In this document: piece by piece, positions 1-64,000 of the stretch
How the letters are laid out: each line of letters starts with the position of its first letter
Position numbering within the stretch: the first letter of the stretch is position 1
NCBI GenBank assembly: GCA_030679255.1
Contig: JAUXTO010000030.1
Location: 3,420 to 67,419 of the forward strand
Source of the DNA: Candidatus Gottesmanbacteria bacterium
GTDB lineage: Bacteria > Patescibacteriota > Microgenomatia > UBA10105 > UBA927
Reading direction: 5' to 3'
DNA length: 64,000 bases
Program-made: the position numbers and the translations under genes
The notes under the pieces: generated by a model
Databases searched by the model: none
What the model saw: the letters and a program-made list of their open reading frames with translations, nothing else
Told to the model about the DNA's origin: nothing

Positions 1-572
1 TCCTCGACAAATAGTCGATATGTCAACTTCCCATGCATCGGAGAATTTGAAAAATAATTCCGTATGATCGTAGAATCGCTGATAGGCTTCGACTTACTAT
101 CAACATATTCACCATACGATGACCATGGATACCTCTCGAGCTCCAGCCTCAAGGCCAGGCCTTGTGGCTGAGAGTCAAACATTTCTACAGGATTGATGTG
201 AATATATCGAGAAACATGTAACAAATATTCATCAGTATCAATGGCCTTCGCCTTAAATTTACCCTGAAAAACTGCCCCTACCCTCTCATATTTTTTATTG
301 AAGTACATTGTATAGGCAGTATGAAGCCGATGAATAAATCGATCAATTGACTCATCCCCATCTTGACGGAGAAGCAGATGAACATGGTTTGGCATCAGGC
401 AGTAAGCGAGAATGGTAACTTCATGCTTTTCCCGATACTCATGTAGTCGCTTGAGGTACCTTTGATAGTCCTTGGCATCATAAAAAATAGTCTGTTTATT
501 ATGTCCACGGTTATACACGTGATAGTACCCCTGGGCCATAAAAATCGGTAATCTCGCTGACATAATGATCAT
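1..572 (-). CDS. REP-associated tyrosine transposase (RAYT) / IS200-like HUH transposase, partial (C-terminus runs off window start)
   Basis: Minus-strand ORF absent from the supplied track because it is truncated by the window edge. It translates as M(IIM)SARLPIFMAQGYYHVYNRG...LAYCLMPNHVHLLL...YIHINP...YPWSSYGEY, showing the HUH motif (NHVH) and the Tyr-region architecture of IS200/RAYT. It is paralogous to ORF 45346..46080 and carries an in-frame family-1 palindrome (QPQGLALRLE). Confidence 0.7.
   Translation of the reverse strand, partial: MIIMSARLPIFMAQGYYHVYNRGHNKQTIFYDAKDYQRYLKRLHEYREKHEVTILAYCLMPNHVHLLLRQDGDESIDRFIHRLHTAYTMYFNKKYERVGAVFQGKFKAKAIDTDEYLLHVSRYIHINPVEMFDSQPQGLALRLELERYPWSSYGEYVDSKSKPISDSTIIRNYFSNSPMHGKLTYRLFVE
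145..169. repeat. family-1 palindrome (inverse orientation) inside RAYT gene 1..572
   Basis: agcctcaaggccaggccttgtggct encodes QPQGLALRLE on the minus strand. Confidence 0.7.
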
Positions 573-592
573 TATGCACCCATCACCACTCA

Positions 593-616
593 GGCACAAG
601 GCCTGGCCTTGAGGCT
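593..616. repeat. family-1 palindrome between the divergent RAYT and DHH genes
   Basis: ggcacaaggcctggccttgaggct, 20 bp upstream of the RAYT start. Confidence 0.7.
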
Positions 617-653
617 AAACATTCTATACCAGAGAATATGCTATACTTTCAAT

Positions 654-1481
654 ATGAAAACTATTGTTACCCATATCGGACCGGATTTGGATGCCATATC
701 CGCAGTTTGGCTCGTTAAAACGCAATTTCCTGATTGGGAAGAGGCCGCAATCGCCTTTGTACCGGCGGGCACAACTCTTGATAAAAAAAACCCGGATGAA
801 AACCCCGAAATCATCCATGTCGATACAGGATTGGGAAAATTTGATCACCATCAATCGAACGCCGATACGTGCGCCGCACAGCTGGTGTATCACGAAGTCA
901 AAAAAACAAAAGGCGCAGACCCTGCGCTCGAACGGATGACGACGGTGATCAATGATCTGGATCATTTCCGTGAAGTGTTTTACCCCAACCCGACCGCGGA
1001 CTTCTGGGATTTCTCCCTTATCACACAAATAGACGGCTGGCGGCTCCTCTATTCGGATAACCCGATTAAAATAGTCAGTCTCGGCATGGAAGCGCTGGAC
1101 GGCATCTACAAATCATTTCAGAACAAAATCTGGGCGGAAAAGGAACTGGCAGAAAAAGCCGTCCACTTTGAATCTCCCTGGGGCAAAGCGTTCGGCATAG
1201 AAACTACCAACGATGAGGTCGTCCACTTGGGACAGAAAATGGGGTATACCCTCGTCATCCGCCGCGATCCCAAGAAGGGCTACGTCCGGATCAAATCCCT
1301 CCCCAGAGATGACATCGATCTGACTTCCGTCTATAATACGCTTAAAGAAAGGGACCCCGCGGCGACTTGGTTTCTCCACCCGAGCCGCCACATGATCCTT
1401 AACGGGAGCGCCAAAAATCCGGACATGAAGCCGACGACGCTGACATTGGACGAACTGATAACTATTTTAAAAAAACCATGA
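654..1481 (+). CDS. DHH-family phosphoesterase (NrnA-like), putative
   Basis: MKTIVTHIGPDLDAISAVWL is a DHH motif-I-like N-terminus and GKFDHHQS is a DHH motif. The track ORF starts at 609 inside the upstream palindrome, so 654 (MKTIV) is the more likely start. Confidence 0.5.
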   Translation: MKTIVTHIGPDLDAISAVWLVKTQFPDWEEAAIAFVPAGTTLDKKNPDENPEIIHVDTGLGKFDHHQSNADTCAAQLVYHEVKKTKGADPALERMTTVINDLDHFREVFYPNPTADFWDFSLITQIDGWRLLYSDNPIKIVSLGMEALDGIYKSFQNKIWAEKELAEKAVHFESPWGKAFGIETTNDEVVHLGQKMGYTLVIRRDPKKGYVRIKSLPRDDIDLTSVYNTLKERDPAATWFLHPSRHMILNGSAKNPDMKPTTLTLDELITILKKP

Positions 1482-1960
1482 AGCAAGAAATTATCGTCAT
1501 TAATAATCCCGACGCCAAAAACCTGATCTTCGGTCAGTCGCATTTTATTAAAACCGTCGAGGATCTCCACGAAGCATTGGTTAATACAGTTCCGGGCATC
1601 AAATTCGGTCTTGCCTTTTGCGAAGCCTCCGGCCCCAGGCTCATCCGCACAAGCGGCACGGATGAGGCGATGGTAGCATTAGCAGCAACGAACGCCAAAA
1701 CCGTCGGCTGCGGTCATACATTTTTTATATTTCTGGAAAATGCATTCCCTATCAATGTCCTCAATGCCGTAAAAATGGTACCGGAAGTCGTCCGCATCTT
1801 CGCGGCAACTGCCAATCCCCTCGAAGTCATCGTTGCCCGTACAAAGCAGGGTGGGGGGGTCCTGGGCGTCGTCGACGGCGGCCAGCCCGCAGGGATAGAA
1901 AAATCAGCAGATGTGGCATACCGCAAAGATTTTCTCCGAAAAATTGGATATAAACTTTAA
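1478..1960 (+). CDS. small conserved protein, possibly adenosine-specific kinase family (DUF355-like)
   Basis: 160 aa, with motifs GQSHF, GxAFCEASG, GCGHTF, NAFPINVLNA and GVLGVVDG. Assignment is from family memory only and is low confidence. Confidence 0.35.
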   Translation: MKQEIIVINNPDAKNLIFGQSHFIKTVEDLHEALVNTVPGIKFGLAFCEASGPRLIRTSGTDEAMVALAATNAKTVGCGHTFFIFLENAFPINVLNAVKMVPEVVRIFAATANPLEVIVARTKQGGGVLGVVDGGQPAGIEKSADVAYRKDFLRKIGYKL

Positions 1961-1980
1961 AGGGGGTGTAATTTTTATTT

Positions 1981-2172
1981 ATGGTATTTGTCAAAGCACA
2001 ACCGGGAGATACATCAGATTCACTCATCCGAAAGTTTACGCGTAAAGTCCTGACGGAAGGGATCCTCCAGGATCTCAAAAAACGTGAGTTTTATCAAAAA
2101 CCCGCGGAAATCCGCAAAGAAAAAAGCCGTGAGCTCGCTCGGCGGCTCAAGCATCCGCGACGGACGCGCTAA
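1981..2172 (+). CDS. rpsU: 30S ribosomal protein S21
   Basis: 63 aa, basic, with the REFYQKP motif typical of S21. Confidence 0.8.
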   Translation: MVFVKAQPGDTSDSLIRKFTRKVLTEGILQDLKKREFYQKPAEIRKEKSRELARRLKHPRRTR

Positions 2173-2194
2173 CGGTCATCACTACTACGACAGT

Positions 2195-2644
2195 ATGTTG
2201 CTCGATGAGATTAAAACATCAATCACGACAGCCCTCAAAGCCGGGGATGGCAGGCGTGTTGCGACGCTCAGATTTCTAGTGGCAGCTGTTGGCAACCTAG
2301 CCATTGCCAAATACGGAGCCGGGAGTGAAACAGGGCTCACCGTTGCGGACGTGTTGGACGTCATCAAACGCCAGACAAAAACACATAAGGAATCCATAGA
2401 GGCATTTACCAAAGCCGCACGAACAGAACTTGCTGCAAAAGAATCCGAAGAGCTTGCTATTCTGGAGAGTTATCTTCCGCAGCAACTGACGGATGAACAG
2501 CTGAAAAAACTTCTTGAACCTGTTGCCGCTTCAGGAGAAGTCAATTTTGGTTTACTCATGGGTAAAGCCATGGCCGCGGTCAAGGGTCAGGCAGATGGAG
2601 GTAGAGTATCTTCGGTTCTGAAACAAATGCTTCCACCATCATGA
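2195..2644 (+). CDS. GatB/YqeY domain protein
   Basis: MLLDEIKTSITTALKAGD...RFLVAA... is a YqeY-like helical protein. The track ORF start at 2084 overlaps rpsU, so internal M at 2195 is preferred. Confidence 0.7.
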   Translation: MLLDEIKTSITTALKAGDGRRVATLRFLVAAVGNLAIAKYGAGSETGLTVADVLDVIKRQTKTHKESIEAFTKAARTELAAKESEELAILESYLPQQLTDEQLKKLLEPVAASGEVNFGLLMGKAMAAVKGQADGGRVSSVLKQMLPPS

Positions 2645-3039
2645 TCACCATCCTTTTCCAAACCGAAACCCACTATCCGGTGAACCGTAAAAAAGTGAGA
2701 GATGCCCTCATAGCTTCCCTGGAAAAAAAGATCAAACACCCCGTCGAAGTGAGTGTCGCAATTATCGGCGACCGCAAAATGAAGGCGCTCAACCGTACAT
2801 ACCGCAAAATCGATGCCTCTACGGATGTCCTCTCGTTTCCCTTCAATGATCCTGCGTATACCAAAGGTCAGGGATTTGTCGACGCGCCGGATCATGTGCT
2901 TCGTCTGGGCGACATCATCATTTCTTACCCGCAGGCTGTAGCCACAGCAACTGAGGAAAACAAACTCGTCGATGAGGTCATCGTATCACTCGCCCTTCAC
3001 GGCCTGGACCACCTGCTGGGGATCCACCACGAAGAATAA
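2641..3039 (+). CDS. ybeY: rRNA maturation endoribonuclease YbeY
   Basis: C-terminal HGLDHLLGIHH metal-binding motif, 132 aa. Confidence 0.85.
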   Translation: MITILFQTETHYPVNRKKVRDALIASLEKKIKHPVEVSVAIIGDRKMKALNRTYRKIDASTDVLSFPFNDPAYTKGQGFVDAPDHVLRLGDIIISYPQAVATATEENKLVDEVIVSLALHGLDHLLGIHHEE

Positions 3040-3133
3040 ATAAGGAATAATTGAATAAGGAAATAAGTAAATGAAAAACGCTTCTATCATTCATTATTCG
3101 TTTATTCTATTATTTACTTATTCGTTTATTTAA
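3040..3133. repeat. AT-rich ~95-bp interleaved inverted-repeat element (family 5), likely terminator between ybeY and dnaX
   Basis: Arms aataaggaataat / aaataagtaaat pair with cattattcg / atttacttattc. A second copy lies at 27975..28073. Confidence 0.6.
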
Positions 3134-3134
3134 T

Positions 3135-4625
3135 ATGTCTTTCTATCGAATCTATCGCCCGAAGGTATTGGATGAAATAGATAATGCCACGGTCCGGCAC
3201 ACGGTCGAGTTACTCCTCACCAAGCCCAAAACTGAGCTTCCGCATGCATACCTCCTTGTGGGCCCCAGAGGAACCGGTAAAACGACCACCGCGCGTGTCA
3301 TCGCCAAACTTTTCAATTGCGAGCATCCGACCAAATCCGGGGCTCCGTGTGGTAGCTGCGGACCATGTAAAGCAATCGCGGGCGGTCGGCATTTGGATGT
3401 CATGGAGATCGATGCAGCGAGCAATACCGGAGTGGATAATATCCGGGACCTGCGCGACCGCGTGGCCCTCGCTCCTGCTCAGGCCGTATGGAAAATCTAT
3501 ATCATCGACGAGGTACACATGCTTTCGACGGGCGCGTTTAACGCGCTCCTCAAGACGCTCGAGGAGCCCCCGACCCATGCGATTTTTATCCTCGCTACGA
3601 CCGACCCGCAAAAGATCCCGGCGACGGTCGTTTCCCGCTGCCAGGTTGTCTCATTTGGCAAAGCGCAAGCTCCAGATATCACCCACGCGCTTGAGCGGAT
3701 TATCGCGCAGGAAAAGATGAAGATAGACGCCGATGCGCTTTCCCTCATCGTGGACTCTGCGGATGGCTCATTCCGTGACGCCGTCAAAAACCTAGAGCAA
3801 ATCAGTTTTCATAAAGGCACGATTACGGTTGATGTGGTCAGAAGCAATCTGGGCATCGGGGCGCATACAGCCCGTGATACATTTCTTGCTAATATTTTGG
3901 CTCACGACACCAATGCAGCGCTTGGGAACGTCCAAAACGCAGTGAAAGAGGGAATAGACATCAAAGTGTTTCTTGTGGATTGCCTCCGTGAACTTGAACA
4001 CCGTCTGGTAGACCACGTTATCACAAAAAATACCGCCGGAACGATCCACCTCCGGACGCTCATCGAATGTTTCTCCGACGCGTATTCCCAACTTCGTACG
4101 AGCCCGATTCCGGAACTTCCGCTGGAGCTTGCCGTCGTAGAGTATTGTGAACAAAAAAATGAAAAGATTTCTCCGATCATCAATACACCTTTATCCGTCA
4201 TTCCGGGCTTGCTGCGCCCATCCGAAGCTTCCAGCGAAGGAGGGATCCGGAATCCAGTTCCCAAATTGCTGGATCCCGACCCGCTTCGACGTAGCGAGGC
4301 GAGCTCGCTGGCCGGGATGACAAAAAAAGAACCATCATCCGAACCGATTTCCACCGAAACCCTCGGTCTCATCACACGCGAAAAACTTATCGAGCATTGG
4401 AAAGACGTGATCGATGAACTCAAACCCTTTAATCATTCTGTTGCGGGGGTCATGCGCTCCACTAGACCCAAGGAGGTCGTTGATGGTATAGTCACCATAG
4501 AGGCATTTTATAAATTCCATCAGGAAAAATTGTCCGAAGTCAAAACGCGCGAAGTGATTGCAGGGGTTCTCAAAAAATTATTTGGTGAAAAGGTGAGAGT
4601 AGAGGTGGTGCTGGGAAAAAAATAG
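3135..4625 (+). CDS. dnaX: DNA polymerase III subunit gamma/tau
   Basis: Walker A GPRGTGKTT, zinc module CGSCGPC, IDEVHML and SRCQ motifs. Contains a ~124-bp family-3 palindromic element in frame at 4198..4321. Confidence 0.9.
   Translation: MSFYRIYRPKVLDEIDNATVRHTVELLLTKPKTELPHAYLLVGPRGTGKTTTARVIAKLFNCEHPTKSGAPCGSCGPCKAIAGGRHLDVMEIDAASNTGVDNIRDLRDRVALAPAQAVWKIYIIDEVHMLSTGAFNALLKTLEEPPTHAIFILATTDPQKIPATVVSRCQVVSFGKAQAPDITHALERIIAQEKMKIDADALSLIVDSADGSFRDAVKNLEQISFHKGTITVDVVRSNLGIGAHTARDTFLANILAHDTNAALGNVQNAVKEGIDIKVFLVDCLRELEHRLVDHVITKNTAGTIHLRTLIECFSDAYSQLRTSPIPELPLELAVVEYCEQKNEKISPIINTPLSVIPGLLRPSEASSEGGIRNPVPKLLDPDPLRRSEASSLAGMTKKEPSSEPISTETLGLITREKLIEHWKDVIDELKPFNHSVAGVMRSTRPKEVVDGIVTIEAFYKFHQEKLSEVKTREVIAGVLKKLFGEKVRVEVVLGKK
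4198..4321. repeat. family-3 composite palindromic element (GTCATYCCGGC...GCCGGGATGAC) inside dnaX, in frame
   Basis: gtcattccgggc...ggatccggaatcc...ctggatcc...gcgaggcgagc...gccgggatgac. Homologous copies at 8157, 16987, 17507 and 59326. Confidence 0.65.
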
Positions 4626-4719
4626 TGTTGCAGTTCACACTATATTTTATTTCCTAGATTGGGAGTATTTGATTATTGGTACTATTGGGAGTATTCTTTT
4701 CGACGGAAGGAGAAAAGCT

Positions 4720-4986
4720 ATGATGAATCCATTTAAGGCGTTGGGAGACATGAACGCGATGCGCAAGCAAGCCATGGCCATCCAACAGGCGCTCGAAGGC
4801 GAGGAGTTTGAAGTGACCCAGGGCTCTGTCCGCGTCGTTATCACCGGCAACCAAAATGTGAAAGTAGTGGAGGTCGATGGGATGCCAAACGAAGATTTCA
4901 AACGCGCGATCAATGACGCAATCAAAAGAAGCCAACAGGCAGCAGCAGGAAAGTTAGCAGAGTTGTCCAAAAATTTTCAACAGTAA
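4720..4986 (+). CDS. ybaB: nucleoid-associated protein YbaB/EbfC
   Basis: MMNPFKALGDMNAMRKQAMAIQ... is typical YbaB. It follows dnaX as in most bacteria. Confidence 0.8.
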   Translation: MMNPFKALGDMNAMRKQAMAIQQALEGEEFEVTQGSVRVVITGNQNVKVVEVDGMPNEDFKRAINDAIKRSQQAAAGKLAELSKNFQQ

Positions 4987-5100
4987 GCACCTAGCATCAA
5001 AATCCAAGCACCAAACAAGAACAAACAAGAAGTAACTGGGTTGTTTATATATTGATGCTTGTATTTGTTTGTTTGGTACTTGGTGCTTGATGCTTGGAAT
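4985..5100. repeat. family-4 long imperfect hairpin (CCAAGCACCAAA / TTTGGTGCTTGG motifs)
   Basis: Left arm atccaagcaccaaacaagaacaaacaag pairs with right arm cttgtatttgtttgtttggtacttggtgcttgatgcttgg. Related copies at 26163, 43882 and 58254. Confidence 0.6.
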
Positions 5101-5106
5101 TTATAC

Positions 5107-6171
5107 ATGCAGGTTATTGTCACCGGCTCATTGGGCTTCGACTACATCATGGACTTTCCGGGACGGTTTGCCGACCGGATCATGCCGGATAATATCCATA
5201 AACTTTCGTTAAGTTTTCTCGTTGATAAACTTTCTAAACAATTCGGCGGTGTTGCGGGCAACATCGCCTATACACTCAAACTCCTTGGTGTCGATCCTCT
5301 CATTGTCGCCTGTGTAGGCAATGATTTTGCTCCATATAAAACACATCTCAACGATCATCAACTCAGCACGAAATGGATAAAAGAATTTAAAAATGAATCA
5401 TGCAGTCTCTACTCCGTTGTCACTGACCAGGACGATAACCAAATTGGTTCGTATTTCGTGGGAGCCATGAAACATGCAAAAGAATTATCTTTGCAAGACA
5501 TCGTCTTGCGAGGCAAGACGATGTCTTATGAAAATTTCGTCGTCATCTCTCCCACAGATCCCAAAGCTATGATCAAATACGTCAAAGAATGCCGATCACT
5601 CAAGATCCGGTACCTCTATGATCCGGCATTCCAGATTGCGACATTCTCACCAGAGGAACTCAAGGAGGGAATTACCGGCGCGGCCCTTTTCATCGGTAAC
5701 GACTATGAAATCTCCCTTGTGGAAAATCGCCTCGGCATCTCCCATGATGAGCTTCTCGCCATGGCGCCAGTCGTCATCACGACCCTGGGAGCCAAAGGCT
5801 CCATCATCGAGACCCGCAAGGAAGCCATCCACGTTGCTCCCGCCAAACCCAAAAATACCAGCGACCCGACTGGAGCGGGGGACGCCTACCGCGGGGGCTT
5901 CCTCGCCGGATACATAAAAGCTCTAGGCACAAGGCCAGGCCTTGAGGTTAGACAGCTTTCGGTTTCCCCAGGCACAAAACTGCACACTCTAGGCACAAGG
6001 CCTGGCCTTGAGGCTACGTTGTCCGCTGATGAACTTCTTGTCTGCGGTCAGATGGGCTCGGTCGCCGCCGTCTACACGGTCGAGACCTACGGCACCCAGA
6101 CCCACGCCTTCACGAAAAAAGAATTTGCAGCGCGTTATAAGGCCAACTTTGGGCTCCCGATCTCGTTATGA
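5107..6171 (+). CDS. PfkB-family carbohydrate/nucleoside kinase (putative adenosine kinase)
   Basis: PfkB signature DPTGAGDAYRGGFLAGY. Two family-1 palindromes are inserted in frame (GTRPGLEV...GTRPGLEA) after the signature. Neighbouring ahcY suggests an adenosine substrate. Confidence 0.75.
   Translation: MQVIVTGSLGFDYIMDFPGRFADRIMPDNIHKLSLSFLVDKLSKQFGGVAGNIAYTLKLLGVDPLIVACVGNDFAPYKTHLNDHQLSTKWIKEFKNESCSLYSVVTDQDDNQIGSYFVGAMKHAKELSLQDIVLRGKTMSYENFVVISPTDPKAMIKYVKECRSLKIRYLYDPAFQIATFSPEELKEGITGAALFIGNDYEISLVENRLGISHDELLAMAPVVITTLGAKGSIIETRKEAIHVAPAKPKNTSDPTGAGDAYRGGFLAGYIKALGTRPGLEVRQLSVSPGTKLHTLGTRPGLEATLSADELLVCGQMGSVAAVYTVETYGTQTHAFTKKEFAARYKANFGLPISL
5927..5950. repeat. family-1 palindrome GGCACAAGGCCWGGCCTTGAGGYT (copy in PfkB kinase CDS)
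   Basis: ggcacaaggccaggccttgaggtt. Confidence 0.7.
5993..6016. repeat. family-1 palindrome (second copy in PfkB kinase CDS)
   Basis: ggcacaaggcctggccttgaggct. A partial copy ggcacaaaac lies at 5971. Confidence 0.7.
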
Positions 6172-6191
6172 CTTTATAGACTTTATTAACT

Positions 6192-6740
6192 ATGACTCCC
6201 GGCCAAACCATCAAAACATTCACAACTAAAAAAGGCAATACTGTCGTCATCCGGTATCCCAAATGGGAAGATTTGGATGACGTACTCGCCTTTGCCAATA
6301 ATCTTGTTGAAGAAGAAGCTCTCCTTGCCCTTTCCAAAAAACAAACGCGTGCAGAGGAAGCGAAGTGGATGGCGGATACATTTGAAAAAATCGAAACCGG
6401 AAAAAAAATTAAACTTGTGGCCGTGGTGAATGGAAAGTATGCCGGCAACTGCGAGATTCGCATCCATGACAATCGGGAATCTCACGTTGGTGACATCGGC
6501 ATCGCATTGAGCAAAGACTACCGCGATGAAGGTATCGGCGCCGAGCTTCTCACGACACTCATTGCCCAAGGAAAAAACGCTGGTCTCAAACTTCTCATTC
6601 TTTACTGTTATGAAAACAATGATCGCGCTCTCCATCTCTATGAAAAATTGGGATTTACTCGTTCCGGCCTCGTCCCGGGAACCTTCGCATATAAAGGAAG
6701 CTACATTGGAGATGTCACTTTGTACTTGCCTCTCAAATAG
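6192..6740 (+). CDS. GNAT-family N-acetyltransferase
   Basis: 182 aa with an acetyl-CoA binding-like segment (GIGAELL...GK). Confidence 0.7.
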   Translation: MTPGQTIKTFTTKKGNTVVIRYPKWEDLDDVLAFANNLVEEEALLALSKKQTRAEEAKWMADTFEKIETGKKIKLVAVVNGKYAGNCEIRIHDNRESHVGDIGIALSKDYRDEGIGAELLTTLIAQGKNAGLKLLILYCYENNDRALHLYEKLGFTRSGLVPGTFAYKGSYIGDVTLYLPLK

Positions 6741-6814
6741 TTTAGCCCTTTACAACAATATAAAATCCAATAGTTTTGTAAGTATTATAGGGTAAGAAAT
6801 GTACCAATCTACGC

Positions 6815-6843
6815 TTGACACGGTCAAACCAATACTGTTATAC
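6815..6843 (+). promoter_or_regulatory. sigma70-like promoter upstream of ahcY
   Basis: TTGACA, 17-bp spacer, TTATAC, about 30 bp upstream of the ahcY ATG. Confidence 0.4.
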
Positions 6844-6875
6844 ATGAAGATATTCTGTCCAAAGAAAGGAACTAT

Positions 6876-8144
6876 ATGAAAAATTCTCTCTCTCATGATG
6901 TCGCTAATCTCAAACTTGCCCCGGAGGGCAAAAAGAAAATCGAGTGGGCAGGGCAAAACAGCCCGGTCCTCAATCTCATTACAGAAGAATTCTCCAGAAC
7001 CAAACCGCTGAAGGGGCTCACGATCGCCGCATGCCTCCACGTCACAAGCGAAACCGCCAATCTTATGTTGGCGTATGTGGCAGGTGGTGCCAAAGTCGTC
7101 CTGTGTGCCAGCAACCCGTTATCCACGCAGGATATGGTCGCCGCGTCGCTCGTCGTAGACTACGGTATCCCGGTGTTTGCCATCCATGGGGAAGATAAAA
7201 AAACATATTACCAACATCTCAATAAAGCGCTTGATTTCCATCCAAATCTTACTACTGATGATGGAGCGGATCTCGTATCGCTGCTTCATACGGAGCGTAC
7301 CAAGCAGCTTGTTGAACTCATTGGAAGCGCTGAGGAAACCACGACCGGCGTCATCCGACTTAAAGCTATGGCCCACGATAAAGCACTCAAGATTCCTGTC
7401 CTTGCCATCAACGAAAGCGATACGAAGCATCTGTTTGACAACCGCTACGGTACGGGCCAGTCAACGGTGGACGGCATCATCCGGACGACGAATATCCTTC
7501 TTGCCGGCAAACGCGTGGTCGTATGCGGTTACGGCTGGTGCAGCCGGGGCATTGCTTCCCGCATGCGCGGAATGGGCGCAATCGTCACGGTGACGGAAGT
7601 TGATCCCGTCAAAGCACTTGAGGCGGTCATGGACGGATTCACCGTCGATCAGATCGGCCGGGCTGTGCGCTACGGCGACGTATTCGTTTCGGCCACAGGA
7701 GACAAGCAGGTTATCACCCTCGCCCACATGAAACGGATGAAGGATGGCGCGATCCTTGCTAACTCCGGTCACTTCAATGTGGAGTTTGACTATGACGGAC
7801 TCGTGAAACTTGCCAAATCACGAAGGATTTTGCGCAATAATCTCGAGGAGCTCGTCCTTCCAACGGGCAAACGACTCTACGCCCTCGGCGAGGGGAGACT
7901 TATTAATTTGGCAGGCGCCGAAGGACACCCGGCGGAAGTCATGGATATGAGCTTTGCCAACCAGGCCTTGGGAGCCGCGTGGTTTGTGAAGCGCAAGGGC
8001 ACGCTGCAGCCCAAAGTCTACGTGCTTCCGAAAGACGTGGATCAGCGCGTTGCCCGTCTCAAACTCCGTGCCATGGGGATGCGCTTTGACCGGTTGACCC
8101 AAATCCAGCGCAAGTACCTACATAGCTGGACGGAAGGGACATAA
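6876..8144 (+). CDS. ahcY: S-adenosyl-L-homocysteine hydrolase (adenosylhomocysteinase)
   Basis: 422 aa, NAD-binding GYGWCSRG (cf. canonical GYGDVGKG), and an N-terminal substrate domain typical of AhcY. Confidence 0.9.
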   Translation: MKNSLSHDVANLKLAPEGKKKIEWAGQNSPVLNLITEEFSRTKPLKGLTIAACLHVTSETANLMLAYVAGGAKVVLCASNPLSTQDMVAASLVVDYGIPVFAIHGEDKKTYYQHLNKALDFHPNLTTDDGADLVSLLHTERTKQLVELIGSAEETTTGVIRLKAMAHDKALKIPVLAINESDTKHLFDNRYGTGQSTVDGIIRTTNILLAGKRVVVCGYGWCSRGIASRMRGMGAIVTVTEVDPVKALEAVMDGFTVDQIGRAVRYGDVFVSATGDKQVITLAHMKRMKDGAILANSGHFNVEFDYDGLVKLAKSRRILRNNLEELVLPTGKRLYALGEGRLINLAGAEGHPAEVMDMSFANQALGAAWFVKRKGTLQPKVYVLPKDVDQRVARLKLRAMGMRFDRLTQIQRKYLHSWTEGT

Positions 8145-8156
8145 ACGACCACGTTC

Positions 8157-8250
8157 GTCATTCCCGCGTACGCTCGCCTCGCTGGAGCTCCGGCGAAGCG
8201 GGCGGGAATCCAGAGTAAAAACACTGGATCCCGGCCTTCGCCGGGATGAC
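8157..8250. repeat. family-3 composite palindromic element (intergenic copy)
   Basis: gtcattcccgcg...gcgggaatcc agagtaaaaacactgg atcccggccttcgccgggatgac. Imperfect terminal inverted repeats GTCATYCCSGCG. Confidence 0.65.
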
Positions 8251-8259
8251 AATATTTCC

Positions 8260-8802
8260 ATGTCATTGCTATCAATACTATTCACCGCTCTCAACCTTTC
8301 CTTTGCCCTCCTCATTTTTTTCCTGACCCTTGCCTTTGCAACCGGTGCGCCATTCGTGCGGTCCAATAAAAAGGCGGTGGACGCCATGATCCGGCTCGCG
8401 CGCCTCAAGCCCGGCATGAAGGTGTACGATCTGGGCTCCGGCGATGGCACGCTTCTTTTTCGTGCAGCCGACCTTGGAGCAATTGCAGTTGGACTGGAAA
8501 TCAATCCCTTCCTCGTCCTGTGGACAAATATAAAAATTCTTCTCTCATTAGACAGAAATAGAGTTACCGTCCGGTGGCAAAACTTCTGGCGCACCGATAT
8601 TCATGACGCAGACGTCGTCTTCGTCTATCTCCTCCCGTGGCGGATGGAAAAACTCGCAACAAAATTAGAAAATGAACTCAAGCCTGGTAGCCTCGTCATC
8701 TCCAACAGTTTTATTTTCCCAAACTGGAAAATTCTTCGCAGCGATGAATCCAGCCACATCTACGTATTTAAAATTATTGACAACCCATCCTCTTCGGCGT
8801 AA
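8260..8802 (+). CDS. class I SAM-dependent methyltransferase (small, N-terminal TM helix)
   Basis: Motif I VYDLGSGDGTLL and post-I DLGAIAVGLE. Confidence 0.55.
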   Translation: MSLLSILFTALNLSFALLIFFLTLAFATGAPFVRSNKKAVDAMIRLARLKPGMKVYDLGSGDGTLLFRAADLGAIAVGLEINPFLVLWTNIKILLSLDRNRVTVRWQNFWRTDIHDADVVFVYLLPWRMEKLATKLENELKPGSLVISNSFIFPNWKILRSDESSHIYVFKIIDNPSSSA

Positions 8803-8811
8803 AGTAACATT

Positions 8812-9126
8812 ATGATTACTGACGCAGATATCAAGAAACTCAAAAAAGTCTTTGCCACCAAGGATGATCTGAAACAGTTTGCCACCAAGGATGATCTGAA
8901 ACAGTTTGCAACGAAAGAGGACTTCAACACCATGGAAAGAACATTGAGAGGCGATATCGCAAACGACCTTAAGTACATGGAAGCCAGATTAAGAAAAAAC
9001 ATTGTTGACGATGTCGCAGATATGTTGCAGGAGAGTGTTATCAATCTGTTGAGCCAACACGAAGAACGAATCGACCGCTTGGAAAAGCACGTTGGCGGTT
9101 TTCCAGCAATCGCGAGCGCCAGTTGA
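8812..9126 (+). CDS. hypothetical small protein with FATKDDLKQ tandem repeats
   Basis: Three 9-aa repeats (27-bp DNA tandem) followed by a charged helical tail. A paralogue lies at 56988..57269. Confidence 0.5.
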   Translation: MITDADIKKLKKVFATKDDLKQFATKDDLKQFATKEDFNTMERTLRGDIANDLKYMEARLRKNIVDDVADMLQESVINLLSQHEERIDRLEKHVGGFPAIASAS

Positions 9127-9152
9127 CGCACAAGGAAACACTGTGATAAAAT
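9123..9152 (+). promoter_or_regulatory. sigma70-like promoter (TTGACG-18-TGTGATAAAAT)
   Basis: -35 TTGACG and an extended -10 TGtGATAAAAT. Drives a ~140-nt structured untranslated segment upstream of thrS. Confidence 0.4.
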
Positions 9153-9158
9153 ATTATT

Positions 9159-9300
9159 AACTTCCCGATTGCATGAGACCTAACCAACCTCAAAGAGAAG
9201 CGCCCCTTCGGCGAAAAGAAGAGAATGAAGAACCGTTCTAAAATTGCGATGGAACCGTCCGGCAAAAGTCGGGCTCGCAAGGAAGAACGGTTTTATTGGT
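9159..9300 (+). ncRNA. candidate small RNA / structured leader
   Basis: Hairpin gcgccccttcggcg, then a long stem agaaccgtt...gaacggttt closed by TTTTATTGGTTT. No ORF. Confidence 0.25.
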
Positions 9301-9442
9301 TTATGAATAACATGAGGATCACGACTACCACCACTACAACCCAACAATTTGTTGGGAGATGTGTGAGTGGGTAGAAAAGACAATCACCTCCTCAGACATC
9401 CCGCAACAAAGCGGGATTTTTTATAGAGGGGAGGTGAATATA

Positions 9443-9625
9443 ATGAAACCTAGTGAGTTGGAGCTACGTGAAGGAGCAGCAATAGCTATTCATGTAGATG
9501 TTAAGGATGTAAAAATCATAAACGGTATACCTGAATACCGACCTGAACTGGAACCAAAAATGATGTTTGCGGGAGAGGACGAGAGGAGACCATTAACGTT
9601 ACGATCAGATGCTGATGTAATTTAA
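9443..9625 (+). CDS. hypothetical small protein (60 aa)
   Basis: Follows hairpin cccgcaacaaagcgggatttttt and a perfect SD GAGGGGAGGTG. Located upstream of thrS. Confidence 0.3.
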   Translation: MKPSELELREGAAIAIHVDVKDVKIINGIPEYRPELEPKMMFAGEDERRPLTLRSDADVI

Positions 9626-9715
9626 TGTCAAGCTGGAGCCACGGCGGGAGCTAGCCCCGCCGACGCTCCACCTTACATAAATAAAAACTTTTGTATACAA
9701 TGAAAGGAGATCATT

Positions 9716-11596
9716 ATGAAACACAATGACAACGAGTATCTCAACAACATGCGCCATAGTTGCGCGCACTTGCTTGCTCACGCAATAAAGATCCTGTATC
9801 CGGGAGCACTCAATGCCATAGGACCTGCAATAGAACACGGATTCTATCAGGATTTTGATATGGGCAAGTGGAAAATTTCTGAAGAAGATTTCCCCAAGAT
9901 TGAAGCAAAAATGCGAGAGATTCTTCCAAGGTGGGTGAAATTTAGCTTCAACGAAATATCTCTTGCAGAAGCGATACGACTATTCAAAGACAATAAGTAT
10001 AAAGTCGAAATGGCCACAGAATTTGCCGCAGGCGGCAAAAAGCTCATGACTAACGACCCGGGAGACTTTCTGGATCTTTGTAAAATGGGCCATGTCGAAA
10101 ATCCCTCCAAAGAACTCTCGAACTTCGAACTACTCTCCGTCGCCGGCGCTTACTGGCGGGGAAGCGAAAAAAATAAAATGTTGACACGGATTTACGGCAC
10201 CTGTTTCCCGACCAAAGATGAACTCGATGCCCATCTTCATCAATTGGAAGAATCCAAAAAAAGAGATCACCGTAAAATAGGTCAGGATCTGGATTTATTT
10301 TCGACAAACCCACTTACAGGACAGGGTCTTATCCTCTGGCACCCAAAGCTCTCCGTGACCCGAAATATCGTAGAACAATTTTGGAAGGCAGAACATTATA
10401 AGCGGGGATATCAGCTTGTTTATACGCCCCATATCGCAAGCATGGATATGTTTGTCAAAAGCCGTCACCTGTCCAAATACATCAATTCCATGTTTCCCGT
10501 CATGCTGCATGAGTACATCGAGGGAGAGAGTGCTCCGGATTATCAGGTCGACGAGATACTCAAACCCATGAACTGCCCCAATCATATTCAGATATACAAA
10601 CACCGGCCGCGAAGTTACCGCGAGCTACCGTTGAGGATCGGAGAACTTGGGACGGTGTACCGCTATGAACGCGCAGGAGTCCTTCATGGACTAACGAGAG
10701 TACGGGGATTTACCCAGGACGACTCACACATCTTCTGTACATCTGATCAGGTGATCGATGAGGTACGCGGGGTACTCCGGATTATGAAAGATTTTTACGC
10801 GCTGTTTGGCTTTAAGGACTATCAGGCATATATTTCCACCCGTCCGGAAAAATATCTCGGAACCCTTGAGACGTGGCACATGGCCGAAGAATCACTCAAA
10901 AAAGCGGCTGCCGACGAAGGCTTTGATTACAAAATAGACGAAGGTGAAGGGGTATTTTATGGACCAAAAATCGATATCAAAGTCAAAGACTCTATCGGCC
11001 GGGAATGGCAACTCGGTACGGTGCAGTTTGACTTTAACCAGCCATCTCAAGCGGAGACCACGGATGATGAGATCGAAGAGTTTTGGAAGCTCAAGACGTT
11101 TAAACATAAATTCAAGACTAAAGAAGCGATGGCCAAATACCTCCGGAAACTTGGACGAGGATTTAATGTAACGTATGTGGATGCCGATGGAAAAGAAAAA
11201 CAGTGCGTCATGATCCATCGAGTAATTTTCGGCTCTTTGGAACGCTTCTTTGGCATCCTCATCGAACACTACGCCGGAGCGTTTCCTGTGTGGCTTGCCC
11301 CAGTCCAAGTAGCCCTCATTCCGATAGCTGAGCGGCATAATGAAGGGGCAAAAAAGGCCCTACAGGCTCTACGGGACGCGGGGCTACGCGTGGAGCTTGA
11401 TGACCGCAATGAGTCGATGCAGGCCAAAATCAGGAATCACACATTGCAAAAAGTGCCCTACCTGGCTATAATGGGAGATCGTGAGATCCAGGGTGCAACT
11501 GTATCCGTGAGGACCAGGAGCGGCGAGGATCTCGGGGCTATGAGCCTCGAGCAATTTGTCCGCAACGTCAACGACGAGATTGAACGCAAACACTAA
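9716..11596 (+). CDS. thrS: threonine--tRNA ligase
   Basis: N2 editing-domain HxxxH (CAHLLAH), class II core, C-terminal anticodon-binding domain. Lacks the TGS domain and carries a ~35-aa insertion near 11050..11160. Confidence 0.9.
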   Translation: MKHNDNEYLNNMRHSCAHLLAHAIKILYPGALNAIGPAIEHGFYQDFDMGKWKISEEDFPKIEAKMREILPRWVKFSFNEISLAEAIRLFKDNKYKVEMATEFAAGGKKLMTNDPGDFLDLCKMGHVENPSKELSNFELLSVAGAYWRGSEKNKMLTRIYGTCFPTKDELDAHLHQLEESKKRDHRKIGQDLDLFSTNPLTGQGLILWHPKLSVTRNIVEQFWKAEHYKRGYQLVYTPHIASMDMFVKSRHLSKYINSMFPVMLHEYIEGESAPDYQVDEILKPMNCPNHIQIYKHRPRSYRELPLRIGELGTVYRYERAGVLHGLTRVRGFTQDDSHIFCTSDQVIDEVRGVLRIMKDFYALFGFKDYQAYISTRPEKYLGTLETWHMAEESLKKAAADEGFDYKIDEGEGVFYGPKIDIKVKDSIGREWQLGTVQFDFNQPSQAETTDDEIEEFWKLKTFKHKFKTKEAMAKYLRKLGRGFNVTYVDADGKEKQCVMIHRVIFGSLERFFGILIEHYAGAFPVWLAPVQVALIPIAERHNEGAKKALQALRDAGLRVELDDRNESMQAKIRNHTLQKVPYLAIMGDREIQGATVSVRTRSGEDLGAMSLEQFVRNVNDEIERKH

Positions 11597-12113
11597 TCGT
11601 AAATTTTATCGCCTCAACTACCAAATCGCAGCGAGCGAGGTGCGTCTTTTGGACGAAGAGGGGAAGCAGATCGGGGTAGTGAGTAAGCTCGCGGCGCTCC
11701 AAAAAGCCAAAGAGCTGGGGCTTGATATAGTGGAAATTGCACCAAACGCGAAGCCGCCGGTAGCTAAGCTCATTGATTACAAGAAGTTTAAGTATCAGGA
11801 GGCTAAAAAAGAACGTGAGGGGCGGAAAAGTCAAAAAAATGTTGGCGTGAAGGAAATCCGGCTCAGGCCATTTATCGGACAGCATGATTTTGATACCAGG
11901 GTCGCCAAAGCAAAAGAATTTCTAAGCGATGGCAATCAGGTCAAGGTGACACTCTCTTTTAAAGGACGGGAGATGACGCGGAAAGAATTTGGATTTGCCG
12001 TCGTCAAGCGTTTTATAGAGTCACTCGAGTCGATCAAAGTCGTCCGTGAGCCTAAAGTGCTTGGGCGATATATCGAAGCCATGATCGTGAATGATAAAAA
12101 AGGATCCGTATGA
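11580..12113 (+). CDS. infC: translation initiation factor IF-3
   Basis: EVRLLDEEGKQIGVV...KFKYQ is the IF3 N- and C-domain signature. Start is uncertain: track TTG at 11556, a second in-frame TTG at 11580, and ATC at 11625. It overlaps the thrS 3' end, as is common. Confidence 0.8.
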   Translation: MNANTNRKFYRLNYQIAASEVRLLDEEGKQIGVVSKLAALQKAKELGLDIVEIAPNAKPPVAKLIDYKKFKYQEAKKEREGRKSQKNVGVKEIRLRPFIGQHDFDTRVAKAKEFLSDGNQVKVTLSFKGREMTRKEFGFAVVKRFIESLESIKVVREPKVLGRYIEAMIVNDKKGSV

Positions 12114-12304
12114 AAATGAAAACCAAAAAAATTGCAACGAAACGGTTTCGGATGACGAAAAACGGAAAAATCATGCATCGCGTTCAAGGAGCCCGCCACA
12201 TACGGCGTACAAAAAATAAATCGCATCAGCGCCGTCAAGATCGGCCGGCACAAATTTTGACGACACGGTTTGCCAGAGTCATTCGACAGTTTTTAAGTGC
12301 CTAA
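12110..12304 (+). CDS. rpmI: 50S ribosomal protein L35
   Basis: MKMKTKKIATKRF... is basic and 64 aa. Gene order infC-rpmI-rplT. Confidence 0.85.
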   Translation: MKMKTKKIATKRFRMTKNGKIMHRVQGARHIRRTKNKSHQRRQDRPAQILTTRFARVIRQFLSA

Positions 12305-12307
12305 TCT

Positions 12308-12658
12308 ATGAGAGTCAAACGGGGAGTTACCAGTCACGCGAAACACAAAAAGCTCATGGAGGCCAATTCGGGCTACAGGATGACCAAACGCCGCCTCGTA
12401 CGTGTCGCCAAGCAAGCGTATCTCCATGCAGGAGAACACGCCTTCGCCGGACGCAAAAATCGCAAGCGCGATATCCGGGCGCTTTGGATTACCAGAATCT
12501 CCGAAGCGGTCAAACTACAAGGTCTCTCCTATAGTTCCTTCATTTTTCAGCTCAAACAAGCCAATATTTCTCTTGACCGCAAAATCCTCGCCAATCTCGT
12601 GGTCGAAAATCCGGATACATTCACCCATATCGTTGACAACGTGCGATCCGTAAATTAA
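12308..12658 (+). CDS. rplT: 50S ribosomal protein L20
   Basis: MRVKRGVTSHAKHKK...RKNRKRDIRALWI is canonical L20. Confidence 0.9.
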   Translation: MRVKRGVTSHAKHKKLMEANSGYRMTKRRLVRVAKQAYLHAGEHAFAGRKNRKRDIRALWITRISEAVKLQGLSYSSFIFQLKQANISLDRKILANLVVENPDTFTHIVDNVRSVN

Positions 12659-12816
12659 AATATAAATACATGACGACCCAAAAATACTTTACCTATTTCT
12701 TTTTTACCTCCAAACTTGGAGGCTCTTTGGGTTGCATGTAATTAAAAATTAATTTCAAATACCCACAAGAACCTCCGAAAGGAGGTTTTTTAGTGGACTG
12801 AAAGGAGGTGATATTT

Positions 12817-13032
12817 ATGACAGATGTATGTGGTAGTGGACCTTGGAAAAATACTGACGCAGAAGTCATACACGCAGCGCTTTGGTTAGCCAATAGTGGC
12901 GTAAATATTGCGGGATTGTCTGACGGAGAGGTTCTTTTAACATATCAAAGTGTTCGATATCCAATCCTTCCGGATGTATATAGTGTTGATGAACAATCTA
13001 TATCTATTCGGGTCGCTGGAGAACGAAAATAA
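12817..13032 (+). CDS. hypothetical small protein (71 aa)
   Basis: Follows terminator cctccgaaaggaggtttttt and a perfect SD AAAGGAGGTGA. Located upstream of pheS. Confidence 0.3.
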   Translation: MTDVCGSGPWKNTDAEVIHAALWLANSGVNIAGLSDGEVLLTYQSVRYPILPDVYSVDEQSISIRVAGERK

Positions 13033-13074
13033 TCGATCCTCCTTGCGACTCGATCAGGTTATTCGTACAATGAA

Positions 13075-14973
13075 TTGAGAAGAAAAAATATGACCAACCT
13101 TATCTACATGACCGACAGTTACCGGACTGAGCTTGCCGCTCAGGTGGTGTCGTGCATCAAAAAGGGGAGCGGGTGGGAGATAGTGCTCGACCAAACGATT
13201 TTCTACCCGCAGGGGGGCGGGCAACCGTCAGACAAAGGAACGATCAAGGGAAAACAGGGGCTTGCGACGGTCAAGCATGTCCGGATGTTGGGCGATGAGG
13301 TCATCCACGAATGTGCCTTGAATGGGACAATCGATGAAAAGGAGTCGGTTGAATGTTCCATCGATTGGAATGCTCGGTACCACAACATGCGTGCCCATAG
13401 CGCGGGTCACGTCGTCCATGAAGCGGTGAGGCTCGTCGCGCCATATCTGGATCCGATTAAAGGAGAGCACGGAAAATCCGCATATATTGAGTACAAGGGT
13501 TCTCTTCCTGTCGACAAAAAACCACTTATCGAACAACAAGGTAACGACCTAATCCGACAAAATTTGACCCTTAAAACCGAATTTGTGACTCTGGACGAAC
13601 TTCAAAAGAGAGCTTCGTACATTCCTGAGCATCTTCCAAAACACAAGCCGCTTCGCATTCTTTCGGTAGGTAACTATCCACCTATTCCCGATGGGGGTAC
13701 GCAGGTAAAATCCACCGGAGAAATAGGGGAGATAACTATTACTTCAGTGGATAACGCAGATGATCACGTTCGTGTTTACTACGCAATACCTCCAAACGAA
13801 TCCGATGAAACAAAAAACGATACCTGCCAATCAGTCGACTCAACTGTATCAACATCTAGGCACGATACCGGGAATCAAGCAATCAAAGTGGATCAAATTA
13901 TGACCGCCCCGCAATTTATCGGCCTTCTCTTGGATGCTCAACGCAATGCTAAAGAATTTATTACCATTTCAGATAAATCAGCCGAAGAACTTCGATTGCT
14001 TCTTTTAGGCCCGAAAAGCGAACTTGGCCGGCTCACCAAACAAATCCGTCAAGTACCAGCCTCCGATCGAGGGAATGTCGGGGTGGTCGTCAACGAAGTC
14101 AAGAGTTCTATTATTGAGGCCATCGCCATCCACGCCGCTCATTCCACAACTTCAAAGCCTGGCTTTGATTTGAATTGGGCCGATGTAACAATCCCGGGTA
14201 TTCGACCCCCCGAAGGTCATCTGCATATTGTGTCACAGGCGATCACTGAAATCACGCGGATTTTCGAACGGATCGGCTTCACGCGCGTCCGGCACCCGGA
14301 GGTTGACTGGGATTACTATGCGTTTGAGGCGCTTAACATGCCGCCGCACCACCCGGCCCGCGACGAATGGGAAACCTTCTTCATCGACTACCCCGGCAAA
14401 CCTCCAGGCACAAGGCCTGGCCTTGAGGCTACGCGCAGGAAACAAATTGTGCTTACTCCCCACACGAGCAATGGCCAGGTGCGTGAGATGGAAAAGGGAA
14501 AGCTTCCCATCCGCATGATCAACATTGCTAAGTGTTATCGTCGTCAATCCGATGTATCCCACGTCCCGATGTTTCATCAATTTGAAGGCATGTATATTGA
14601 TAAAGGAGTCACCATCGGAGACTTGACTGGAGTATTTAATTTTTTCGTAAAAAATTACTTTGGTCCAGACCGCAATGTCCGTTTACGCCCGTTCCATTTT
14701 CAATTCACCGAGCCTTCTGTTGAAATTGATATCAACTGTGGTATTTGTCTGGGCAAGGGATGTCGATTGTGCAAAGAAGGTTGGCTTGAAATGGCTGGTG
14801 GGGGTATGGTGCACCCAAATGTACTTAAAGCTGGTGGGGTAGATCCGAGCGTCTACAGTGGTTTTGCTTTTGGATGGGGTGTTGAACGCGCCGCCATGAT
14901 GAAATCCGGCACCAAACTCGATGACATCCGATTGCTGTATAGCAATGACATTCGATTTCTCAATCAATTCTAA
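13075..14973 (+). CDS. pheS: AlaX-like tRNA-editing domain fused to phenylalanine--tRNA ligase alpha subunit
   Basis: N-terminal ~270 aa resembles AlaX (YMTDSY...FYPQGGGQPSDKGTI...HSAGHVV...DGGTQVKSTGEIG). C-terminal ~350 aa is PheS (class II motifs, LTPHTSNGQVR, FGWGVERAAM). No stop codon separates them. Family-1 palindrome in frame at 14407..14430. Confidence 0.75.
   Translation: MRRKNMTNLIYMTDSYRTELAAQVVSCIKKGSGWEIVLDQTIFYPQGGGQPSDKGTIKGKQGLATVKHVRMLGDEVIHECALNGTIDEKESVECSIDWNARYHNMRAHSAGHVVHEAVRLVAPYLDPIKGEHGKSAYIEYKGSLPVDKKPLIEQQGNDLIRQNLTLKTEFVTLDELQKRASYIPEHLPKHKPLRILSVGNYPPIPDGGTQVKSTGEIGEITITSVDNADDHVRVYYAIPPNESDETKNDTCQSVDSTVSTSRHDTGNQAIKVDQIMTAPQFIGLLLDAQRNAKEFITISDKSAEELRLLLLGPKSELGRLTKQIRQVPASDRGNVGVVVNEVKSSIIEAIAIHAAHSTTSKPGFDLNWADVTIPGIRPPEGHLHIVSQAITEITRIFERIGFTRVRHPEVDWDYYAFEALNMPPHHPARDEWETFFIDYPGKPPGTRPGLEATRRKQIVLTPHTSNGQVREMEKGKLPIRMINIAKCYRRQSDVSHVPMFHQFEGMYIDKGVTIGDLTGVFNFFVKNYFGPDRNVRLRPFHFQFTEPSVEIDINCGICLGKGCRLCKEGWLEMAGGGMVHPNVLKAGGVDPSVYSGFAFGWGVERAAMMKSGTKLDDIRLLYSNDIRFLNQF
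14407..14430. repeat. family-1 palindrome inside pheS (encodes GTRPGLEA)
   Basis: ggcacaaggcctggccttgaggct. Confidence 0.7.
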
Positions 14974-14979
14974 CAACCT

Positions 14980-15405
14980 ATGACGGATACAGAGGTACAA
15001 GACAAAAAAATAGTCATTGTTATCAGTGCAAACTTAGCAATAGGACAAGCCGCCAACCGGGCAGCGGTCCTGGCAACTGGCCTAGCTGCTCATGTTCCGA
15101 ATATGATCGGAGTCGATCTTGCGACAAAAGATGGCAAAACACTCTTGGGCTATACGCAAATCCCGATTCCTATTCTGACGACGAAACCCGACACGTCTCT
15201 TTCGGCACTTGTCGATAAAAGCCAGGAACTAGGATGTACGGTTATTCTCTTTTTGTCCAGAGTCCAGGGAATGACGTCGTATGAAGAATATATACAATCG
15301 ATAGGCCAAACCAATTATCAAGACTTGGATATAGACGCAATTGCGCTCTACGGAGACAAAAAATCGGTGACAAAAATTACCGGCAATCTGCCGTCATTAC
15401 GATAA
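14980..15405 (+). CDS. DUF2000 / PTH2-like small protein
   Basis: 141 aa. KKIVIVISANLAIGQAANRAAVLATGLA matches the DUF2000 pattern, a peptidyl-tRNA hydrolase 2-like fold. Lies between pheS and pheT. Confidence 0.45.
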   Translation: MTDTEVQDKKIVIVISANLAIGQAANRAAVLATGLAAHVPNMIGVDLATKDGKTLLGYTQIPIPILTTKPDTSLSALVDKSQELGCTVILFLSRVQGMTSYEEYIQSIGQTNYQDLDIDAIALYGDKKSVTKITGNLPSLR

Positions 15406-15408
15406 ATT

Positions 15409-17496
15409 ATGAATATATTAGTACCAGATTCATGGTTGCGAGAATTCCTTATTACAAAGGCAACTCCGCAGCAAATCAAGGAATACCTCTCTTTGTGCGG
15501 TCCATCGGTTGAACGGATGCATGAGGAGGATGGGGAATTCATTTATGACATCGAGGTTACGGGCAACCGCCCGGATTCAATGTCCATAGTGGGTATCGCG
15601 CGAGAAGCGGCAGCCATCCTCCCACGCTTTGAAATTGCGGCAAAATTACAAAATGATCCCTATTCACAAAACTACGCACAAAAGGTGAGACCTTTTGAGG
15701 CTAATAATTTGACAAAAAAACTCGTTATCAAAACCGATCCGATCCTCAATCCGCGTTGGACGAGCGTCGTTATGGATAACGTGAAGGTGGGGCCGTCGCC
15801 AGTATGGCTTCAAAAACGGCTCGAGGCAACGGGGATCCGCTCGCTGAACACGATTGTCGATGTGACCAATTACATCATGCGGGCCTATGGTCAACCGGTT
15901 CATGCGTTTGACTACGACCAGGTACTGCCAAAAAATGGCGTTTCCACCATGATCCTTCGTGCCTCAAAAAAAGGAGAGCGGGTGATCACTCTCGATGGCA
16001 AAACGCACATCCTGCCCGGTGATGACATCGTCATAGAGGACGGATCAGGGAGACTTATCGACCTATGCGGCATCATGGGCGCCCAAAATTCATCGGTAAA
16101 AAGCACAACGAAAACCATTGTCCTCTTTATGCAAACGTACGAACCCACGCACATCAGAAAAACCAGCATGTCTTTGGCCCATCGAACAGAAGCAGCCGAT
16201 CTTTTTGAAAAGGGGCTCGATCCGGAACTGGTTTTGCCCTCGGTTCTCAAAGGAATTGAACTTATCGCCCAGGTTGCTGGAGGAAAAGTCTCAAGTAAAA
16301 TTTACGATATCTACCCCAAACCGTATAAATCATCTACTGTTTCCGCCTCTCGGACAAAGTCTGATGCCTACATCGGCAAACGTCTGAAAGACAAAGAGAT
16401 TGCCGATATTCTCAAACCCCTCGGTTTCCAAGCAAAAGTCACCAAAGACAGTATCACGGTCACGGTTCCCAGTTTCCGCCGGGATGTGACGATTGACGTC
16501 GACATCATCGAGGAACTGGCACGCATCTACGGCTACCACAACATCACGTCGACCCTTCCGGACACCGCCCCGCCCGTCGTTATACCCGATCAATCACTTA
16601 GTTGGGAGGAAGAAATCAAAGTGCGACTGCGCGATTGGGGATACACCGAAACCTACACCTACTCCATGATTTCCGAAGAACTTATGGATATCTTTGGATT
16701 GGACAAATCTAAAGCGTATAAAATTGCCAATCCATTATCCAACGAATGGGTCTACATGCGACCCAGCCTCTGGCCCAGCATGCTTTCTACCGTCAAACAA
16801 AACATGAATATAACACAAAATCTAAGACTCTTTGAGTTGAGTATGGTATATGATTACCGACGCGGCGATCTTCCCGACGAAAAGCCCGTTTTACTCATTG
16901 CGTGGACAGGAGATAAATTTTATGAAGCGAAGGGACTCGCGGAGGCAATTCTTGATTTGCTTGGTATCGGGATACCTGCCGAATCTGTCATCCCGGCGAA
17001 CGCCGGGATCCAGAGTACAAAAAAACTGGATCCTCGGGTCAAGCCCGAGGATGACAAGCAACTCGATTGGTACGGCGCACAACGACTATCATTTGGTAGT
17101 TTTGGATCCATCGGACTCGTTCACCAGAAATTTCTTGATGCATTACAAATTCATACACCCGTAACCATCCTGGAATTGGATGTTGCAGAGCTTGTCAAGT
17201 ATGCGCGCTCCACCAAGCAATACATCCCCATCCCAAAATATCCTGCAAGCTACGAGGACCTAGCATTCGTGTTGCCACCACAGACACCCGTCGGCCCCAT
17301 GATTGCCGCGCTCAAATCCGCACACTCATTAGTGAGCGACGTTTCACTCTTAGATCAATTTGAAACCACGACCACCTTTCACATCACCTATCTTTCATTG
17401 GAAAAAAATTTGACAACTGAAGATATCCGCCCCATCCGCGAGAAGCTCATCGCCATGGCCCAAAAGAAATTCAACGCGCAGCTCAAGACAGTGTAA
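15409..17496 (+). CDS. pheT: phenylalanine--tRNA ligase beta subunit
   Basis: MNILVPDSWLREFL N-terminus, B3/4 and B5 domains, C-terminal FDX-ACB-like domain. 695 aa, so likely lacks the tRNA-binding B2 domain. 69-bp family-3 element in frame at 16987..17055. Confidence 0.9.
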   Translation: MNILVPDSWLREFLITKATPQQIKEYLSLCGPSVERMHEEDGEFIYDIEVTGNRPDSMSIVGIAREAAAILPRFEIAAKLQNDPYSQNYAQKVRPFEANNLTKKLVIKTDPILNPRWTSVVMDNVKVGPSPVWLQKRLEATGIRSLNTIVDVTNYIMRAYGQPVHAFDYDQVLPKNGVSTMILRASKKGERVITLDGKTHILPGDDIVIEDGSGRLIDLCGIMGAQNSSVKSTTKTIVLFMQTYEPTHIRKTSMSLAHRTEAADLFEKGLDPELVLPSVLKGIELIAQVAGGKVSSKIYDIYPKPYKSSTVSASRTKSDAYIGKRLKDKEIADILKPLGFQAKVTKDSITVTVPSFRRDVTIDVDIIEELARIYGYHNITSTLPDTAPPVVIPDQSLSWEEEIKVRLRDWGYTETYTYSMISEELMDIFGLDKSKAYKIANPLSNEWVYMRPSLWPSMLSTVKQNMNITQNLRLFELSMVYDYRRGDLPDEKPVLLIAWTGDKFYEAKGLAEAILDLLGIGIPAESVIPANAGIQSTKKLDPRVKPEDDKQLDWYGAQRLSFGSFGSIGLVHQKFLDALQIHTPVTILELDVAELVKYARSTKQYIPIPKYPASYEDLAFVLPPQTPVGPMIAALKSAHSLVSDVSLLDQFETTTTFHITYLSLEKNLTTEDIRPIREKLIAMAQKKFNAQLKTV
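16987..17055. repeat. family-3 palindromic element inside pheT (69 bp, in frame)
   Basis: gtcatcccggcgaacgccgggatcc agagtacaaaaaaactgg atcctcgggtcaagcccgaggatgac. Two small hairpins flank a spacer. Encodes VIPANAGIQSTKKLDPRVKPEDD. Confidence 0.7.
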
Positions 17497-17506
17497 TGCA
17501 AATTTT

Positions 17507-17564
17507 GTCATCCCCGACCCGCTTCGCCGGAGCGTCAGCGAGGCGAGCGTACGCCGGAAATGAC
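17507..17564. repeat. family-3 palindromic element module (intergenic, after pheT)
   Basis: gtcatccccgacccgcttcgccggagcgtcagcgaggcgagcgtacgccggaaatgac. Confidence 0.55.
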
Positions 17565-17572
17565 ATACTTTA

Positions 17573-20233
17573 TTAGGGGCTAACCGTTGGAGTGAGTGTT
17601 GGCGTTTGCGTTGGTGTCAACGTTGGTGTAGGGGTCGGCGTTGGAAACGGCTGATTGACACTTATTTTTATCTCCCACTCGGCGACATTCCCTTTCGTAT
17701 CGATGGCTTTGGCTTTTATCGTATGCACGCCATCAGTCTTCATATCAATTGTCTCTGAAGCTTGGCTCCCGGACACTTCGCGCTCCCGATTGCCGTCGAC
17801 ATAAATTTCTATTTTATCCACCCCATTGCCACTTCCTGCCTCTACCCGGATCTTGACCTCTCTTGAGTTGACCTGCGTTTCATTTCCCGGCTCTTTGATG
17901 GATACGGCGATTGGGTCACTGGATGAAGAGGTCTCCGTCGGCGGATGAAACTTCGCATCAGTTTGGAGTCCCAGCCAGACATTAATCCCATCCTGCCAGC
18001 GGTTTTTGCCATCTGAGGAAGCCGGATCATCTTCGCTCAATACCACAAACGCACGCGTGTCATACTCACCTTTGGCTATCTGTACGGCGTTGGCAAGTTT
18101 ATTGCTATCACTTTTGGATACCTTTACATCTTTATAGATAGACGCAGCGGAAGTTGGCTCCGTGCCTTTCACAAACCGCTCTTTCCGAGTCGGGTTCCCA
18201 TCTTTGGGCGTCCCGCCTCCATAACTGTCTATCTCAAGCTCCATGATGCCACTTGGACGAACAAACGGTTCGTCCGGCCTCGTGGCCAGTGCATCCCGCA
18301 TAATCCGGTTCCAGATGGGGGCCGCGCCCGTCACGCCGGAGGCTAAACTTGGATGCATCGGAGAGTTATCGTTATTGCCCACCCATGTTCCGACGACGAC
18401 GGATGGCGTGTATCCCATCGCCCAGTTATCCCGTTTGTCATCCGTCGTACCGGTCTTGGCTGCGACTGTCTTGCCTGGAATAAAAATATAAGATCGTAAA
18501 CCAAATACTTCTTTGCGCGCGTCATTATCAGAAAGGATATCGCTCACGAGGTAGGCGATTTCGGGGCTCATCACCCGTCGTCCGGATGTGGGCTTGTGTT
18601 CATAAAGCATTTTTCCTTTGCTATCGACTACTTTGAGAAGTGCCACAGTTTCATATCGTTCTCCGGCTGCGGCCAACACCCCAAATGCCTGGGTGAGTTC
18701 TAAAAGTTTTACCTCGCCACCACCGAGCGTCAGAGACAATCCAATGCGTTTAAGATTTTCGTCCGTGGGCTCGAGGGAGTTAAGCCCCATGTCGTAAGCG
18801 AGCCGCAAGCTGTCGCGCACTCCAACGAGCGCGCTCACCTTGACGGCAATCGTATTGATGGAATTGGCGAGCGCGTACCGCAGCTGCATAGGTCCCCGGA
18901 ATTTGTTGTCATAATTTTTAGGATTGTACTCGGGTTTGGTCGTATCCCCGGAAGGATATTTGGTATCGACATCCATGAGAAGGGTCGCAGTGGTGTATCC
19001 TTTCTTAAAAGCTGCCGCGTACATGATGGGTTTGATGGCCGACCCCGGCTGCCGGAGTCCTTGGGTAACCACATTAAATTTATAACCCCCTGAGTCCGTC
19101 GCCGAGTAATCTTTCGAGCCGACCATCGCAAGGATTTCTCCCGTCTTGGGATCGATGACGATAGCAGCTCCATTGCCGACTTTCAATTTTTTCGCTTTTT
19201 CCACTTCCTCCGAGACGGCTACCTGCGCTTTTTCTTGGAGTTTCCAGTCAAGGGACGTCGTCACCGTGAGCCCTCCTCCTGCCACTAACTTTTCTCCAAA
19301 CTTATCATTGAGAAGTTGCCGGACATATGCCACAAAGTGCGGCGCGCGCAGTCCCTCATTGCCTTTGGCAAATTGTATTGTTTCCAAATCAGCTCTGGCT
19401 TTTTCTTCCTGGGCCCCAGATATATATCCATCATCCTTCATGCGGCGGAGCACATGCTGCGAGCGTCCCACATACGCCTTAGGATCCCCGGAAAAAGGCG
19501 AATAGCGGCTGGGGGATTGGGGAAGTCCGGCGATAATAGCAGCTTCCACAAGGGTCAATTCCCGCACCGGCTTACTAAAGTACTGTTCGCTTGCCGCCTC
19601 GACCCCCACGGCCGTCCCGCCATACGGCGCTTCATTGAGGTACATACGCAGAATATCATCCTTGGTATATTTGCGTTCGATCTGGATGGCAAGAATTGCT
19701 TCTTTTATCTTGCGTGGGACGGTACGCTCCTGAGTGAGCAATACATTCTTGACCAGTTGTTGGGTGAGCGTCGATCCTCCCTGGAGATTACGGAAAACAA
19801 AAATATTGAGCAGTGCCCGCAGTATCCCGGTCCGGGAGAGTCCCTGATGTTTATAAAAGTCTTTGTCTTCTACGGCAATCGTTGCGTCTTTGAGTTGTTG
19901 CGGGATGTCTTCCCATTTGACGAGGATCCTGTTTTGGTCTTCAAAGATGTCATAGAGTTTCTCGCCGTTGCGATCCAGGACTACCGTCGAGAGCCCGTCG
20001 CTTCGCTTCACTTTATCCGGCCGGGGTAAGTCTTTCGCGTACCAGGCAAACACAATGCCGACGGAAAGCACACTCCCAAGAAACAGAAAAAACGCTCCGA
20101 TGGCAATGGCCGACCACGTCTTCATTTTGAGTCGTCCCGATCCGAAAGTTTTTTTCCATTGCCTCTGAAAATGTGCTTCTCTCCACATGCTTCTATTGTA
20201 CGTGGATGATGGGCGACTTGCAATTTTCGTCAA
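17573..20233 (-). CDS. class A penicillin-binding protein (PBP1A-type transglycosylase/transpeptidase) with C-terminal extension
   Basis: GT51 motifs EDKDFYKHQG and GGSTLTQQL. Transpeptidase motifs SAIKP and KTGTT. C-terminal PT-rich tail PTPTPTPTLTPTQTPTLTPT. The likely start is an internal M (MKTWSAIAIG) at 20125. Confidence 0.9.
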   Translation of the reverse strand: MTKIASRPSSTYNRSMWREAHFQRQWKKTFGSGRLKMKTWSAIAIGAFFLFLGSVLSVGIVFAWYAKDLPRPDKVKRSDGLSTVVLDRNGEKLYDIFEDQNRILVKWEDIPQQLKDATIAVEDKDFYKHQGLSRTGILRALLNIFVFRNLQGGSTLTQQLVKNVLLTQERTVPRKIKEAILAIQIERKYTKDDILRMYLNEAPYGGTAVGVEAASEQYFSKPVRELTLVEAAIIAGLPQSPSRYSPFSGDPKAYVGRSQHVLRRMKDDGYISGAQEEKARADLETIQFAKGNEGLRAPHFVAYVRQLLNDKFGEKLVAGGGLTVTTSLDWKLQEKAQVAVSEEVEKAKKLKVGNGAAIVIDPKTGEILAMVGSKDYSATDSGGYKFNVVTQGLRQPGSAIKPIMYAAAFKKGYTTATLLMDVDTKYPSGDTTKPEYNPKNYDNKFRGPMQLRYALANSINTIAVKVSALVGVRDSLRLAYDMGLNSLEPTDENLKRIGLSLTLGGGEVKLLELTQAFGVLAAAGERYETVALLKVVDSKGKMLYEHKPTSGRRVMSPEIAYLVSDILSDNDARKEVFGLRSYIFIPGKTVAAKTGTTDDKRDNWAMGYTPSVVVGTWVGNNDNSPMHPSLASGVTGAAPIWNRIMRDALATRPDEPFVRPSGIMELEIDSYGGGTPKDGNPTRKERFVKGTEPTSAASIYKDVKVSKSDSNKLANAVQIAKGEYDTRAFVVLSEDDPASSDGKNRWQDGINVWLGLQTDAKFHPPTETSSSSDPIAVSIKEPGNETQVNSREVKIRVEAGSGNGVDKIEIYVDGNREREVSGSQASETIDMKTDGVHTIKAKAIDTKGNVAEWEIKISVNQPFPTPTPTPTLTPTQTPTLTPTVSP

Positions 20234-20239
20234 AATGTG

Positions 20240-20640
20240 GTATAAGTATTCGTTACAAGTTAATAAAAGCGTTGAAGGAGACGAAGTAATTGCTTAAAGG
20301 TGACAACGATAGAGAGGGAGCGGTTGGTGCAAGACTCCCCGAACTTAAAGTAATGAATTACTCTCCCGAGCTGTAAGGTGAACGTGCTAGTGTTACTATT
20401 TTTCTAAACCCTAGTATTACTAACTTTTTCCGGGTAAGCCCGTTATAGCGGAATGATTGTGTTGCCTGAAGCAAAGCAATCTATGAGGCTAAGTTATAAC
20501 CGACCTCTGGTCGGTTTATTTGTGGCTAAATAACGATAGTCACGACTTAGCAAACCAAGGTGGTACCGTCCCCCGCGAAGCGGGGAGCCCTTGTAAATTT
20601 CCAAGCATGTCTTGGGGATTTGCAAGGGCTTTTTTTATGG
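20240..20640 (+). ncRNA. candidate structured ncRNA region ending in a strong intrinsic terminator
   Basis: 400-bp ORF-free interval. Hairpin ccccgcgaagcgggg, then gcccttgtaaat...atttgcaagggc plus a T7 tract at 20585..20636. No recognisable RNase P, tmRNA or SRP motifs. Confidence 0.25.
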
Positions 20641-20648
20641 AAAATTTA

Positions 20649-20737
20649 GCTGAGGTGGCAGAGTTTGGCAATTGCCCCTGACTGTAAATCAGGTGCCCTA
20701 CAGGGCTTCGGAGGTTCAATTCCTCCCCTCAGCACCA
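20649..20737 (+). tRNA. tRNA-Tyr (GTA), class II with long variable arm, CCA encoded
   Basis: Acceptor GCTGAGG/CCTCAGC, anticodon loop cuGUAaa, long variable arm, T-arm GGTTCAATTCC, 3' ACCA. Confidence 0.85.
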
Positions 20738-20761
20738 ATATAAATAATAAAGGAGATTAAT

Positions 20762-21568
20762 ATGAAAAATAATGAACTTGTAACAGCAAACATAAATAAG
20801 CAATCATTCCAACCGACCCCCGGTGATCGCATTCCAGAACGCGTGGAAATTTTTGATCCAAGGGAGGCGATCACATACATCGAAGGATGTGATTTTCCTC
20901 GGACATCTGATTACGCGATTGTCGCTGCAGAAATTGCACTCGGGTTCGGTGATGGAATTGGCATCAATGGTCATATCGTTGAGGTCTGCCCCGGCCCGGG
21001 TAATCTCTGCGAGGAGCTATTAGATGTTGGAGCGAAAAAAGTAACCGGCATTGATGGAAGTCCGGTTATGATTGCTCATGTAAATAACAAATTCCGTGAC
21101 CAGATTGACGCCGGACAAATGGATTTCAAGCTTGGCTTGGCTCAGCATCTCCCGTTGGCGGACGATAGCATCGACGGAATTGTCAACTTTAACTCGTTTC
21201 ATCAGTTCGCCGACGACGGACGGGCATTCGAGGCACTTCAAGAAATGGTGCGCGTGCTCAAACCAGGCGGATGGGGACTTGTGAGAGATTTTAAAAGAGG
21301 AGCATCTCAAGAGGCTATAGATAAAAGACTTGAAAAAACGAAAGAGGAAATTAAACCGTTATTGCTTGACTCGCTTACCGCAGCGTTTACATCAGATGAA
21401 TTTATAAATTTTCTAAATCAAATACCAGGAATAGCTTTTGAAGTGGAGGACACGAAAAATCCATGGCGTTTGTCAGAGCGAATTTGTGAAAGGATGAGAA
21501 ACGATCCGGTAGCGCATTGGATGGATTTTCTGATATCACAAAATGTAAAATTTTGGAAATTAATATAG
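20762..21568 (+). CDS. class I SAM-dependent methyltransferase
   Basis: Motif I VEVCPGPGNL, post-I VTGIDGSP, motif II-like VLKPGGWGLV. Confidence 0.6.
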   Translation: MKNNELVTANINKQSFQPTPGDRIPERVEIFDPREAITYIEGCDFPRTSDYAIVAAEIALGFGDGIGINGHIVEVCPGPGNLCEELLDVGAKKVTGIDGSPVMIAHVNNKFRDQIDAGQMDFKLGLAQHLPLADDSIDGIVNFNSFHQFADDGRAFEALQEMVRVLKPGGWGLVRDFKRGASQEAIDKRLEKTKEEIKPLLLDSLTAAFTSDEFINFLNQIPGIAFEVEDTKNPWRLSERICERMRNDPVAHWMDFLISQNVKFWKLI

Positions 21569-21578
21569 GAGGTAATTT

Positions 21579-22691
21579 ATGAAAAATATGAACACAAATA
21601 AGTTTCGAGCAGATGTCGTTGGGAGCATGCTCCGACCTAAATTTCTTTTAGACGCACAGGAGCGCCTAAAGAAAGGAAAAATTACTAATGCAGAGTTGAC
21701 GCTCGCTGAAGACAAAGCAGTCAAGGAAGCCGTTGCCATCCAAGAAAAAATCGGCATGGATGTCGTGACGGATGGGGAAATGCGCCGACCGGTATTTTGC
21801 CACAACTTTGTGAAAGCATGCGATGGATTTGCCTGGAACGTGCCCGGCAATACCGTCATATGGTTTGACATGAAAGGGAACAAGATTATTGATCCGGTGA
21901 CCGTGGGTGTCGTGAAAAGAATTGAAAAGAAACATGATATTTCTGTTGATGAATTCTCATTTCTTCGTGGTATCACGGATAAACCGATTAAAGTTACGAT
22001 TCCTAGTCCCACCATGATGAGCTACTACTTCGTTCCCGGAATTTCTAATAAAGTCCACCCATCACCCATTGGATTTCTCCATGAAGTTACTCGGATATTG
22101 AAGGAGAGCGTTGATGAGCTCGAGCGCATCGGTGTCACGCACATACAGGTCGACGCACCAGACTTTGGCATGCTCCTTGATCCCGTGCAGCAGGAATGGT
22201 TTGCGCATAAAGGATTTGAGCCTGAAACGCTCATCCATGAAGGCGTTGAGATGATTAATGTGGTGCTCAGCGGCTTTTCAGGGACAAAAGCGCTCCATAT
22301 TTGCCGAGGCAACGATAAAAACCGTTTTATGGCGAAGGGTGGATACGAACAAATCTCCCGTGTCGTATTTAAAAAGGCTCGGGTAGATAGACTACTATTG
22401 GAATTTGATAGTGAAAGGGCAGGGGACTTTTCACCGTTACGACATGTGCCAAAAGATAAAATGGTGGTCTTGGGTCTTATTACGACGAAATCACCAGTGC
22501 TTGAGGAACCACAAGTAATAATACGAAGGATCAAGGAAGCATCTCAATTCATACCGATTGAGCGGCTTGCACTAAGCACGCAATGCGGCTTTGCGTCTGT
22601 TGCTAAAGGCAACAATATGACTTTTCAGGATCAGGAAAAAAAGTTACGACTGGTTGTCCATGTAGCGAGACGAGTATGGAAGGACAAGTAG
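21579..22691 (+). CDS. cobalamin-independent methionine synthase (MetE C-terminal-domain type, ~370 aa)
   Basis: 370 aa, with an N-terminus, a central HICRGN and a C-terminal STQCGFA matching the UROD/MetE-like fold. Follows a methyltransferase and sits near ahcY. Confidence 0.65.
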   Translation: MKNMNTNKFRADVVGSMLRPKFLLDAQERLKKGKITNAELTLAEDKAVKEAVAIQEKIGMDVVTDGEMRRPVFCHNFVKACDGFAWNVPGNTVIWFDMKGNKIIDPVTVGVVKRIEKKHDISVDEFSFLRGITDKPIKVTIPSPTMMSYYFVPGISNKVHPSPIGFLHEVTRILKESVDELERIGVTHIQVDAPDFGMLLDPVQQEWFAHKGFEPETLIHEGVEMINVVLSGFSGTKALHICRGNDKNRFMAKGGYEQISRVVFKKARVDRLLLEFDSERAGDFSPLRHVPKDKMVVLGLITTKSPVLEEPQVIIRRIKEASQFIPIERLALSTQCGFASVAKGNNMTFQDQEKKLRLVVHVARRVWKDK

Positions 22692-22730
22692 GAAGGTTGT
22701 TTTAAGTATGTTATAGTATACAAAAGAAGT

Positions 22731-23915
22731 ATGGATGCAATTGAGGAATTATTAACAAGAGGGGTTGAGAATATTATTCCGGACAAAGAAAAACTCCGGA
22801 AGCTTTTGGTGAGTGGGAAGAAGCTCAATATCTACTTAGGTATCGACCCTACAGCGACCAATATTCACATTGGCCACGCGGTACCATTACGGAAGCTCAA
22901 TGCATTTGCCCAGGAAGGACATAATGTCACGTTTCTTATCGGAGACTTTACCGCGCTCATCGGGGATACGTCGGATAAAGATACAGAACGACCCATATTA
23001 ACGAGTGAACAAATTGAAACAAACTTTCAAACGTACAAAAAACAAGCGGAAAAAGTGTTGGATTTTTCCAAAGTGAAGGTCCGATTCAATAGCGAGTGGC
23101 TTAAGGATCTAAAATTTGCTGAAATTGTCAAGCTTACCCAACACTTCTCTGCTGGGGATTTTGTCGGCAGGGAACTTATTAAAAATCGCCTGAACTCCGG
23201 AAAGAAAGTCGGGCTCCACGAGCTTCTCTATCCCATAATGCAAGGATACGATAGTTTTCACATGGATACCGATATCCAGCTCGGTGGCACAGATCAAACA
23301 TTCAATATGCAAGCAGGACGGGTGCTTCAAAAAGATTTACGTAGTAAAGAATCGTTTATCATTGCCAACGGATTCCTTGAAGGAACGGACGGCCGTAAAA
23401 TGAGTAAGTCCTGGGGAAATGCCATATGGCTTACCGATCTTCCTAACGACATGTTTGGTAAGGTCATGTCTCTCCGCGATGAGCTCATCATCAACTACCT
23501 GACGCTCGCGACCAGTACCCCGCTCGGGGAAATTGAAAAAATGCATGCACGGCTTACGATGGGGGAGAATCCAATGGTGATAAAGAAGATTCTTGCTCAC
23601 AGGATCGTAACTGAGCTCCACTCGGAAACTTCTGCCGACCAAGCACAAACTTGGTTTGAAGAGCTGCATCAGCAAAAAAATACAACAAATGTTGATCTTC
23701 CCATCATTGCTCTCCCTTCAGGGGCAACTATCATTGACGCGCTCTCTGGCGATCCCTTCAATCAATCAACGACAGAAATAAAACGCAACATTAGCACGGG
23801 AAGCGTGGACATCAATGACCAAACAATCACCCGGGAAATGTCAAAAACGTTACTCAAAAATAATGATATAATCAAATTTGGTACAAAAAAAATTGTCAAG
23901 GTGAAACTCAAATAA
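22731..23915 (+). CDS. tyrS: tyrosine--tRNA ligase
   Basis: HIGH motif (HIGHAV), KMSKS, and the GGTDQTFNMQAGRVL segment typical of TyrRS. Confidence 0.85.
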   Translation: MDAIEELLTRGVENIIPDKEKLRKLLVSGKKLNIYLGIDPTATNIHIGHAVPLRKLNAFAQEGHNVTFLIGDFTALIGDTSDKDTERPILTSEQIETNFQTYKKQAEKVLDFSKVKVRFNSEWLKDLKFAEIVKLTQHFSAGDFVGRELIKNRLNSGKKVGLHELLYPIMQGYDSFHMDTDIQLGGTDQTFNMQAGRVLQKDLRSKESFIIANGFLEGTDGRKMSKSWGNAIWLTDLPNDMFGKVMSLRDELIINYLTLATSTPLGEIEKMHARLTMGENPMVIKKILAHRIVTELHSETSADQAQTWFEELHQQKNTTNVDLPIIALPSGATIIDALSGDPFNQSTTEIKRNISTGSVDINDQTITREMSKTLLKNNDIIKFGTKKIVKVKLK

Positions 23916-23917
23916 GT

Positions 23918-24025
23918 ATGAACTTCTTCAGAAAACATGAACTGTTTTGGAAAGTGATCGTCGTCATCGCAAGCCTCGCGCTTATCGCGTCCTCCTTCGC
24001 GCCACTCCTCTTCGGTGGGTTATAA
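23918..24025 (+). CDS. hypothetical 35-aa hydrophobic peptide
   Basis: MNFFRKHELFWKVIVVIASLALIASSFAPLLFGGL has a single predicted TM helix. Weak call. Confidence 0.2.
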   Translation: MNFFRKHELFWKVIVVIASLALIASSFAPLLFGGL

Positions 24026-24032
24026 TAGGAGA

Positions 24033-26153
24033 ATGGATCTCACCCTTGCCACTCCCGTCCAATATGTCCCCCGCGTAGGACCGGCACGAGCCAAGCTCCT
24101 GGCCAAACTCGGAATCGAAACGGTCCACGACCTTCTGTATTACATTCCGTTCCGCTATGATGATTTCTCGATTGTGTCTCCGATTGCCAAAGTACGTCCG
24201 GGTGAAACGGTCACAATTGGCGGCACGGTCACGGCATTTCATAACGCCTTCACCAAATCCGGCAAAAAAATGCAGGAGGTAAAAGTAAGCGACGAGAGTG
24301 GCACACTTGAGGTCATCTGGTTTAATCAGCCCTTCCTCGTCCGGGTTTTACCGGTTGGTACCATCGTTCGACTTGCCGGCAAAATTGACTGGTACGGCCA
24401 CAAACTCGTCATGTCCTCTCCCTCCTACGAGGTGACAGGGCGAGACCCTGTCAATGTACCTCCTGCTTATTCAGCGATATCGCCAATAATGACAGGGTCT
24501 CGCCCTGTCATTCAAAGTCTTCATACCGGCCGGCTTGTTCCGGTCTATTCAGAAACTGCAGGGCTGACGTCCAAATGGTTGCGGGGCAGGATTTCATTTG
24601 TTTTAGAAACGGTCTTAAAACATCTGAACGATACTATACCGGAGTCTGTCCAATCCGATCACCATCTCGTGCCACTCGCTCGTGCAATTCAATCAGTTCA
24701 CTTTCCGGATTCGATCGTACGGTCCGAAACCGCACGCCGGCGGCTCGCGTTTGATGAACTATTTTTCCTACAACTGCGCGCATGGCATGAACGTCGCGTC
24801 TGGGAACTATCAAAAAAATCCCATGCGTGCAGGATAGACGAAAAAAAAGTCACCGAACTCATCGCCTCGCTCCCGTTTACCCTGACGGATGATCAACATG
24901 GATCGATTAAAGAAATCTTGCATGATTTGACGAGAACCTACCCCATGAACCGGCTGCTGGAAGGCGATGTGGGATCCGGTAAAACCGTCGTTGCGATGAT
25001 TGCCATGTATGTAGCCCATCTCAATGGGTTACAGTCTGTCCTTATGGCGCCCACACAAATACTGGCGGAACAACATCATAAAACTATTAAAGGTTTTCTT
25101 GAACCGTTCGGTATCTCTGTTGCCTTAATCACCGGAAATCGAAGCATGAATCAGGAATCAGGAATCAGGGTAAAACTGCATCCCGGTATTCTCGTCGGTA
25201 CTCATGCCCTCCTCTCTAAAAAAATCAAATACCAACGGTTGGGTCTTGTGGTCATCGATGAACAACAACGCTTCGGGGTCGTGCAACGAGGGACACTCGA
25301 AGAAATGACGAAGCGGGGAAATACTCCCCATTTGCTCACCATGACCGCAACTCCCATTCCGCGGACTATTGCCCGTACGATCATGGGAAATCTGGACCTC
25401 TCGGTTCTGGCAACCATACCCGGCGGCCGGAAAAAAATTAAAACGTGGGTCGTTCCGAACGAAAAGCGGGACAAAAGCTATCCCTGGATCACGCAGCAAA
25501 TCAACCAAACCGGCGGCCAAGTATTCGTCATCTGTCCCCTGATCGATGAATCAGAAACCCTTTTCACCGCAAAGGCCGCCACAACCGAATATATCCGTCT
25601 CAAATCCCTATTTCCGGAACTTCAACTTGGCCTCCTCCATGGCCGCATGAAACCAAAAGAAAAAACTGAAGTTCTCGACGCATTCCGGCGGGGTGACATC
25701 CACATGCTTGTGGCCACCCCCGTCGTCGAGGTAGGTATCGACATACCCAACGCAACAATCATGGTCATCGAGGCGGCCGAACGCTTCGGCCTGTCCCAAC
25801 TCCACCAACTCCGCGGCCGGGTAGGGAGGGGAGACCTGCAGTCATATTGTTTATTGTTTACCGAACAGGGAGAAGAACGTACCCTCACCCGTCTCAAATC
25901 CATGGAAACCACGCATAGCGGGCCGGTCCTGGCGGACATAGACCTCCAACTTCGGGGTCCGGGTGAGCTTTTCGGCACGCGCCAACATGGGATACCGGAC
26001 CTCCATGTAGCGCGTTGGACGGATACAGCCCTTATCGCTGAAACAGGAAAATCCGTGAAAGAATTGGTGGCCAGTGACCCCTCCCTCACTGCTTTTCCCC
26101 TCTTGAGAGACAAGCTCGGAGAGAGTACAATAAAAACTATAACAGTTGATTAA
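24033..26153 (+). CDS. recG: ATP-dependent DNA helicase RecG
   Basis: Wedge domain, helicase motif I GDVGSGKT, DEQQRFG, motif VI QLRGRVGRG. Two family-2 palindromes (24433, 24490) and an AATCAGG x3 tandem (25147) lie in frame. An alternative start is 24015. Confidence 0.9.
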   Translation: MDLTLATPVQYVPRVGPARAKLLAKLGIETVHDLLYYIPFRYDDFSIVSPIAKVRPGETVTIGGTVTAFHNAFTKSGKKMQEVKVSDESGTLEVIWFNQPFLVRVLPVGTIVRLAGKIDWYGHKLVMSSPSYEVTGRDPVNVPPAYSAISPIMTGSRPVIQSLHTGRLVPVYSETAGLTSKWLRGRISFVLETVLKHLNDTIPESVQSDHHLVPLARAIQSVHFPDSIVRSETARRRLAFDELFFLQLRAWHERRVWELSKKSHACRIDEKKVTELIASLPFTLTDDQHGSIKEILHDLTRTYPMNRLLEGDVGSGKTVVAMIAMYVAHLNGLQSVLMAPTQILAEQHHKTIKGFLEPFGISVALITGNRSMNQESGIRVKLHPGILVGTHALLSKKIKYQRLGLVVIDEQQRFGVVQRGTLEEMTKRGNTPHLLTMTATPIPRTIARTIMGNLDLSVLATIPGGRKKIKTWVVPNEKRDKSYPWITQQINQTGGQVFVICPLIDESETLFTAKAATTEYIRLKSLFPELQLGLLHGRMKPKEKTEVLDAFRRGDIHMLVATPVVEVGIDIPNATIMVIEAAERFGLSQLHQLRGRVGRGDLQSYCLLFTEQGEERTLTRLKSMETTHSGPVLADIDLQLRGPGELFGTRQHGIPDLHVARWTDTALIAETGKSVKELVASDPSLTAFPLLRDKLGESTIKTITVD
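24433..24453. repeat. family-2 palindrome TGACAGGG-NNNNN-CCCTGTCA (in recG, encodes VTGRDPV)
   Basis: tgacagggcgagaccctgtca. Confidence 0.75.
24490..24510. repeat. family-2 palindrome (in recG, encodes MTGSRPV)
   Basis: tgacagggtctcgccctgtca. Confidence 0.75.
25147..25168. repeat. heptamer micro-tandem repeat (GAATCAG)x3 inside recG
   Basis: gaatcaggaatcaggaatcagg. Confidence 0.6.
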
Positions 26154-26162
26154 ATCTCAATG

Positions 26163-26240
26163 TCCAAATCACAATGACCAACAAGGAGTAAGGATTTTGT
26201 AATTTATTGGTCATTGAGATTTGGATATTGGGATTTGAAA
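26163..26240. repeat. family-4 hairpin (tccaaatcacaatgaccaa ... ttggtcattgagatttgga), recG terminator region
   Basis: 18-bp stem with one mismatch. The downstream atttgga/atttgaa units link it to the 43882 and 58254 copies. Confidence 0.55.
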
Positions 26241-26250
26241 CAAAGCGTAT

Positions 26251-26457
26251 ATGGCTCCATTACCCAAACGAAGACATAGCTCGAGACGCGGAGGCAAACG
26301 GAATGCCGCCTGGCTCAAGGCATTTACCCTCCCGAGTATCATCGCGTGCGGCCAATGTGGGATGTTCCGCATCCCTCACCGTGCATGCAAATCCTGCGGA
26401 TGGTATGACGGAAAAGTCACCGTACCACAAAAAGTCAAACATACCAAAAAGAAATAA
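26251..26457 (+). CDS. rpmF: 50S ribosomal protein L32
   Basis: N-terminal PKRRHSSRR and Zn-ribbon CGQCG...CKSCG. Confidence 0.85.
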   Translation: MAPLPKRRHSSRRGGKRNAAWLKAFTLPSIIACGQCGMFRIPHRACKSCGWYDGKVTVPQKVKHTKKK

Positions 26458-26463
26458 GCGTCC

Positions 26464-26814
26464 ATGAAAACCTCCCAAGATCCCCGTCACCAACATCGGA
26501 TTGACCGGATGCAACAGTTATTTGCTCACGCGTTTCAGGCAAGTACTGCAGATCATTCTATTGCTGATATCCTGCCGCATATTAGTGCCCTCGATAGCGC
26601 GGTACAAGATGCAGCCCCGGAGTGGCCAACGGATAAAATTGCTAAAATTGATCTTGCTATTTTGCGTCTTGCCGCCTATGAACTCGTCATCGAAAAAAAA
26701 GAACCCCCTAAAGTCATCATCGATGAAGCCATCGAGCTTGCTAAATCGTATGGTAATGAAAACAGTCCAAAATTTGTCAACGGCGTATTAGGTACCATAC
26801 TAAAAACACTATGA
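26464..26814 (+). CDS. nusB: transcription antitermination factor NusB
   Basis: 116 aa, all-helical, C-terminal FVNGVLG motif. Confidence 0.75.
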   Translation: MKTSQDPRHQHRIDRMQQLFAHAFQASTADHSIADILPHISALDSAVQDAAPEWPTDKIAKIDLAILRLAAYELVIEKKEPPKVIIDEAIELAKSYGNENSPKFVNGVLGTILKTL

Positions 26815-27497
26815 CATTTGACGATCTCCAAAAAACAATCGGTGTCACGTTTACGGATCCGGAGCTTTTAAAAGCTGCATTTTATCACCGCTCGTACCTC
26901 AACGAATCGCACGGAGTGAATGAGTCCAACGAACGGTTGGAATTTTTAGGCGATGCCGTATTATCATTTCACACTTCGCATTTTCTCTATGCCAAATACC
27001 CTACGGAACCCGAGGGGACACTCACCAATATCAGAAGCAGTCTCGTCAAAACCAAAAGCCTTGCCGATAGCGCGCACGAACTTCACCTTGGGGATCTCTT
27101 ATTTTTAAGCCGCGGCGAAGAAGATTCCGGAGGACGCACCAATAGTTCGCTCCTTGCGGACACCTTTGAGGCTCTATTGGGTGCCATATTTCTGGATCAA
27201 GGTAGTACGGTTGCCCGGGAATTTTTAGAAAAACATCTCTATCTCAAAGTCGAGGATATCGTAAAAAATAAATCCTACATTGATTATAAAAGTCTCCTAC
27301 AGGAAATCATCCAAAGTGAAAGCCGTATCTCACCCACGTATACGGTCACAAAAAGCGAAGGACCGGATCATGCGAAGACATTTTGGGTTGAAGCAAAAGC
27401 CGAAACCCGGGTGCTTGGCAGTGGCATGGGCAAATCCAAACAAGAAGCGGAAAATGCCGCCGCGACGAATGCGCTTGCCGCAATGGGCAAACTTTGA
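26811..27497 (+). CDS. rnc: ribonuclease III
   Basis: Signature ERLEFLGDAVL and a C-terminal dsRBD. Confidence 0.9.
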   Translation: MTFDDLQKTIGVTFTDPELLKAAFYHRSYLNESHGVNESNERLEFLGDAVLSFHTSHFLYAKYPTEPEGTLTNIRSSLVKTKSLADSAHELHLGDLLFLSRGEEDSGGRTNSSLLADTFEALLGAIFLDQGSTVAREFLEKHLYLKVEDIVKNKSYIDYKSLLQEIIQSESRISPTYTVTKSEGPDHAKTFWVEAKAETRVLGSGMGKSKQEAENAAATNALAAMGKL

Positions 27498-27512
27498 TAG
27501 AATGGTGGTTCT

Positions 27513-27740
27513 ATGGTAAAAATCCGTCTCACGCAAACAGGCACAAAAAATAGAAAAACCTATAGACTCGTTGCTATGGAAGAAGGAAAACGACGCGATG
27601 GACGGGCAATAGAAATTTTAGGCTTTTATAATCCGCTCGTCCAACCCCCCCAAGTGAGCATCAAACGTGACCGTGTGGACTACTGGCTTTCCGTCGGGGC
27701 CCAGCTGACGCCAGCCGCAGAGAAGTTAGTAAAAAACTAA
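27513..27740 (+). CDS. rpsP: 30S ribosomal protein S16
   Basis: MVKIRLTQTGTKNRKTYRLV is canonical S16. Confidence 0.9.
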   Translation: MVKIRLTQTGTKNRKTYRLVAMEEGKRRDGRAIEILGFYNPLVQPPQVSIKRDRVDYWLSVGAQLTPAAEKLVKN

Positions 27741-27741
27741 T

Positions 27742-27990
27742 ATGAAAGATACCCTCCTTTTTCTCGTGGCCTCAATTGTGGATCATCCCGATGACGTATC
27801 CGTCATCGAAGAGATCAATGAAGATCGTACGATTCTTCGCCTAACCTGCCACCCTGAAGACATGGGTAAAGTCATCGGAAAAAGCGGCCGGATCATCCGG
27901 GCAATCCGGGATCTGGTCAAACTCATCGCGGCCAAACGCGGAGTATACGCCGATGTGGAGTTAGTAGAAAATAATCCAATAAAGGAATAA
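27742..27990 (+). CDS. KH-domain RNA-binding protein (YlqC/UPF0109 family)
   Basis: VIGKSGRIIRAIRDL is a KH GxxG-type motif. Sits in the canonical position after rpsP. Confidence 0.8.
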   Translation: MKDTLLFLVASIVDHPDDVSVIEEINEDRTILRLTCHPEDMGKVIGKSGRIIRAIRDLVKLIAAKRGVYADVELVENNPIKE

Positions 27991-28073
27991 TAGAATAAAC
28001 AAATAAGAGAATACAAATACTGCAGCTCCATTTGATTATTCCATTATTTCGTTATTCTCTTATTCGTTTATTA
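27975..28073. repeat. family-5 AT-rich interleaved inverted-repeat element (second copy)
   Basis: ggaataat ... aataagagaata ... attattcc ... tattctcttatt (A-B-A'-B' order). Overlaps the stop of the KH gene. Confidence 0.55.
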
Positions 28074-28083
28074 TCCTCCTTGT

Positions 28084-28776
28084 ATGCTCATCACGATCCT
28101 CACCCTCTTCCCTGAAATGTTTATCGGCCCATTCGACTACTCGATCGTCAAGCGCGCGCAGGGTAAAGGAAAGGTAACCATACAAACAATCAATATCCGT
28201 GACTATGCCAATGACGCATATAAATCCGTTGACGACCGCCCCTACGGCGGGGGAGTGGGGATGATTATGAGAGTCGATGTGATCGACCGGGCGCTACAAC
28301 AGACAATAAACAATAAGCAAAAAACAACAACGAAAATAGTTCTTCTTGATCCTCGCGGCACTACCTTCACGCAAGCGAAAGCCAGGACGCTCGCCAAACT
28401 CGACCATCTCGTTCTCATCTGCGGACACTATGAGGGCATTGATGAACGGGTGAAATCGCTCGTCGATGAGTCTCTTTCTATCGGCGATTATGTCCTTACG
28501 GGCGGAGAACTTCCTGCAATGGTCATGACCGATGCAATCGTCCGCCTTCTCCCCGGTGTATTAAAAGAAGGGGTCACTCAATCCGAATCGTATTCATTCG
28601 AAATTCGAAATTCGAAATTCGAAATTCCAATGTTAGAATATCCCCAATACACCCGTCCAGAAGTATACAACGGCATGAAGGTGCCGGAAGTTCTCCTCTC
28701 CGGTAATCATAAAAAAATAGAGCAGTGGAAAAAAGATCACGCTACCGCGAAAAAGGGTCGCGTTTACCGCCCGTAA
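28084..28776 (+). CDS. trmD: tRNA (guanine37-N1)-methyltransferase
   Basis: SPOUT-family TrmD motifs. Contains a (TTCGAAA)x4 tandem in frame at 28598..28625. Confidence 0.9.
   Translation: MLITILTLFPEMFIGPFDYSIVKRAQGKGKVTIQTINIRDYANDAYKSVDDRPYGGGVGMIMRVDVIDRALQQTINNKQKTTTKIVLLDPRGTTFTQAKARTLAKLDHLVLICGHYEGIDERVKSLVDESLSIGDYVLTGGELPAMVMTDAIVRLLPGVLKEGVTQSESYSFEIRNSKFEIPMLEYPQYTRPEVYNGMKVPEVLLSGNHKKIEQWKKDHATAKKGRVYRP
28598..28625. repeat. heptamer micro-tandem repeat (TTCGAAA)x4 inside trmD
   Basis: ttcgaaattcgaaattcgaaattcgaaa encodes FEIRNSKFEI. Confidence 0.65.
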
Positions 28777-29482
28777 CTGGCGTGAGAGATTCTGTGAAAC
28801 CCCCAGATACATCCGGATATTGGATGATTTTAGCAAGAATTGCTTCTTCTTTTTGAGAAAGCGGGGTAACCTGCGCCTGTATGCTCCCGACTTTCGTCGG
28901 CAATGGTTGATAGAAAGCAGTAAGGGCAAGCCGCACCTGGGTGACTCCTGTGGCGCTTATGGATATATCAAAATTCGTCACGTCAAATATCCTCCGGATA
29001 GCATTAATTTTTCCGACAAAACCCCTGATCTGATCGTACGTTCCGGATGCGGTAAGCACAAACGGGAGCGCACTGGCACCAATCTTTTTTTCTGACGCGC
29101 TCTGCCGGATAGTGGCAGACATACTTGCGAGTGTTCCGGGGCTTGCGAGACTCAAGTCAATGATACTGACCCCGGTCTGTTGAGAGAGTCCCTCGATAGT
29201 GCTAAAAACCGTCGGTACGGACTTTTCCTGAGGTACTGCCGACACAAGAAGAATAAGCCTATCTCGGATATCCTCCTCGTTGAGGGCCACAAGAAGCGCA
29301 AGTTTACCCTGAAGCGCACCCACATCCCTCTCTACCGCTTTGAGACTATCATAGAGATCGCCGGTTGCCCGGATGCCGGGAATGACCGCAAATACCAGGG
29401 CAAGCGTCCCAAAAAACAAAATGACTCCGGATATCACAAATCCCTGATATGTACGTAAAAATCTTCTGATATATCGATCCAT
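28742..29482 (-). CDS. pilO: type IV pilus assembly protein PilO-like
   Basis: N-terminal TM helix plus coiled coil. Sits downstream of pilM-pilN in the same operon orientation. Confidence 0.5.
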   Translation of the reverse strand: MDRYIRRFLRTYQGFVISGVILFFGTLALVFAVIPGIRATGDLYDSLKAVERDVGALQGKLALLVALNEEDIRDRLILLVSAVPQEKSVPTVFSTIEGLSQQTGVSIIDLSLASPGTLASMSATIRQSASEKKIGASALPFVLTASGTYDQIRGFVGKINAIRRIFDVTNFDISISATGVTQVRLALTAFYQPLPTKVGSIQAQVTPLSQKEEAILAKIIQYPDVSGGFTESLTPVTGGKRDPFSR

Positions 29483-29483
29483 A

Positions 29484-30029
29484 TTAAAATATCGGTGTAA
29501 AGATCAGTGATACTTTTACCACACCATCCTTCTGGTACTGCACGGATTCAAGAATTGGGTTGGCAATTGTTTTACGGGCTACTTCCGTGAGTACGCGTTC
29601 GACGACACGGAACGTGTCTTCTAGTGTCTTGTTGGTAATACTTAAATTTACTTCATCGTTCTCACCGACGGAAAACGAGGTTCTGGTCCCCGAAGCCGTA
29701 ATACGGTCAATCAAATCCAATACACCGAGCCACGAACGCTGCCCTTCCAGAATCCGACCCGTTATCGCGATCCTATCTTTAAGTGACGCAAAAAGTCCTT
29801 CCTTGCGCAGTTGTCCGCCTATGGCCGTCATAAGGGTCTGTTTTTGCGCGGACATAGCCGCGAATTGACTGCGTAGGATTGCGTAACCTATTCCAAAAAA
29901 TAATCCTGATAACACGAGAACGATGAGAAGGACTATGCTTATGGTGCGCAGTTGCCCATCTATGGCGACCCATTGCGGCGTGAGCATAGTCTTGGCTTTT
30001 AGAAGATTAATATCGGAGGATTTTGCCAT
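29484..30029 (-). CDS. pilN: type IV pilus assembly protein PilN-like
   Basis: MAKSSDINLL start, single TM, ~180 aa. Follows pilM. Confidence 0.55.
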   Translation of the reverse strand: MAKSSDINLLKAKTMLTPQWVAIDGQLRTISIVLLIVLVLSGLFFGIGYAILRSQFAAMSAQKQTLMTAIGGQLRKEGLFASLKDRIAITGRILEGQRSWLGVLDLIDRITASGTRTSFSVGENDEVNLSITNKTLEDTFRVVERVLTEVARKTIANPILESVQYQKDGVVKVSLIFTPIF

Positions 30030-30054
30030 ACATGTACCCGATTCACGATCGCTT

Positions 30055-31074
30055 TCATCGAAACGCAAGTCCCACAGCAACACTAAATACCGGTCCCTCG
30101 GCGTCGAGCACATGAAATCGGGGATCGCGCACAATCCCTATCCATGGATTGGCCAACTGCACCTCTATACCAAGTTTTTCAGCCATATAGACGACCATAC
30201 CGGGAACTTTAGCCGTGCCTCCCGATATGATTGCCACGCCGATATTTTCCTCTTTATATTTTTCCTGATAATAAGCAACCGCCCGCTTCATTTCGTTGAT
30301 GATCGTATCCATGATGGGGGAGACGGCCGTCAACAATTTTCCTTCAAGTTTATCTTTTTCTATGCCGTATGTTTTCTTAAATTCCTCTGCTTGAGAAATT
30401 TCAAACCCAAATGCTTGAGCAACAGCCCGGGAGAGCGCTTCTCCTCCGGAACTAATCGACCGCGTGAAAGAAAAAATACCATTCCGTAAGATGGCCAGAT
30501 CCGTCGTCTGGGCGCCCAGACTCACGATCATAACCGTCCGCACAGAACTTGTGGACCGGATAAGCGACCGGGATGCGGCGATGATCTCCGTCTCGACGGC
30601 GACAGGAGTCAATTCCGCGAGCTCCAGTATCGTGACATATTTTTCCACAAGCGTCTTTGGGCTGGCGACCAGCAATACATCCATTTTATTTGTTCCGGTT
30701 TCGCGGGCCTCCCGAAGGATCGTAAAGTCGACCGTCACCTGATCCAATGGCAGGGGAATATACTGTTCCGCTTCCCATTTTATGGCGCTCGTCAATTCCC
30801 GGTCGGATAGCTGCGGCACTTCAATAACCCGGGTAAATACCTGAGACTCGGGGAGAGCGATATTCACATTTTTCGTGATTGCACCCGTTTCTTTCCATAA
30901 CTTTTTTACCACAGAGGCAATACTCTCCAAATCTTCCGGATTGACGGCGAGCAGTGCTTTGGGTGGGGTGGGAATGGATCCGGCAGCCATAAGCACCGCC
31001 TCATCTTTGCGGCGGCCTATTTCCACGAGTTTAATGCTATGCGATCCGATGTCCAATCCAATAATTGAATCCAT
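30055..31074 (-). CDS. pilM: type IV pilus assembly ATPase-fold protein PilM
   Basis: Actin-like ATPase with IIGLDIGSHSIKLVE N-terminus, 339 aa. Confidence 0.85.
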   Translation of the reverse strand: MDSIIGLDIGSHSIKLVEIGRRKDEAVLMAAGSIPTPPKALLAVNPEDLESIASVVKKLWKETGAITKNVNIALPESQVFTRVIEVPQLSDRELTSAIKWEAEQYIPLPLDQVTVDFTILREARETGTNKMDVLLVASPKTLVEKYVTILELAELTPVAVETEIIAASRSLIRSTSSVRTVMIVSLGAQTTDLAILRNGIFSFTRSISSGGEALSRAVAQAFGFEISQAEEFKKTYGIEKDKLEGKLLTAVSPIMDTIINEMKRAVAYYQEKYKEENIGVAIISGGTAKVPGMVVYMAEKLGIEVQLANPWIGIVRDPRFHVLDAEGPVFSVAVGLAFR

Positions 31075-31080
31075 ATGGGA

Positions 31081-31926
31081 TTAATGTCCAAACGATCCTT
31101 GGCTATAGATGACGGAATCAAAGACTGAAGGCGGGGAACGATACTGTTGATAGACGACGATTTTACGGGTAATTCCATTTCCGCTCGTTCCTGTAGATTC
31201 TAATTTGCTTCCCTGTAGGGCAAGCGCGCTTGTGGTATTGACCGCAATGGAAGCGTCTGCATAAAGTGGGACGATGCGGACCATGAGGAGAGTATCAGAC
31301 GCCGGCACGACAGCCGGGGTAAACGAACCAAACGTGATGGTTTGTTTATACGTTGTACCCGTTCCCGCACCGCATCCTCCCGTGCTTGCCGTCACACCGG
31401 AAAATTTATTCGTAAGCGCGCGGGTACTATCGGAATCATACGATCCCCGTGCCATCCGATAGAGTCCCCCAGCAGTCTTATAGACAATTGCGACACTCAA
31501 TGCAGGCGTGACACTCTCCTGACTCCAACATACATCGATCGTCGGGCTGGTATACGTGGGAGTTTCTATGAGCGTACCATCAGCGTTGTGATTGACGAGC
31601 CACAAGGTCTCCGTCGTCCCACGGCTAACCTTTTTGGGAAACACGTACGCTCCGAGAGCGCCTCCAATATCTGCTTTTGCCACTGCATACGTTACTCCCG
31701 CGGTGAGCACTTGAGCACCACTAGTTCCAACTCCAGTTTTGAGTGCTTCCTCAATACCAGCCTCTGCGGCGCTGAATGCGCGGGAAGATTCCGTAATTTG
31801 ATTGCTGATGGCCACATCAGTCGTCGACCTACCGATGAGGGAGAGGGCAATCGTGGTAGCAATGGACAACACCAATAAACTGATGAGAACAATTTGTCCG
31901 GATTGACGCGTTTGCGTTTTGTTCAT
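31081..31926 (-). CDS. pilus-associated protein with PilX-like N-terminal TM segment
   Basis: RQSGQIVLISLLVLSIATTIALSLI resembles the PilX_N hydrophobic segment, with no GF prepilin cleavage site. The rest is Ser/Thr/Gly-rich. Confidence 0.4.
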   Translation of the reverse strand: MNKTQTRQSGQIVLISLLVLSIATTIALSLIGRSTTDVAISNQITESSRAFSAAEAGIEEALKTGVGTSGAQVLTAGVTYAVAKADIGGALGAYVFPKKVSRGTTETLWLVNHNADGTLIETPTYTSPTIDVCWSQESVTPALSVAIVYKTAGGLYRMARGSYDSDSTRALTNKFSGVTASTGGCGAGTGTTYKQTITFGSFTPAVVPASDTLLMVRIVPLYADASIAVNTTSALALQGSKLESTGTSGNGITRKIVVYQQYRSPPSVFDSVIYSQGSFGH

Positions 31927-31970
31927 AGATATATCTATTGTAGTCAGAATCGGAAATTGATTGCAAGAGC

Positions 31971-32510
31971 TTATTGACTCCGGATCCCTATACTGGTCTG
32001 AAACGTCGTACTTGCTTTTTCAAACTGATCGACTGGCGTGCCCTTTTGAGATACTTGAAACGAAACTTTAAGACTTCGGGGTACTTGGGCTATCGCGGTA
32101 CAATAAAATACAAGCGAATCCGTATCGCACGATGTGCCGCCAAGCGTCACGGCATTACTCGTGAGATATTCGGTGGCTGATGCGCTCACCGATGCCAGTC
32201 GAGAGATCGATCCGTCCATTTGACACATAAACGTCGTCGTCAGCCCATCAGGATTGACAATCGCGGCGCTCAGGGTTGCGACACTCCCGTCACTTGAACA
32301 CGTTGCCGTCAGTGTGCGGGCGTTACGGATCATCCGATCCATGACAGCCAACGTATATTCACCGTTTTGTTTCACATCAGTCATCCGCTCAACTTTGGTA
32401 TTACTTCGCGACGTCGTAAAAAATGCTTGTGCCAGGAGCACGCCCAACCCCGATACGATCGCGACCGATACCAGAAGTTCTATGAGTGTAAACCCTTTAT
32501 TTTTTTTCAT
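31971..32510 (-). CDS. prepilin-type N-terminal cleavage/methylation domain protein (minor pilin-like)
   Basis: KGFTLIELLVSVAIV class III signal peptide. Confidence 0.8.
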   Translation of the reverse strand: MKKNKGFTLIELLVSVAIVSGLGVLLAQAFFTTSRSNTKVERMTDVKQNGEYTLAVMDRMIRNARTLTATCSSDGSVATLSAAIVNPDGLTTTFMCQMDGSISRLASVSASATEYLTSNAVTLGGTSCDTDSLVFYCTAIAQVPRSLKVSFQVSQKGTPVDQFEKASTTFQTSIGIRSQ

Positions 32511-32511
32511 A

Positions 32512-32970
32512 TCATTTCCATTGCGTAAAATAGGTGGTGACGGGCACGGTAAATGTTTTATTTCCGTCTATCCATGACACGACGACGTCGACCTTCATTT
32601 TCTTATCAATCTCGATCCAGGTCAAGGTCACTGTCCTTGTATAAACAGTATCAATATTCGTACTACAAGAGCCGGACATCGCCGTCCATACACCAGCTTT
32701 ATTCAAGCACCACGAGAGAGGGGAGACCCCGCCATAGGTAAAAAATGTCGTCCACCCGCTATCCCGGAGGTTCCGGGTAACCTCTATAGCCTCCTGAGCG
32801 TATTGGACAGCCTGGCTGCGGGCTTTTCCATATTGAGATGCCTTAAGAGTCACACTCGTGCCAAAAATAAGCCCGGTGACGAGAAGCACGACAACGCCGA
32901 TAGCGACCACCACCTCAGCGAGCGTCTGCCCGGATTGATATTCAGAATGGTTATGTTGATTCTTTTTCAC
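32512..32970 (-). CDS. pilin-like protein with non-canonical prepilin signal
   Basis: SGQTLAEVVVAIGVVVLLV resembles a pseudopilin GxTLxE N-terminus. Confidence 0.5.
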   Translation of the reverse strand: MKKNQHNHSEYQSGQTLAEVVVAIGVVVLLVTGLIFGTSVTLKASQYGKARSQAVQYAQEAIEVTRNLRDSGWTTFFTYGGVSPLSWCLNKAGVWTAMSGSCSTNIDTVYTRTVTLTWIEIDKKMKVDVVVSWIDGNKTFTVPVTTYFTQWK

Positions 32971-32992
32971 TTTGTTACTTTGTTACTTTGTT

Positions 32993-33466
32993 TTACTGTA
33001 CAAGGGTCACTTCACTCATATCGCCGCTTTTCATAACCGTAAACCGGAGGGTTTGGGATGCTCCGACGATAGTGACCGTCACATCGCTATCAGCTCCCTG
33101 CGTCAGTACGCGAAAAAGCATGTCCGCAGGAACCGGGGAAAATGTATTGCCGCTTTCGAGTGTGTAGGTTTGTGCGCTTCCAGCAGGACCGTCAGAACAC
33201 TGTGCTTGAATGGCGTACGTATTGGAGGTGAAACTCACCCGATATCCCAACAATTGAGTACAACCATTCCCTGGTTTATCCCCATTATACGCCCGGGATT
33301 GGGCAAGCCGGAGATTGTTTTTGACCGTGAGCACTGCCGATCTGGTCTTCTGCGCGTCATTGTAGGTATTGTAGTTGACGATCACTCCGCCCGTGATAAG
33401 CATCACAATGGCTACAGAAACCAAAAGTTCGATGAGGGTGAACCCATTAGGGGCTTTTTGCGCCAT
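32993..33466 (-). CDS. prepilin-type N-terminal cleavage/methylation domain protein
   Basis: NGFTLIELLVSVAIV. Confidence 0.8.
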   Translation of the reverse strand: MAQKAPNGFTLIELLVSVAIVMLITGGVIVNYNTYNDAQKTRSAVLTVKNNLRLAQSRAYNGDKPGNGCTQLLGYRVSFTSNTYAIQAQCSDGPAGSAQTYTLESGNTFSPVPADMLFRVLTQGADSDVTVTIVGASQTLRFTVMKSGDMSEVTLVQ

Positions 33467-33896
33467 AATTGTGACTATTCGTTGTATCAGGTGTACACGT
33501 ATCTGCAGGGTTTACTTCCGATTCAATAAGCGCGCTCATACAATATCCGTAATAATTGCCTCCTGATGGATTTGCGGGTTGATAGCGATAGGTTTGGGTG
33601 GATTTGGGATCTGATGGGATAGCAGGAAGATAACTACTCACCAATGTTGTGCTCAGGCATGAAGCATCATTCCAACTTGGTGACACATTCGCGCAGCCCT
33701 GGGAGGAACCAGGGTAATACCCCGTATCGGCCCTGTACATCTCGAGCCCACTACGCAATTGCTCAATATCTCCCTTTCGTTTTGCGTCCCGTGACCGTTT
33801 ATTCACAGATCCGTACGATACGACACCGATCGAAATAAGAATAGCAATGATAGACACAGCGATAAGTAATTCAATGAGGGTAAATCCTTTTTTCAT
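33447..33896 (-). CDS. type IV pilin (GspG/PilA-like)
   Basis: MKKGFTLIELLIAVSIIAILISIGV plus a C-terminal Cys pair. Confidence 0.8.
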   Translation of the reverse strand: MKKGFTLIELLIAVSIIAILISIGVVSYGSVNKRSRDAKRKGDIEQLRSGLEMYRADTGYYPGSSQGCANVSPSWNDASCLSTTLVSSYLPAIPSDPKSTQTYRYQPANPSGGNYYGYCMSALIESEVNPADTCTPDTTNSHNYGAKSP

Positions 33897-33900
33897 AATC

Positions 33901-34305
33901 TTACTGAACATTTTTTACACAATATCTTCCAACATATCCGGTAGTCAATGTGTCGGAGACATCGCAACCCGCTACGCTATTTGTTTCACCCTCAAGTTCC
34001 GCGCATACGCAATAAATCGAACTCGTACAATCATTATCTTCCACATAGGTAGTACTTTTCTTGGGATCAGTGGGCAAACCGTTGGGTAAATAACTTGTCC
34101 CCGGAGAACAATTTGAAGGGTATGATCCACCAAAATCTGCGTTATATTGTTCCATTGCGCTTTGAATCGCTTTCAGATCACTTTTTCTCCGGCTATCCCT
34201 GGTTTTTTTCTGTGCCGTGGTGTATGCAAATGTCGCAATCGAAACGAGTATGCCGATGACGGCAATGACAATGAGTAACTCGATAAGCGTAAATCCACGT
34301 TTCAT
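33901..34305 (-). CDS. type IV pilin
   Basis: MKRGFTLIELLIVIAVIGILVSIA. Its ATG overlaps the pilD stop as ATGA. The track ORF's upstream extension to 34608 overlaps pilD and is discounted. Confidence 0.8.
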   Translation of the reverse strand: MKRGFTLIELLIVIAVIGILVSIATFAYTTAQKKTRDSRRKSDLKAIQSAMEQYNADFGGSYPSNCSPGTSYLPNGLPTDPKKSTTYVEDNDCTSSIYCVCAELEGETNSVAGCDVSDTLTTGYVGRYCVKNVQ

Positions 34306-35033
34306 AGTATATTCATCCACCATTGGATTAATTGCTTCCCCCAACCCAAAGCGATGATCGTTCCCAACACAAGAAACGGACCAAACGCAATGTGTGCGCG
34401 GAGCTGGGTTTTGCCCGTTAAAATAAGTATGACACCCACTACCGCACCCGTCAAGAATGCGAGGTAGGAAGCGACTATAATATTTGGAAAACCAAGAAGT
34501 AATCCCATCAGAAACGCAAATTTCACATCCCCCAGTCCCATACCTTTTCCGCGTGTCACAAGCCATAAAAGGAAAAAAAATCCTCCCGCGCCAAGAGCCG
34601 ATAGCCACAAGGCCTGGCCTTGAAGGAGGACGCCGACTATCCCAATGATGACCATGCTATCCGGAATGATCTGGTATTTAAAATCAGCAACGAAGATCAC
34701 CAGCAGTGAACAAAAAAACAGCAGCCATCCCACCAAAGCCAGGCTTTGGGGAAATTCTAAAGCCTGGCTTTGAAGATAAACAAATCCCACAGCCGTCACC
34801 AATTCCACCACCGGATACTGCCAGAATAATTTTTCATGACATCTCCGGCATCGACCACGTTGGAGAAAAAAAGAGAGAAGGGGAATGAGCTCATACCACC
34901 GAAGCACTTTTTTACAATGATCGCAAACAGACCGTCCTGTGATCACATCTTCCCCCCGCGGCAGCCGGTCAATGAGGACATTGAGAAACGATCCTACTGC
35001 CAGACCAAAGATAAATACTATCAATTCCATCAT
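34302..35033 (-). CDS. pilD: prepilin peptidase (A24 family, PilD)
   Basis: N-terminal Zn-finger CDHC...CRRCH and polytopic TM domain. Three in-frame family-1-type palindromes (LQSQALEF, PQSLAL, LQGQALWLS). Confidence 0.85.
   Translation of the reverse strand: MMELIVFIFGLAVGSFLNVLIDRLPRGEDVITGRSVCDHCKKVLRWYELIPLLSFFLQRGRCRRCHEKLFWQYPVVELVTAVGFVYLQSQALEFPQSLALVGWLLFFCSLLVIFVADFKYQIIPDSMVIIGIVGVLLQGQALWLSALGAGGFFFLLWLVTRGKGMGLGDVKFAFLMGLLLGFPNIIVASYLAFLTGAVVGVILILTGKTQLRAHIAFGPFLVLGTIIALGWGKQLIQWWMNIL
34604..34627. repeat. family-1 palindrome variant inside pilD
   Basis: agccacaaggcctggccttgaagg. Confidence 0.65.
34734..34775. repeat. two family-1-related palindromes (CCAAAGCCAGGCTTTGG and AAAGCCTGGCTTTGAAG) inside pilD
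   Basis: ccaaagccaggctttgg gga aattc taaagcctggctttgaag. Core AARGCCWGGCYTT shared with GGCACAAGGCCTGGCCTTGAGG. Confidence 0.6.
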
Positions 35034-35066
35034 TTCTTAGTATAATCGCTACATCGGACTATTACT

Positions 35067-37322
35067 ATGAAGATCATCAAGCGATACATCTGGGATATCC
35101 TGGCGCTCACTGCAATAGCAACGGTTATTGGTATTTTTTTCTTCCGCTTCTTTTGGCCGGAACCGCAATTACTCGTTACTCCGGATTTTGGCAGAAGCGA
35201 TGCCTGGCATTTCAGCTTTGCGACGAAATTTGCGCTCTCTGAAAGTCTATCCCGCGGACAACTCCCGCTCTGGGAACCCCGGATGGGAATGGGGTTTCCA
35301 TTGTTTGCTGAAGGCCAAGTAGGCGCGCTCTTTCTCCCCAATCTCCTCCTCATGACTCTCCCGAGTCTGACAGGGTTGAACCCTGTCACCGCTTATAATG
35401 CTACGTACGTTATTCTGTTTCTCACATTGGGGTGGGGGATGTATGCATGGCTTCGCGTCATTGGATGTTCGCGGTTGGCGAGTTTATTCGGGGGGGTAAC
35501 CATCATGTTCTCCGGACAAACCATCCCTCGGCTGCCGCATCATACCCTTCTTCAATCCCTGAGCATGACGCCGATCCTCCTGGCGCTTGCTTATCGCGTT
35601 CTTACGGGAAAAAGTGCTATCTGGATATCCTTATTCGCCCTCGGCTTAAGCCAACAGCTCTTCACCGGGTCGCCGCAACCAGCGCTCCTCACGCTTTTCA
35701 TGATTGGCATATACACCGTCCTGACCTGCTATAGACAGGGTCTCGCCCTGTCACTTAAGCCTGTACTGCGCATACTATTGAGTATACTACTGGCTATCGG
35801 CATGTCTGCTATTCAACTATTGCCATCAGCTGAAATGCTCTCCCAATCCACATCCCCCCAGGGTTTTTCGCCGGAAGAGGCAAGCTATTATTCTCTTCCG
35901 CTCGTTCATCTGAAAACACTTGTGAGCCCGTTCATCCTGGGTAACCCCAAAAACGGAACATACCCACCATTTACCACATTTGACGGGAGTATTTTTTGGG
36001 AAAATAACCTGTACATCGGATGGCTACCATTCATTCTCGCGATCTTCGGCATTATTAGCCTCGCAAGGCAGTGCCTTGTAGCCTCGCAAGGCAGTGCCTT
36101 AAAAAATAAATATCTACCCATTTTTTTTCTCGTAACACTTATCGCATCATTCCTCCTTATGCTCGGAAAGTATTCTCCCGTTTATCTCGTCTATTCCGTC
36201 TGGCCGCTCAATCTTTTTCGGGTTCCATCCAGGTTTGCCTGGATATTCCTCATGACCATCGTATCTGCTTCTGCGTGGGTTATAACGCAAATGACCGGAA
36301 GGACCGGAAGATGGAATAAACTCTTTTCTGTGATCGTGAGCATTGTGGTCGGCATTCATGCGTATCAACTCATGGGTACCTGGTGGGACTATCACGCAAT
36401 CGCATCGGCACGTCTCTGGCTCGCCGCATCACCATTGATGAAAAAAATACAAGCTACCAAGGGCCCGGTCCGCACGATCGGCGTGGAACTCGTCCACAAC
36501 AAACAATTTCTCAAAACGGGGTGGACTCCCAATGCCGACACCTATCGATTCCTCACAAACGTTCCTTCTCCCAATGGCAATATCTACTGGAATATAACCC
36601 AGTCGGATGTCTATGCCGGCCGATTTCTCAAACGGTCATCTCTCGTAGAATCACTCTTAGGATCAGAATTAAAATCATCGGAAACCGTGGCAACAATAAG
36701 TGCCACGGCCAAACGCCTGCTTGATCTTTATCATGGCAATATCCTCGTGAGTACAATTCCCTTAGATATAAAAAATCCACTCTCAACGCTCGACGCGACC
36801 ACAAGCGCTGGGGTCACCATCACGGCGTATCGCAACGCGCAAGCGCTGCCCAGGGCCTATCTTGCCACACAAACAGTATTTACCCCGACTCTTTCCAAAG
36901 CTGCCGATACTCTGGCAAATCAATCGTTTATACCGGGAGTAAGCGTTCTCATCCACGACCAATCGCTTGTGCTGAATTCCGGAAATGATGAAGAAGGAGG
37001 AACGGTCAACATTACGCAGGATACACCGACGCGCGTCATGATGACGGCCAATGTCTCGGCGCCGCAAGCTATTCTCGTCTTTGGTGATACCTCTTATCCG
37101 GGGTGGAGGGCATCGATCAATGGAATGCAAACTCCGATCTATCCCGTCAACATCAAGGAGCGGGGAATTCTACTCACAAAAGGCAACCATGAAATAATTT
37201 GGACTTATGAACCCCTGGCATTTATCTTCGGCGCACGGATTTCGCTCGTGACCCTCATCCTGACTATTGCCCTCCCAATGGTATTTCCTCTTTTTGCCGC
37301 GCGGCTTCGTACATCCGCATAA
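35067..37322 (+). CDS. large polytopic membrane protein, YfhO-like (putative glycosyltransferase)
   Basis: 751 aa, >12 predicted TM helices, then a large extracytoplasmic C-terminal domain. Two family-2 palindromes in frame at 35368 and 35734. Confidence 0.4.
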   Translation: MKIIKRYIWDILALTAIATVIGIFFFRFFWPEPQLLVTPDFGRSDAWHFSFATKFALSESLSRGQLPLWEPRMGMGFPLFAEGQVGALFLPNLLLMTLPSLTGLNPVTAYNATYVILFLTLGWGMYAWLRVIGCSRLASLFGGVTIMFSGQTIPRLPHHTLLQSLSMTPILLALAYRVLTGKSAIWISLFALGLSQQLFTGSPQPALLTLFMIGIYTVLTCYRQGLALSLKPVLRILLSILLAIGMSAIQLLPSAEMLSQSTSPQGFSPEEASYYSLPLVHLKTLVSPFILGNPKNGTYPPFTTFDGSIFWENNLYIGWLPFILAIFGIISLARQCLVASQGSALKNKYLPIFFLVTLIASFLLMLGKYSPVYLVYSVWPLNLFRVPSRFAWIFLMTIVSASAWVITQMTGRTGRWNKLFSVIVSIVVGIHAYQLMGTWWDYHAIASARLWLAASPLMKKIQATKGPVRTIGVELVHNKQFLKTGWTPNADTYRFLTNVPSPNGNIYWNITQSDVYAGRFLKRSSLVESLLGSELKSSETVATISATAKRLLDLYHGNILVSTIPLDIKNPLSTLDATTSAGVTITAYRNAQALPRAYLATQTVFTPTLSKAADTLANQSFIPGVSVLIHDQSLVLNSGNDEEGGTVNITQDTPTRVMMTANVSAPQAILVFGDTSYPGWRASINGMQTPIYPVNIKERGILLTKGNHEIIWTYEPLAFIFGARISLVTLILTIALPMVFPLFAARLRTSA
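35368..35388. repeat. family-2 palindrome variant (TGACAGGGTTGAACCCTGTCA)
   Basis: Encodes LTGLNPVT inside the YfhO-like CDS. Confidence 0.7.
35734..35754. repeat. family-2 palindrome
   Basis: agacagggtctcgccctgtca encodes RQGLALSL. Confidence 0.7.
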
Positions 37323-39240
37323 GTTCACGAGCTTTTTCTTTGTTGTTACACGCATCGCGCTGAGCCACACTTTCATACAGCGTAAGGGCAATATCAGGAA
37401 CGAGACTTGCCTGACGTGCGTGGACAAAAGCAGCGAGGGCTTCATCACACTGGCCATCAAATAATTCTGCAAGTCCCAAATACGTGTAACCATCCTGTTC
37501 TTCTATATCACTTTTATAGAGTATTGCTTGCTGAAAATATCGTTTCGCATCAAGAAGTTTTCCTCCGCGGAGAAGAATTTTTCCGATGGTGATACGGCTA
37601 TCGGCATACACGCTCAACACATCCGAAAGCATGAGATGATGATACCGGCTAAGAATTCCACTGCGTGGATCTTGAAAGGTACTCCAAAGCCGATCGTTCA
37701 TGTCGATATACGCGGCAAGCGCAGGCAGTTCGTCTTTCTTCGTGAGTTTATACACGAGTCCATATGGCACCCAAAACCATCCGTCGTCTATAGCAAATGT
37801 CGTATTACTATAGATGGGGACGCGGTCACGGTTCGCGCCGACGAACGCTTTTGCAAATGCGCCTGGAGCACTTTCCGGCACGATAAGATCCCCAAACCTC
37901 TGCTTGATGATCATCGGATAATCGGCACTCCATAACCGGTTTGCGTGAATGAGCGCGATATCCGGTCTCCACCCTAACCCATACCGCACATATTGACTGA
38001 CAAAAAGCGGCGTGTCACGGCTCACCAAAAGAAGAGACCCCGCCGGCAATCCCGCCATGATATCCTTTCCCAATGCATCGGCCGTACGATCTGACCGGAG
38101 TCCCCAAAACCTCCAAATTGTCATTGATACCATCGATATCGAAAACAACAATACACCAGCAGTGATCGCTAGCCTCAAAAGGTGAGACCTTTTAAGGCTA
38201 AATTTACGTATAGCTGAAACACCAACTCCCATGAGTATCGAAAGAAGTGTATATGACGGTAATAAAAATCGTTCGTATGTCCCTAAACTAAACCGGTTCA
38301 TGAGGGGGAAACTCGCATAAAAGAAAAATCCGGGTCCTATGAACAGTATCGCCAAAAAAAGAAACCAGAAAGCCGTGCGTTTCTGCCGCCATAATTGGAC
38401 AAACCCCGCAGTCGCAAAGAGCACCCCTACCCAGGACAAATCCATCAGAACGAATTGCCCGTACGCTTTCAACTGGAGCAATCGGTGAATCGGGAGCGCA
38501 CCATAAAACCCGTTGGCGACGAATGATCCGTAATCCTGCCGTGTCAAAAGCCGTAGAAATCCCGGAACATCAACTGCCCGGTCCCAATTGATGATTGCCC
38601 CTCCCCGGGCGGCGATCGGTATATATAAGTATGGAAGTAGTCCAAGCAGAAAAAATATTGCACACAATAGAGAGACTTTTTTGAGACTTTTGACGTGACT
38701 CCAAATGAACCATCCTATCGAAGGAACCAAAAACAACATCACATGATGATGCGTGAGTGACAGTCCAAATATAAATGAAAAAAGGAAGAGATAGCGACTG
38801 TTCCGTGTTTCACTCCAAAGAATCAAGAGATAAACTATGAGAACAACAAACAAATCAAATAACGCAAATACTTCCGGGGTTGTGCTATAAAGAAAAAAAG
38901 GATAATTTCCGCCGAGCATAAGGACGGCAAAGAGTCCGGCGCTTGCCGAGCTTCCTAACCGTCGGACAATGAGATAAACAAACCCTAGTGTAAGCGCGTG
39001 TGGTATCGAAGACATGAGACCAGCGCGCCAAGCAGGAGTAAATAAAGGCATTCTCGTTGCGAGCCATACCAACCACGTGTAGAGCGGATACCCCGGCGGG
39101 TGGGGGACACCAAATTCGTAGGCTGCCGTGACCAAATCTCCACTATCACCGCCAAAAATTCCCGTTGCTTGAAAAAGAAGATACACGACCAATGCTCCGG
39201 CAGCTATGACCATTGCAATAGCCATCGTTGACCATTTCAT
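37264..39240 (-). CDS. DUF2723/TMEM260-like membrane glycosyltransferase-fold protein with C-terminal TPR repeats
   Basis: N-terminal GDSGDLVTAAYEFGVPHPPGYPLYTWL motif of the DUF2723 (GT-C-like) family, many TM helices, and a C-terminal TPR-like region. Likely start MKWSTMAIA. Confidence 0.55.
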   Translation of the reverse strand: MKWSTMAIAMVIAAGALVVYLLFQATGIFGGDSGDLVTAAYEFGVPHPPGYPLYTWLVWLATRMPLFTPAWRAGLMSSIPHALTLGFVYLIVRRLGSSASAGLFAVLMLGGNYPFFLYSTTPEVFALFDLFVVLIVYLLILWSETRNSRYLFLFSFIFGLSLTHHHVMLFLVPSIGWFIWSHVKSLKKVSLLCAIFFLLGLLPYLYIPIAARGGAIINWDRAVDVPGFLRLLTRQDYGSFVANGFYGALPIHRLLQLKAYGQFVLMDLSWVGVLFATAGFVQLWRQKRTAFWFLFLAILFIGPGFFFYASFPLMNRFSLGTYERFLLPSYTLLSILMGVGVSAIRKFSLKRSHLLRLAITAGVLLFSISMVSMTIWRFWGLRSDRTADALGKDIMAGLPAGSLLLVSRDTPLFVSQYVRYGLGWRPDIALIHANRLWSADYPMIIKQRFGDLIVPESAPGAFAKAFVGANRDRVPIYSNTTFAIDDGWFWVPYGLVYKLTKKDELPALAAYIDMNDRLWSTFQDPRSGILSRYHHLMLSDVLSVYADSRITIGKILLRGGKLLDAKRYFQQAILYKSDIEEQDGYTYLGLAELFDGQCDEALAAFVHARQASLVPDIALTLYESVAQRDACNNKEKARELMRMYEAARQKEEIPLGGQ

Positions 39241-39254
39241 GAGGAGTTGGAGAT

Positions 39255-39764
39255 TTATTGTACGCAGTAATAACAATCTGTACCTGCGGTGCCACCTGTC
39301 TGTGACTTACAGGTAGCCCCTGATGTCTGTCCGTCTGAGGCAAACAACGTCACCGGGTCTTCCTGGAATGATTTGGATTCCGGTTTAAAACAGGATGCAA
39401 CATGTTCAGAGCTCGTCGATGTAATGAAAATCTTGGACAAATTCCCAGTCCCTGCTAAATCGATAAATCGTGCCTTGAGCTCTCCTGCATTTATCAAATC
39501 TGTAATTTCGCTCCCCATCGAATTGACGGGTTTAGCCGTAAACGAGGTACCGGTTCCCCACATAAAATTACCTTTCGTAGCATACGCCCGGAGATTCGCA
39601 TTATAAAATTCAGCCGTGGTGTTGCGAAGCGATGTATCCCGGCCTTTTTTCAATTGTTCAAATGGATCAATCGTGGCCAATAGTCCTACAGCCAGTGATC
39701 CGAGAAGCGCTATGACGATAAGAAGTTCAATGAGGGTGAAACCTTTTTGCAAATGTTTTATCAT
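39255..39764 (-). CDS. type IV pilin (candidate major pilin)
   Basis: MIKHLQKGFTLIELLIVIALLGSLAVGLLA. Sits immediately downstream of pilC. Confidence 0.8.
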   Translation of the reverse strand: MIKHLQKGFTLIELLIVIALLGSLAVGLLATIDPFEQLKKGRDTSLRNTTAEFYNANLRAYATKGNFMWGTGTSFTAKPVNSMGSEITDLINAGELKARFIDLAGTGNLSKIFITSTSSEHVASCFKPESKSFQEDPVTLFASDGQTSGATCKSQTGGTAGTDCYYCVQ

Positions 39765-39817
39765 AATTATTTCCTCTCTATCTGGTGTATCACCCATGAA
39801 TATATCTTGTCAATAGG

Positions 39818-41029
39818 TCACTTGAACTGGGCCGTCAGATTATAAATCGGCGTGATGACGGAAATGACGATAAACCCGACCCCAACCCCCAATACAATCA
39901 TAATGATGGGTTCTATGGCCGTCGTCAAACCCCGGACAAGGTGCTCGGATTCGCTTTCAAAATACCGGGAAAGCTTGACAAGCGTATCATCGAGTTTCCC
40001 CGTTTCTTCACCAACTTTCATCATCTGAGAGACAATCGGCGGGAAAACGTCGTACTGGGCAAACGTATCCCCTAAGGGAAAACCCTTCTCCACTTTTTTA
40101 CTGATTTCATCGATAGCATTACGGAAACGGACATTGCCCAACGAATCCCGGAGCGTCTGGAGTCCCTGTAAAATATGAATACCAGCACTGATAAGCATAG
40201 CCAAGGTTCGCGTAAACTCGACCAGGAGTACTTTTTTCGTAAGATCACCAAACAAAGGTAATTTTAGGGTAATACTGTCCACCATGAGTTCACCAATAGG
40301 AGTTTTCTTCCACTTGCCGTATGCGATGGAGAGCCCCACCATGATGGCGATCATGAGCCACCAAAAATGCACAAAAAACGTTGAGAGTGATATGAGAATT
40401 TTCGTGGGAGTCGGTAAATCAATGCCAAAATCTTTATAGAGATCCGTGAGTTTCGGGACGACCACCGTCATCATGACCATGACGACGGCGACCATACCGA
40501 TCATGATGATGACCGGATAGACCATGGCCCCTTTCACTTTGCTCCGGAATTCGGCCTGAGATTCGAGCGTGTCAGCCAGTCGCGCGAGCACTTTATCGAG
40601 GGTACCGGAAGATTCACCGGCGCGAACGAGCGCAATATAAATAGGACTAAACGCTTCAGGGTACTTGGCTAATGAATCTCCTAAATTTCCGCCGCCCGTG
40701 ATTTGCACCTCAACATCGGCGATCAAACGGACAAACGCAGGATTCGTAGTCTGTGAGCGAAGAATCGTGAGCGCATCCGGAAGCGATAGACCGGCGACAA
40801 TCATGGTGGCAAGCTGCCGGGTAAAGGCAACCACATCCCCATAGCCGACTTTTTTAAACTTCGCAAGGATATCCGAAACTCCGGATTGTGCGTGGGTTTC
40901 TTTGATGGAAACGACAAAAAGCTCCCGGGACCGAAGCAATTTGACGGCACTATCCGCGCTTGGGGATTCTACGGTGCCGTCTGCCACCTCCCCATCTTTA
41001 TCCCGCGCTTTGTAGGTAAAAAAAGCCAT
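39818..41029 (-). CDS. pilC: type IV pilus platform protein PilC (GspF family)
   Basis: 403 aa with duplicated GspF domains and three TM segments. Confidence 0.9.
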   Translation of the reverse strand: MAFFTYKARDKDGEVADGTVESPSADSAVKLLRSRELFVVSIKETHAQSGVSDILAKFKKVGYGDVVAFTRQLATMIVAGLSLPDALTILRSQTTNPAFVRLIADVEVQITGGGNLGDSLAKYPEAFSPIYIALVRAGESSGTLDKVLARLADTLESQAEFRSKVKGAMVYPVIIMIGMVAVVMVMMTVVVPKLTDLYKDFGIDLPTPTKILISLSTFFVHFWWLMIAIMVGLSIAYGKWKKTPIGELMVDSITLKLPLFGDLTKKVLLVEFTRTLAMLISAGIHILQGLQTLRDSLGNVRFRNAIDEISKKVEKGFPLGDTFAQYDVFPPIVSQMMKVGEETGKLDDTLVKLSRYFESESEHLVRGLTTAIEPIIMIVLGVGVGFIVISVITPIYNLTAQFK

Positions 41030-41030
41030 C

Positions 41031-42086
41031 TTACATTCCCTTCAGCAGTCGATTCATGTCCTCTGGCCGGAGCGCGTAGGAGATGGCCGTTTCCGCCGAT
41101 ATTTTGCCTTCTTTCACGGCTTTGGCAAGGGCGGTTTCCAAAAGCATCATGCCGAGCTCACCCGACGTTTGAATGATGTTATCGACGAGATGACTCTTTC
41201 CTTCGCGGATGGTTGTCCGGACCGCAGGACTTGCCGTGAGTACTTCAGCGATAGCCACACGGCCACCTCCTGCCGCAGGAATCAGACGCTGTGCGAGGAT
41301 TCCTTCTAGGACGCTCGAGAGCTGCATGCGGACCTGGGGTTGTTGATTTTCCGGAAAAACGTCGACGATGCGGTCGATGCTCTGAGCTGCGGAGTTGGTG
41401 TGGAGGGTGGCAAAGACTAAATGTCCGGTTTCGGCAACCGTGAGGGCCGCAGCGATCGTTTCATAATCGCGCATTTCGCCGACGAGCACGACATCCGGAT
41501 CTTCCCGGAGCGAACTTCTCAGTGCCGCGTTCCATGAATGCGTATCGCTATGCATTTCGCGTTGGGACACGATCGAAAGACCCTTCGGATAAATAAACTC
41601 AATCGGATCCTCGACGGTGACTATGTGATTGGCCGTCTTCATATTGATCGTGTTGATCATGGCAGCCAAGGTCGTCGATTTTCCATGACCCGTGGGCCCG
41701 GTGACGAGGACCAAACCCTGGCGGAGCTTCACAAATTCGTGACAAATAGCAGGGAGACCCAATTCATCAATTGTTTTAATTTTGGCCGGAATGAGGCGGA
41801 ATGAGGCGGCAATCGTACCTTGCTGATAATACAAATTGGTACGGAACCGGCCCGTATCGCTTGTCACCGAGAGATCAATTTCTTTATTCGTCGTAAGCAG
41901 TTCTTTTTGTTCCGGAGTGAGCACGCCCGTCGCAAGCCCCTCGGTATCCTGGGACGTCAAAACGGATTCAGAAGGAATAGGTGCAAGTTTCCCACTGACC
42001 CGCATCATGGGGGGAAATCCGACAATAAAGTGGAGATCATTGGCTTCAAGCCGTGCGGCTTCAGAAAAAAGTTGTTGGATATCCAT
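41031..42086 (-). CDS. pilT: type IV pilus retraction ATPase PilT
   Basis: 351 aa. Walker A GPTGHGKSTT. Close N-terminal match to the PilT consensus. AIRxLIRE-type motif AVRTTIREGK. Confidence 0.85.
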   Translation of the reverse strand: MDIQQLFSEAARLEANDLHFIVGFPPMMRVSGKLAPIPSESVLTSQDTEGLATGVLTPEQKELLTTNKEIDLSVTSDTGRFRTNLYYQQGTIAASFRLIPAKIKTIDELGLPAICHEFVKLRQGLVLVTGPTGHGKSTTLAAMINTINMKTANHIVTVEDPIEFIYPKGLSIVSQREMHSDTHSWNAALRSSLREDPDVVLVGEMRDYETIAAALTVAETGHLVFATLHTNSAAQSIDRIVDVFPENQQPQVRMQLSSVLEGILAQRLIPAAGGGRVAIAEVLTASPAVRTTIREGKSHLVDNIIQTSGELGMMLLETALAKAVKEGKISAETAISYALRPEDMNRLLKGM

Positions 42087-42092
42087 AAAGTA

Positions 42093-43814
42093 TTAATCCT
42101 GCGCCACGCGCAAGACTTCTTCAAGGGTCGTCACCGCTTCAATCGCTTTGAGATACCCATCCTGTTTCATAGTAATCATGCCCTCGTGTATGGCAAGTTT
42201 TTCTATCTCCGCCATGGGAGCACGCTGCAAAATAAGCTTACTGAGCGTATCGCTTACCGGAAATACTTCATAGATACCCATGCGTCCGAGATACCCCGAT
42301 CCGCCACAGGATTGACACGGTTGGCCATTGACCGTACCCGTTCCGCGATACAGTTTAATCGGTTTATCCGATGGGATGAGGTTACCAAGCACATTCCGGA
42401 TATCCGCGGCAACCGCCGCATCAGGATCATATTCTTCTTTGCAGGTTGGGCATACGCGCCGTGAAATGCGCTGCCCGACGACAGCGTTAAGCGCCGAGGC
42501 GACGAGAAATGGTTCTGCACCAAGATCCAGAAGCCGGGGGATGGCGCCGGCCGCGTTATTGGTGTGCAGCGTCGAAAAAACCAAATGTCCGGTGAGAGCA
42601 GCCTGTATGGCCAAGTCCGTCGTTTCCGTGTCGCGGATTTCTCCGACCAGGATGATGTTCGGGTCTTGGCGGAGAAAAGACCGGAGTCCCGTGGCAAACG
42701 TGAGACCAGCCGCAGGATTTATTTGCACCTGATTGACCCCGCTGATTTCATACTCAACCGGATCCTCAAGCGTCATGATATTGACCCGGGGATTATTGAG
42801 TTTAGCAAGGACTGCGTAAAGTGTGGTCGTTTTCCCCGAACCCGTCGGCCCGGTGACGAGATTGATGCCATGCGGCCGGGAAATACTCGTCTCTAAATTT
42901 TTGAGGGACAAACCGCGCAGTCCCAACTCCTGCATGGTGGGAATCCCGCCGGATTTTTTGAGAAGCCGCATGACCACTTTTTCGCCGTGAACTGTGGGGA
43001 GCGTCGATACCCGAAGATCCACTTCATTATCTCCCATTTTAAAGTTAAAGCGTCCATCCTGCGGGATACGCTTCTCGTCAATTTTCAAATCTGCGAGTAT
43101 TTTGATCCGGGACACAACCGCGTCTTGGAGCCCTCTGGGGAGCGCCAACCGTTCCTGCAAAATTCCATCGACGCGATAGCGTACCCGTGTCTCTCCGATT
43201 TGCGGTTCGATGTGGATATCCGAAGCGCGTATCCGCATCGCCTGCTCAAGAACCGCAGATACAATTTGAGCAATCGGCGCTTCACGGATAACCTCACCGA
43301 GTTTCCCGGCTTCATAGGTCTTTATCGCCGACGGGGTCGTTTCTTTAAGCGCCGCAGTAACATCTGCACCAAGATTTTGGTTATAGAGCTCATTGATGTG
43401 GGCGATGATATCCTCGCTCGTTGCCATGAAGGGCTTAATGGTCTTCCCGGATTTCTTTTCCAAAAATTCTATAACCTGAAAGTCTAAGGGGTCTTTCATA
43501 GCCACGGACAATAGTTTCGTCGGTTCATCAAAAAGAAAAGGAATGAGCACATACCGCCGGGCAACAGGCTCAGGGATAAATTCGACAACATCCGGAGAAA
43601 TTGCTTTACCCTCAAGCATGACAAACGGGATATTGAGCGCCTTGGCCCGGGCGGCAACGAGAACCGCATCGGAGACGAATTGTCGTTTAGAGAGGAGCGA
43701 TTCAATGGGAGTACCGGTATTGAGCGATTCTAGCCGAATGGCGTCCGCCTGCGCCTGAGTAAGGTGGGCGTCAGCGGTCAGTATGGTCAGTAATTCCTGG
43801 GCAGTCGTGGGCAT
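42093..43814 (-). CDS. pilB: type IV pilus assembly ATPase PilB (GspE family)
   Basis: 573 aa. Walker A GPTGSGKTTT. Tetracysteine Zn motif CPTCK...CQSCGGSGY. Confidence 0.9.
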   Translation of the reverse strand: MPTTAQELLTILTADAHLTQAQADAIRLESLNTGTPIESLLSKRQFVSDAVLVAARAKALNIPFVMLEGKAISPDVVEFIPEPVARRYVLIPFLFDEPTKLLSVAMKDPLDFQVIEFLEKKSGKTIKPFMATSEDIIAHINELYNQNLGADVTAALKETTPSAIKTYEAGKLGEVIREAPIAQIVSAVLEQAMRIRASDIHIEPQIGETRVRYRVDGILQERLALPRGLQDAVVSRIKILADLKIDEKRIPQDGRFNFKMGDNEVDLRVSTLPTVHGEKVVMRLLKKSGGIPTMQELGLRGLSLKNLETSISRPHGINLVTGPTGSGKTTTLYAVLAKLNNPRVNIMTLEDPVEYEISGVNQVQINPAAGLTFATGLRSFLRQDPNIILVGEIRDTETTDLAIQAALTGHLVFSTLHTNNAAGAIPRLLDLGAEPFLVASALNAVVGQRISRRVCPTCKEEYDPDAAVAADIRNVLGNLIPSDKPIKLYRGTGTVNGQPCQSCGGSGYLGRMGIYEVFPVSDTLSKLILQRAPMAEIEKLAIHEGMITMKQDGYLKAIEAVTTLEEVLRVAQD

Positions 43815-43881
43815 ACTCCATCCATTATCAACTAGCGATCATATATAATGCAAGATGCGGGAACAAACCGGAGCGCAAAAA

Positions 43882-44010
43882 TTCCAAGCACCAAGCAACA
43901 AATACCAAACAAACTCAAAGCACCAATGTGCAAAAAAATAAAACGGTTTCGAACATTTGAATTTGGAATTTTGTATTTGTTTGGAATTTGGTGCTTGAGA
44001 TTTGGAATTT
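43882..44010. repeat. family-4 long hairpin (ccaagcaccaagcaacaaataccaaacaaa ... tttgtatttgtttggaatttggtgcttgag)
   Basis: Intergenic, between pilB and holB. Confidence 0.6.
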
Positions 44011-44023
44011 AAATTTTAAATGT

Positions 44024-44725
44024 ATGCATGCATATATCATTACTGGGGGCACAACCAAAGAGCGTAGTGAAAAAATTCAATCGCTTTTACAAGAGCGTGC
44101 TATTTCTCCGCACGACATTACGACCATTCTCCCTGATCCCAGCACAATCGGTATCGATCCGATCCGCGCGGTGCTACCTCGACTATCTGTGAGTCCGATG
44201 GGTGGTACTACTCACGCGGTAATCATACATTTGGCTCATACCATGACCCCCGAGGCCCAAAATGCATTCCTCAAAACACTCGAAGAGCCGCCTGGCGAAG
44301 CGATAATCTATCTGGAAACCGATCAGCCTGAAGCCCTCCTGCCGACGATTCTGTCCCGCTGTCAGATCATCCGTCTCACCGACAATAGTGACAGGGTCTC
44401 GCCCTGTCAAAAAGATCTGGATGCATCGGCCCAGTGTTTAAAAACCATTTATCAACTCCTCGCGGCTTCAGTGGGGGAGCGGCTTAAAATCATCGATATC
44501 TCCGTCAAAACCCGTGACGATGCCCTCGCCTTCGTCAATCAGTGCATTCAATCCCTTCACCATCATCTTCGCATGACAGGGTCTCGCCCTGTCACCCTTC
44601 CTCCCTCCTTAAATCTTTCTCAAACAATATCCGCTAAACTTCTCCGTTCTCTCCTCACCGCCCGCACTCAAATCCAGGGTAACATCACCCCCAAACTCGC
44701 CCTTGACGCTGTTTTTCTCTCCTGA
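44024..44725 (+). CDS. holB: DNA polymerase III delta' subunit
   Basis: MHAYIITGG, LKTLEEPP and SRCQ motifs. Two family-2 palindromes in frame (44389, 44574). The TGA stop lies inside a third copy (44723). Confidence 0.7.
   Translation: MHAYIITGGTTKERSEKIQSLLQERAISPHDITTILPDPSTIGIDPIRAVLPRLSVSPMGGTTHAVIIHLAHTMTPEAQNAFLKTLEEPPGEAIIYLETDQPEALLPTILSRCQIIRLTDNSDRVSPCQKDLDASAQCLKTIYQLLAASVGERLKIIDISVKTRDDALAFVNQCIQSLHHHLRMTGSRPVTLPPSLNLSQTISAKLLRSLLTARTQIQGNITPKLALDAVFLS
44389..44409. repeat. family-2 palindrome in holB (encodes DRVSPCQ)
   Basis: tgacagggtctcgccctgtca. Confidence 0.75.
44574..44594. repeat. family-2 palindrome in holB (encodes MTGSRPVT)
   Basis: tgacagggtctcgccctgtca. Confidence 0.75.
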
Positions 44726-44743
44726 CAGGGTTCAACCCTGTCA
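44723..44743. repeat. family-2 palindrome variant supplying the holB stop codon
   Basis: cTGAcagggttcaaccctgtca. Confidence 0.7.
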
Positions 44744-44879
44744 ATCTTCTTTCCCCTGTGCCTATCCCAAAGCTACAACTTCCCAGCAACAATGACCTAT
44801 CCAGGTAACACCATCGACGCGAAACGAATAACATGAAGAAAAAGTTGACAGAGGAGGAGGGGGAGTATGATTTCCGATA

Positions 44880-45356
44880 ATGTATGTACTTATTCCAACA
44901 TCACTGGGAGGAGAGCGCAGCAGTGAACCACCATATGCAAGAACCCCGTTAGATGAAATTCCTGACGATCGGTGGGGAAATATATGGCTGAAGATGAATC
45001 GTCGTCCATACAGTGGTGTGCGCTTGGAATTTGATAGTGAAGAAGCTCGAATACTTGAACAGGCGGGATTGTTTAATCGTTTAATCGGTGGAAAAAAACC
45101 GAACACTGAACACCTAATTACAATTTTAACAGAAACTTTTACACAAGAAGCTGATGGACCAAGCAAAAATGTAACATTTGTTAGACTTACCGGAAAGTTT
45201 GATCAAACTTCAGGCCCAACAACTCCTGACGATACCGTCTTAGGCACAGTCTTTCCCCATGCTTTAACTGATCATTTCAAGCCATTGTTCACAAAATTAG
45301 TTAATAGCGGACGTGCTACAGTTCCAAAGGCATTGCTCAATTCTGTCAATCAATAG
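44880..45356 (+). CDS. hypothetical protein
   Basis: 158-aa ORF with an upstream G-rich RBS and no recognisable motifs. Confidence 0.35.
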   Translation: MYVLIPTSLGGERSSEPPYARTPLDEIPDDRWGNIWLKMNRRPYSGVRLEFDSEEARILEQAGLFNRLIGGKKPNTEHLITILTETFTQEADGPSKNVTFVRLTGKFDQTSGPTTPDDTVLGTVFPHALTDHFKPLFTKLVNSGRATVPKALLNSVNQ

Positions 45357-46080
45357 CCATCTTCCCAATCACGAACTTCGAATCCTCGCCGTAGTCCTCG
45401 ACAAAACTCTCATACGATAGGAAATCCCGATAATCTCTGCGTTGTGCCGATCGAAAATAATCTAAGATATGCTCCGGATGCAACCACGAGGCTTGCTTCA
45501 AGCGCAGATAATACGGATAACTCGAGTATGGATACTCCCTCACACTGACAGGGCGAGACCCTGTCACTTCTTTTGGATTCAAGTGAATGTACCGGGTGAC
45601 ATGAAGGAGATACGAATCGCGATCAATGTACGCCGCTTTATATGGCCCTTGAAACAATGTTCCAATTCGCTTATATCGCTTATTGAAATACATGGAATAG
45701 CTCGTACATATAGCTTGAAGGAAGTTTGCCATACCGTAAGATTCTTTTTGATAAAGCACCAAGTGAAAATGGTTTGGCATCAAACAGTAGGCGAGAAGGG
45801 AGACTTCTTCAGCAAATGAACGCAGTGGCCGTATTCTGACAGGGCGAGACCCTGTCATTTTATCTAACGGATGCTCCAAAACCTTTTTAGGATCCAATTG
45901 AGGAGAAAGGTATGCCTTTAAGAAGCTTAAAAACACCCGATAATCCTGATCGTCAAGGAATATCAACCGCTTTTCGACACCACGATTGTATGCGTGGTAA
46001 TTGCCACCCGCAACATAAAGCTTCACGGTATTTTGCGAAGGCATACACCGATAATAATTGACAGGGCGAGACCTTGTCAA
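45346..46080 (-). CDS. REP-associated tyrosine transposase (RAYT) / IS200-like HUH transposase
   Basis: YHAYNRG...LAYCLMPNHFHLVL...YIHLNP...YPYSSY has the HUH motif and Tyr region. Paralogous to ORF 1..572. Three family-2 palindromes in frame (45546, 45837, 46059), so the true start may be M at 46044. Confidence 0.75.
   Translation of the reverse strand: MTRSRPVNYYRCMPSQNTVKLYVAGGNYHAYNRGVEKRLIFLDDQDYRVFLSFLKAYLSPQLDPKKVLEHPLDKMTGSRPVRIRPLRSFAEEVSLLAYCLMPNHFHLVLYQKESYGMANFLQAICTSYSMYFNKRYKRIGTLFQGPYKAAYIDRDSYLLHVTRYIHLNPKEVTGSRPVSVREYPYSSYPYYLRLKQASWLHPEHILDYFRSAQRRDYRDFLSYESFVEDYGEDSKFVIGKMAID
45546..45566. repeat. family-2 palindrome inside RAYT gene (encodes VTGSRPVSV)
   Basis: tgacagggcgagaccctgtca. 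Confidence 0.75.
45837..45857. repeat. family-2 palindrome inside RAYT gene (encodes MTGSRPVRI)
   Basis: tgacagggcgagaccctgtca. Confidence 0.75.
46059..46079. repeat. family-2 palindrome variant at RAYT 5' end
   Basis: tgacagggcgagaccttgtca. Confidence 0.7.
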
Positions 46081-46112
46081 TTATTTTCTCCAAATCCTAC
46101 AATAAGCTATAG

Positions 46113-48131
<2,019 letters not shown>

Positions 48132-48242
48132 TAATGGAATCATCGAATTACGAATGAAGCCCGAATATACAAATACATTGATACCGTATCATTCGTATAT
48201 TCGAATTGATTCGATATTCGATGATAGTAAAAGGAGGAATGT

Positions 48243-48758
48243 ATGAACAAATTAACCGCGGGAAAAAATCCTCCCGCACAAATCAATGTTTTTGTAGAAA
48301 TCCCGCAGGGCGGGGATATCAAATACGAACTGGATAAAGAAACAGGCGTCGTATTCGTGGACCGCTTTCTCTACACGGCATTCCGGTATCCGTTTAACTA
48401 CGGTTTTGTTCCGGGAACCATGGCAAAAGATGGCGATCCCGTGGATGTCCTCGTATTAAGTGACAAATCCGTCGCTCCGGGCACCGTGATCCCGGCTGTC
48501 CCTATCGGGATGCTCGAGATGGAAGACGAAGAGGGGATAGATACCAAAATCCTCGCTGTCCCGACCCTCAAGGTTGATCCGTATTACGGCGCATGGAAGG
48601 ATATCGCCGATGTACCGCAAGCGATCAAAGATAAAATCAAGCACTTCTTCGAGCACTACAAAGAGCTCGAACCTGGCAAGTGGGTCAAGATCAAGGATTG
48701 GAAAGGGAAAGACGCCGCAATGGAAGACATAAAAAATGCCATCCCGGCGAGCAAATAA
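48243..48758 (+). CDS. ppa: inorganic pyrophosphatase
   Basis: Family I PPase motifs [11 protein letters not shown] and DGDPVDVLV. Confidence 0.9.
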
Positions 48759-48871
48759 AATTAAGTCCGGCTTCACTTTCTCTCTGCTATAACGCTTATG
48801 GTTTGAGGGGAATGAAACCGAAGACGGATCTTAATTTTCGTTTGCGATGCAAAGGGATGGTTTGACGACGT

Positions 48872-51484
48872 ATGAACATCGGTAAAATCGTTCCATCAGA
48901 AATAGTGACGGAGATGCAGCGGGCATATCTCGACTACGCCATGAGCGTCATCGTCGCGCGTGCCCTCCCTGATGTACGAGATGGCCTCAAACCCGTCCAC
49001 CGCAGGATCCTTTACGCCATGCACGCCATGGGAATGTCCCATACGAGCCGCTATACCAAATCCGCCAAGGTCGTCGGAGAGGTCCTCGGCAAATACCACC
49101 CCCACGGCGATGCGCCGGTCTATGAGGCAATGGTGCGTCTCGCACAGAATTTTGCCATGCGCTACATGCTTATTGATGGCCAGGGTAATTTTGGATCTGT
49201 TGACGGCGATCCGCCTGCTGCCATGCGGTATACCGAATGCCGGCTTTCGTCCATTGCCTCAGAAATGCTCCTGGATATCGAAAAGGAAACCGTAAAATTT
49301 TCTCCAAACTTTGATAATACCATCAAGGAGCCTGATTTTCTTCCGGCCAAACTCCCGAACCTCCTCCTCATGGGATCGGAGGGTATCGCCGTCGGCATGG
49401 CCACTAAAATTCCGCCGCATAATCTCTCCGAAGTAGCCGATGCCATCGGCATGATGATCGGAAAAGCGAGGATTGAAAAGTCATCAGTCATCAGCCCGCC
49501 TGCAGGCGCCTGGAGCGCCAGCGACTGGCGGGCAGGTCATCAGTCTTCAGATAAACAACCGATCGAAGGTCTGATAGCTGAAGACAGAAAGCTGACGACT
49601 ATCCACTTTGACACCACGGTCGAAGATCTCATGGAGCACATTCAGGGACCGGATTTCCCGACCGGCGGAATCATTTATGACGTCAGTGAAATTAAAAACG
49701 CCTACGCCACCGGACGCGGTAAGATCGTCATGCGGGGACGGGCTGAAATAGAAGACATCGGTGGCGGCAAAAGCGCCATCATCATTAGCGAACTCCCGTA
49801 TCAGGTCAATAAGGCTCTCCTCGTCGTTAAAATTGCCGATCTCGTGAAAGATAAAAAAATCGAAGGCATTAGTGATCTCCGGGACGAGAGCGACCGGCGG
49901 GGTATCCGGGTCTACGTCGAGCTTAAACGTGATGCCAAACCCAAGCAGGTCCTCAATAACCTCTATAAGCACACCAATCTCCAGACCACGTTTCCGGTCA
50001 ATATGGTAGCGCTTGTGGATAACACGCCACAGACGTGTAGCCTGAAACTCATTCTCGAAGAATATATCAAACACCGCCATGATGTAGTACGAAAAAGAAG
50101 TGAATTTGAGCTCAAAGAAGCCCGCGCTCGGGAACATATTTTAGAGGGTCTCAAGATTGCCGTCGATCATATTGATGAAGTGATTGCCATTATCAAAAAA
50201 AGCGAAAGCGCGGATGTTGCCAAAACCAAACTTATGACCCGCTTCAAGCTTTCTGAAATTCAATCAACCGCAATTTTGGACATGCAGCTCCGGCGCTTGG
50301 CAGCCCTCGAGCGGCAAAAGATCGACGATGAACTGGCTATGATCCGCGAAACGATCGCCTACCTCCTTGATCTTCTCGAGCATCCGCAAAAAATTCTCAA
50401 TGTGGTACGTGATGAGCTTCTCAAACTCAAAGAAAAGTACGGCGATAACCGCAAAACCAAAGTGTTTAAAAGCAAAGTCGGCGAGTTTAGCGACGAACAA
50501 CTCATCCCCAACGAAGAAGTCATTATCACCATGAGCCAGTCCGGCTATATCAAGCGGGTCCCCCGGACCACATTCAAGATGCAGGAACGCGGCGGCAAAG
50601 GAGTGATCGGTATGGCGACGAAAGAAGAAGACGCGATTGATCAATTGATTGTCGCCCAAACCCACGACAATATGCTCTTTATTACGGACCGCGGACGCGT
50701 CTATCAAGTCCGCGTCTGGGACATCCCGGAGGGGAGCCGCCAGAGCAAAGGCCAGGCGGTCGTCAATCTCATCAATATCGAGTCCGGTGAGCGCGTAACG
50801 AGCATCCTCGCCTACAGCCTGAAAAAGGATCAACAGAAGGAACAAGGGGTCAAACACATTCTGATGGCCACCAAAAACGGCACGGTGAAAAAATCCAAAC
50901 TCACGGAGTACGAAAATATCCGCAGAAGCGGCATTGTCGCGATCAAACTCGAATCCGGCTCACCGAAAGGCGAAGCGAGTGATGAACTCGCCTGGGCGAG
51001 ACTAACAAGCGGGGAAGATGATATCCTGCTCGTGACGCACGAAGGCAAATCCATCCGATTTGGGGAAAGCGAAGTCCGGCCGACGGCCAGGGACACCATG
51101 GGAGTGCGGGGAGTATTACTGACAAAAGGTGACTTTGTCGTATCCGTCGATGTCATCGATACGCATACCAAAGGTGCCGACTTTTTGACGATCATGGAAA
51201 AGGGGATCGGCAAAAAAACCGCGATCCGCGACTTCCCCAAACAACGCCGCGGCGGGCAGGGGATCAAAGTCGCCCAAGTCAAAGATAAAACCGGCAAAGT
51301 CGTCGTTTCCCAGATCGTCCCCTCTGATTGCGAAAGTGTGATCCTCACCTCGACCAAAGGCCAGGTCGTCAAGCTCCCGATCACCTCAGTACCAAGATTA
51401 GGCCGAGCAACTTCCGGAGTTATATTGATGCGCTTCACCGACAAATCCGACACCATCGCAGCGGCTACTTGTCTTGCGAAATAA
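48872..51484 (+). CDS. gyrA: DNA gyrase subunit A
   Basis: Active-site region AAMRYTE with catalytic Tyr, and a C-terminal beta-pinwheel. A ~70-bp palindromic insert flanked by GTCATCAG direct repeats lies in frame at 49480..49550. Confidence 0.9.
49480..49550. repeat. palindromic insert with flanking direct heptamer repeats inside gyrA
   Basis: gtcatcagtcatcag cccgcc tgcaggcgcctggagcgccagcgac tggcggg ca ggtcatcagtcttcag encodes [22 protein letters not shown], which is absent from typical GyrA. Confidence 0.6.
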
Positions 51485-51497
51485 ACGCTCACACGCC

Positions 51498-52001
51498 ATG
51501 AAACAAACCAGACTGCAAAATGCCGCGTATATCCGTAATTTCGTTTTTGGGGTCGAGGATAGTTTAGTGTCTACCGTGGGCCTCCTGTCCGGCATTGCCG
51601 TGGGTGGCGTGGAGCGTTCGCAGATTATCCTCACCGGCATCGTTCTCCTTTTTGTGGAGGCTTTCTCCATGGCGATGGGAAGTTTGCTTTCCGAACAATC
51701 AGCCCAGGAATATTTGAGCCGCAAAGAGGTCTCCATGCGCGCATCGGCGACGGACAGCGTTATCATGTTTGTCTCCTACTTCCTCGCGGGTCTTATCACA
51801 CTTGCTCCGTACTTCACTATGGAATCAAAATCAGCGCTTCCGATTTCCATCGCGCTCTCATTGGGTTCTCTCTTCCTTTTGGGTATCGTGAGTGCCAAAA
51901 TCTTTGGCATCAACATACTCAAAAGCGGCATCAGGACGCTTGCCATGGGTGGCTTTGCCATACTCGTCGGCGTCCTCGTCAGTCTCGTCGTTGCGAAATA
52001 A
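51498..52001 (+). CDS. VIT1/CCC1-family membrane protein (putative iron/manganese transporter)
   Basis: About 5 TM helices. N-terminal FVFGVEDSLVSTVGLLSGIA is typical of the VIT family. Confidence 0.55.
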   Translation: MKQTRLQNAAYIRNFVFGVEDSLVSTVGLLSGIAVGGVERSQIILTGIVLLFVEAFSMAMGSLLSEQSAQEYLSRKEVSMRASATDSVIMFVSYFLAGLITLAPYFTMESKSALPISIALSLGSLFLLGIVSAKIFGINILKSGIRTLAMGGFAILVGVLVSLVVAK

Positions 52002-52034
52002 TAAACCAACCAGGATTCTTGCTACAATAGATAC

Positions 52035-54452
52035 ATGCATGCCTCGACCGTATCTTCTCGTCATGGATTAACCACTGATGAAGCACGACTGCGGCTCGTT
52101 CACTATGGACAAAACCTATTACCGGAAAAACCGTCCTTCACTGCCGTATCCATCTTCATCCATCAATTCACGAGTCCCCTGATATACATCTTGTTGGGAG
52201 CCGCCGCCATCACCGTACTCCTGCGGGACTTTGTTGATGCGGCAGTCATCGGCATGGCCGTATTGGTCAATACCATCCTCGGATTTATACAGGAATATAA
52301 AGCGGAAACAGCGCTTCTCTCTCTGAAAAAAATCCTGACGCCGCAAGCGAAAGTTATCCGCGATGGCAAGCCTGTTACGATTGCAGCCTCTTTGCTCGTA
52401 CCGGGAGATCTCGTCCTCCTGACATCAGGAGAACGCGTACCGGGCGATGGCACTGTGGTCGAGGCTGTCCGGCTATTTATCAACGAATCGTGGCTCACCG
52501 GAGAAAGCGTTCCGGTCGAAAAAAATACCCCGACCAGTCCAAGCCAATTGAATCCAAATAACGCGGTCTCCATGGGTACTGTAGTCGCCTCCGGAAGAGG
52601 ACTCATCAAGATTACCGCGACTGGAATGCATACAGTAATTGGCACGATGGCCCAAACGCTCAACCAAACGAAAAAAGAAGACACGCCACTGCAAAAAGAA
52701 ATTTCCGGGCTTGCGCGCACACTCGCCGTGATCGTAGTCGTATTGTGTGGATTACTGTTCATCCTCGGGGTGCTTCACGGACAAGCATTCGTCGTGATGG
52801 CCTCGACGGTCGTGGCCATCGCGGTTTCCGCTATACCGGAAGGGCTCGCCGTATCCCTAACGGTGATCCTTGCGATAGGCATGCAACGCGTCATGAAAAG
52901 AAACGCGTTGGTCAGAAAAATGGTCGCCGCTGAAACGTTGGGCTCTATCTCGACGATATGTGTCGATAAAACCGGCACGATTACCCAAGGGGTGATGTCG
53001 GTCGTCAAAAGTGACCTGACAGACACCACACAGGCGATGCGGGCCGCCGTCCTTGCAAACAATCTTGAAGAACCGCTCGAAATTGCCTTGTGGGACTTTA
53101 CCAGAACCCTGGGTCAGGGTGATCCACAACAGATTGCCGATACCCACAAACGTATCTCTGAGCTGCCCTTTGACAGTGTCAATAAATATATGAGCGTCAC
53201 GACGCGTGATGGTGTATGGACCAAAGGCGCGCCGGAGGTCGTTCTTGCGATGAGTGATCTCCCGAAACATACCCAGTCTATCTGGATGCAAAAAGTTACG
53301 AAGTGGGGATCAGAGGGACTGAGGGTGCTTGGGCTCCTTCATAACAAAACGTTTCTGGGGATCATCGGCATTGCCGATCCGGTGCGGGAGGGTGTCGCCG
53401 ACGCAGTCGCCCATGTCCAAGAAGCCGGAGTAGCCATCACGATGGTCACGGGAGATTACCGTGCCACCGCCCAGTCCGTGCTTTCCGCCATTGGACTGCC
53501 AATCAAAAACCCTGAACATGAAATTATGGAAGGCCATGAAGTAGCGAGCATCACTGAGGATGAACTTGTCGCACGGGTCCGCGGTATCCGGCTTTTTTGC
53601 CGGGTGAGTCCAGACCAAAAACTGAAGATTGTCTCAGCGCTCCAAAAAGCCGGGGAGGTCGTCGCCATGACCGGAGACGGCGTCAATGATGCGGTAGCCA
53701 TAAAAAAAGCGGATATCGGGATTGTCGTCTCTGGGGCCTCAGACGTTGCCCGGGAGACTGCCGATATCGTGCTTCTCGATTCTAACTTTAAGACCATTGT
53801 CGCAGCGATCCAGGAAGGACGGGCAATCTATGACAACATCCGGAAGGTTACATTTTATTTACTTTCTAATTCTTTCGTAGAAATATCCTTAATCGCCACA
53901 ACGATCGTCCTCGGACTTCCACTGCCGCTTACTGCCATCCAGATTCTCTGGATTAACCTGGTCGATGACGGGATCCCCACGCTTGCGTTGGCTACCGATC
54001 CCAGAAGCCATGATTTGATGCGCAGTAAGCCGCGGCTCAAATCCGCGCCGATTGTCGACCGGAGGATGGGCATCCTGATTGTATGCATTAGTGGAGTGAT
54101 CGCAAGCGTATCCCTTGCCGTGTTTCTCTGGACCGGTGGGGAAAGAACGATTGCCTTGAGCCGCACCATGGTGTTTACGCTTGTGGCCATAAGCACACTC
54201 GTCTATGTCTTCAGCTGCAGAAGTGTCGACCGGCCTATGAAACTTATATCAGTATTCCATAATCGGTGGCTTCTGGGGTCAGTAGCTATGGGATTTGCGC
54301 TCCAACTCTTTGCCGTCTATCATCCGTGGGGCAACCTCGCATTTGGAACCGTGCCGCTGTCTGCTACCTCCTGGGCTGTCATCCTTGGCGCAAGCGTCCT
54401 CATCATGGGTATGATTGAAGGAATGAAGCGGTTTAACAAAATAACAAATTAA
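52035..54452 (+). CDS. P-type cation-transporting ATPase (P2-type, Ca2+/Mg2+-like)
   Basis: Phosphorylation site CVDKTGTIT, hinge TGDGVNDAVA, TGES motif, 10 TM topology. Confidence 0.9.
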   Translation: MHASTVSSRHGLTTDEARLRLVHYGQNLLPEKPSFTAVSIFIHQFTSPLIYILLGAAAITVLLRDFVDAAVIGMAVLVNTILGFIQEYKAETALLSLKKILTPQAKVIRDGKPVTIAASLLVPGDLVLLTSGERVPGDGTVVEAVRLFINESWLTGESVPVEKNTPTSPSQLNPNNAVSMGTVVASGRGLIKITATGMHTVIGTMAQTLNQTKKEDTPLQKEISGLARTLAVIVVVLCGLLFILGVLHGQAFVVMASTVVAIAVSAIPEGLAVSLTVILAIGMQRVMKRNALVRKMVAAETLGSISTICVDKTGTITQGVMSVVKSDLTDTTQAMRAAVLANNLEEPLEIALWDFTRTLGQGDPQQIADTHKRISELPFDSVNKYMSVTTRDGVWTKGAPEVVLAMSDLPKHTQSIWMQKVTKWGSEGLRVLGLLHNKTFLGIIGIADPVREGVADAVAHVQEAGVAITMVTGDYRATAQSVLSAIGLPIKNPEHEIMEGHEVASITEDELVARVRGIRLFCRVSPDQKLKIVSALQKAGEVVAMTGDGVNDAVAIKKADIGIVVSGASDVARETADIVLLDSNFKTIVAAIQEGRAIYDNIRKVTFYLLSNSFVEISLIATTIVLGLPLPLTAIQILWINLVDDGIPTLALATDPRSHDLMRSKPRLKSAPIVDRRMGILIVCISGVIASVSLAVFLWTGGERTIALSRTMVFTLVAISTLVYVFSCRSVDRPMKLISVFHNRWLLGSVAMGFALQLFAVYHPWGNLAFGTVPLSATSWAVILGASVLIMGMIEGMKRFNKITN

Positions 54453-54462
54453 CAATTTAACT

Positions 54463-55398
54463 ATGAATCTGTGGATTCAGATCAGCATCCTGATTGTATC
54501 CGGTATGGTATTAACCGGAGCGGCTCACCTGGTCGTCAAACAAAGCACGCGTCTCGCCCACATGGTTGGGCTTTCAAATTTTACGGTTGGATTTCTTCTT
54601 CTGGGCATCTTCACGTCTATGCCGGAACTCTTTGTGGCCATGCAGTCGGTTCACGACGGGATTCCTCAATTGTCAGCCGGCAACCTGCTTGGCGGATCGA
54701 TCCTTCTGCTCTCATTTGTCATGGGGACGACCGCGGTACTACTCGGACAAGTCAGATTGGATCACCGGTTAAGCGGCAAGGAACTCGTGGTGATGATGGG
54801 GGTCATCGCCGCGCCGGTTGCCGTCCTCTGGGATGAACGGCTCACGCGGCCCGAGGGACTGTTTCTCGTGAGCGTGTATATTCTTCACGCATTTGTGCTT
54901 AACCAGGATGACAGGAAGATGCACCGAAAAAATAATGTCGTCAGCGCCAAAGGACTCAGCAGTCATCTGGCTCTCCTTGCCGTAGGGGTGGGCATGATGT
55001 TTCTTTCCTCACGGTTTATTGTATCGGGTGCTGAGAATATCATGAAGACATTCGCCATTGCACCCGTCGTCTTTGGGCTATTTTTCCTCTCTCTTGGCAC
55101 CAATCTTCCGGAACTTGCCTTAGCCTTTGAAGGCATACGCAAGCGGAGCAAAGAAATCGCCTTTGGGGATTTTTTAGGTAGCAGTGCTGCCAACACCCTG
55201 ATTTTGGGACTACTCGGACTGGTCATGCCCTTCAGCGGGTCTGGCAACGGAAAAATCCTGGGAGCGCTTCTATGGCTGACCTGCATATCCGCCTATTTTC
55301 TCTGGGCCGTCTCATCCGGACGGACGGTTTCGAGAAAAGAGGGCATCGGGCTCCTTATCTTTTATTTCATTTTTGTCATATACGAACTGGCCGTCTAG
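54463..55398 (+). CDS. CaCA-family cation/Ca2+ exchanger (YrbG-like)
   Basis: Two alpha-repeat regions (GNLLGGSILL / GSSAANTLILG) and ~10 TM helices. Confidence 0.7.
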   Translation: MNLWIQISILIVSGMVLTGAAHLVVKQSTRLAHMVGLSNFTVGFLLLGIFTSMPELFVAMQSVHDGIPQLSAGNLLGGSILLLSFVMGTTAVLLGQVRLDHRLSGKELVVMMGVIAAPVAVLWDERLTRPEGLFLVSVYILHAFVLNQDDRKMHRKNNVVSAKGLSSHLALLAVGVGMMFLSSRFIVSGAENIMKTFAIAPVVFGLFFLSLGTNLPELALAFEGIRKRSKEIAFGDFLGSSAANTLILGLLGLVMPFSGSGNGKILGALLWLTCISAYFLWAVSSGRTVSRKEGIGLLIFYFIFVIYELAV

Positions 55399-55423
55399 CC
55401 ATCACGTGCTATACTCACACACA

Positions 55424-56281
55424 ATGAACATTGACGGAAAATTTCTAGCCGAACAAATTCTCAAAAAGCTTCGGGCGGGGGTCATCAAGCTAAAACAAAA
55501 AGGGGTAACGCCGACCATCGCCGTCATCCAAGTTGGGGATGATCCCGGCTCTACCGCCTACATCCGGCAAAAACAAAAAGCAGCGGAACAGATTGGAGCG
55601 AAGCTTTTATTGAGTCGTCAGTCGTCAGTCGTCAGTCGTCAGCAATTAGAGAACAGTATCAAACAATACAACAACGATCCCAAAGTCCACGGCATCATCC
55701 TCCAACGCCCGTTACCCGGAGTTTTAGATGCACAAAGTACATCACTATGTAGTGCTATACTTCCTACAAAAGACGTTGATGGTTTTCTTCCCGATTCTCC
55801 CTACCGCGTCCCTGTCGCCTCCGCTGTCATCACGATACTCCGATTTGCTTTTTCCCAATTAGACCAATTAGCCCCATTAGACCAATTTGACTCATGGCTC
55901 GAAAAACAATCCATCGTCGTCCTCGGTAGGGGAGACACCGCCGGAAAACCAATCGCAGACCTGCTCATCAAACGAGACTGCAATGTCACCGTCGTCCACT
56001 CCCAAACTCCCAATCCCGACACAATCACCAAAACGGCGGATGTCCTGATCAGTTGCGTGGGGAAAACGAATATTGTACGACGTGATACCATAAAACCAGG
56101 CATCGTTCTCATAAGTGTCGGGATCACTCGGGGGGCTGACGGCAAACTCCACGGAGACTATGAGGAAGACCACATCAAGGATCTCGCTTCATTATATACT
56201 CCAACTCCTGGGGGAGTCGGTCCGGTAAACGTCGCCTGCCTCATGGAAAACCTGCTTCAAGCCGCAAGTAATGTACTATAG
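55424..56281 (+). CDS. folD: bifunctional methylenetetrahydrofolate dehydrogenase / methenyltetrahydrofolate cyclohydrolase
   Basis: IDGKFLA...PTIAVIQVGDDPGS...YIRQK...HGIILQRPLP motifs. In-frame (GTCGTCA)x4 at 55614 and a 9-mer x3 tandem at 55855. Confidence 0.85.
   Translation: MNIDGKFLAEQILKKLRAGVIKLKQKGVTPTIAVIQVGDDPGSTAYIRQKQKAAEQIGAKLLLSRQSSVVSRQQLENSIKQYNNDPKVHGIILQRPLPGVLDAQSTSLCSAILPTKDVDGFLPDSPYRVPVASAVITILRFAFSQLDQLAPLDQFDSWLEKQSIVVLGRGDTAGKPIADLLIKRDCNVTVVHSQTPNPDTITKTADVLISCVGKTNIVRRDTIKPGIVLISVGITRGADGKLHGDYEEDHIKDLASLYTPTPGGVGPVNVACLMENLLQAASNVL
55614..55642. repeat. heptamer micro-tandem repeat (GTCGTCA)x4 inside folD
   Basis: gtcgtcagtcgtcagtcgtcagtcgtcagc encodes RQSSVVSRQQ. 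Confidence 0.65.
55855..55888. repeat. nonamer tandem repeat x3 inside folD
   Basis: ccaattagaccaattagccccattagaccaattt encodes QLDQLAPLDQFD. Confidence 0.55.
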
Positions 56282-56341
56282 GTCTTGTTCAATGCGAGCC
56301 GTAAGCGTACAATATCTTGTATCCACGCCCTCATTTATCCT

Positions 56342-56944
56342 ATGGGAAGATCACAGATCGCACCAATTTTACAACCCGATGACACGACGTGCGGCCCGTC
56401 CGCCCTCAAACTTGCGCTGGAAATTTTAGGGAAACGTAAATCACTCACGGCTCTTATCGAGCTTTGCAAAACCAACAGAAACGGGACATCCACAAAAAAA
56501 CTCATTGAGGCAATCAATGCATTGGGATTTTCCGTGCTTGCGGTCGAATACGCGACCCTCACACATCTCCAGAGCGCACTTAAATATCCGACCAGCCAGC
56601 CCCGCGCAGTACTCGTCTCGTATCTTTATGATCTCGATGAAAAAGAAGAACCCCATCCCGATTCGGGACACTGGGCGGTCGTATCTACATACTCGGCCAG
56701 AAACAGCAGGATTGTGCTCCTCGACAGCGCAAGCGGCAAAAAGAAATCGTATGCATGGAAAGAATTCCGGGACCGCTGGATGGACTTTGATCTCAAACGG
56801 AAAAAAATCAAAAAAGGCAGAAAGGAATTCAAACTCGTCCGCCGCTGGCAGGAGCAATTACTGTTGGTAATTGCTAAGGATCCGAAATATCTTCCAAAAT
56901 TTAAAATCCAAACCGCGAAGTATTTTCTTGCTGCCGAAAACTGA
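56342..56944 (+). CDS. papain-like cysteine peptidase, C39-like domain protein
   Basis: QPDDTTCGPSALKLALEILG matches the C39/C39-like Q...CG..A catalytic-Cys motif, with a later His-containing segment PDSGHWAVV. Start is ambiguous between 56285 and 56342. Confidence 0.5.
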   Translation: MGRSQIAPILQPDDTTCGPSALKLALEILGKRKSLTALIELCKTNRNGTSTKKLIEAINALGFSVLAVEYATLTHLQSALKYPTSQPRAVLVSYLYDLDEKEEPHPDSGHWAVVSTYSARNSRIVLLDSASGKKKSYAWKEFRDRWMDFDLKRKKIKKGRKEFKLVRRWQEQLLLVIAKDPKYLPKFKIQTAKYFLAAEN

Positions 56945-56987
56945 CCGCTTGCAAATCAAAAATGTCCTGTTCTATACTTGGCATACT

Positions 56988-57269
56988 ATGACAAACGCGA
57001 TGCCCATCACGAAGGATGACCTCAAAACAGTACTCAAGGAACTCAATATTGCAACAAAGGACGATCTCAAACCATTTGCAACAAAGGACGATCTCAAAGG
57101 ACTTTCCACAAAAGATGATCTTCTCCACCTCGAACGAAGGCTCAAGCTCCGTATGGGCAAACACCGCAATGAAATCTTTACCATGGTTGGCAATCTGGCA
57201 ACCAGTACTCCGAGCCGTCGTGAATTTGAGAGCCTCAAAAGTCAAAGTCGCTTTATCGCACACTCGTAG
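56988..57269 (+). CDS. hypothetical small protein with TKDDLK tandem repeats (paralogue of 8812..9126)
   Basis: ITKDDLK, ATKDDLK, ATKDDLK, STKDDLL followed by ERRLKLRMGKHR. Confidence 0.5.
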   Translation: MTNAMPITKDDLKTVLKELNIATKDDLKPFATKDDLKGLSTKDDLLHLERRLKLRMGKHRNEIFTMVGNLATSTPSRREFESLKSQSRFIAHS

Positions 57270-58248
57270 ACCTTCGGAGACACGACTCCACGATCTCCCG
57301 GATAAAATCAGCGAAGGTCATCCCCGCGGCTTTATACGAAACCGTCATCCCATAATCATCGCTGTCTCCGAGTCCCGGATTGGCGTTGGCTTCTAAAATA
57401 AATACCTCGTCGTCGCGCGTCCGGATATCGAGTCGCGAATAATCGGCAAATCCCATATCGATAAACGCTTTATGGCTTATTCGATTGATCTTCTCCAAAA
57501 AAGACAAGCTCAAGTGCGCTAAACGTACGGAGGATTCTTTATAATCCGCGTGGGTTTCATCCCACCGGCTCCCGTAGGTGAGAAATGCACCGGTTCCCTG
57601 TGTGGTAAACAGTATTTCTGCCGGGTGTAGCACTGCAAGACCGTTTTTTTTCTGAATAATTGTCACCTGAAACTCCCGCCCCACGATAAATTCCTCCACA
57701 TACACAGATTGTTTAAACGTTTGCATCCGGTCGTTCGTCACGCGGATAAGTTCATCTGCATTTTTCACGACTGCATCTTTGGTGAGCCCCACACTACAAT
57801 GTTGGAGTCCGAGTTTAACGATCGCGGGATAAACAAAATCGTCGCGTACGGATTCATTACCTGTCTCAAATTTCTGCCATCTGGGAGTGGGCAACCCAGC
57901 GGCCTCCATGGCCGCTTTCATGCGGCTTTTATCATTGCACACCGCAAGCGCAGCGTTCGATGATCCGGTGTAGGCAATGCCGGTAGCGTCCAATGCTTCC
58001 ATGGCACGAACAAGTAATGACCCGTCCAATCCATCCCATTCTAAAAGATTAAAAATAACGTCGGCCCGGATATTTCGTATCTGATCAATTGTGTCCTCGG
58101 ATATGGGTAAGAGTACGACGGTGACCCCTTTAAGGACAAGCGCTTCCGCCACTTCATCCGCGGATTCTTTCGTATCCTCATCCGTGGCTAAAAATGGGCT
58201 TGCAAGCGCCCGACGGGTGGGAAGACTGTAAATGATAGCGATTTTCAT
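57253..58248 (-). CDS. D-alanine--D-alanine ligase family ATP-grasp protein
   Basis: MKIAIIYS..., ATP-grasp fold motifs and C-terminal EANANPGL. Family-level call. Confidence 0.65.
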   Translation of the reverse strand: MKIAIIYSLPTRRALASPFLATDEDTKESADEVAEALVLKGVTVVLLPISEDTIDQIRNIRADVIFNLLEWDGLDGSLLVRAMEALDATGIAYTGSSNAALAVCNDKSRMKAAMEAAGLPTPRWQKFETGNESVRDDFVYPAIVKLGLQHCSVGLTKDAVVKNADELIRVTNDRMQTFKQSVYVEEFIVGREFQVTIIQKKNGLAVLHPAEILFTTQGTGAFLTYGSRWDETHADYKESSVRLAHLSLSFLEKINRISHKAFIDMGFADYSRLDIRTRDDEVFILEANANPGLGDSDDYGMTVSYKAAGMTFADFIREIVESCLRRSTSVR

Positions 58249-58253
58249 ATAAA

Positions 58254-58384
58254 TACCAAGCACCAAATTCCAAGTATCAAACAAATTCCAATTTCAATCC
58301 GCCAGTTGGCGGACTAAACGTTTTGAACATTGGTGCTTAGAATTTTGATATTGTTTGGAATTTGGTGCTTGTGATTTGGAATTT
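58254..58384. repeat. family-4 long hairpin with central gccagttggcgg stem-loop
   Basis: ataccaagcaccaaattccaagtatcaaacaaattccaa ... ttgatattgtttggaatttggtgcttgtgatttggaat. Confidence 0.6.
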
Positions 58385-58389
58385 CGCTT

Positions 58390-59313
58390 TCATTTCCGAT
58401 GAAAGCGTTGGTGTATCTCCCGCAACTGTGGATTGGTGATGTGTGTATAAATTTGCGTCGTCGACACATTTTTATGTCCGAGTAGTTCTTGGATTGCGCG
58501 TAGGTCAGCGCCACTACTGAGAAGATCCGTTGCAAAACTATGCCGCAACCCGTGGGGAGTAATTTTGACGGGTAACCGGGCCTTCTTCACATACTTTTCA
58601 ACCGACCGCTGGACGCTCCTGGGCGAGAGTCTTCTCGATTCCCCGGTTTTATCGTCCTCGTCCGGCGTTTTCCCAGAGTAGCGGATAAACATGGGCTTCC
58701 ACGCGTCATCGCGGCTCTTGAGATACCGCCCGAGCCACTCGGCGGCTGTATCGGACACAAACACGACTCTCGAGCGTCGGCCTTTCCCGATAATGCCAAA
58801 TTCTTTGCGCTCTAAATTAATCTGATCACGGTTAAGCGACACGAGTTCCGAAACCCGCAGACCAGTCGAAAACAAAAGCTCGAGAATTGCTTTATCCCGA
58901 AATCCCTCAGGAGTACTGATTTCGGGCATATTGAGAAGTCGTTCGACGCCGTCCCGTTCCAAAAATTTAATGCTGTGGCTTTCTGCCTTCCCGAGCTCGA
59001 CCATTTCCGGGGCGACAACCGGAATGCCGCGCTTGATGAGGAATTTGAGAAACGACCGGAGGGCAATCAGATGATAATTTTGCGTCACGCGTTTGAGCGT
59101 CAGTTCATGGGAATCCGTATAGCGGGATAAAAACAACCGGTACTCGCGTATTTTTTCCGGAGTAATGTCGCTAGGGGAGAGTACTTGGCCCCCCAGAAAG
59201 CCCAAAAACCGCTCCATATAGTGTTTATAATTGCGGATCGTAAGCTTGGAAACATTTCGCTCGAGTTCAAGATATTCCAGAAAATCAATAAGCAACTGGG
59301 AAAGATCCTTCAT
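58390..59313 (-). CDS. site-specific tyrosine recombinase XerC/XerD family
   Basis: C-terminal catalytic region HGLRHSFATDLL...LLGHKNVSTTQIYTHI (R-H-R-Y). Confidence 0.85.
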   Translation of the reverse strand: MKDLSQLLIDFLEYLELERNVSKLTIRNYKHYMERFLGFLGGQVLSPSDITPEKIREYRLFLSRYTDSHELTLKRVTQNYHLIALRSFLKFLIKRGIPVVAPEMVELGKAESHSIKFLERDGVERLLNMPEISTPEGFRDKAILELLFSTGLRVSELVSLNRDQINLERKEFGIIGKGRRSRVVFVSDTAAEWLGRYLKSRDDAWKPMFIRYSGKTPDEDDKTGESRRLSPRSVQRSVEKYVKKARLPVKITPHGLRHSFATDLLSSGADLRAIQELLGHKNVSTTQIYTHITNPQLREIHQRFHRK

Positions 59314-59325
59314 AAAGTGTATGTT

Positions 59326-59423
59326 GTCATCCTCGGGCTTGACCCGAGGATCCAGTCAAAACCCCCCTGGATTCCCGCCCGCTTCGCCAAAGCGACGGCG
59401 AGGCGAGCCTTCGCGGGAATGAC
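59326..59423. repeat. family-3 composite palindromic element (intergenic, opposite orientation to the 8157 copy)
   Basis: gtcatcctcgggcttgacccgaggatcc agtcaaaacccccctgg attcccgcccgcttcgccaaagcgacggcgaggcgagccttcgcgggaatgac. Confidence 0.65.
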
Positions 59424-59488
59424 GATCACTATAAGAATGTACGACATCACGAATATTGTCAAGCACCAGTCTGATATACTGTACATAT

Positions 59489-60409
59489 ATGACCCTCGGT
59501 ATCAAAGTCGGCGTCCAAAAACAAAGCTTCGTGGATCTCACCCAAACGAACGCTCCGTTTGCTGAGGTCTGGTTCAATGTCTCACAGGCAGATGAGTATT
59601 CAGCACTCTTTGACGAGCTAAAACGACGTCATATGCAGGTAGGACTCCATTTCTGGGGAGCGCTCTCAGACGGCACTTGGACCAATATCGCATATCCGGA
59701 TACGGATCTTATCAATGAGTCCCTTTCCATGATCAAAAAAACCATCGATATGGCAGCCCGTCACAAATTTCAGTATGTCAATATCCATCCCGGATGCGCC
59801 GCCCGCGTGGGTATTGATTTTGAAAAAACCCGGATGGATTTACGCAGCGCGCCTATTCCGTTTGAGCAATCGATCCCATTATTTGTAGAAAACGCGCAAA
59901 CACTGCACGAATATGCACAAGCCCGTGGTATTATTTTTACTGTAGAAACGCTCCCGGCGCGCGTAGTGAAAGGTTGGTATGACCATGCGGCACGAGCTAA
60001 TCCCACGATGATCATGAATGTCTATGAACTACCCATAGCTGCCCTTGAGGCGGCCGCGGGAGCCGGACTTTGGATTGCCAATGATTTTGGCCATACCGCA
60101 GCGATCCCATCCGATAATCCCAGAGATCTCTGGACGTATCTCAAGGAAAAAACAGTCAACCTCTCTCCACAGACCCGGCTCATCCATTTGGGATTTGTCA
60201 CGCCGCCGTGGAACGGCACCGATATCCATAATATGTTGGATCCGAAATTATTGAATTCTGATGATGCGATGCCGAATAAACTTCAGATGATTGAACTTCT
60301 GAAACTCTTTAAAAATAGGGACGATATCTGGATACTCACCGAACCCAATGGCGGGCATACGGAGAACTACTTTTTAGCTCAAAAAATCCTCGCCGAAGCC
60401 CTAGAATAA
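59489..60409 (+). CDS. sugar phosphate isomerase/epimerase (xylose isomerase-like TIM barrel) family protein
   Basis: About 300 aa with a central HPG and metal-ligand-like E/D/H spacing typical of the AP endonuclease 2 / TIM-barrel family. Family-level call. Confidence 0.45.
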   Translation: MTLGIKVGVQKQSFVDLTQTNAPFAEVWFNVSQADEYSALFDELKRRHMQVGLHFWGALSDGTWTNIAYPDTDLINESLSMIKKTIDMAARHKFQYVNIHPGCAARVGIDFEKTRMDLRSAPIPFEQSIPLFVENAQTLHEYAQARGIIFTVETLPARVVKGWYDHAARANPTMIMNVYELPIAALEAAAGAGLWIANDFGHTAAIPSDNPRDLWTYLKEKTVNLSPQTRLIHLGFVTPPWNGTDIHNMLDPKLLNSDDAMPNKLQMIELLKLFKNRDDIWILTEPNGGHTENYFLAQKILAEALE

Positions 60410-60498
60410 CCATTGCTATTTTAGCTTCAAATTCAAGCCCCTGTATTGCCCTAAGAAGGGTTTATAGGGATGAAGTGATGAATATATACACGGAACAA

Positions 60499-61029
60499 TT
60501 ATTTTCTATGAAACTTCTCAAACACTGCACGATTTCTTGATACGGATTCTTGCCGCCACTGGTAATAAAGATCACCACGGGAAAATATATGTAACACAAG
60601 ATTTGTCTCATCGGCAAACGGATATGAAATATTACCAATCCATAAAATCTTTGGTTCATCGAGAAAAATTGATACACATGACGGATCAGTCGTCCCGCAT
60701 TCAATAATATATTGACCATTTGCTGACCGTATATCCGGATGAAGACCAATAAAATACGTCTCACTCAAGGCCTCAGCCTGATATGTTTTATATAAATAAT
60801 CGCATGCAACCTGTTTGAGCGCCATGTGACCTTTTTCCTGCGGTCCTAAACCATCAACGGAAACAATAGAATCACAAATCGCTCTATAGGTATCCTTGGT
60901 AATCATCGGCTCTGATCGATAGACCACCGCGCCACGATCTAAAGCGATAAGGAGCCCATCAAGCACATCCCATGCTGTAGCCGCAGGATAGCCGGAGTAA
61001 AAAACATTTTGTAGTTCCTCCGATGTCAT
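60499..61029 (-). CDS. hypothetical protein
   Basis: 176 aa with no recognised motif. Overlaps the upstream recombinase gene by 4 bp, so probably co-transcribed. Confidence 0.4.
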   Translation of the reverse strand: MTSEELQNVFYSGYPAATAWDVLDGLLIALDRGAVVYRSEPMITKDTYRAICDSIVSVDGLGPQEKGHMALKQVACDYLYKTYQAEALSETYFIGLHPDIRSANGQYIIECGTTDPSCVSIFLDEPKILWIGNISYPFADETNLVLHIFSRGDLYYQWRQESVSRNRAVFEKFHRK

Positions 61030-62045
61030 CGTGGTACATCCTTCAGCGGATGAAACTTGTGATGCGTCTCCTCGGCATACCGATCCGACGCATGGACATA
61101 CCGGGTCGTCGTATCAAGCGATTCATGACCCAAAAGAATTTGAATGGCAGCTGGATTGGCGCCTGCTTCCGCCAAATATGTAGCAAAACCATGCCGGAGG
61201 GCATGCGCGCTCACGGGAACATTGATATGCAACTGTAATCTATACCACTTCAGGCGCTCCTGAAAATAATTATTTGAAATATGCTGCTTAATCGATAATC
61301 TTCCGCGGCCTCGGTATGCAATAAAAAGAGCAGGAATCCGATCATGACGAATACGAAGATACGCATCAAGATGCGCTTTAGCGCGCTCGGTCAAATAAAC
61401 AAACCGTTCTTTTTTACCTTTTCCAAGGATAAAAATTTTTCCGCTGTCATCTATTTGTTCACGCAGAAGGTTCGTAAGCTCCGATATACGCATCCCCGTG
61501 GCAAATAACAACTCAAGCATGGCTCGATTTCGTAATTTCACCCGAGGATCCTTTTCTAAACGCAACGGCGCTTCAATAAACCGGATAAGTTCAGAAAGTT
61601 CAGCCACCTTGGGATGCCTATGTACCGTTTTGACCAACTTTACGACTTCCGGAGGTATGGGAATTTTGTGATCCATGTCAATAAGAAACGTCAAATACCT
61701 CCGTAGCGTCGATAGCATGCGGTTGATGCTGGTTCCGGATAGCTCTCTTGTATTTTTCAGGCCTTCTACGGGCGTTATGCGGTCCACTGAAGATAGGTAC
61801 GCTTTGTAGTATTCAAGTGTCTTTTTATCAATCGCGTCAAAGGCAATATTTGCATCGGCAAGAAACCCAGCGAAGGTCATAAGATCCCGTTCATAATTAT
61901 AGACGGTTTCGGCTGAATAGCGGTTACTCTTCAGAAAGAGGAGAAAGTCGTCCAGAAGCGGAAGTGTTTCCTTACTGATTGTTTTTGCTTGCCCAACAGG
62001 GGATTGTATCGGAGATTGAATTGGAGCATCATTTGTCGTATTCAT
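61026..62045 (-). CDS. site-specific tyrosine recombinase XerC/XerD family
   Basis: HALRHGFATYLAEAGANPAAIQILLGHESLDTTTRYVHA catalytic region, plus an N-terminal SAM-like core-binding domain. Confidence 0.85.
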   Translation of the reverse strand: MNTTNDAPIQSPIQSPVGQAKTISKETLPLLDDFLLFLKSNRYSAETVYNYERDLMTFAGFLADANIAFDAIDKKTLEYYKAYLSSVDRITPVEGLKNTRELSGTSINRMLSTLRRYLTFLIDMDHKIPIPPEVVKLVKTVHRHPKVAELSELIRFIEAPLRLEKDPRVKLRNRAMLELLFATGMRISELTNLLREQIDDSGKIFILGKGKKERFVYLTERAKAHLDAYLRIRHDRIPALFIAYRGRGRLSIKQHISNNYFQERLKWYRLQLHINVPVSAHALRHGFATYLAEAGANPAAIQILLGHESLDTTTRYVHASDRYAEETHHKFHPLKDVPR

Positions 62046-62750
62046 ATCGAGTGTAAGGGATATTATACTCGATAATAAAACTCATTCCTTCCTATGTCAA
62101 TACGTCAAAATCCATTGGCTACGGGAGTAAACCAATCCGAAAACGAAACTTTTTAAGAATCATCAAAAGCAGAGGACGGAAGATCACCGATCTGGAATCA
62201 GCGAATAATGCTCCTCATAGCAGCCTGAACGCCTTTTATCGTCTTTAAAGCATTCCATACTGTGTGAGCTTCGTATTACGAACCCCTCTTTCGGGTGTTT
62301 TATTGGTCACTAAATATAGAGCGTAATAACGCGCCAAACTAGTAGTTGTGAGGCTAAGTACAGAACAACCAACACTCCTCGAGAAGCGTGTATACGTCGA
62401 TTCGGTTTTATTTAGATTGTTCTTATGCGCTAAACATGAATATTTGAGGCTAATTTCCCACGGAGATCACTGTGTGCTAGATTACTTGTAGAGCGTAGTA
62501 ACAAGCTAAACGATCAATTCACCGCATACAAAGTGTGTTCAATCGACGAGCGGGAGGTAGCAGTCCTGTTCTATCGCCTGCTAGGCTTGGACTCCCGAGC
62601 GCACACGCTTGTGAAAAGTAGCTCTGGATGTCGTGAAATTATTTATCCACACAGGCCTATAATTATATAATTATATATATTCAGCCTCATGGATACGGTA
62701 TCAAACTATATCAGTTCGACTCCGCTCACTACAGGCACCCCACTCCCCCT

Positions 62751-63575
62751 CTATACAAACCCCCGCCACTTTGTGGCTACCAACAAGATTATGAAAACAA
62801 TTGCGGCGACCGATCCGAACTCTATCGCGGTCTTTTTATACAGTTTATCCTCAAGATACTGTTGCGCCATACCGACAGCGCAATACGTACAGGTAGTGAG
62901 AAATAACACGACTAAAGCTTGTTGTACGGGCCAAAATGCTAATATCCAGGCAAGTTCTCCTAAAACGATAGCAACACACCCACTGATCTGCCACACTCGC
63001 CTACTCACGCGCGGCTCGAGCGTAACCGACCACAAGGACTGTACGACTAATACGAAAGTCACTATCCCTACGGCCAGAGCATTCAAACCCACGGATAAAC
63101 GGAATGATAGAACGGTCGATACGAGAAGAAAATAGGTGATCAAAGTCAAAAGAAATCCGACAGAATGTGCAGCGCGCAGGAGCGCAATAGAACGCTCAGC
63201 GGCTACATTATAAATATTTTCTGTCAAGATAAGCGCGTACATGCCGACCGCGTAAAGAGCCGCAACCGGGAGGCGGGTCAGCCAACGCACCGGCAACAAA
63301 AAATAGAAAAGCAGCACCGCAGCAGTAAAAAGCGTGGGGAGAGTGAGCAAGGTAAGCCATTCGGCGCCCCGAAGGTCTTCCCGTAACCCAAAAGCGCAAA
63401 GAAAATAGGTGGCAATACTAAAGGTGACTACCAATGGATAGCGTAGTTCCCCAGAGACGACTTGGGTCACCATAAGTCCCACGGTTAGGAGGAGGGTGAT
63501 GGCCACAAACTGCTGGCGCTTCGAGAGCGAAATTTTTCTTTCCCAACGATGAAAATATTTCCGGAAATAATGCAT
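62751..63575 (-). CDS. polytopic membrane protein, hypothetical
   Basis: 274 aa with about 8 hydrophobic helices and no motif recognised. Confidence 0.45.
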   Translation of the reverse strand: MHYFRKYFHRWERKISLSKRQQFVAITLLLTVGLMVTQVVSGELRYPLVVTFSIATYFLCAFGLREDLRGAEWLTLLTLPTLFTAAVLLFYFLLPVRWLTRLPVAALYAVGMYALILTENIYNVAAERSIALLRAAHSVGFLLTLITYFLLVSTVLSFRLSVGLNALAVGIVTFVLVVQSLWSVTLEPRVSRRVWQISGCVAIVLGELAWILAFWPVQQALVVLFLTTCTYCAVGMAQQYLEDKLYKKTAIEFGSVAAIVFIILLVATKWRGFV

Positions 63576-63578
63576 ATC

Positions 63579-64000
63579 TTACTCTTCCACATTCGTAAAT
63601 ACGCGCTGCACATCATCCGAATCTTCGAGTGTACCCACAAGCCGCTCAAGTATCGCTTTCTCATGGCCTTCCAAGGGCATCGTCGTTTTTGGCTGGTAGA
63701 CCACATCGGCATGGGCAGCCATAACACCTTTTTCCTCTAATGCACTTTTCACGGAAAAAAGTGAGGAGACCTCGGTAAAAAGTACATACCCATCTGCCTC
63801 CTCGATACAATCGCGGGCTCCCGCATTGATGGCCACCTCAAGCAGGGTATCATAGACAATCCCCTCTTTGGAAACGACAAGGATACCGACAGAGTCAAAT
63901 ATATAGTGTACCGAACCCGGAGGCCCCAAATGGCCTTCATGTTTCTCTAATATATTTCTGATCACCGAAACGGTCCGTTGACGGTTATCCGTCACCGCTT
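63579..64000 (-). CDS. YebC/PmpR-family transcriptional regulator (partial, N-terminus beyond window end)
   Basis: The C-terminal two-thirds matches YebC: VIRNILEKHEGHLG...GSVHYIF...DVQRVFTNVE. Confidence 0.75.
   Translation of the reverse strand, partial: AVTDNRQRTVSVIRNILEKHEGHLGPPGSVHYIFDSVGILVVSKEGIVYDTLLEVAINAGARDCIEEADGYVLFTEVSSLFSVKSALEEKGVMAAHADVVYQPKTTMPLEGHEKAILERLVGTLEDSDDVQRVFTNVEE

Follow-up and report, generated by a model that had tools for sequence, protein, structure and literature searches.

How short palindromes come to lie within intact genes is the question raised by a 64,000-nt stretch of DNA (the window) from Candidatus Gottesmanbacteria, a groundwater bacterium of the Candidate Phyla Radiation with a tiny genome. 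The palindrome GGCACAAGGCCWGGCCTTGAGGCT occurs six times in the window against none expected by chance, three AAAGCCWGGCTTTG variants occur besides, and the core AARGCCWGGCYTT is matched nine times against 0.01 expected. A 24-mer allowing up to three mismatches has five copies (none expected), and repeat detection added a copy in pilD to give a six-member, 32-nt family, here called family A, at 141-172, 588-619, 5921-5952, 5987-6018, 14402-14433, and 34599-34630. About 66 kb of the source genome were read in all, and these held eight strict copies and six looser ones. A 20-mer scan of genome and metagenome collections, the source genome not being among them, found one related MAG only.

Family A has the form of a REP. 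It is an imperfect palindrome of 24 to 32 nt that reads, in canonical orientation, (G/C/T)TAG-CCTCAAGGCC-N-GGCCTTG(T/A)G(C/G)C and forms a hairpin with a GC-rich core stem of 6 to 7 bp and a loop of 1 to 3 nt. The stem reaches 12 to 13 bp in the copies that flank the RAYT (REP-associated Y1/HUH tyrosine transposase) gene, and as single-stranded DNA the hairpins fold with a dG of -5.5 to -13.1 kcal/mol. The head is GTAG in two copies and on the reverse strand of symmetric copies, and CTAG, TTAG, CTAA, and CCAG were also seen; the consensus is NTAG, and GTAG is not strict. Degenerate heads are tolerated in some published REP families (PMC3733652, PMC8266576). Moreover, asymmetric flanks outside the palindrome (CTCYAGGCAC...GAGGCTACG) are common to copies in unrelated genes, and the copies in the PfkB and PheS genes are 97% identical over 32 nt. 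The core had been proposed to be shared between GGCC and GC variants, and indeed the GC variants keep the palindrome by way of two compensatory changes. The family flanks are not shared, however, and GC variants were not found in related loci.

Nearly all copies sit in coding sequence. The window is approximately 93% coding, 11 of 12 family-like copies and 5 of 6 strict copies lie within ORFs, and family A in the window therefore lacks the extragenic location expected of REPs. No host ORF is disrupted, conserved domains flank every copy on both sides, and the original prediction that every copy preserves the reading frame was borne out. The hosts are functionally unrelated and include a kinase, a tRNA synthetase, a peptidase, and a transposase. 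We conclude that family A has in-frame copies within essential genes and that the gene of its own transposase contains one as well. Related elements behave similarly: one in pheT (15677..15702, forward strand) has flanks as in family A (CACAA...TTGAGGCT) around a different stem, AAGGTGAGACCTT, and encodes AQKVRPFEA; the second copy of this AAAAGGTGAGACCTTTT subfamily (38171..38199, forward strand) is in frame in the minus-strand ORF 37264..39306; and CAAGGCAGTGCCTTG, which is loosely related and contains a repeated TAGCCTCGCAAGGCAGTGCCTT unit (36064..36078, forward strand), is in frame in a YfhO-like ORF.

Insertion was demonstrated for the PfkB-family, adenosine-kinase-like gene (5107..6171, forward strand; Pfam PfkB, E=4e-33), whose product matches a Candidatus Gottesmanbacteria protein at NCBI with 100% identity. 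The profile match ends at residue 287, directly before a tandem pair of family A units that lie on the forward strand at 5921..5952 (GTRPGLEV) and 5987..6018 (GTRPGLEA), such that the pair duplicates GTRPGLE as had been predicted. Alignment with homologues shows the doublet to be an insertion of 35 aa: the loop is empty (LRKFDLAT) in 61 of 103 orthologues, and the other 42 carry inserts of 16 to 43 aa, 22 of which are family A-like. At the DNA level, the single-unit form exceeds the empty form by 27 nt, and different, unrelated palindromes occupy the same place in different genomes. In an AF2 model, the insert is a loop between two helices with a pLDDT of <50. The region 5915-6025 folds as one long hairpin (dG -25.4 kcal/mol, z -3.8), and with its 42-nt spacer the pair behaves as a REPIN, that is, a doublet pairing into a long hairpin. 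The flanks of the two units are direct rather than inverted, and pairing relies on the units being nearly palindromic. The same gene has a second variable site with a different perfect palindrome (5495..5527, forward strand; 15-bp stem, 3-nt loop; core CGTCTTGC-GAG-GCAAGACG) that encodes QDIVLRGKTMS and is absent from the short PfkB orthologue at locus L016.

The pheS gene (13090..14973, forward strand) also gained sequence. It is fused to an N-terminal AlaX-like editing domain, matches Pfam tRNA-synt_2d (E=9e-78), tRNA-synt_2c, tRNA_SAD, and Phe_tRNA-synt_N, and hosts one family A copy and one GC variant. The family A copy (14402..14433, forward strand; PGTRPGLEAT) lies in frame between FFIDYPGKP and LTPHTS, as anticipated, and is a 17-aa insertion relative to the solved structures 4P71 and 2RHQ, in which a gap lies exactly opposite the insert (DYPGKPPGTRPGLEATR). 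Orthologues differ at this site, having either short forms or other palindromic peptides; the empty form was seen in L019, and many orthologues have no insert. The GC variant, TCAAAGCCTGGCTTTGA, is in a linker (14152..14168, forward strand) and encodes SKPGFD, a peptide found at the same place in the PheS orthologues P0127 and P0134.

The prepilin peptidase gene pilD is different. PilD (34302..35033, minus strand; family A24, Pfam A24_N_bact and Peptidase_A24) has an exact match on an independent Logan assembly and contains three variants in frame, as the original prediction stated. One is a GGCC copy (34599..34630 on the forward strand; 20 of 24 nt match the consensus) that is read on the minus strand as LLQGQALWLS and lies between two hydrophobic segments. 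The other two are GC variants (LQSQALEFPQSLAL), CCAAAGCCAGGCTTTGG and TAAAGCCTGGCTTTG, within 34733..34772 (forward strand; QSQALEFPQSLAL) in the linker that joins the two Pfam domains. The loops that contain the PilD copies are variable and separate hydrophobic segments, but PilD shows no net length gain over its homologues at the family A copy. Thus, the claim of in-frame insertion holds for PfkB and PheS, and for PilD it is reduced to in-frame presence.

What might have moved family A is suggested by the left edge of the window, where a RAYT gene, RAYT2, occupies 1..563 on the minus strand and extends beyond the window. The complete protein has 198 to 206 aa (P0241), matches Pfam Y1_Tnp (E=7e-16), and has an HVHLL motif (HUH) and a catalytic Tyr in YIHINP that are invariant in the alignment. 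Among NCBIfam models it matches REP_Tyr_transpos (NF047646) best, with 65.3 bits, short of the cutoff of 80. The structure closest in fold to its AF2 model (pTM 0.85) is 4ER8, in which the E. coli RAYT is in complex with a REP hairpin (E=1.9e-8, TM 0.67). The gene order proS, RAYT, ChrB_C-like gene, followed by YqeY, YbeY, and DnaX, is the same in seven genomes with protein identities of 57 to 100%, and the window holds no second copy, a pattern consistent with vertical inheritance as a single-copy gene.

Family A surrounds this gene. In the source genome, the repeat lies both upstream and downstream of RAYT2, the arrangement of a REPtron, and the RAYT gene is likewise bracketed by its cognate repeat in L004, L011, L012, L013, L020, L021, L014, and L015. 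The downstream copy is directly adjacent to the stop codon or extends into it. The upstream copy (588..619, forward strand), the sole intergenic copy in the window, lies in the spacer between the divergent RAYT2 and ChrB_C-like genes, upstream of the start codon by 30 nt if this is the likely ATG at 563 and by 21 nt if it is the ATG at 572. A further copy is inside the RAYT2 ORF (141..172, minus strand; 24-mer at 145-168), as had been claimed together with the copy just upstream of the start, and the two form a 28-nt inverted pair that is 96% complementary. In five of six related genomes, the repeat was found only at or next to the REPtron in the 7 to 21 kb around RAYT, except for inserts at the PfkB site (L012, L013). 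The original prediction that family A is partnered with its own RAYT thus gains support from the profile and fold matches and from the bracketing here and in six related genomes.

A second system is present as well. RAYT1 (45346..46080, minus strand) is a paralogous transposase, 42% identical to RAYT2. The palindrome associated with it, TGACAGGGTCTCGCCCTGTCA, differs from that of family A and occurs at the 5' end of the gene (46059-46080) and twice inside the ORF (45837-45857 and 45546-45566). RAYT1 and RAYT2 are the only RAYT-like ORFs in the window, in agreement with the claim of two REP/RAYT systems. RAYT1 scores 38 bits against NF047646 (cutoff 80). Judged by their profile matches, both proteins are divergent RAYT members; RAYT is the best family by far despite the sub-cutoff scores.

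The copy inside the transposase gene is itself conserved. The internal RAYT2 copy encodes SQPQGLALRL between the YIHINP and YPWSSY motifs and is conserved as CAAGGCC-N-GGCCTTG in 81 of 120 homologues. The same 81 of 120 have the peptide QGxAL, and in all 81 x is P, R, L, or Q only, residues encoded by CNG, a restriction that indicates conservation of the DNA palindrome itself. Moreover, the synonymous sites are conserved, with the Q, A, and L codons identical in five of five genomes against a background of 14%. In eight genomes, the internal and flanking copies have the same core, and one of these genomes uses a different palindrome, AACCCCWGGGGTT. From these comparisons, the internal copy is maintained at the DNA level and kept matched to the flanking copies, perhaps by gene conversion or as a cis site for the enzyme, e.g., in autoregulation. 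Finally, each of the two RAYT genes contains its own repeat in frame, and the position within the protein is the same in both (45546-45566 in RAYT1). An in-frame cognate REP at the same position in both paralogues is new, and a keyword search of REP/RAYT papers found no mention of an in-ORF cognate REP.

We consider it probable that family A is the REP of a REPtron whose transposase is RAYT2. RAYT2 would bind the single-stranded hairpin and NTAG head, cut and rejoin DNA at replication forks, and thereby place copies of single units (~27 nt, 9 codons), or of doublets, elsewhere in the genome. In published biochemistry, TnpA_REP was shown to bind REPs as single strands and to cut at an adjacent CT dinucleotide, and in Marinomonas, REPs are concentrated near tnpA_REP genes (PMC8266576). 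Most landings would fall in genes because the genome is approximately 93% coding, and survival would be limited to inserts that leave the frame intact, are not read in the one stop-containing frame in six, and enter permissive loops. Existing hairpins appear to attract later elements or to be replaced by them, which would explain the different palindromes in the same PfkB and PheS loops across genomes. No filled and empty alleles were found within one species, and no direct sign of mobility was seen. Alternatively, where many orthologues have an insert at one site, a single ancient insertion could be the origin instead of repeated hits.

Other origins of the palindromes were weighed. They might not be moved by RAYT at all but arise and be homogenized in place by gene conversion among copies and by template switching, which makes quasi-palindromes perfect, with the RAYT-flanking copies as mere members. 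The window is rich in hairpins with stems of at least 8 bp (28 against ~8 expected), many perfect-palindrome families are present, and most of them have no RAYT in the window; in addition, the concerted evolution of internal and flanking RAYT copies requires conversion or selection, and PilD has no net insertion. Formation in place is improbable, however, as it does not account for the asymmetric flanks shared by unrelated genes, for the bracketing of each RAYT paralogue by its own family, or for the discrete 27-nt difference between empty and filled PfkB. Somewhat less probable still is that the repeat peptides, or the mRNA or DNA hairpins, are functional modules (a shared motif for interaction or regulation, or a signal for pausing or stability) that are selected rather than tolerated as selfish DNA. 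Occupancy of the same loops in many orthologues, predominance of the RPGLE frame at the PfkB and PheS sites, and DNA-level conservation of the internal RAYT copy across a large clade would fit such a role, but the majority of PfkB orthologues and many PheS orthologues do without an insert, unrelated palindromes fill the same loop in different genomes, the insert is modeled as disordered, and the hosts have no function in common.

A third explanation concerns the transposase, as the left-edge gene could be an ordinary active insertion sequence of the IS200/IS605 type, the palindromes its ends, and the dispersed copies solo ends or MITEs, in place of a domesticated REP-RAYT system. The Y1_Tnp fold is indeed common to the IS200, IS608, and ISDra2 transposases, and the NCBIfam RAYT score is under its cutoff. 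The RAYT family nevertheless matches at E=5e-18 against 1e-4 for IS200, 4ER8 outranks the IS transposases in the fold match, the chromosomal position of the gene is conserved across seven genomes, and neither tnpB nor a second gene copy is in the window. We regard an active insertion sequence as highly unlikely and retain RAYT2-driven dispersal of family A as the probable explanation.

How family A relates to known systems depends on the feature compared. Elements of the RPE-1 type are approximately 100 to 150 bp long, and we know of no dedicated transposase for them. Rickettsia palindromic elements are inserted in frame in genes (Ogata et al. 2000, as cited in PMC3733652), and family A resembles them as palindromic selfish DNA of a reduced genome that lies in frame in functional genes and is tolerated in proteins. 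Family A units are 24 to 32 nt, however, reside in Gottesmanbacteria rather than Rickettsia, have a cognate RAYT, and show no sequence relationship to RPEs; thus, "RPE-like" is apt for the in-frame behavior and not for class membership. RAYT2 shares the HUH/Y1 fold with IS200/IS605 transposases (IS608, ISDra2; 2VJV, 2XM3), whose recognition of single-stranded hairpins with a guide tetranucleotide is a model for REP cutting and joining. Unlike those elements, RAYT2 has no mobile IS unit, tnpB, or multiple gene copies in the window, and the gene is fixed at one locus while only the hairpins are dispersed.

Intragenic REPs themselves are already known, both from Rickettsia RPEs and from GTAG/CGTC REPs in Opitutus terrae, Thauera, Xanthomonas recB, and tRNA synthetases, where they are a documented minority class amid a mostly intergenic population (Di Nocera et al. 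2013, PMC3733652). Like family A, those REPs lie in frame in known proteins, including tRNA synthetases, are often dimers encoding 20 to 30 aa, and can differ from one related species to the next although they occupy roughly the same place in a gene. Here, in contrast, intragenic copies are the rule in the window, and the occupancy of two loops was followed across approximately 100 orthologues each, with turnover of palindrome families. Another close parallel is the proteobacterial REP-RAYT (TnpA_REP) system of E. coli, Pseudomonas, Stenotrophomonas, and Marinomonas (PMC2817692, PMC3333891, PMC8266576; structure 4ER8). We found no report of REP-RAYT in Patescibacteria in the literature. As in proteobacterial REPtrons, the transposase is of the Y1/HUH type, is inherited vertically, and is apparently single-copy; its gene lies between short imperfect palindromes whose head is broadly of the (G)TAG type, every RAYT paralogue is paired with a separate REP family that has copies near the gene, and the doublet can fold as one long hairpin. 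Unlike proteobacterial REPtrons, the host belongs to the Candidate Phyla Radiation, the copies are almost all intragenic rather than extragenic, the head is a loose NTAG, and the RAYT2 ORF itself holds a conserved in-frame cognate REP.

The family-A repeat is real. Its degenerate core, AARGCCWGGCYTT, matched nine times in the window against an expectation of 0.01, and repeat detection returned a 32-nt family of six members (positions 141-172, 588-619, 5921-5952, 5987-6018, 14402-14433, and 34599-34630). The 24-mer GGCACAAGGCCTGGCCTTGAGGCT, allowing up to 3 mismatches, had five copies in the window where none were expected, and the copies in the PfkB and PheS genes are 97% identical over 32 nt. 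Read on the opposite strand, the unit is (G/C/T)TAG-CCTCAAGGCC-N-GGCCTTG(T/A)G(C/G)C, a short, imperfect palindrome headed by a GTAG-like sequence, and five of its six reading frames are open. When folded as single-stranded DNA, dispersed copies have stems of 6 bp closed by a 3-nt loop at about -5.5 to -6.6 kcal/mol, while greater stability was calculated for the copy within the ORF of the partner transposase RAYT2 (-11.6 kcal/mol) and for the downstream flanking copy (-13.1 kcal/mol). Moreover, the REP pair in the PfkB gene folds as a single long hairpin (-25.4 kcal/mol, z -3.8). Three AAAGCCWGGCTTTG variants (14153, 34734, and 34758) lack the family-A flanks and carry two compensatory changes that preserve the palindrome, and looser relatives lie in pheT (15677), a YfhO-like ORF (36064), and ORF 37264..39306 (38171).

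That the repeat might instead be a conserved protein motif is ruled out, as it is the DNA sequence that unrelated genes share, and the encoded peptides are missing from most orthologues. An assembly artefact is likewise ruled out by the concordance of independent Logan and NCBI assemblies: the pilD and RAYT regions were also found in Logan assemblies of run SRR13727518, and an NCBI protein from a Candidatus Gottesmanbacteria MAG matches the window's PfkB at 100% identity. No known RNA family in Rfam overlaps the repeat at the gathering threshold, the sole match being a tRNA at 20649-20734. The window is 48% G+C and approximately 93% coding by a greedy ORF count. A 20-mer scan of genome and metagenome contig collections with CACAAGGCCWGGCCTTGAGG returned just four stretches from each, with a single MAG, CAYHFH01, being a true relative. 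We note that this MAG (contigs CAYHFH010000033.1 and CAYHFH010000016.1, the latter being L004 below) is labelled "uncultured Gammaproteobacteria" and encodes orthologous RAYT, proS, and PfkB at 78-84% identity. The deposited label therefore looks wrong for what is evidently a relative of Gottesmanbacteria.

Family A is paired with its own transposase, as the original prediction held. The RAYT2 ORF (1..563, minus strand) encodes a Y1 transposase (Pfam, E=7e-16) for which the best NCBIfam model is REP_Tyr_transpos at 65 bits (cutoff 80), with IS200 reaching just E=1e-4. The top fold match of its AlphaFold model (pTM 0.85) is 4ER8, a complex of the REP-associated transposase of E. coli with a REP hairpin, ahead of the IS608, ISDra2, and IS200 transposases. 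Among solved structures, phmmer with RAYT2 found no match and a profile search found ISDra2 alone, around the HUH motif; 4ER8 was reached by the fold search. REPs lie on both sides of RAYT2 in a Logan contig that extends the window leftward, and an additional REP follows the neighbouring SNase gene, where that contig terminates. The end of Logan contig L018 falls exactly within a family-A copy (9658-9688), suggesting that short-read assembly of this Gottesmanbacteria genome breaks at such repeats. The gene order proS, sometimes one small gene, RAYT, ChrB_C-like, and then YqeY, YbeY, and DnaX was found in seven genomes, the RAYTs of which are 57-100% identical. We conclude that the RAYT is identified, that both the REPtron architecture (a RAYT gene with flanking cognate REPs) and its chromosomal position are conserved, and that this position in seven genomes matches what a domesticated transposase passed on by vertical inheritance would show. 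REP copies also provide stop codons and C-terminal residues (L004 2110-2135, L018 8935-8965, and L011 10614-10645): the TAG of RAYT2 is the TAG of the downstream REP head, and the final residues and stop of proS in L004 (…LSLKARP*) are encoded by a REP.

The repeats in the PfkB and PheS genes are insertions, and both are in frame, in agreement with the original prediction. Of 103 PfkB orthologues having both anchor motifs, 61 have an eight-residue loop, LRKFDLAT, and the remaining 42 carry 16 to 43 residues there. These inserts comprise 22 that are family-A-like (TRPGLE, SRPALE, ARPGLAK), 5 from a GATTCCSGGAATC palindrome, and 15 of other kinds. At the DNA level, a discrete 27 nt separates an empty locus (L016) from one with a single unit (L017), with GGCACAAGGCCCGGCCTTGAGGCT within the insert, while the same site holds a 33-nt perfect palindrome sharing the core of that insert in L013 and two GATTCC palindromes in L011. 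The Pfam match stops at residue 287, directly ahead of the insert, and AlphaFold (pTM 0.81) predicts residues 277-302 to be a loop (pLDDT <50) between helices 257-274 and 307-326. PfkB has a second variable site, occupied in frame by a third palindrome, 33 nt long, perfect, and of another family (5495-5527; 15-bp stem, core CGTCTTGC-GAG-GCAAGACG); in orthologues this site holds GATTCCSGGAATC (L011) or GGGTTCAACCCTGC...GCAGGGTTGAACCC (L017).

In PheS, the structures 4P71 and 2RHQ align across the entire catalytic core with a single 17-residue gap exactly facing DYPGKPPGTRPGLEATR. Among 120 orthologues, the site ranges from FFI--TKNIVL to inserts of up to 40 residues, many of them family-A-like (ASRPGLEATRPGLE, SRPGLERKKQ) and others derived from other palindromes, and an empty site was found at the DNA level in L019. 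The PheS protein itself (13075-14973; 632 aa) has an AlaX-like editing module fused to its N terminus (the C-terminal part of tRNA-synt_2c together with tRNA_SAD), present in many Gottesmanbacteria orthologues and missing in others. Insertion into pilD was also predicted, and here only the in-frame part of the claim is supported. The PilD copies are indeed in frame, some in the linker that joins the two Pfam domains and one in a short loop flanked by hydrophobic segments. At 243 aa PilD stands near the short end of its homologues (236-322 aa) and is no longer than its relatives; these are 50%-identity representatives, at most 53% identical to it and too distant to decide on net insertion. Finally, in five of six related genomes, 7-21 kb around the RAYT contained repeats solely within or beside the REPtron, the PfkB-site inserts of L012 and L013 excepted. 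Thus, spread into PfkB, PheS, and PilD appears to be specific to the lineage of the window and its close relatives P0002 and P0003.

The two RAYT genes of the window each harbour their cognate REP in frame, and in both it falls at the same point of the protein, between YIH(I/L)NP, which holds the catalytic tyrosine, and YP(W/Y)SSY. The copies lie at 145-168 in RAYT2 (peptide NPVEMFDSQPQGLALRLELERYPWSSY) and 45546-45566 in RAYT1 (peptide NPKEVTGSRPVSVREYPYSSY), and in related loci at L004 1195-1215, L011 10395-10420, L012 and L013 about 10394-10420, L014 about 1060-1080, and L020 and L021 about 6390-6410. Q-G/S-x-A-L/M/F occupies the site in 81 of 120 RAYT2 homologues, with x being P (47), R (25), L (5), or Q (4) and nothing else. 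As these four amino acids are those encoded by CNG, the underlying sequence is CAAGGCC-N-GGCCTTG, in which the loop base is free. In all of five genomes compared, Q, A, and L are each encoded by one and the same codon, which holds for just 14% of other conserved residues (3/4 versus 16/114, about p=0.01). Moreover, internal and flanking cores coincide in each examined genome possessing an internal copy: CAAGGCCWGGCCTTG in the window and L004, CAAGGCCCGGCCTTG in L011 and L021 (24 identical nt being common to the internal and downstream copies of L021), CAAGGGCGGGCCTTG in L012 and L013, TTTAGCTTCCAAGGCCGGGCCTTG in L020, and AACCCCWGGGGTT in the more distant L014 (peptide TPGVEL). The internal copy tracks the flanking REPs across changes of family (CAAGGCC-N-GGCCTTG, CAAGGGCGGGCCTTG, AACCCCWGGGGTT, TGACAGGGTCTCGCCCTGTCA); a RAYT from L015 (52% identical) has flanking AAGGCCAGGCCTT REPs and no internal copy. 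Together with the restriction of x, codon and core identity show that the internal copy is conserved as DNA. Its peptide forms a loop and the beginning of a helix, at lower confidence, in the RAYT2 model, directly following the catalytic-tyrosine helix.

RAYT1 (45346..46080, minus strand) is a paralogue 42% identical to RAYT2 and has a different palindrome, TGACAGGGTCTCGCCCTGTCA, with one copy at its 5' end, two within its ORF, and others in ORFs including recG, the YfhO-like ORF, and ORF 43988..44725. A distinct paralogue with its own palindrome supports the view that two REP-RAYT systems coexist here; no third RAYT was found in the window. No family-A copy lies beyond 38.2 kb, and family-1 copies (the RAYT1 family) are restricted to the stretch between 24 and 46 kb, so clustering near the cognate RAYT is suggestive only, the sample being small and including tandem copies. 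The GC skew profile gave no information for strand assignment. Perfect hairpins with stems of at least 8 bp number 28 in the window against approximately 8 expected. At least two further palindromic families have no RAYT of their own in the window (8155-8251, 16986-17057, 17509-17559, 46649-46688, and 59324-59425), one made of (A)TCC(TCGGG/CGGC)...GGAT units with GATGACA tails and the other an approximately 59-nt element, CCCGCTTCGCCGGAGCG..AGCGAGGCGAGC. AT-rich repeats of approximately 60-130 nt, made up of inverted AAGCACCAA/TTGGTGCTT and GGAATTT motifs, occupy intergenic spacers (4985-5115, 43866-44010, and 58251-58384), one immediately upstream of pfkB, and an AT-rich, TTATTCGTTTATTC-like motif with a period of 8 nt precedes two genes (3082-3146 and 28024-28088; inverted copy, 27969-28006). 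A 27-nt unit (TTTGCCACCAAGGATGATCTGAAACAG) is tandemly duplicated at 8851-8904 and 57048-57101 with 74% identity between loci, which suggests paralogous genes sharing a 9-aa repeat.

How the repeats spread can be proposed from TnpA_REP, which binds single-stranded REPs via the hairpin and GTAG head and cuts at an adjacent CT (PMC8266576). By analogy, the RAYT would copy the REP on single-stranded DNA, selection would retain solely in-frame, stop-free copies in permissive loops, and hairpin sites may then become hot spots for subsequent elements. The internal copy, as a putative cis element, could be a binding or cleavage site by which the RAYT senses or restrains expression of its own gene, or it could define the copied unit. 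We offer only tentatively, and think somewhat likelier to fail than to hold, the double claim that the internal REP is a functional cis element across a large Patescibacteria RAYT clade and that turnover of loop REPs is a general source of CPR protein length variation.

Of the vertically inherited replicators that reside in bacterial genomes, REP-RAYT systems are the main example, and they have been studied almost exclusively in Proteobacteria, where the repeats are intergenic; the Rickettsia RPEs are the classic in-frame case. The CPR genome here is roughly 1 Mb and nearly without intergenic space, and a system of the REP-RAYT type persists in it by residing inside essential genes. The same protein loops, repeatedly hit or refilled across species, would be a concrete source of lineage-specific CPR protein indels, and annotators and aligners should treat GTRPGLE, QGxAL, and TGSRPV as repeat-encoded peptides, not protein motifs. 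How RAYTs recognize repeats and are restrained becomes open to testing by way of the conserved REP in the RAYT ORF. Our literature search found no paper tying REPs or RAYTs to Patescibacteria, and a keyword search found no mention, in the REP/RAYT papers accessible to it, of an in-frame REP within a RAYT ORF. Intragenic GTAG/CGTC REPs are documented, often as dimers encoding 20-30 aa with tRNA synthetases among the hosts, and sometimes share a site between related species (PMC3733652). Compared to those, the REPs described here are set apart by host lineage, by a near-total intragenic distribution, and by a conserved REP copy within the RAYT ORF.

Follow-up and report, generated by a model that had tools for sequence, protein, structure and literature searches.

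The window analysed here, a 64-kb stretch from a Candidatus Gottesmanbacteria MAG (CPR/Patescibacteria), carries a family of short palindromic repeats that are found between genes and, in frame, within dnaX, pheT and gyrB. As a whole they are best explained, with a probability of roughly three in four, as compact inverted dimers of CGTC-tagged REP units that contain a nested module and spread in an Ssn-type manner. The units themselves very probably belong to the family that includes the CGTC-tagged REPs, the Neisseria dRS3 repeats, NTS and SRM, and were gained and lost within the Gottesmanbacteria. Judged from sequence, the composite is two nested families, the CGTC units and an independent 30-nt hairpin. 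The nested module is the newer part, while the CGTC unit was already known and is found here in a new host clade.

Repeat copies in the window and their family

The pattern GTCATYCCSGC occurs six times in the window compared with 0.15 expected occurrences, and six or more were reached in none of 100 shuffles. A match at 57317 was dismissed as chance: found within a D-Ala-D-Ala-ligase-like gene, it is on the wrong strand and forms no hairpin. The inventory comprises four compact inverted dimers, one collapsed solo copy and one 30-nt piece in gyrB (Table 1); HMM scans of the whole window returned zero copies beyond these. All copies were read directly and the three host genes were confirmed by Pfam, which bears out the first-pass annotation in placing the family both between genes and inside dnaX, pheT and gyrB.

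Table 1 Repeat copies, their parts and their host genes in the window.
Feature	Position	Strand	Remarks
dnaX, host gene	3135-4625	+	Pfam DNA_pol3_delta2, DnaX_C; P0121 at 100%
Inverted dimer in dnaX linker, in frame	4196-4322	+	GTCAT..ATGACA = 126 nt, 42 codons
Left arm of dnaX dimer, large-loop unit	4196-4257	+	diverged inner module
Right arm of dnaX dimer, large-loop unit	4269-4322	-	inner module at 4280-4304
Inverted dimer, intergenic	8156-8251	+	12 nt past ahcY stop, upstream of methyltransferase gene; read directly
Large-loop CGTC unit of this dimer	8156-8213	+	HMM match
Inner 30-31 nt hairpin module in loop of this unit	8172-8203	+	GCTCGCCTCGC..GCGAAGCGGGC; nhmmer E = 1.2e-9
Spacer of this dimer	8214-8223		AGTAAAAACA
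Canonical small-loop unit of this dimer	8224-8251	-	published SRM pattern match; HMM match
pheT, host gene	15409-17496	+	Pfam B3_4, B5, tRNA_synthFbeta, FDX-ACB; P0001 at 100%
Inverted dimer of two small-loop units in pheT, in frame	16986-17056	+	69 nt, 23 codons
First small-loop unit of pheT dimer	16986-17013	+	SRM match
Second unit of pheT dimer	17026-17056	-	SRM match
Solo derivative	17506-17567	+	between convergent pheT and PBP genes; read directly; missing from the first-pass list
gyrB, host gene	46137-48131	+	Pfam HATPase_c, DNA_gyraseB, Toprim, DNA_gyraseB_C; P0391 at 100%
Inner module alone in gyrB, in frame	46658-46687	+	30 nt, 10 codons
Inverted dimer, intergenic	59325-59424	-	between divergent genes: XerC/D-like recombinase (start 59313) and ORF (start 59456)
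9-bp-stem, 5-nt-loop unit of this dimer	59325-59355	+	SRM match
Spacer of this dimer	59356-59366		
Large-loop unit of this dimer	59367-59424	-	inner module at 59377-59408

Each unit consists of (C/T)GTC, an 8-9 bp stem starting with AT, a loop and CCAG. CGTC heads are found at 8156, 4196 and 59424 (reverse complement), and TGTC heads at 16986, 59325 and 17506 and, as reverse complements, at 17056, 8251 and 4322. CGTC-1 REPs were described as having a CGTC tag (variants TGTC and CCTC), an 8-bp stem starting with AT, a 4-nt loop and a CCA tail, and as occurring mostly in inverted dimers with a spacer in between (Di Nocera et al. 2013, PMC3733652). This stem, loop and tail are present in ATCCCGGC-GAAC-GCCGGGAT-CCAG (16986-17013) and in ATCCCGGC-GAAG-GCCGGGAT-CCAG (8224-8251, reverse complement). 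The units at 59325-59355 and 17026-17056, with a 9-bp stem and a 5-nt loop, are closer to CGTC-3/4, and the large-loop units combine the CGTC-1 stem and tail with a 34-nt loop. Inverted dimers with a spacer make up four of the five loci in the window and also occur in the related loci L121 and L122.

The likeness to CGTC-1 REPs covers head, stem, tail, inverted dimers, copies within ORFs and the absence of an associated transposase. The published hosts, however, are Proteobacteria, Chlorobi, Bacteroidetes, Spirochaetes and Thermotogae, and the published spacers are mostly 20-100 nt long (PMC3733652), as opposed to a CPR bacterium and spacers of 10-12 nt here; a 30-nt hairpin in the loop of four or five units, and partners with a 9-bp stem and a 5-nt loop, further set the window copies apart. 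The same survey equates the CGTC-1 REP with the Neisseria dRS3 and with RPE-6 of Rickettsia conorii; we draw the link to RPE-6 because of this statement, its sole support. Neisseria NIMEs, in which RS segments are flanked by dRS3, resemble the window copies in having inverted dRS3-type units around a variable centre, but they are extensive arrays between genes, with segments of 50-150 bp, whereas the window holds single compact dimers, half of them in genes.

A second line of evidence comes from the NTS, defined as CGTCATTCCCGCGMAVGCGGGAATCYRG, and the SRM; these motifs are bound and cut strand-specifically, as ssDNA, by cognate Ssn GIY-YIG nucleases (SsnA; Nat Commun 2025, PMC11893778). The units here are NTS or fit the SRM. 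The four small-loop units fit the SRM pattern HGTCWYN(0-2)YYVSBRHN(0-5)WNVSBRGN(0-2)RNCYNB, for which 50 Markov simulations gave 0.24 expected matches; the large-loop units do not match it, SRM loops being at most 5 nt long. A fifth match, at 16462-16491, coincides with the pheT codons for the conserved FRRDV; we judged it to be chance. A 27-mer pattern of the unit was found in more than 120 genome stretches among the matches listed, against an estimated expectation of about one. These listed matches span Proteobacteria, Nitrospirota, Chloroflexota, Planctomycetes, several CPR groups and a Nanoarchaeota MAG, and 18 of the loci, from other phyla, have the same inverted-dimer architecture.

The intact copies are much stronger ssDNA folds than their shuffles (8156-8251, z = -5.7; 59325-59424, z = -3.4; the pheT copy, z = -5.9; the dnaX copy, z = -2.8). 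Neither the solo copy, a weak fold (z = -1.9), nor the gyrB piece (z = -0.7) shows such a clear margin over its shuffles.

Several earlier descriptions of the element have to be revised. The two intergenic copies had been taken for reverse complements of each other; this holds for the large hairpin arm (59 nt, 88%) but not for the spacers or the small hairpins, which read ATCCCGGC-CTTC-GCCGGGAT in one copy and ATCCTCGGG-TCAAG-CCCGAGGAT in the other. The family had also been called distinct from REPs. The window's two further REP families are indeed separate from it, but its units are themselves of the CGTC-tagged REP class (PMC3733652, PMC11893778). Finally, it had been called MITE-like. A classical MITE would be a deletion derivative of a DDE-transposase IS with terminal inverted repeats, moved by cut-and-paste. 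Two inverted ends of about 27 nt around a short variable centre, 70-125 bp overall, do give the element such a shape. Yet the supposed terminal repeats are complete, self-folding hairpin units that are also found singly, the window encodes no transposase gene with such ends, and no target-site duplication is seen at the five window copies, at the 18 dimers of other genomes or at the gyrB filled/empty pair. The flanks, YY|GTCAT..ATGAC|RR, contain no direct repeats, either in the window or in the 18 other dimers. We regard a classical MITE as highly improbable.

Copies inside dnaX, pheT and gyrB

All genic copies are in frame, as had been reported. The three products stay full-length with all Pfam domains despite inserts of 42 aa (DnaX), 23 aa (PheT) and 10 aa (GyrB). 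In DnaX the copy encodes VIPGLLRPSEASSEGGIRNPVPKLLDPDPLRRSEASSLAGMT, placed after the ATPase/lid domains and ahead of DnaX_C, whose start Pfam puts at residue 414. Minimal relatives (430-431 aa) have a linker of about 11 aa at this position, and different relatives carry different inserts there, making the linker an insertion hotspot.

The pheT copy, whose units are separated by the spacer AGTACAAAAAAA, encodes VIPANAGIQSTKKLDPRVKPEDD. The closest PheT homologues do not have this insert, and the pheT genes of L123 and L124 contain zero units. Other PheT relatives have similar VIP..RDD inserts, both at this site and at another; at the DNA level these are CGTC dimers (L121, L122), one of them with an inner module. 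Identity to the nearest relatives is only about 75% for PheT and DnaX, and mobility of the composite is inferred, not directly observed. In GyrB, whose database product starts at M16 of the ORF (position 46182), the module lies between a G and a K codon in a loop of the ATPase domain and is an insertion of exactly 10 aa relative to E. coli GyrB.

The repeats are tolerated when translated, as had been proposed. The canonical unit is open in five of six reading frames and the inner module in all six, and PheT residues 531-550 are predicted to be a low-confidence coil (pLDDT < 50) flanked by well-modelled elements. Frames that are kept in every genic copy, in proteins that are essential, might suggest that selection acts on the protein, the segments being functional linkers or loops and their DNA similarity secondary. 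This is most improbable: the same DNA lies outside genes in both orientations, the frame used varies between genes (GIQ/EDD in PheT, RNP/GMT in DnaX), most orthologues, including the closest PheT, DnaX and GyrB homologues, are without the inserts, and the PheT insert is modelled as disordered. This upholds the first-pass view of an element at the DNA level and not a conserved stretch of protein.

In-frame copies of this kind have precedents. CGTC REP dimers that lie within replication/repair genes and tRNA synthetases and code for 20-30 aa have already been published (PMC3733652). Similarly, the "protein-coding palindromes" (RPEs) of Rickettsia (Ogata et al. 2000, 2002, via PMC3733652) are in-frame palindromes in non-disruptive loops of functional genes in a small-genome bacterium; however, RPE-1 is longer and specific to Rickettsia, the CGTC type comprises only RPE-4 and RPE-6, and the peptides encoded by the window's elements have no NCBIfam match at E up to 10, whether to an RPE-type model or to any other. 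The NTS/SRM report mentions neither Patescibacteria nor intragenic in-frame copies (PMC11893778).

The nested inner hairpin module

The loop hairpin of the large-loop units is a second, separate module of 30-31 nt with the consensus GCTCGCCTCGCTGAAGCTTCGGCGAAGCGGG. When the 30 nt GCTCGCCTCGCCGTCGCTTTGGCGAAGCGG are removed from the unit at 59367-59424, exactly the canonical GTCATTCCCGCGAAGGCGGGAATCCAG remains. The solo copy consists of TGTCAT, a degenerate stem, an inner module (17518-17548; nhmmer E = 6.8e-10), a second degenerate stem and ATGACA, a layout suggesting that it is probably a dimer minus its centre. At the corresponding pheT-PBP position, relatives have unrelated hairpins or no spacer. 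The gyrB piece, first described as a fragment of the composite, is not a decayed composite; it is exactly the 30-nt loop module standing alone. The inner module is also present in frame in metagenomic LeuRS, DnaG, SecA, PolA, LigA and GyrB.

The gyrB module was found in none of 150 diverse GyrB representatives. Among close GyrB sequences it is present in five distinct ones besides the window ORF (P0391 being the window's own product) and missing from the other 115, and the site is filled in at least three separate tree branches. The empty site in L245 reads GG^TAAA, and the filled/empty comparison reveals no target-site duplication. Two loci, L247 (module present) and L248 (empty), share 99.8-99.9% identity across about 8 kb; 16 of 17 mismatches between their gyrB genes fall within -17 to +26 nt around the 30-nt indel. 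From its sequence this difference looks like a recombination patch and not a clean insertion.

Such a patch is what would be expected if no dedicated enzyme were involved and near-neutral repeats spread by short-patch homologous recombination or gene conversion (e.g. after natural transformation), together with hairpin-driven replication slippage. The repeated occupation of the gyrB site, the resemblance of the solo copy to a dimer with a lost centre, and the type IV pilus/competence-type genes of the window (T2SSE and T2SSF homologues annotated in syntenic loci) would all agree with this. Recombination, however, moves copies between homologous sites only and cannot seed a 27-nt unit in unrelated genes, intergenic sites and many phyla, and the extreme cross-phylum conservation of the unit speaks for a protein partner. 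We therefore consider wholly enzyme-free spread unlikely.

Candidate enzymes and the spread of the repeats

In the explanation that we prefer, two CGTC hairpin units face each other across a spacer of 10-12 nt. Each has an unpaired CGTC/TGTC head and a CCAG tail, with a stem of 8-9 bp and a loop of 4-5 nt between them. An enzyme acting sequence-specifically on ssDNA would recognise the unit as a hairpin, the strongest candidate being an Ssn-type single-domain GIY-YIG nuclease putatively encoded elsewhere in the genome, and spread would proceed via insertion at an ssDNA stage and/or short-patch homologous recombination of incoming DNA. Within genes, the survivors are only those copies with a length that is a multiple of three, an open frame and a tolerant surface loop or linker as their site; the encoded peptides would be by-products, not a selected function.

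The gene of Ssn, a single-domain cd10448-type GIY-YIG protein, is often flanked by the NTS motif (PMC11893778). In agreement, our scans found 94-aa Ssn-like GIY-YIG ORFs directly adjoining NTS matches in L030 and in the viral contigs L250, L290, L312 and L340, the last with the gene order NTS-ssn-NTS; Methylotenera is among the taxa with such a neighbourhood. In contrast to that system, regex and tblastn searches detected no Ssn-like or other GIY-YIG gene in the 64-kb window. Related or metagenomic loci totalling about 0.8 Mb likewise yielded none, apart from an unrelated GIY-YIG gene in L132. That an Ssn-based mechanism operates in this very organism is possible but doubtful.

The window does encode an IS200-like (RAYT-type) Y1 transposase at 45346-46080 (Pfam PF01797, E = 3.5e-9), kept upstream of gyrB in the relatives L245 and L246, which could in principle move the units as REPIN-like repeats on ssDNA hairpins. 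REPIN/BIME elements share with the window copies the inverted hairpin doublets, a lack of target-site duplications, a presumed ssDNA chemistry and a RAYT-like gene nearby; hairpins without duplications are compatible with HUH/Y1 chemistry, and movement of CGTC REPs by RAYTs was left open in PMC3733652. But the REPIN/RAYT tag is GTAG, as against CGTC/TGTC here, and the repeats that flank and dot the transposase gene of the window belong to a different REP family, TGACAGGG..CCCTGTCA (families D4 and D7). No RAYT flanked by CGTC repeats occurs in any species surveyed in PMC3733652. Moreover, L247 has the gyrB module and no Y1_Tnp gene nearby, while L245 has the gene and no module. Mobilisation by this transposase is accordingly quite unlikely.

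As for the inner module, we tentatively suggest that groundwater CPR-type bacteria may harbour in it an undescribed, ultra-small module that is mobile or propagated by recombination. It would lodge in the apex of other palindromic repeats, NTS/CGTC units included, and, read in frame, in loops of informational proteins that are essential, with recurrent gain and loss, accompanied by a short divergent patch, at one gyrB codon boundary between near-identical strains. If this is true, it would imply either an unknown ssDNA enzyme with site or structure specificity or transformation-linked short-patch recombination.

Copies of the repeat and architecture of its unit

The terminal motif GTCATYCCSGC occurs six times in the window, where 0.15 matches are expected, and the repeat reported in the first-pass annotation is real, its copies having been confirmed by reading. 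The inventory below was compiled from direct reading of the sites, a hairpin scan and HMM scans. Intact copies form stable hairpins, folding as single-stranded DNA (ssDNA) better than all or nearly all shuffled sequences; the fold of neither the solo copy nor the gyrB piece goes beyond shuffles. On inspection, the GTCATYCCSGC match at 57317 was attributed to chance, as were further pattern matches at 15268, 29379, 47065, 20576, 25309 and 16462. The PheT, DnaX and GyrB proteins of the window are 100% identical to annotated Candidatus Gottesmanbacteria proteins, encoded on a MAG contig of 74,457 bp.

Repeat copies, host genes and other repetitive features of the window
Feature	Position	Strand	Remark	ssDNA fold z
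Inverted dimer	8156-8251		intergenic	-5.7
Inverted dimer	59325-59424	reverse	intergenic	-3.4
Inverted dimer	16986-17056		in pheT	-5.9
Inverted dimer	4196-4322		in dnaX	-2.8
Solo derivative	17506-17567		absent from the first-pass annotation	
30-nt piece	46658-46687		in gyrB	
dnaX	3135-4625		host gene, Pfam-confirmed	
pheT	15409-17496		host gene, Pfam-confirmed	
gyrB	46137-48131		host gene, Pfam-confirmed	
TGACAGGG-N5-CCCTGTCA repeats	44574, 44723, 45546, 45837, 46059; also 24433, 24481, 35367, 35724, 44380			
AGGCACAAGGCCTGGCCTTGAGGCT family	141-172, 588-619, 5921-5952, 5987-6018, 14402-14433, 34599-34630		third palindromic family, six copies	
AT-rich blocks	3042-3146, 27966-28088, 4985-5115, 43866-44010, 58251-58384		periodic, low complexity	
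27-nt tandem pairs	8851-8904, 57048-57101			

Each unit starts with (C/T)GTC, followed by an AT-started stem (ATTCCCGC, ATCCCGGC or ATCCTCGGG), a loop, the complementary stem and a CCAG tail. In the dimer two units face each other, their CCAG/CTGG tails pointing inward across a spacer of 10-12 nt, so that the whole element starts with GTCAT and finishes with ATGAC(A). The left flanks are pyrimidine-rich and the right flanks purine-rich. The two intergenic copies had been described as reverse complements of each other, which holds for the large hairpin arm (59 nt, 88%) but not for the spacers and small hairpins. The element had also been proposed to be MITE-like. No target-site duplication was found at the window copies, and a MITE of the DDE type is contradicted by the tests made, this absence among them.

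Other repeats and mobile genes are also present. Some copies of the AGGCACAAGGCCTGGCCTTGAGGCT family are close inverted pairs. The AT-rich blocks, of an 8-nt period TTATTCGTTTATTC type and a GGAATTTGGTGCTTG type, form inverted pairs directly upstream of gene starts, that of dnaX included, and may be promoter-region repeats. A 27-nt unit (TTTGCCACCAAGGATGATCTGAAACAG) is present as a perfect tandem duplicate, and 48 kb from it is another tandem pair, of 74% identity. Each pair follows a plus-strand gene and falls within an ORF of about 120 codons on the minus strand. Two tyrosine recombinase genes of the Phage_integrase family, 58390-59313 (-) and 61026-62045 (-), are 1.7 kb apart, and the start of the former abuts the repeat copy at 59325-59424.

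Family of the unit and its in-frame copies in pheT and dnaX

The unit is of a known kind, CGTC REP, dRS3 or NTS. CGTC-1, one of the "CGTC-tagged REPs", has an 8-bp AT-started stem, a 4-nt loop and a CCA tail, occurs mainly as inverted dimers, and has been equated with Neisseria dRS3 and Rickettsia conorii RPE-6 (PMC3733652). The 28-nt NTS is CGTCATTCCCGCGMAVGCGGGAATCYRG, and a degenerate Ssn-related motif (SRM) has also been defined; SsnA, a 94-aa GIY-YIG protein, binds and cuts NTS solely as ssDNA, NTS-type motifs often flank ssn genes, and Neisseria dRS3 is stated to be a reported phage recombinase target (PMC11893778). All four small-loop units of the window match the degenerate motif, for which 0.24 matches are expected. 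A chance SRM match at 16462-16491 (-) comes from conserved PheT codons for SFRRDVT (TTCCGCCGGGATGTGACG) that imitate the NTS terminus, a caution for counts based on motifs.

The pattern GTCATYCCNGCNNNNGCNGGRATCCAG was scanned over one genome per prokaryotic species, with about one match expected by chance according to our estimate, and was found in at least 120 genome stretches. The matches listed come from alpha-, beta-, gamma- and delta-proteobacteria, Nitrospirota, Chloroflexota, Planctomycetes, Gemmatimonadetes, Bacteroidetes and Neisseria, from the Candidate Phyla Radiation (CPR; Parcubacteria, Paceibacteria, Saccharibacteria and Uhrbacteria), and from one Nanoarchaeota MAG. Among them the inverted-dimer architecture is present at 18 loci, with unrelated spacers of 16-83 nt. 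In IMG/VR the unit is carried by more than 120 viral contigs.

Rhodopseudomonas pentothenatexigens (L050:5845-7310) has six same-strand NTS units, five of them about 310 nt apart and the sixth 195 nt further on, in a tandem array built around the unit; five of the six read YWIPASAGMT or YWIPACAGMT in open frames of 350-396 codons. In the Nanoarchaeota MAG (L074:965-2716, GC 0.37) an in-frame NTS unit lies within a 584-codon ORF, upstream of sequence for a GSGTTTAVAH-like stretch of the kind typical in DNA methyltransferases; the unit is therefore found in genes of a DPANN archaeon as well.

In an Rfam scan of the window only one tRNA reached its gathering score, and matches in 8100-8300 were all sub-threshold. 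One of these, at 8216-8266 (-) over the small hairpin unit, is to the Francisella sRNA FtrB (24 bits, gathering score 66), and GCGGGAATGAC is also found in a Francisella sRNA paper. Certain annotated sRNAs may be copies of the CGTC/NTS repeat.

As the first-pass annotation had held, the segments in pheT and dnaX are insertions rather than conserved protein, for relatives lack them or carry other inserts. The 23-aa PheT segment VIPANAGIQSTKKLDPRVKPEDD, with the predicted junction peptide VIPANAGIQSTK, is absent from the closest homologues, and PheT proteins of other relatives carry similar "VIP...RDD" segments at the same site or about 130 residues upstream. At the DNA level the segments of two relatives (L121 and L122) are CGTC dimers; no CGTC unit was found in pheT of two others (L123 and L124). 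The AlphaFold model of PheT is of moderate quality (mean pLDDT 68.5). It predicts residues 531-550 to be coil (pLDDT < 50), preceded by a helix (504-517) and followed by a strand (555-561); in the 10-residue blocks flanking the insert (491-520 and 561-600) pLDDT averages about 90. DnaX has 42 element-encoded residues, compared with a linker of about 11 aa in minimal relatives (430-431 aa). Elsewhere among relatives this linker holds different VIPA..AGIQ-type inserts, and that of the DnaX homologue P0135 (VISAKAHLAMAPAKRAVIQ) is of the large-loop type. The motif VIP[AGVS] is present in 11 of 120 PheT and 9 of 120 DnaX homologues of the clade. The unit has been gained and lost among relatives.

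Translation of the repeat is tolerated: the canonical unit is open in five of six frames, composites in two to four and the inner module, a separate 30-31 nt hairpin nested in large loops, in all six. The pheT and dnaX copies are read in different frames, and the alternative that the inserts are functional peptides is contradicted by the tests made. No relevant literature was found for the element-encoded peptides VIPAKAGIQ, RGNDG and AGMTG, and the insert peptides gave no match to NCBIfam, where RPE-type domains were sought. In-frame CGTC REP dimers that encode 20-30 aa, and that are stated to favour replication and repair genes and tRNA synthetases, have already been described (PMC3733652), so the genic copies are a further example of a phenomenon already known.

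The inner module and the gyrB insert

Removal of 30 nt from the large unit at 59367-59424 leaves an exact canonical NTS. The "loop containing gcgaggcgagc" of the first-pass annotation is a separate element. The gyrB insert is this inner module alone and adds exactly 10 residues relative to E. coli GyrB, with both flanks aligned. The gyrB copy, at first taken for a decayed CGTC unit with TGTC..GAC ends, was reinterpreted after alignment with E. coli GyrB and close relatives. The empty site is GG^TAAA and the insert CCCGCTTCGCCGGAGCGACAGCGAGGCGAG, with no duplication.

The 10-aa insert was found in none of 150 diverse GyrB representatives. In an alignment of 121 sequences, the window ORF and 120 close homologues, it is carried by six (the window ORF, its own entry P0391, P0392, P0393, P0401 and P0402) and lacking in 115, including the 95%-identical P0394; in a neighbour-joining tree the carriers occupy at least three separate positions. 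Two relatives, one filled (L247:10001-11947) and one empty (L248:3001-4917), are 99.8-99.9% identical across about 8 kb. Sixteen of their 17 gyrB mismatches lie between -17 and +26 nt from the 30-nt indel and one elsewhere in the gene, so that a short divergent patch accompanies the module. Judged from these sequences, the difference looks like short-patch replacement rather than clean insertion or excision.

The inner module forms a separate family. Scanning metagenomes with GCTCGCCTCGC-N6-12-GAAGCGGG found it at 120 or more loci, many from groundwater samples, and in the 31-nt class (65 copies listed) the central positions, unconstrained by the pattern, are strongly conserved (consensus GCTCGCCTCGCTGAAGCTTCGGCGAAGCGGG). 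The Hainich groundwater series is the source of many contigs with the module and of the relative L246. By automated count, CGTC-unit stems enclose seven of 123 copies listed and other outer palindromes (e.g. CCTGCCT..AGGCAGG, CCGCC..GGCGG) about 10; most copies adjoin no outer stem. Tandem arrays also occur, as at metagenomic locus L211. Open frames of at least 250 codons contain 33 of 125 copies listed; ten ORF hosts checked include LeuRS (twice), DnaG, SecA, PolA (in tandem), LigA, UPF0182 and another GyrB with the module at the same site. IMG/VR gave five matches, about chance level by our estimate, and hence no evidence that the module is phage-borne. No relevant paper was found for its sequence.

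In the relative L246 an inner module lies inside folD (19659-19684) in a TCACTCATCACTCA-type repeat context, and at the corresponding place in L245 (18512-19330) folD is called as two separate ORFs. Inteins (Pfam Intein_splicing) are present in several GyrB homologues of 1000-1400 aa from Gottesmanbacteria and others (P0462, P0465, P0494 and many of P0241-P0390), one of which bears the name "intein-containing DNA gyrase subunit B". In this clade, GyrB is host to in-frame selfish inserts of two unrelated kinds.

Proposed mobility of the unit, and its significance

Genes for Ssn, a single-domain GIY-YIG ssDNA nuclease, adjoin the unit in other taxa. Ssn-like ORFs of 94 aa lie directly beside the 27-mer unit in Methylotenera (L030) and on viral contigs L250, L290, L312 and L340, in the last of which the unit is on both sides of the gene. 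The units may be recognised as ssDNA hairpins by a candidate Ssn-type nuclease encoded outside the window, and would spread through an ssDNA-stage process and/or short-patch recombination. No Ssn-type GIY-YIG gene was found in the window (by regular expression, or by tblastn with the L030 ORF) or among related and metagenomic loci totalling about 0.8 Mb, which counts against the involvement of Ssn. A GIY-YIG ORF in L132 belongs to a different subfamily and has no flanking repeat.

Directly upstream of gyrB the window has a gene for an IS200-like Y1 transposase (45346-46080 (-); Pfam Y1_Tnp, E = 3.5e-9). Action of this enzyme on the units is a weak alternative, as repeats of a different REP family surround its gene and, in relatives, the gene and the gyrB module do not go together. 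A Y1_Tnp gene is at the same place in L245 and L246 but not in L247. The window's gene is surrounded and interrupted by the palindromic repeat TGACAGGG-N5-CCCTGTCA, with which it looks like a RAYT/REP pair ("REPtron"). The 60 nt at 363-422 share 77% identity with 45748-45807 and may be part of a second, partial copy.

CGTC REP, dRS3 and NTS repeats and protein-coding palindromes are already known. CPR are not mentioned in PMC3733652 or PMC11893778, and no literature linking CPR with REP or MITE elements was found. Three features appear to be new: the host clade, the very compact dimer, and a nested 30-nt module that also occurs on its own and is polymorphic between strains. Given its strain-level presence or absence and the divergent patch that accompanies it, this module may be a new element of extremely small size, either mobile or associated with recombination.

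These results extend the CGTC/dRS3/NTS repeats and the Rickettsia-type "protein-coding palindrome" to the Candidate Phyla Radiation, in whose minimal genomes they enlarge and diversify essential proteins (DnaX, PheT, GyrB) and can mislead gene calling, strain comparison and the use of phylogenetic markers. Ssn ssDNA nucleases, modulators of transformation in Neisseria, have the NTS unit as their substrate, and the abundance of the unit in presumably competent, DNA-scavenging CPR makes it directly testable whether the same nuclease-repeat pair operates there.

Follow-up and report, generated by a model that had tools for sequence, protein, structure and literature searches.

The window analyzed here is a 64,000-nt stretch of contig JAUXTO010000030.1 (GenBank assembly GCA_030679255.1) from a Candidatus Gottesmanbacteria bacterium. 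Its ORF list contains an uninterrupted ORF of 632 aa with a TTG start (13075..14973, plus strand), which lies downstream of thrS, infC, rpmI and rplT and is followed by a DUF2000 gene and pheT (Table 1). Since the homologous proteins begin with MT[ENDK]L[IV]Y, the gene most likely starts at ATG 13090 (residue 6) and not at TTG 13075. Its product is a single polypeptide in which a variable linker connects a complete AlaX-M-type module to a full bacterial PheS, the alpha subunit of PheRS. No gene for AlaRS, tRNAPhe or tRNAAla was found in the window or in the related loci, in which only tRNATyr and tRNAVal were detected, and a scan for promoters and terminators gave counts no better than those obtained with shuffled sequence.

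Table 1. Features of the alaX~pheS locus (positions in the window; residues numbered from TTG 13075)
Feature	Position	Strand	Basis or remark
Upstream operon: thrS (9716..11596), infC (11556..12113), rpmI, rplT (12308..12658)	9716..12658	+	Profile matches
Fused alaX~pheS gene	13090..14973	+	Likely start ATG 13090; stop codon 14971-14973; mechanical ORF from TTG 13075
AlaX-M-type module (beta-barrel + editing core), residues 6-238	13090..13788	+	NF040865, AlphaFold2, Foldseek
Gly-rich motif FYPQGGGQP, residues 43-51	13201..13227	+	G-G-G-Q invariant in 54 homologues
First motif HSAGH (H108...H112), canonical HxxxH	13396..13410	+	Aligned to E. coli AlaRS H564-H568
Second motif DGGTQ (D206...Q210), replacing CGGTH	13690..13704	+	Aligned to E. 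coli AlaRS C666-H670
Low-complexity linker (Ser-, Thr-, Asp- and Asn-rich), residues 239-275	13789..13899	+	Comparison of relatives
PheS N-terminal coiled-coil region (Phe_tRNA-synt_N, PF02912, residues 302-351)	13900..14181	+	Pfam
PheS class II catalytic core, tRNA-synt_2d (PF01409), residues 370-632	14182..14970	+	E = 8.7e-78
DUF2000 gene, 141 aa, peptidyl-tRNA-hydrolase-2-like fold	14980..15405	+	PF09391, E = 8.6e-34
pheT, 695 aa: B1, B3/B4, B5, core-like and FDX-ACB domains; no B2	15409..17496	+	Pfam, NCBIfam, alignment with E. coli PheT

An earlier sequence-only reading of this stretch had called for a profile search of the N-terminal half of the ORF. Two Pfam families score above their cut-offs there, namely the C-terminal part of tRNA-synt_2c (PF01411, residues 23-99, 50.6 bits against 30.3) and tRNA_SAD (PF07973, residues 193-235, 25.3 bits against 24). 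The NCBIfam AlaXM model NF040865 spans residues 7-237 with an E value of 1.1e-38 and 133 bits against a cut-off of 300. As judged from these profiles, the module is a member of the AlaX/AlaRS-editing superfamily and not an AlaXM equivalog. The AlphaFold2 model of residues 6-245 (mean pLDDT 96.1) has the two-domain fold of this superfamily, an N-terminal beta-barrel followed by an editing core, and Foldseek matched it best to AlaRS editing domains and AlaX-M proteins (2zze, 2zzf, 3kew, 9iuw and 2e1b; query TM-score 0.75-0.89, E = 1e-14 to 4e-19).

All of the motifs quoted in the sequence-only reading were found in the module: YMTDSY, FYPQGGGQPSDKGTI at residues 43-57, HSAGH at 108-112 and IPDGGTQV at 204-211. 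In alignments with PDB sequences, HSAGH also corresponds to HSALH and HTGLH of the Pyrococcus AlaX-M proteins. The CxGxH motif of the superfamily is absent, and D206-G-G-T-Q210 is found instead. IPDGGTQVK lies opposite IPCGGTHVK in the AlaX-M structures from Pyrococcus (2e1b and 9iuw), and therefore the replacements of Cys by Asp and of His by Gln sit exactly on the two zinc-ligand positions, in agreement with the earlier claim that both zinc ligands of the second motif are lost.

In the relatives, 28-54 residues separate the AlaX core from the PheS N-helix, and this stretch is only 12-70% identical. Downstream of it, the class II core, the N-terminal coiled coil and a pheT gene in the same operon together identify a bacterial PheS, which scores 247.4 bits against NCBIfam pheS (TIGR00468, cut-off 237.45). 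Apart from the fusion, this PheS is an ordinary one, and its partner is the PheT encoded behind it. The PheS of the closest relative (L119), which is unfused, aligns from about residue 276 onward. Most relatives have Ile or Leu in place of Met276, which is not preceded by a Shine-Dalgarno sequence either. A conserved internal start from which a separate PheS could be made was therefore rejected.

That the alaX-pheS fusion is real and conserved can be regarded as practically certain. Pfam, NCBIfam and fold matches bear out the original description of an AlaX/AlaRS-editing-type domain joined in frame to a complete PheS in an ORF without an internal stop, and the search for the same fusion in related genomes, which had also been asked for, found it uninterrupted in at least 15 independent assemblies. 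Uninterrupted fused ORFs are present in genome assemblies (L001, L002, L003 and L005) and in metagenomes (L082, L088/89, L093, L102, L111, L115, L120, L123/124 and L135), and in another locus (L167) PF01411, PF02912 and PF01409 all match one called gene of 628 aa. Examples of MAGs with the fusion are JAKAFY01, JAHJMO01, JBDRPH01 and GCA_964373865.1. It is vanishingly improbable that two genes, alaX and pheS, were joined artificially by a stop or frameshift missed near 13880..13900. Unfused abutting alaX-pheS pairs do occur in other lineages (L028 and L177), and frameshifts abound in a related contig (L162). However, the fused assemblies come from different projects and assemblers, their linkers vary in both length and sequence, and neither a conserved Met276 nor a Shine-Dalgarno sequence before it marks a second gene. 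In L162 every gene is fragmented, which identifies it as a noisy long-read assembly and provides no evidence for two genes. For the same reason, a 172-aa fragment encoded on that contig (P0031, 75% identical) was rejected as a decaying AlaX pseudogene. The fusion is as unusual as had been supposed, since an exhaustive search of 1.84 billion representative proteins yielded about 12 full-length fused clusters at 50% identity. No published description of an AlaX-PheS fusion was found in the literature.

Further examination of homologous proteins revealed that the second motif, which had been called degenerate, has not decayed. Of the 120 nearest homologues, about 50 have DGG[TVI][QH], and the majority of these are free-standing proteins of about 240 aa. 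Nearly all of the fused proteins have DGGTQ or DGG[TVI][QH] and retain HxxxH and the GGGQ loop alongside it; two fused proteins (P0136 and P0148) nevertheless have the canonical HSAGH and CGGTH. Across 54 homologues, both canonical and Asp-variant, neither G-G-G-Q nor the second His nor the GG of the second motif varies. The combination of HxxxH with DGG[TVI][QH] defines a large conserved AlaX subfamily with fused as well as free-standing members. Among the fused relatives, the module is 46-84% identical in the main clade and 41% identical in a divergent Paceibacterota locus (L005), and it is conserved better than the N-terminal coiled coil of PheS (26-65% identical) and the linker. A free-standing Asp-variant AlaX gene was also observed between Phe/Tyr biosynthesis genes and the TyrRS gene in one locus (L173).

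The Cys of the HxxxH/CxGxH site has been described as invariant in AlaX and AlaRS (PMC12003907). According to the same study, removal of Zn from E. coli AlaRS or P. horikoshii AlaX-M leaves activity and specificity unchanged, and what Zn does in the AlaRS editing domain and AlaX-M is protect the substrate-binding Cys against H2O2 (PMC12003907). The earlier suggestion that the module is possibly inactive is thus not supported, given that HxxxH, GGGQ and DGG[TVI][QH] are kept, that the module is well conserved and that Zn is dispensable. On the other hand, the C209A (Cys to Ala) mutant of human AlaX is inactive (PMC11260482), so the Cys position matters and Asp may not be able to stand in for it.

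The sequence-only reading had also remarked on a shortened PheT of 695 aa, and the missing part proved to be the B2 OB-fold domain. E. coli PheT residues ~40-150 have no counterpart in the protein of the window, and the match to NCBIfam TIGR00472 (469.8 bits against a cut-off of 402.65) begins only at model position 157. This is a general property of the group, because all 80 related PheT proteins that were retrieved have about 660-700 aa and lack B2, whether PheS is fused or not. The PheT editing site is mostly intact, with R244, N254, H265, G318, T354 and A356 kept in the alignment with E. coli PheT. The equivalent of E. coli beta-Glu334, the Tyr-hydroxyl-sensing residue of B3/B4, is Phe in fused and unfused relatives alike, and hence no connection between the fusion and a loss of PheT editing is seen. 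Both the B2 deletion and the Glu334 to Phe replacement are independent of the fusion in these 80 proteins, and the idea that the fusion tracks a short PheT or loss of PheT editing was rejected. The proposal that the AlaX module compensates for the short PheT is not supported either, because PheT is short in all 80 cases and L119 has no module. In summary, the real in-frame fusion, the replaced ligands and the rare architecture remain from the earlier interpretation, and the degenerate or inactive module and the compensation for a short PheT do not.

Between pheS and pheT lies the DUF2000 gene, whose product scores 116.8 bits against PF09391 (cut-off 25). Its AlphaFold2 model (pLDDT 87.4) has 2gax as the top Foldseek match (E = 4e-10, TM 0.80) and also resembles the Pth2 structures 3erj, 1wn2, 1q7s and 1xty (E = 2e-4 to 1e-3, TM ~0.55); the profile match is thus accompanied by the fold that is common to Atu0240 and peptidyl-tRNA hydrolase 2. 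DUF2000 occupies the same position between pheS and pheT in three other loci (L093, L167 and L169) and adjoins a free-standing AlaX gene of the same subfamily in L164-166. It was not found near AlaX in any of 80 AlaX genome loci. DUF2000 was therefore rejected as a general neighbour of AlaX or pheST: it stands beside them only in Gottesmanbacteria-type and Roizmanbacteria-type loci, and three other contexts are unrelated. No description of DUF2000 was found in the literature.

Comparison of the gene neighbourhoods suggests how the fusion came about. The order thrS-infC-rpmI-rplT is also found upstream in L001-L003, L167 and L177, and in L177 it continues as alaX-pheS-pheT with unfused genes, alaX and pheS overlapping by 4 nt. 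In L028, the ATG of pheS is in frame and lies 3 nt past the alaX stop codon. An unfused alaX gene lies about 500 nt upstream of pheS in L004, and in L134 alaX is located directly downstream of pheT. The fusion appears to have arisen from an operon with alaX between rplT and pheS, in which loss of the alaX stop codon would have joined the two genes; part of this route can still be seen in the surviving intermediate states, namely the 4-nt overlap and the lone stop codon followed by the pheS ATG. Moreover, it seems to have arisen in several lineages of Patescibacteria. In AlaX distance trees (neighbour-joining, without support values), the fused domains fall at 3-4 separate places, some of them with a free-standing protein as the nearest neighbour, and the fused domain of P0144 is 53% identical to the AlaX of L134 compared with 46% to any other fused domain. 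About 50 close relatives, including L119, are unfused and have no alaX within several kb; the module is thus dispensable in cis. PheS and PheT of L119 are ~80% identical to those of the window, and no AlaX remnant was detected upstream of its pheS, even at E values up to 10.

Given that the fusion recurs in related lineages, it probably represents an unreported extra quality-control site on PheRS. The best explanation, which we consider evenly poised between right and wrong, is that the module is an active aminoacyl-tRNA deacylase that is tethered to PheRS, lacks the Cys-Zn pair and is a candidate proofreading site. That the module is catalytically active is fairly likely. Action on the products of PheRS is a more tentative assumption, possible but not favoured; tRNAPhe products are suggested as candidate substrates by the recurrent association with pheS and pheT. 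The module would then be a still-active ester hydrolase in which Asp assumes the role in substrate binding that Cys has through its contact with the A76 ribose, and with no oxidizable thiol the protective Zn would no longer be needed. The flexible tether could keep the module close to the PheRS active site, and the module would there add a further proofreading step by hydrolyzing mis-acylated tRNAs that PheRS produces or releases. What speaks against this reading is that the pocket of canonical AlaX accommodates Ser and Gly, that the module is dispensable in cis and that the PheT editing site is mostly intact. A more far-reaching version is clearly unlikely. According to it, PheRS in part of the Patescibacteria (Microgenomates and Paceibacteria) would have a second proofreading site of independent origin (AlaX-derived, free of the Zn-thiolate and on the alpha subunit), which would clear mis-acylated tRNAPhe missed by the altered B3/B4 (beta-Glu334 to Phe) and would be joined in Gottesmanbacteria by the Pth2-fold DUF2000 protein.

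It is also conceivable, though rather unlikely, that the fusion is neutral and that the module clears Ser-/Gly-tRNAAla like any AlaX-M, with the tether bringing only co-expression after the loss of a stop codon. The closest characterized relatives of the module are AlaX-M and the AlaRS editing domain, and the GGGQ loop, which is linked to Gly/Ser editing, is intact. Where alaX and pheS abut, the loss of a stop codon is an easy accident; many close relatives (L119 among them) lack the module, and most free-standing AlaX genes of Patescibacteria do not adjoin pheST. In the clade of the window, an Arg (HVRVYY) adjoins the residue aligned with R693 of E. coli AlaRS, the G3:U70 contact (PMC11260482), but this alignment could be off by one residue and the Arg is conserved neither over the fused proteins nor over the Asp-variant subfamily. 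A neutral accident also agrees poorly with the recurrent association with pheS or pheT, which is seen at 3-4 separate points of the AlaX tree and takes four forms (fusion, overlap, alaX upstream, alaX behind pheT), since no such recurrence is seen with thrS, infC or rplT of the same operon. Moreover, the catalytic Cys, invariant in AlaX and AlaRS according to the literature, has been replaced.

The sequence-only reading had instead suggested a dead appendage, that is, an AlaX-like tRNA-binding surface on PheRS which might offset the missing B2 domain of PheT. Such an appendage has a precedent in the AlaX-like domain of Plasmodium TrpRS (PMC3680381), and it would fit the replacement of both second-motif ligands, the inactivity of human AlaX C209A and the lack of B2 in PheT. 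However, the Plasmodium domain has lost all four motif residues, whereas here the two His residues and the GGGQ loop are conserved together with a fixed Asp/Gln pair. The same variant occurs in hundreds of free-standing proteins of ~240 aa, which, being free-standing, cannot serve as synthetase appendages. In addition, PheT lacks B2 in all relatives, fused or not, L119 manages without the module, and the fusions P0136 and P0148 have fully canonical motifs. A dead appendage is therefore very unlikely, and a tethered, still-active deacylase remains our preferred reading.

The editing domains of synthetases are usually seen as fixed pairings, with AlaX and the AlaRS editing domain serving tRNAAla and B3/B4 serving PheRS. 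Attachment of AlaX to PheS, conserved and evolved more than once, would constitute a new PheRS architecture, and it is a natural hint of the Rosetta-stone kind that PheRS is served by some AlaX proteins. The Asp/Gln variant shows that the HxxxH plus CxGxH zinc site, only recently called invariant and linked to protection against oxidants, has been abandoned in a large branch of fused and free-standing homologues, which offers a natural test of the purpose of the Cys-Zn pair. Besides, the link between AlaX and DUF2000 provides the first testable functional context for DUF2000. If the second-site reading is true, a three-module quality-control system would have been built around one synthetase, and there would be a large uncharacterized branch of Asp-variant AlaX proteins whose substrate is not carried on tRNAAla.

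Among known systems, the module is most similar to AlaX-M (P. horikoshii PH0108, 2e1b; P. furiosus, 9iuw), a free-standing Ser/Gly-tRNAAla deacylase, and to the AlaRS editing domain. They have in common the two-domain fold of a beta-barrel with a GGGQ loop and an editing core, the HxxxH motif and a size of ~230 aa, and they give the best sequence and structure matches. In contrast, the module has DGGTQ in place of CxGxH, and thus neither the Cys nor the fourth Zn ligand, and it is fused to PheS instead of being free-standing or part of AlaRS. The B3/B4 domain of PheRS, which has a free-standing relative in CtdA, proofreads Tyr-/m-Tyr-tRNAPhe within the same enzyme. It is kept in the PheT of the window and has a fold unrelated to AlaX. 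On the alpha subunit, the AlaX module would add a second site with another evolutionary origin.

The apicomplexan TrpRS resembles the protein described here in that a synthetase specific for an aromatic amino acid carries an AlaX-type domain at its N-terminus, attached by a long flexible linker. In Plasmodium falciparum, this domain (AXD) has a 72-residue linker and is needed for tRNA binding and aminoacylation, and it has D, S, N and V at the four HxxxH/CxxxH positions, the editing motifs being lost (PMC3680381). The AXD is of the short AlaX-S type without the motif residues and its partner is a eukaryotic class I TrpRS, whereas the module belongs to the AlaX-M type, retains GGGQ and the two His residues and has Asp and Gln as conserved replacements, and its partner is the alpha subunit of a bacterial class II PheRS. 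The loss of all HxxxH/CxxxH residues, which characterizes the non-catalytic apicomplexan appendage, is thus not seen in the module.

Members of the AlaX family have been re-targeted elsewhere, as in BesG (beta-ethynylserine-tRNAThr) and AlfB (hydroxymethionine-tRNAMet) (PMC13149037). In these cases it is gene context, not homology, that reveals a substrate on a tRNA other than tRNAAla, which sets a precedent for AlaX proteins acting on the products of another synthetase. However, BesG and AlfB are free-standing and encoded in the biosynthetic gene clusters of the producers, whereas the module lies in a housekeeping pheST operon of a small-genome bacterium, around which no pathway for a non-canonical amino acid is evident. 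The fusion of ProXp-ala to ProRS in Plasmodium, which is mentioned in PMC11295145, likewise attaches a normally free-standing deacylase covalently to a synthetase. There, the deacylase is joined to the synthetase whose errors it corrects, whereas here an editor of the alanine system is found on PheRS.

Profile searches divided the ORF at 13075..14973 cleanly into an AlaX-type part and a PheS part (see the table), with the AlaXM, tRNA-synt_2c and tRNA_SAD models all matching the N-terminal half. In a PDB sequence search, this half aligned to Pyrococcus AlaX-M (2e1b, 9iuw) and to archaeal AlaRS editing domains, and IPCGGTHVK of Pyrococcus AlaX-M superposed on IPDGGTQVK of the window protein. AlphaFold2 modelled residues 6-245 very confidently (pLDDT 96.1), and the best Foldseek matches of this model were AlaRS editing domains and AlaX-M (query TM-scores 0.75-0.89). 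The domain make-up proposed by the sequence-only reading, an AlaX-type domain in frame with PheS, is thus upheld by profiles, alignment and structure prediction alike, while its start codon and its description of the second motif as degenerate need revision. Homologues open with MT[ENDK]L[IV]Y, which makes ATG 13090 the probable true start.

Genes, sites and domain matches in the window (residues refer to the protein concerned)
Feature	Position	Strand	Details
ThrRS	9716..11596	+	profile matches at residues 13-445 and 481-623
Stem-loop and T-run	about 12770-12800		precedes 72-aa ORF
72-aa ORF	12817..13032	+	between rplT and fusion gene; strong GGAGG ribosome-binding site
Fusion gene	13075..14973	+	uninterrupted, 632 aa (ORF list)
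AlaXM (NCBIfam NF040865)	residues 7-237		E = 1.1e-38
tRNA-synt_2c, C-terminal part (Pfam)	residues 23-99		50.6 bits, above cut-off
tRNA_SAD (Pfam)	residues 193-235		25.3 bits, above cut-off
Phe_tRNA-synt_N (Pfam)	residues 302-351		match
tRNA-synt_2d (Pfam)	residues 370-632		E = 8.7e-78
pheS (NCBIfam TIGR00468)	whole protein		247.4 bits, cut-off 237.45
DUF2000 gene (PF09391)	14980..15405	+	141 aa, between fused pheS and pheT
PheT	15409..17496
beta-Glu334-equivalent site	PheT ~residue 240		motif VLFMQTY; PheT of L001-L005 and L082-L161 compared
Private PheT insertion	PheT about residues 530-555		~25 residues (...KKLDPRVKPEDDKQLDW...)
Putative class A penicillin-binding protein	17573..20233	-	886 aa by ORF call; C-terminal Pro-Thr repeat tail (PTPTPTPTLTPTQTPTLTPT)
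TyrRS-RecG pair	22731..26153

The fusion was found again in related genomes, as the sequence-only reading had proposed to check. When one genome per species was scanned by pattern, uninterrupted fused ORFs turned up in four MAGs, whose AlaX parts are 57% (L001), 52% (L002), 58% (L003, Patescibacteria group bacterium) and 38% (L005, Candidatus Paceibacterota bacterium) identical to that of the window. Of the 80 loci recovered from metagenomes with PheT as anchor, ten distinct ones have AlaX and PheS matches within one ORF (fused loci L082, L088/89, L093, L102, L111, L115, L120, L123/124 and L135). In the NCBI MAG L167, the fusion is a called gene of 628 aa with PF01411, PF02912 and PF01409. Moreover, when 1.84 billion representatives at 50% identity were searched exhaustively with HMMER, ~12 clusters of full-length fusions emerged, sharing 30-52% identity with the window protein; their 90%-identity clusters are small, with just 1-11 members each, and their only name is "phenylalanyl-tRNA synthetase alpha chain". 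The linker varies in length and sequence between loci, and no internal start is conserved, since most relatives have Ile or Leu at the position of window Met276. A missed stop or frameshift separating two genes is contradicted by uninterrupted ORFs with differing linkers in many loci. The fusion is not an artefact: the observation is solid, and the architecture is conserved and recurrent. The broken gene of contig L162 was rejected as a sign of two genes, every gene of this noisy assembly being broken.

The window and L001-L003 share the gene order thrS-infC-rpmI-rplT-(alaX~pheS)-pheT. Elsewhere, a 274-aa alaX (DGGTQ) lies between rplT and pheS with a 4-nt overlap with pheS (L177), the stop codon of a canonical alaX (CGGTH) is followed 3 nt on by the pheS ATG in the same frame (L028), alaX (DGGVQ) lies ~500 nt upstream of pheS (L004), or it lies directly 3' of pheT (L134). 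Loss of a single stop codon would suffice to turn abutting alaX and pheS into a fusion. In the AlaX distance tree (all trees being neighbour-joining only), fused forms occupy 3-4 separate positions: the main clade, including the window; L005 and proteins P0123 and P0132, with the unfused L177 protein; P0125, P0128 and P0144, amid free-standing 238-aa proteins including the L134 AlaX; and P0136 and P0148, amid canonical CGGTH proteins. Unfused and fused lineages are interleaved in the PheT tree, and the closest relative, L119 (PheS and PheT ~80% identical to the window), has a normal, unfused PheS, with no AlaX trace found in the 700 nt after rplT. These observations indicate that the module is easily gained or lost and not essential in cis. 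No AlaRS, tRNAPhe or tRNAAla gene was found in the window or related loci.

Other genes of the region were also inspected. One neighbouring protein is 100% identical to an NCBI entry named for a Candidatus Gottesmanbacteria bacterium, which identifies the source organism. The window ThrRS lacks a TGS/N1 domain: its N terminus is already the N2 editing domain, in which HSCAH...CKMGH is kept. Its split profile matches hint at a catalytic-domain insertion, and ThrRS of L001-L003 is also short (586-613 aa). The 72-aa ORF has no family match, and its sole counterpart, 46% identical, lies in L162. Transgly/Transpeptidase genes follow pheT in L162, L167, L169 and L177.

As to the second motif, HxxxH combined with DGG[TVI][QH] occurs in ~50 of the 120 nearest module homologues, mostly free-standing proteins of ~230-245 aa. 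Nearly all fused proteins carry this variant, and a few are fully canonical in both motifs. In 54 homologues, canonical and variant alike, no substitution occurs in the GGGQ loop, at the second His or at the GG of the second motif. Module identity to the window is 46-84% among main-clade fused relatives and 41% in the divergent L005; values for fused relatives are 12-70% in the linker and 26-65% in the PheS coiled coil. This conservation points to purifying selection on a defined active-site variant, not decay. Removing zinc from E. coli AlaRS and P. horikoshii AlaX-M leaves their activity and specificity intact; the metal serves to shield the substrate-binding Cys from H2O2 (PMC12003907). Asp could still hydrogen-bond and would not be oxidisable, and we infer that Cys-to-Asp replacement would abolish the zinc requirement; as a counterpoint, human AlaX is inactivated by Cys-to-Ala (PMC11260482). 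Because archaea and Clostridia also have free-standing AlaX-M-like proteins with DGGTH (L025, L036, L040-L044, L060), QGG[IV]P, including QGGIP (L054, L061-L063, L067, L071, L074, L078), and KGG[TI]R, including KGGTR (L042, L053, L055, L056, L070), CxGxH is less invariant than the literature states, outside AlaRS and characterised AlaX.

B2 (tRNA_bind, OB-fold) is absent from the window PheT and from all 80 related PheT, whether PheS is fused or not; this whole-clade trait (~657-700 aa) gives no support to the suggestion that the AlaX module compensates for a short PheT. Editing-site residues R244, N254, H265, G318, T354 and A356 are kept. The position of E. coli beta-Glu334, which recognises the Tyr hydroxyl (PMC8599791, PMC3553970), is Phe across the Patescibacteria clade, fused and unfused, and Trp or Tyr in two lineages. 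PheRS editing specificity may be altered clade-wide. A tie between fusion and a damaged PheT editing site was rejected, as the change to Phe does not correlate with fusion.

The pheS-DUF2000-pheT arrangement was observed in the window, L093, L167 and L169, and in Roizmanbacteria loci (L164-166) DUF2000 is followed 11 nt on by a free-standing Asp-variant AlaX (HTAGH, PDGGVH); other DUF2000 contexts are unrelated to AlaX or pheST. The DUF2000 model (pLDDT 87.4) matched Atu0240 (2gax) first, with peptidyl-tRNA hydrolase 2 of archaea and eukaryotes next. The L093 copy is 90% identical to that of the window, against only 68-74% for the pheS and pheT on either side of it. Our literature search found no published mention of DUF2000.

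We favour the prediction that the module is an active deacylase tethered to PheRS. Since alaX is repeatedly linked to pheS/pheT, in four forms (fused, overlapping, upstream and downstream), a linkage that does not extend to other genes of the same operon, a PheRS-related substrate is indirectly predicted by a Rosetta-stone-type argument. Within the AlaX family, some enzymes are known to have changed target to tRNAThr and tRNAMet (PMC13149037). In L173, a free-standing Asp-variant AlaX (DGGVQ, 3501..4199) immediately follows chorismate synthase, chorismate mutase, aminotransferase and prephenate dehydrogenase/dehydratase genes of Phe/Tyr biosynthesis and immediately precedes TyrRS and RecG, a pair also present in the window. 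A serious rival is an ordinary role on Ser/Gly-tRNAAla with neutral fusion to PheS, as free-standing AlaX genes mostly lie away from pheST.

The module might instead be a dead appendage on PheRS, as the sequence-only reading had considered; the AlaX-like domain of Plasmodium TrpRS offers a precedent (PMC3680381). However, that domain has lost all four motif residues, whereas the site in the window is conserved and the same Asp-variant is kept in free-standing proteins, which argues against inactivity. No published description of an AlaX-PheS fusion was found in our literature search; it is a further form of two known themes, the cis attachment of a trans-editing factor and an AlaX-like domain carried by a synthetase other than AlaRS.
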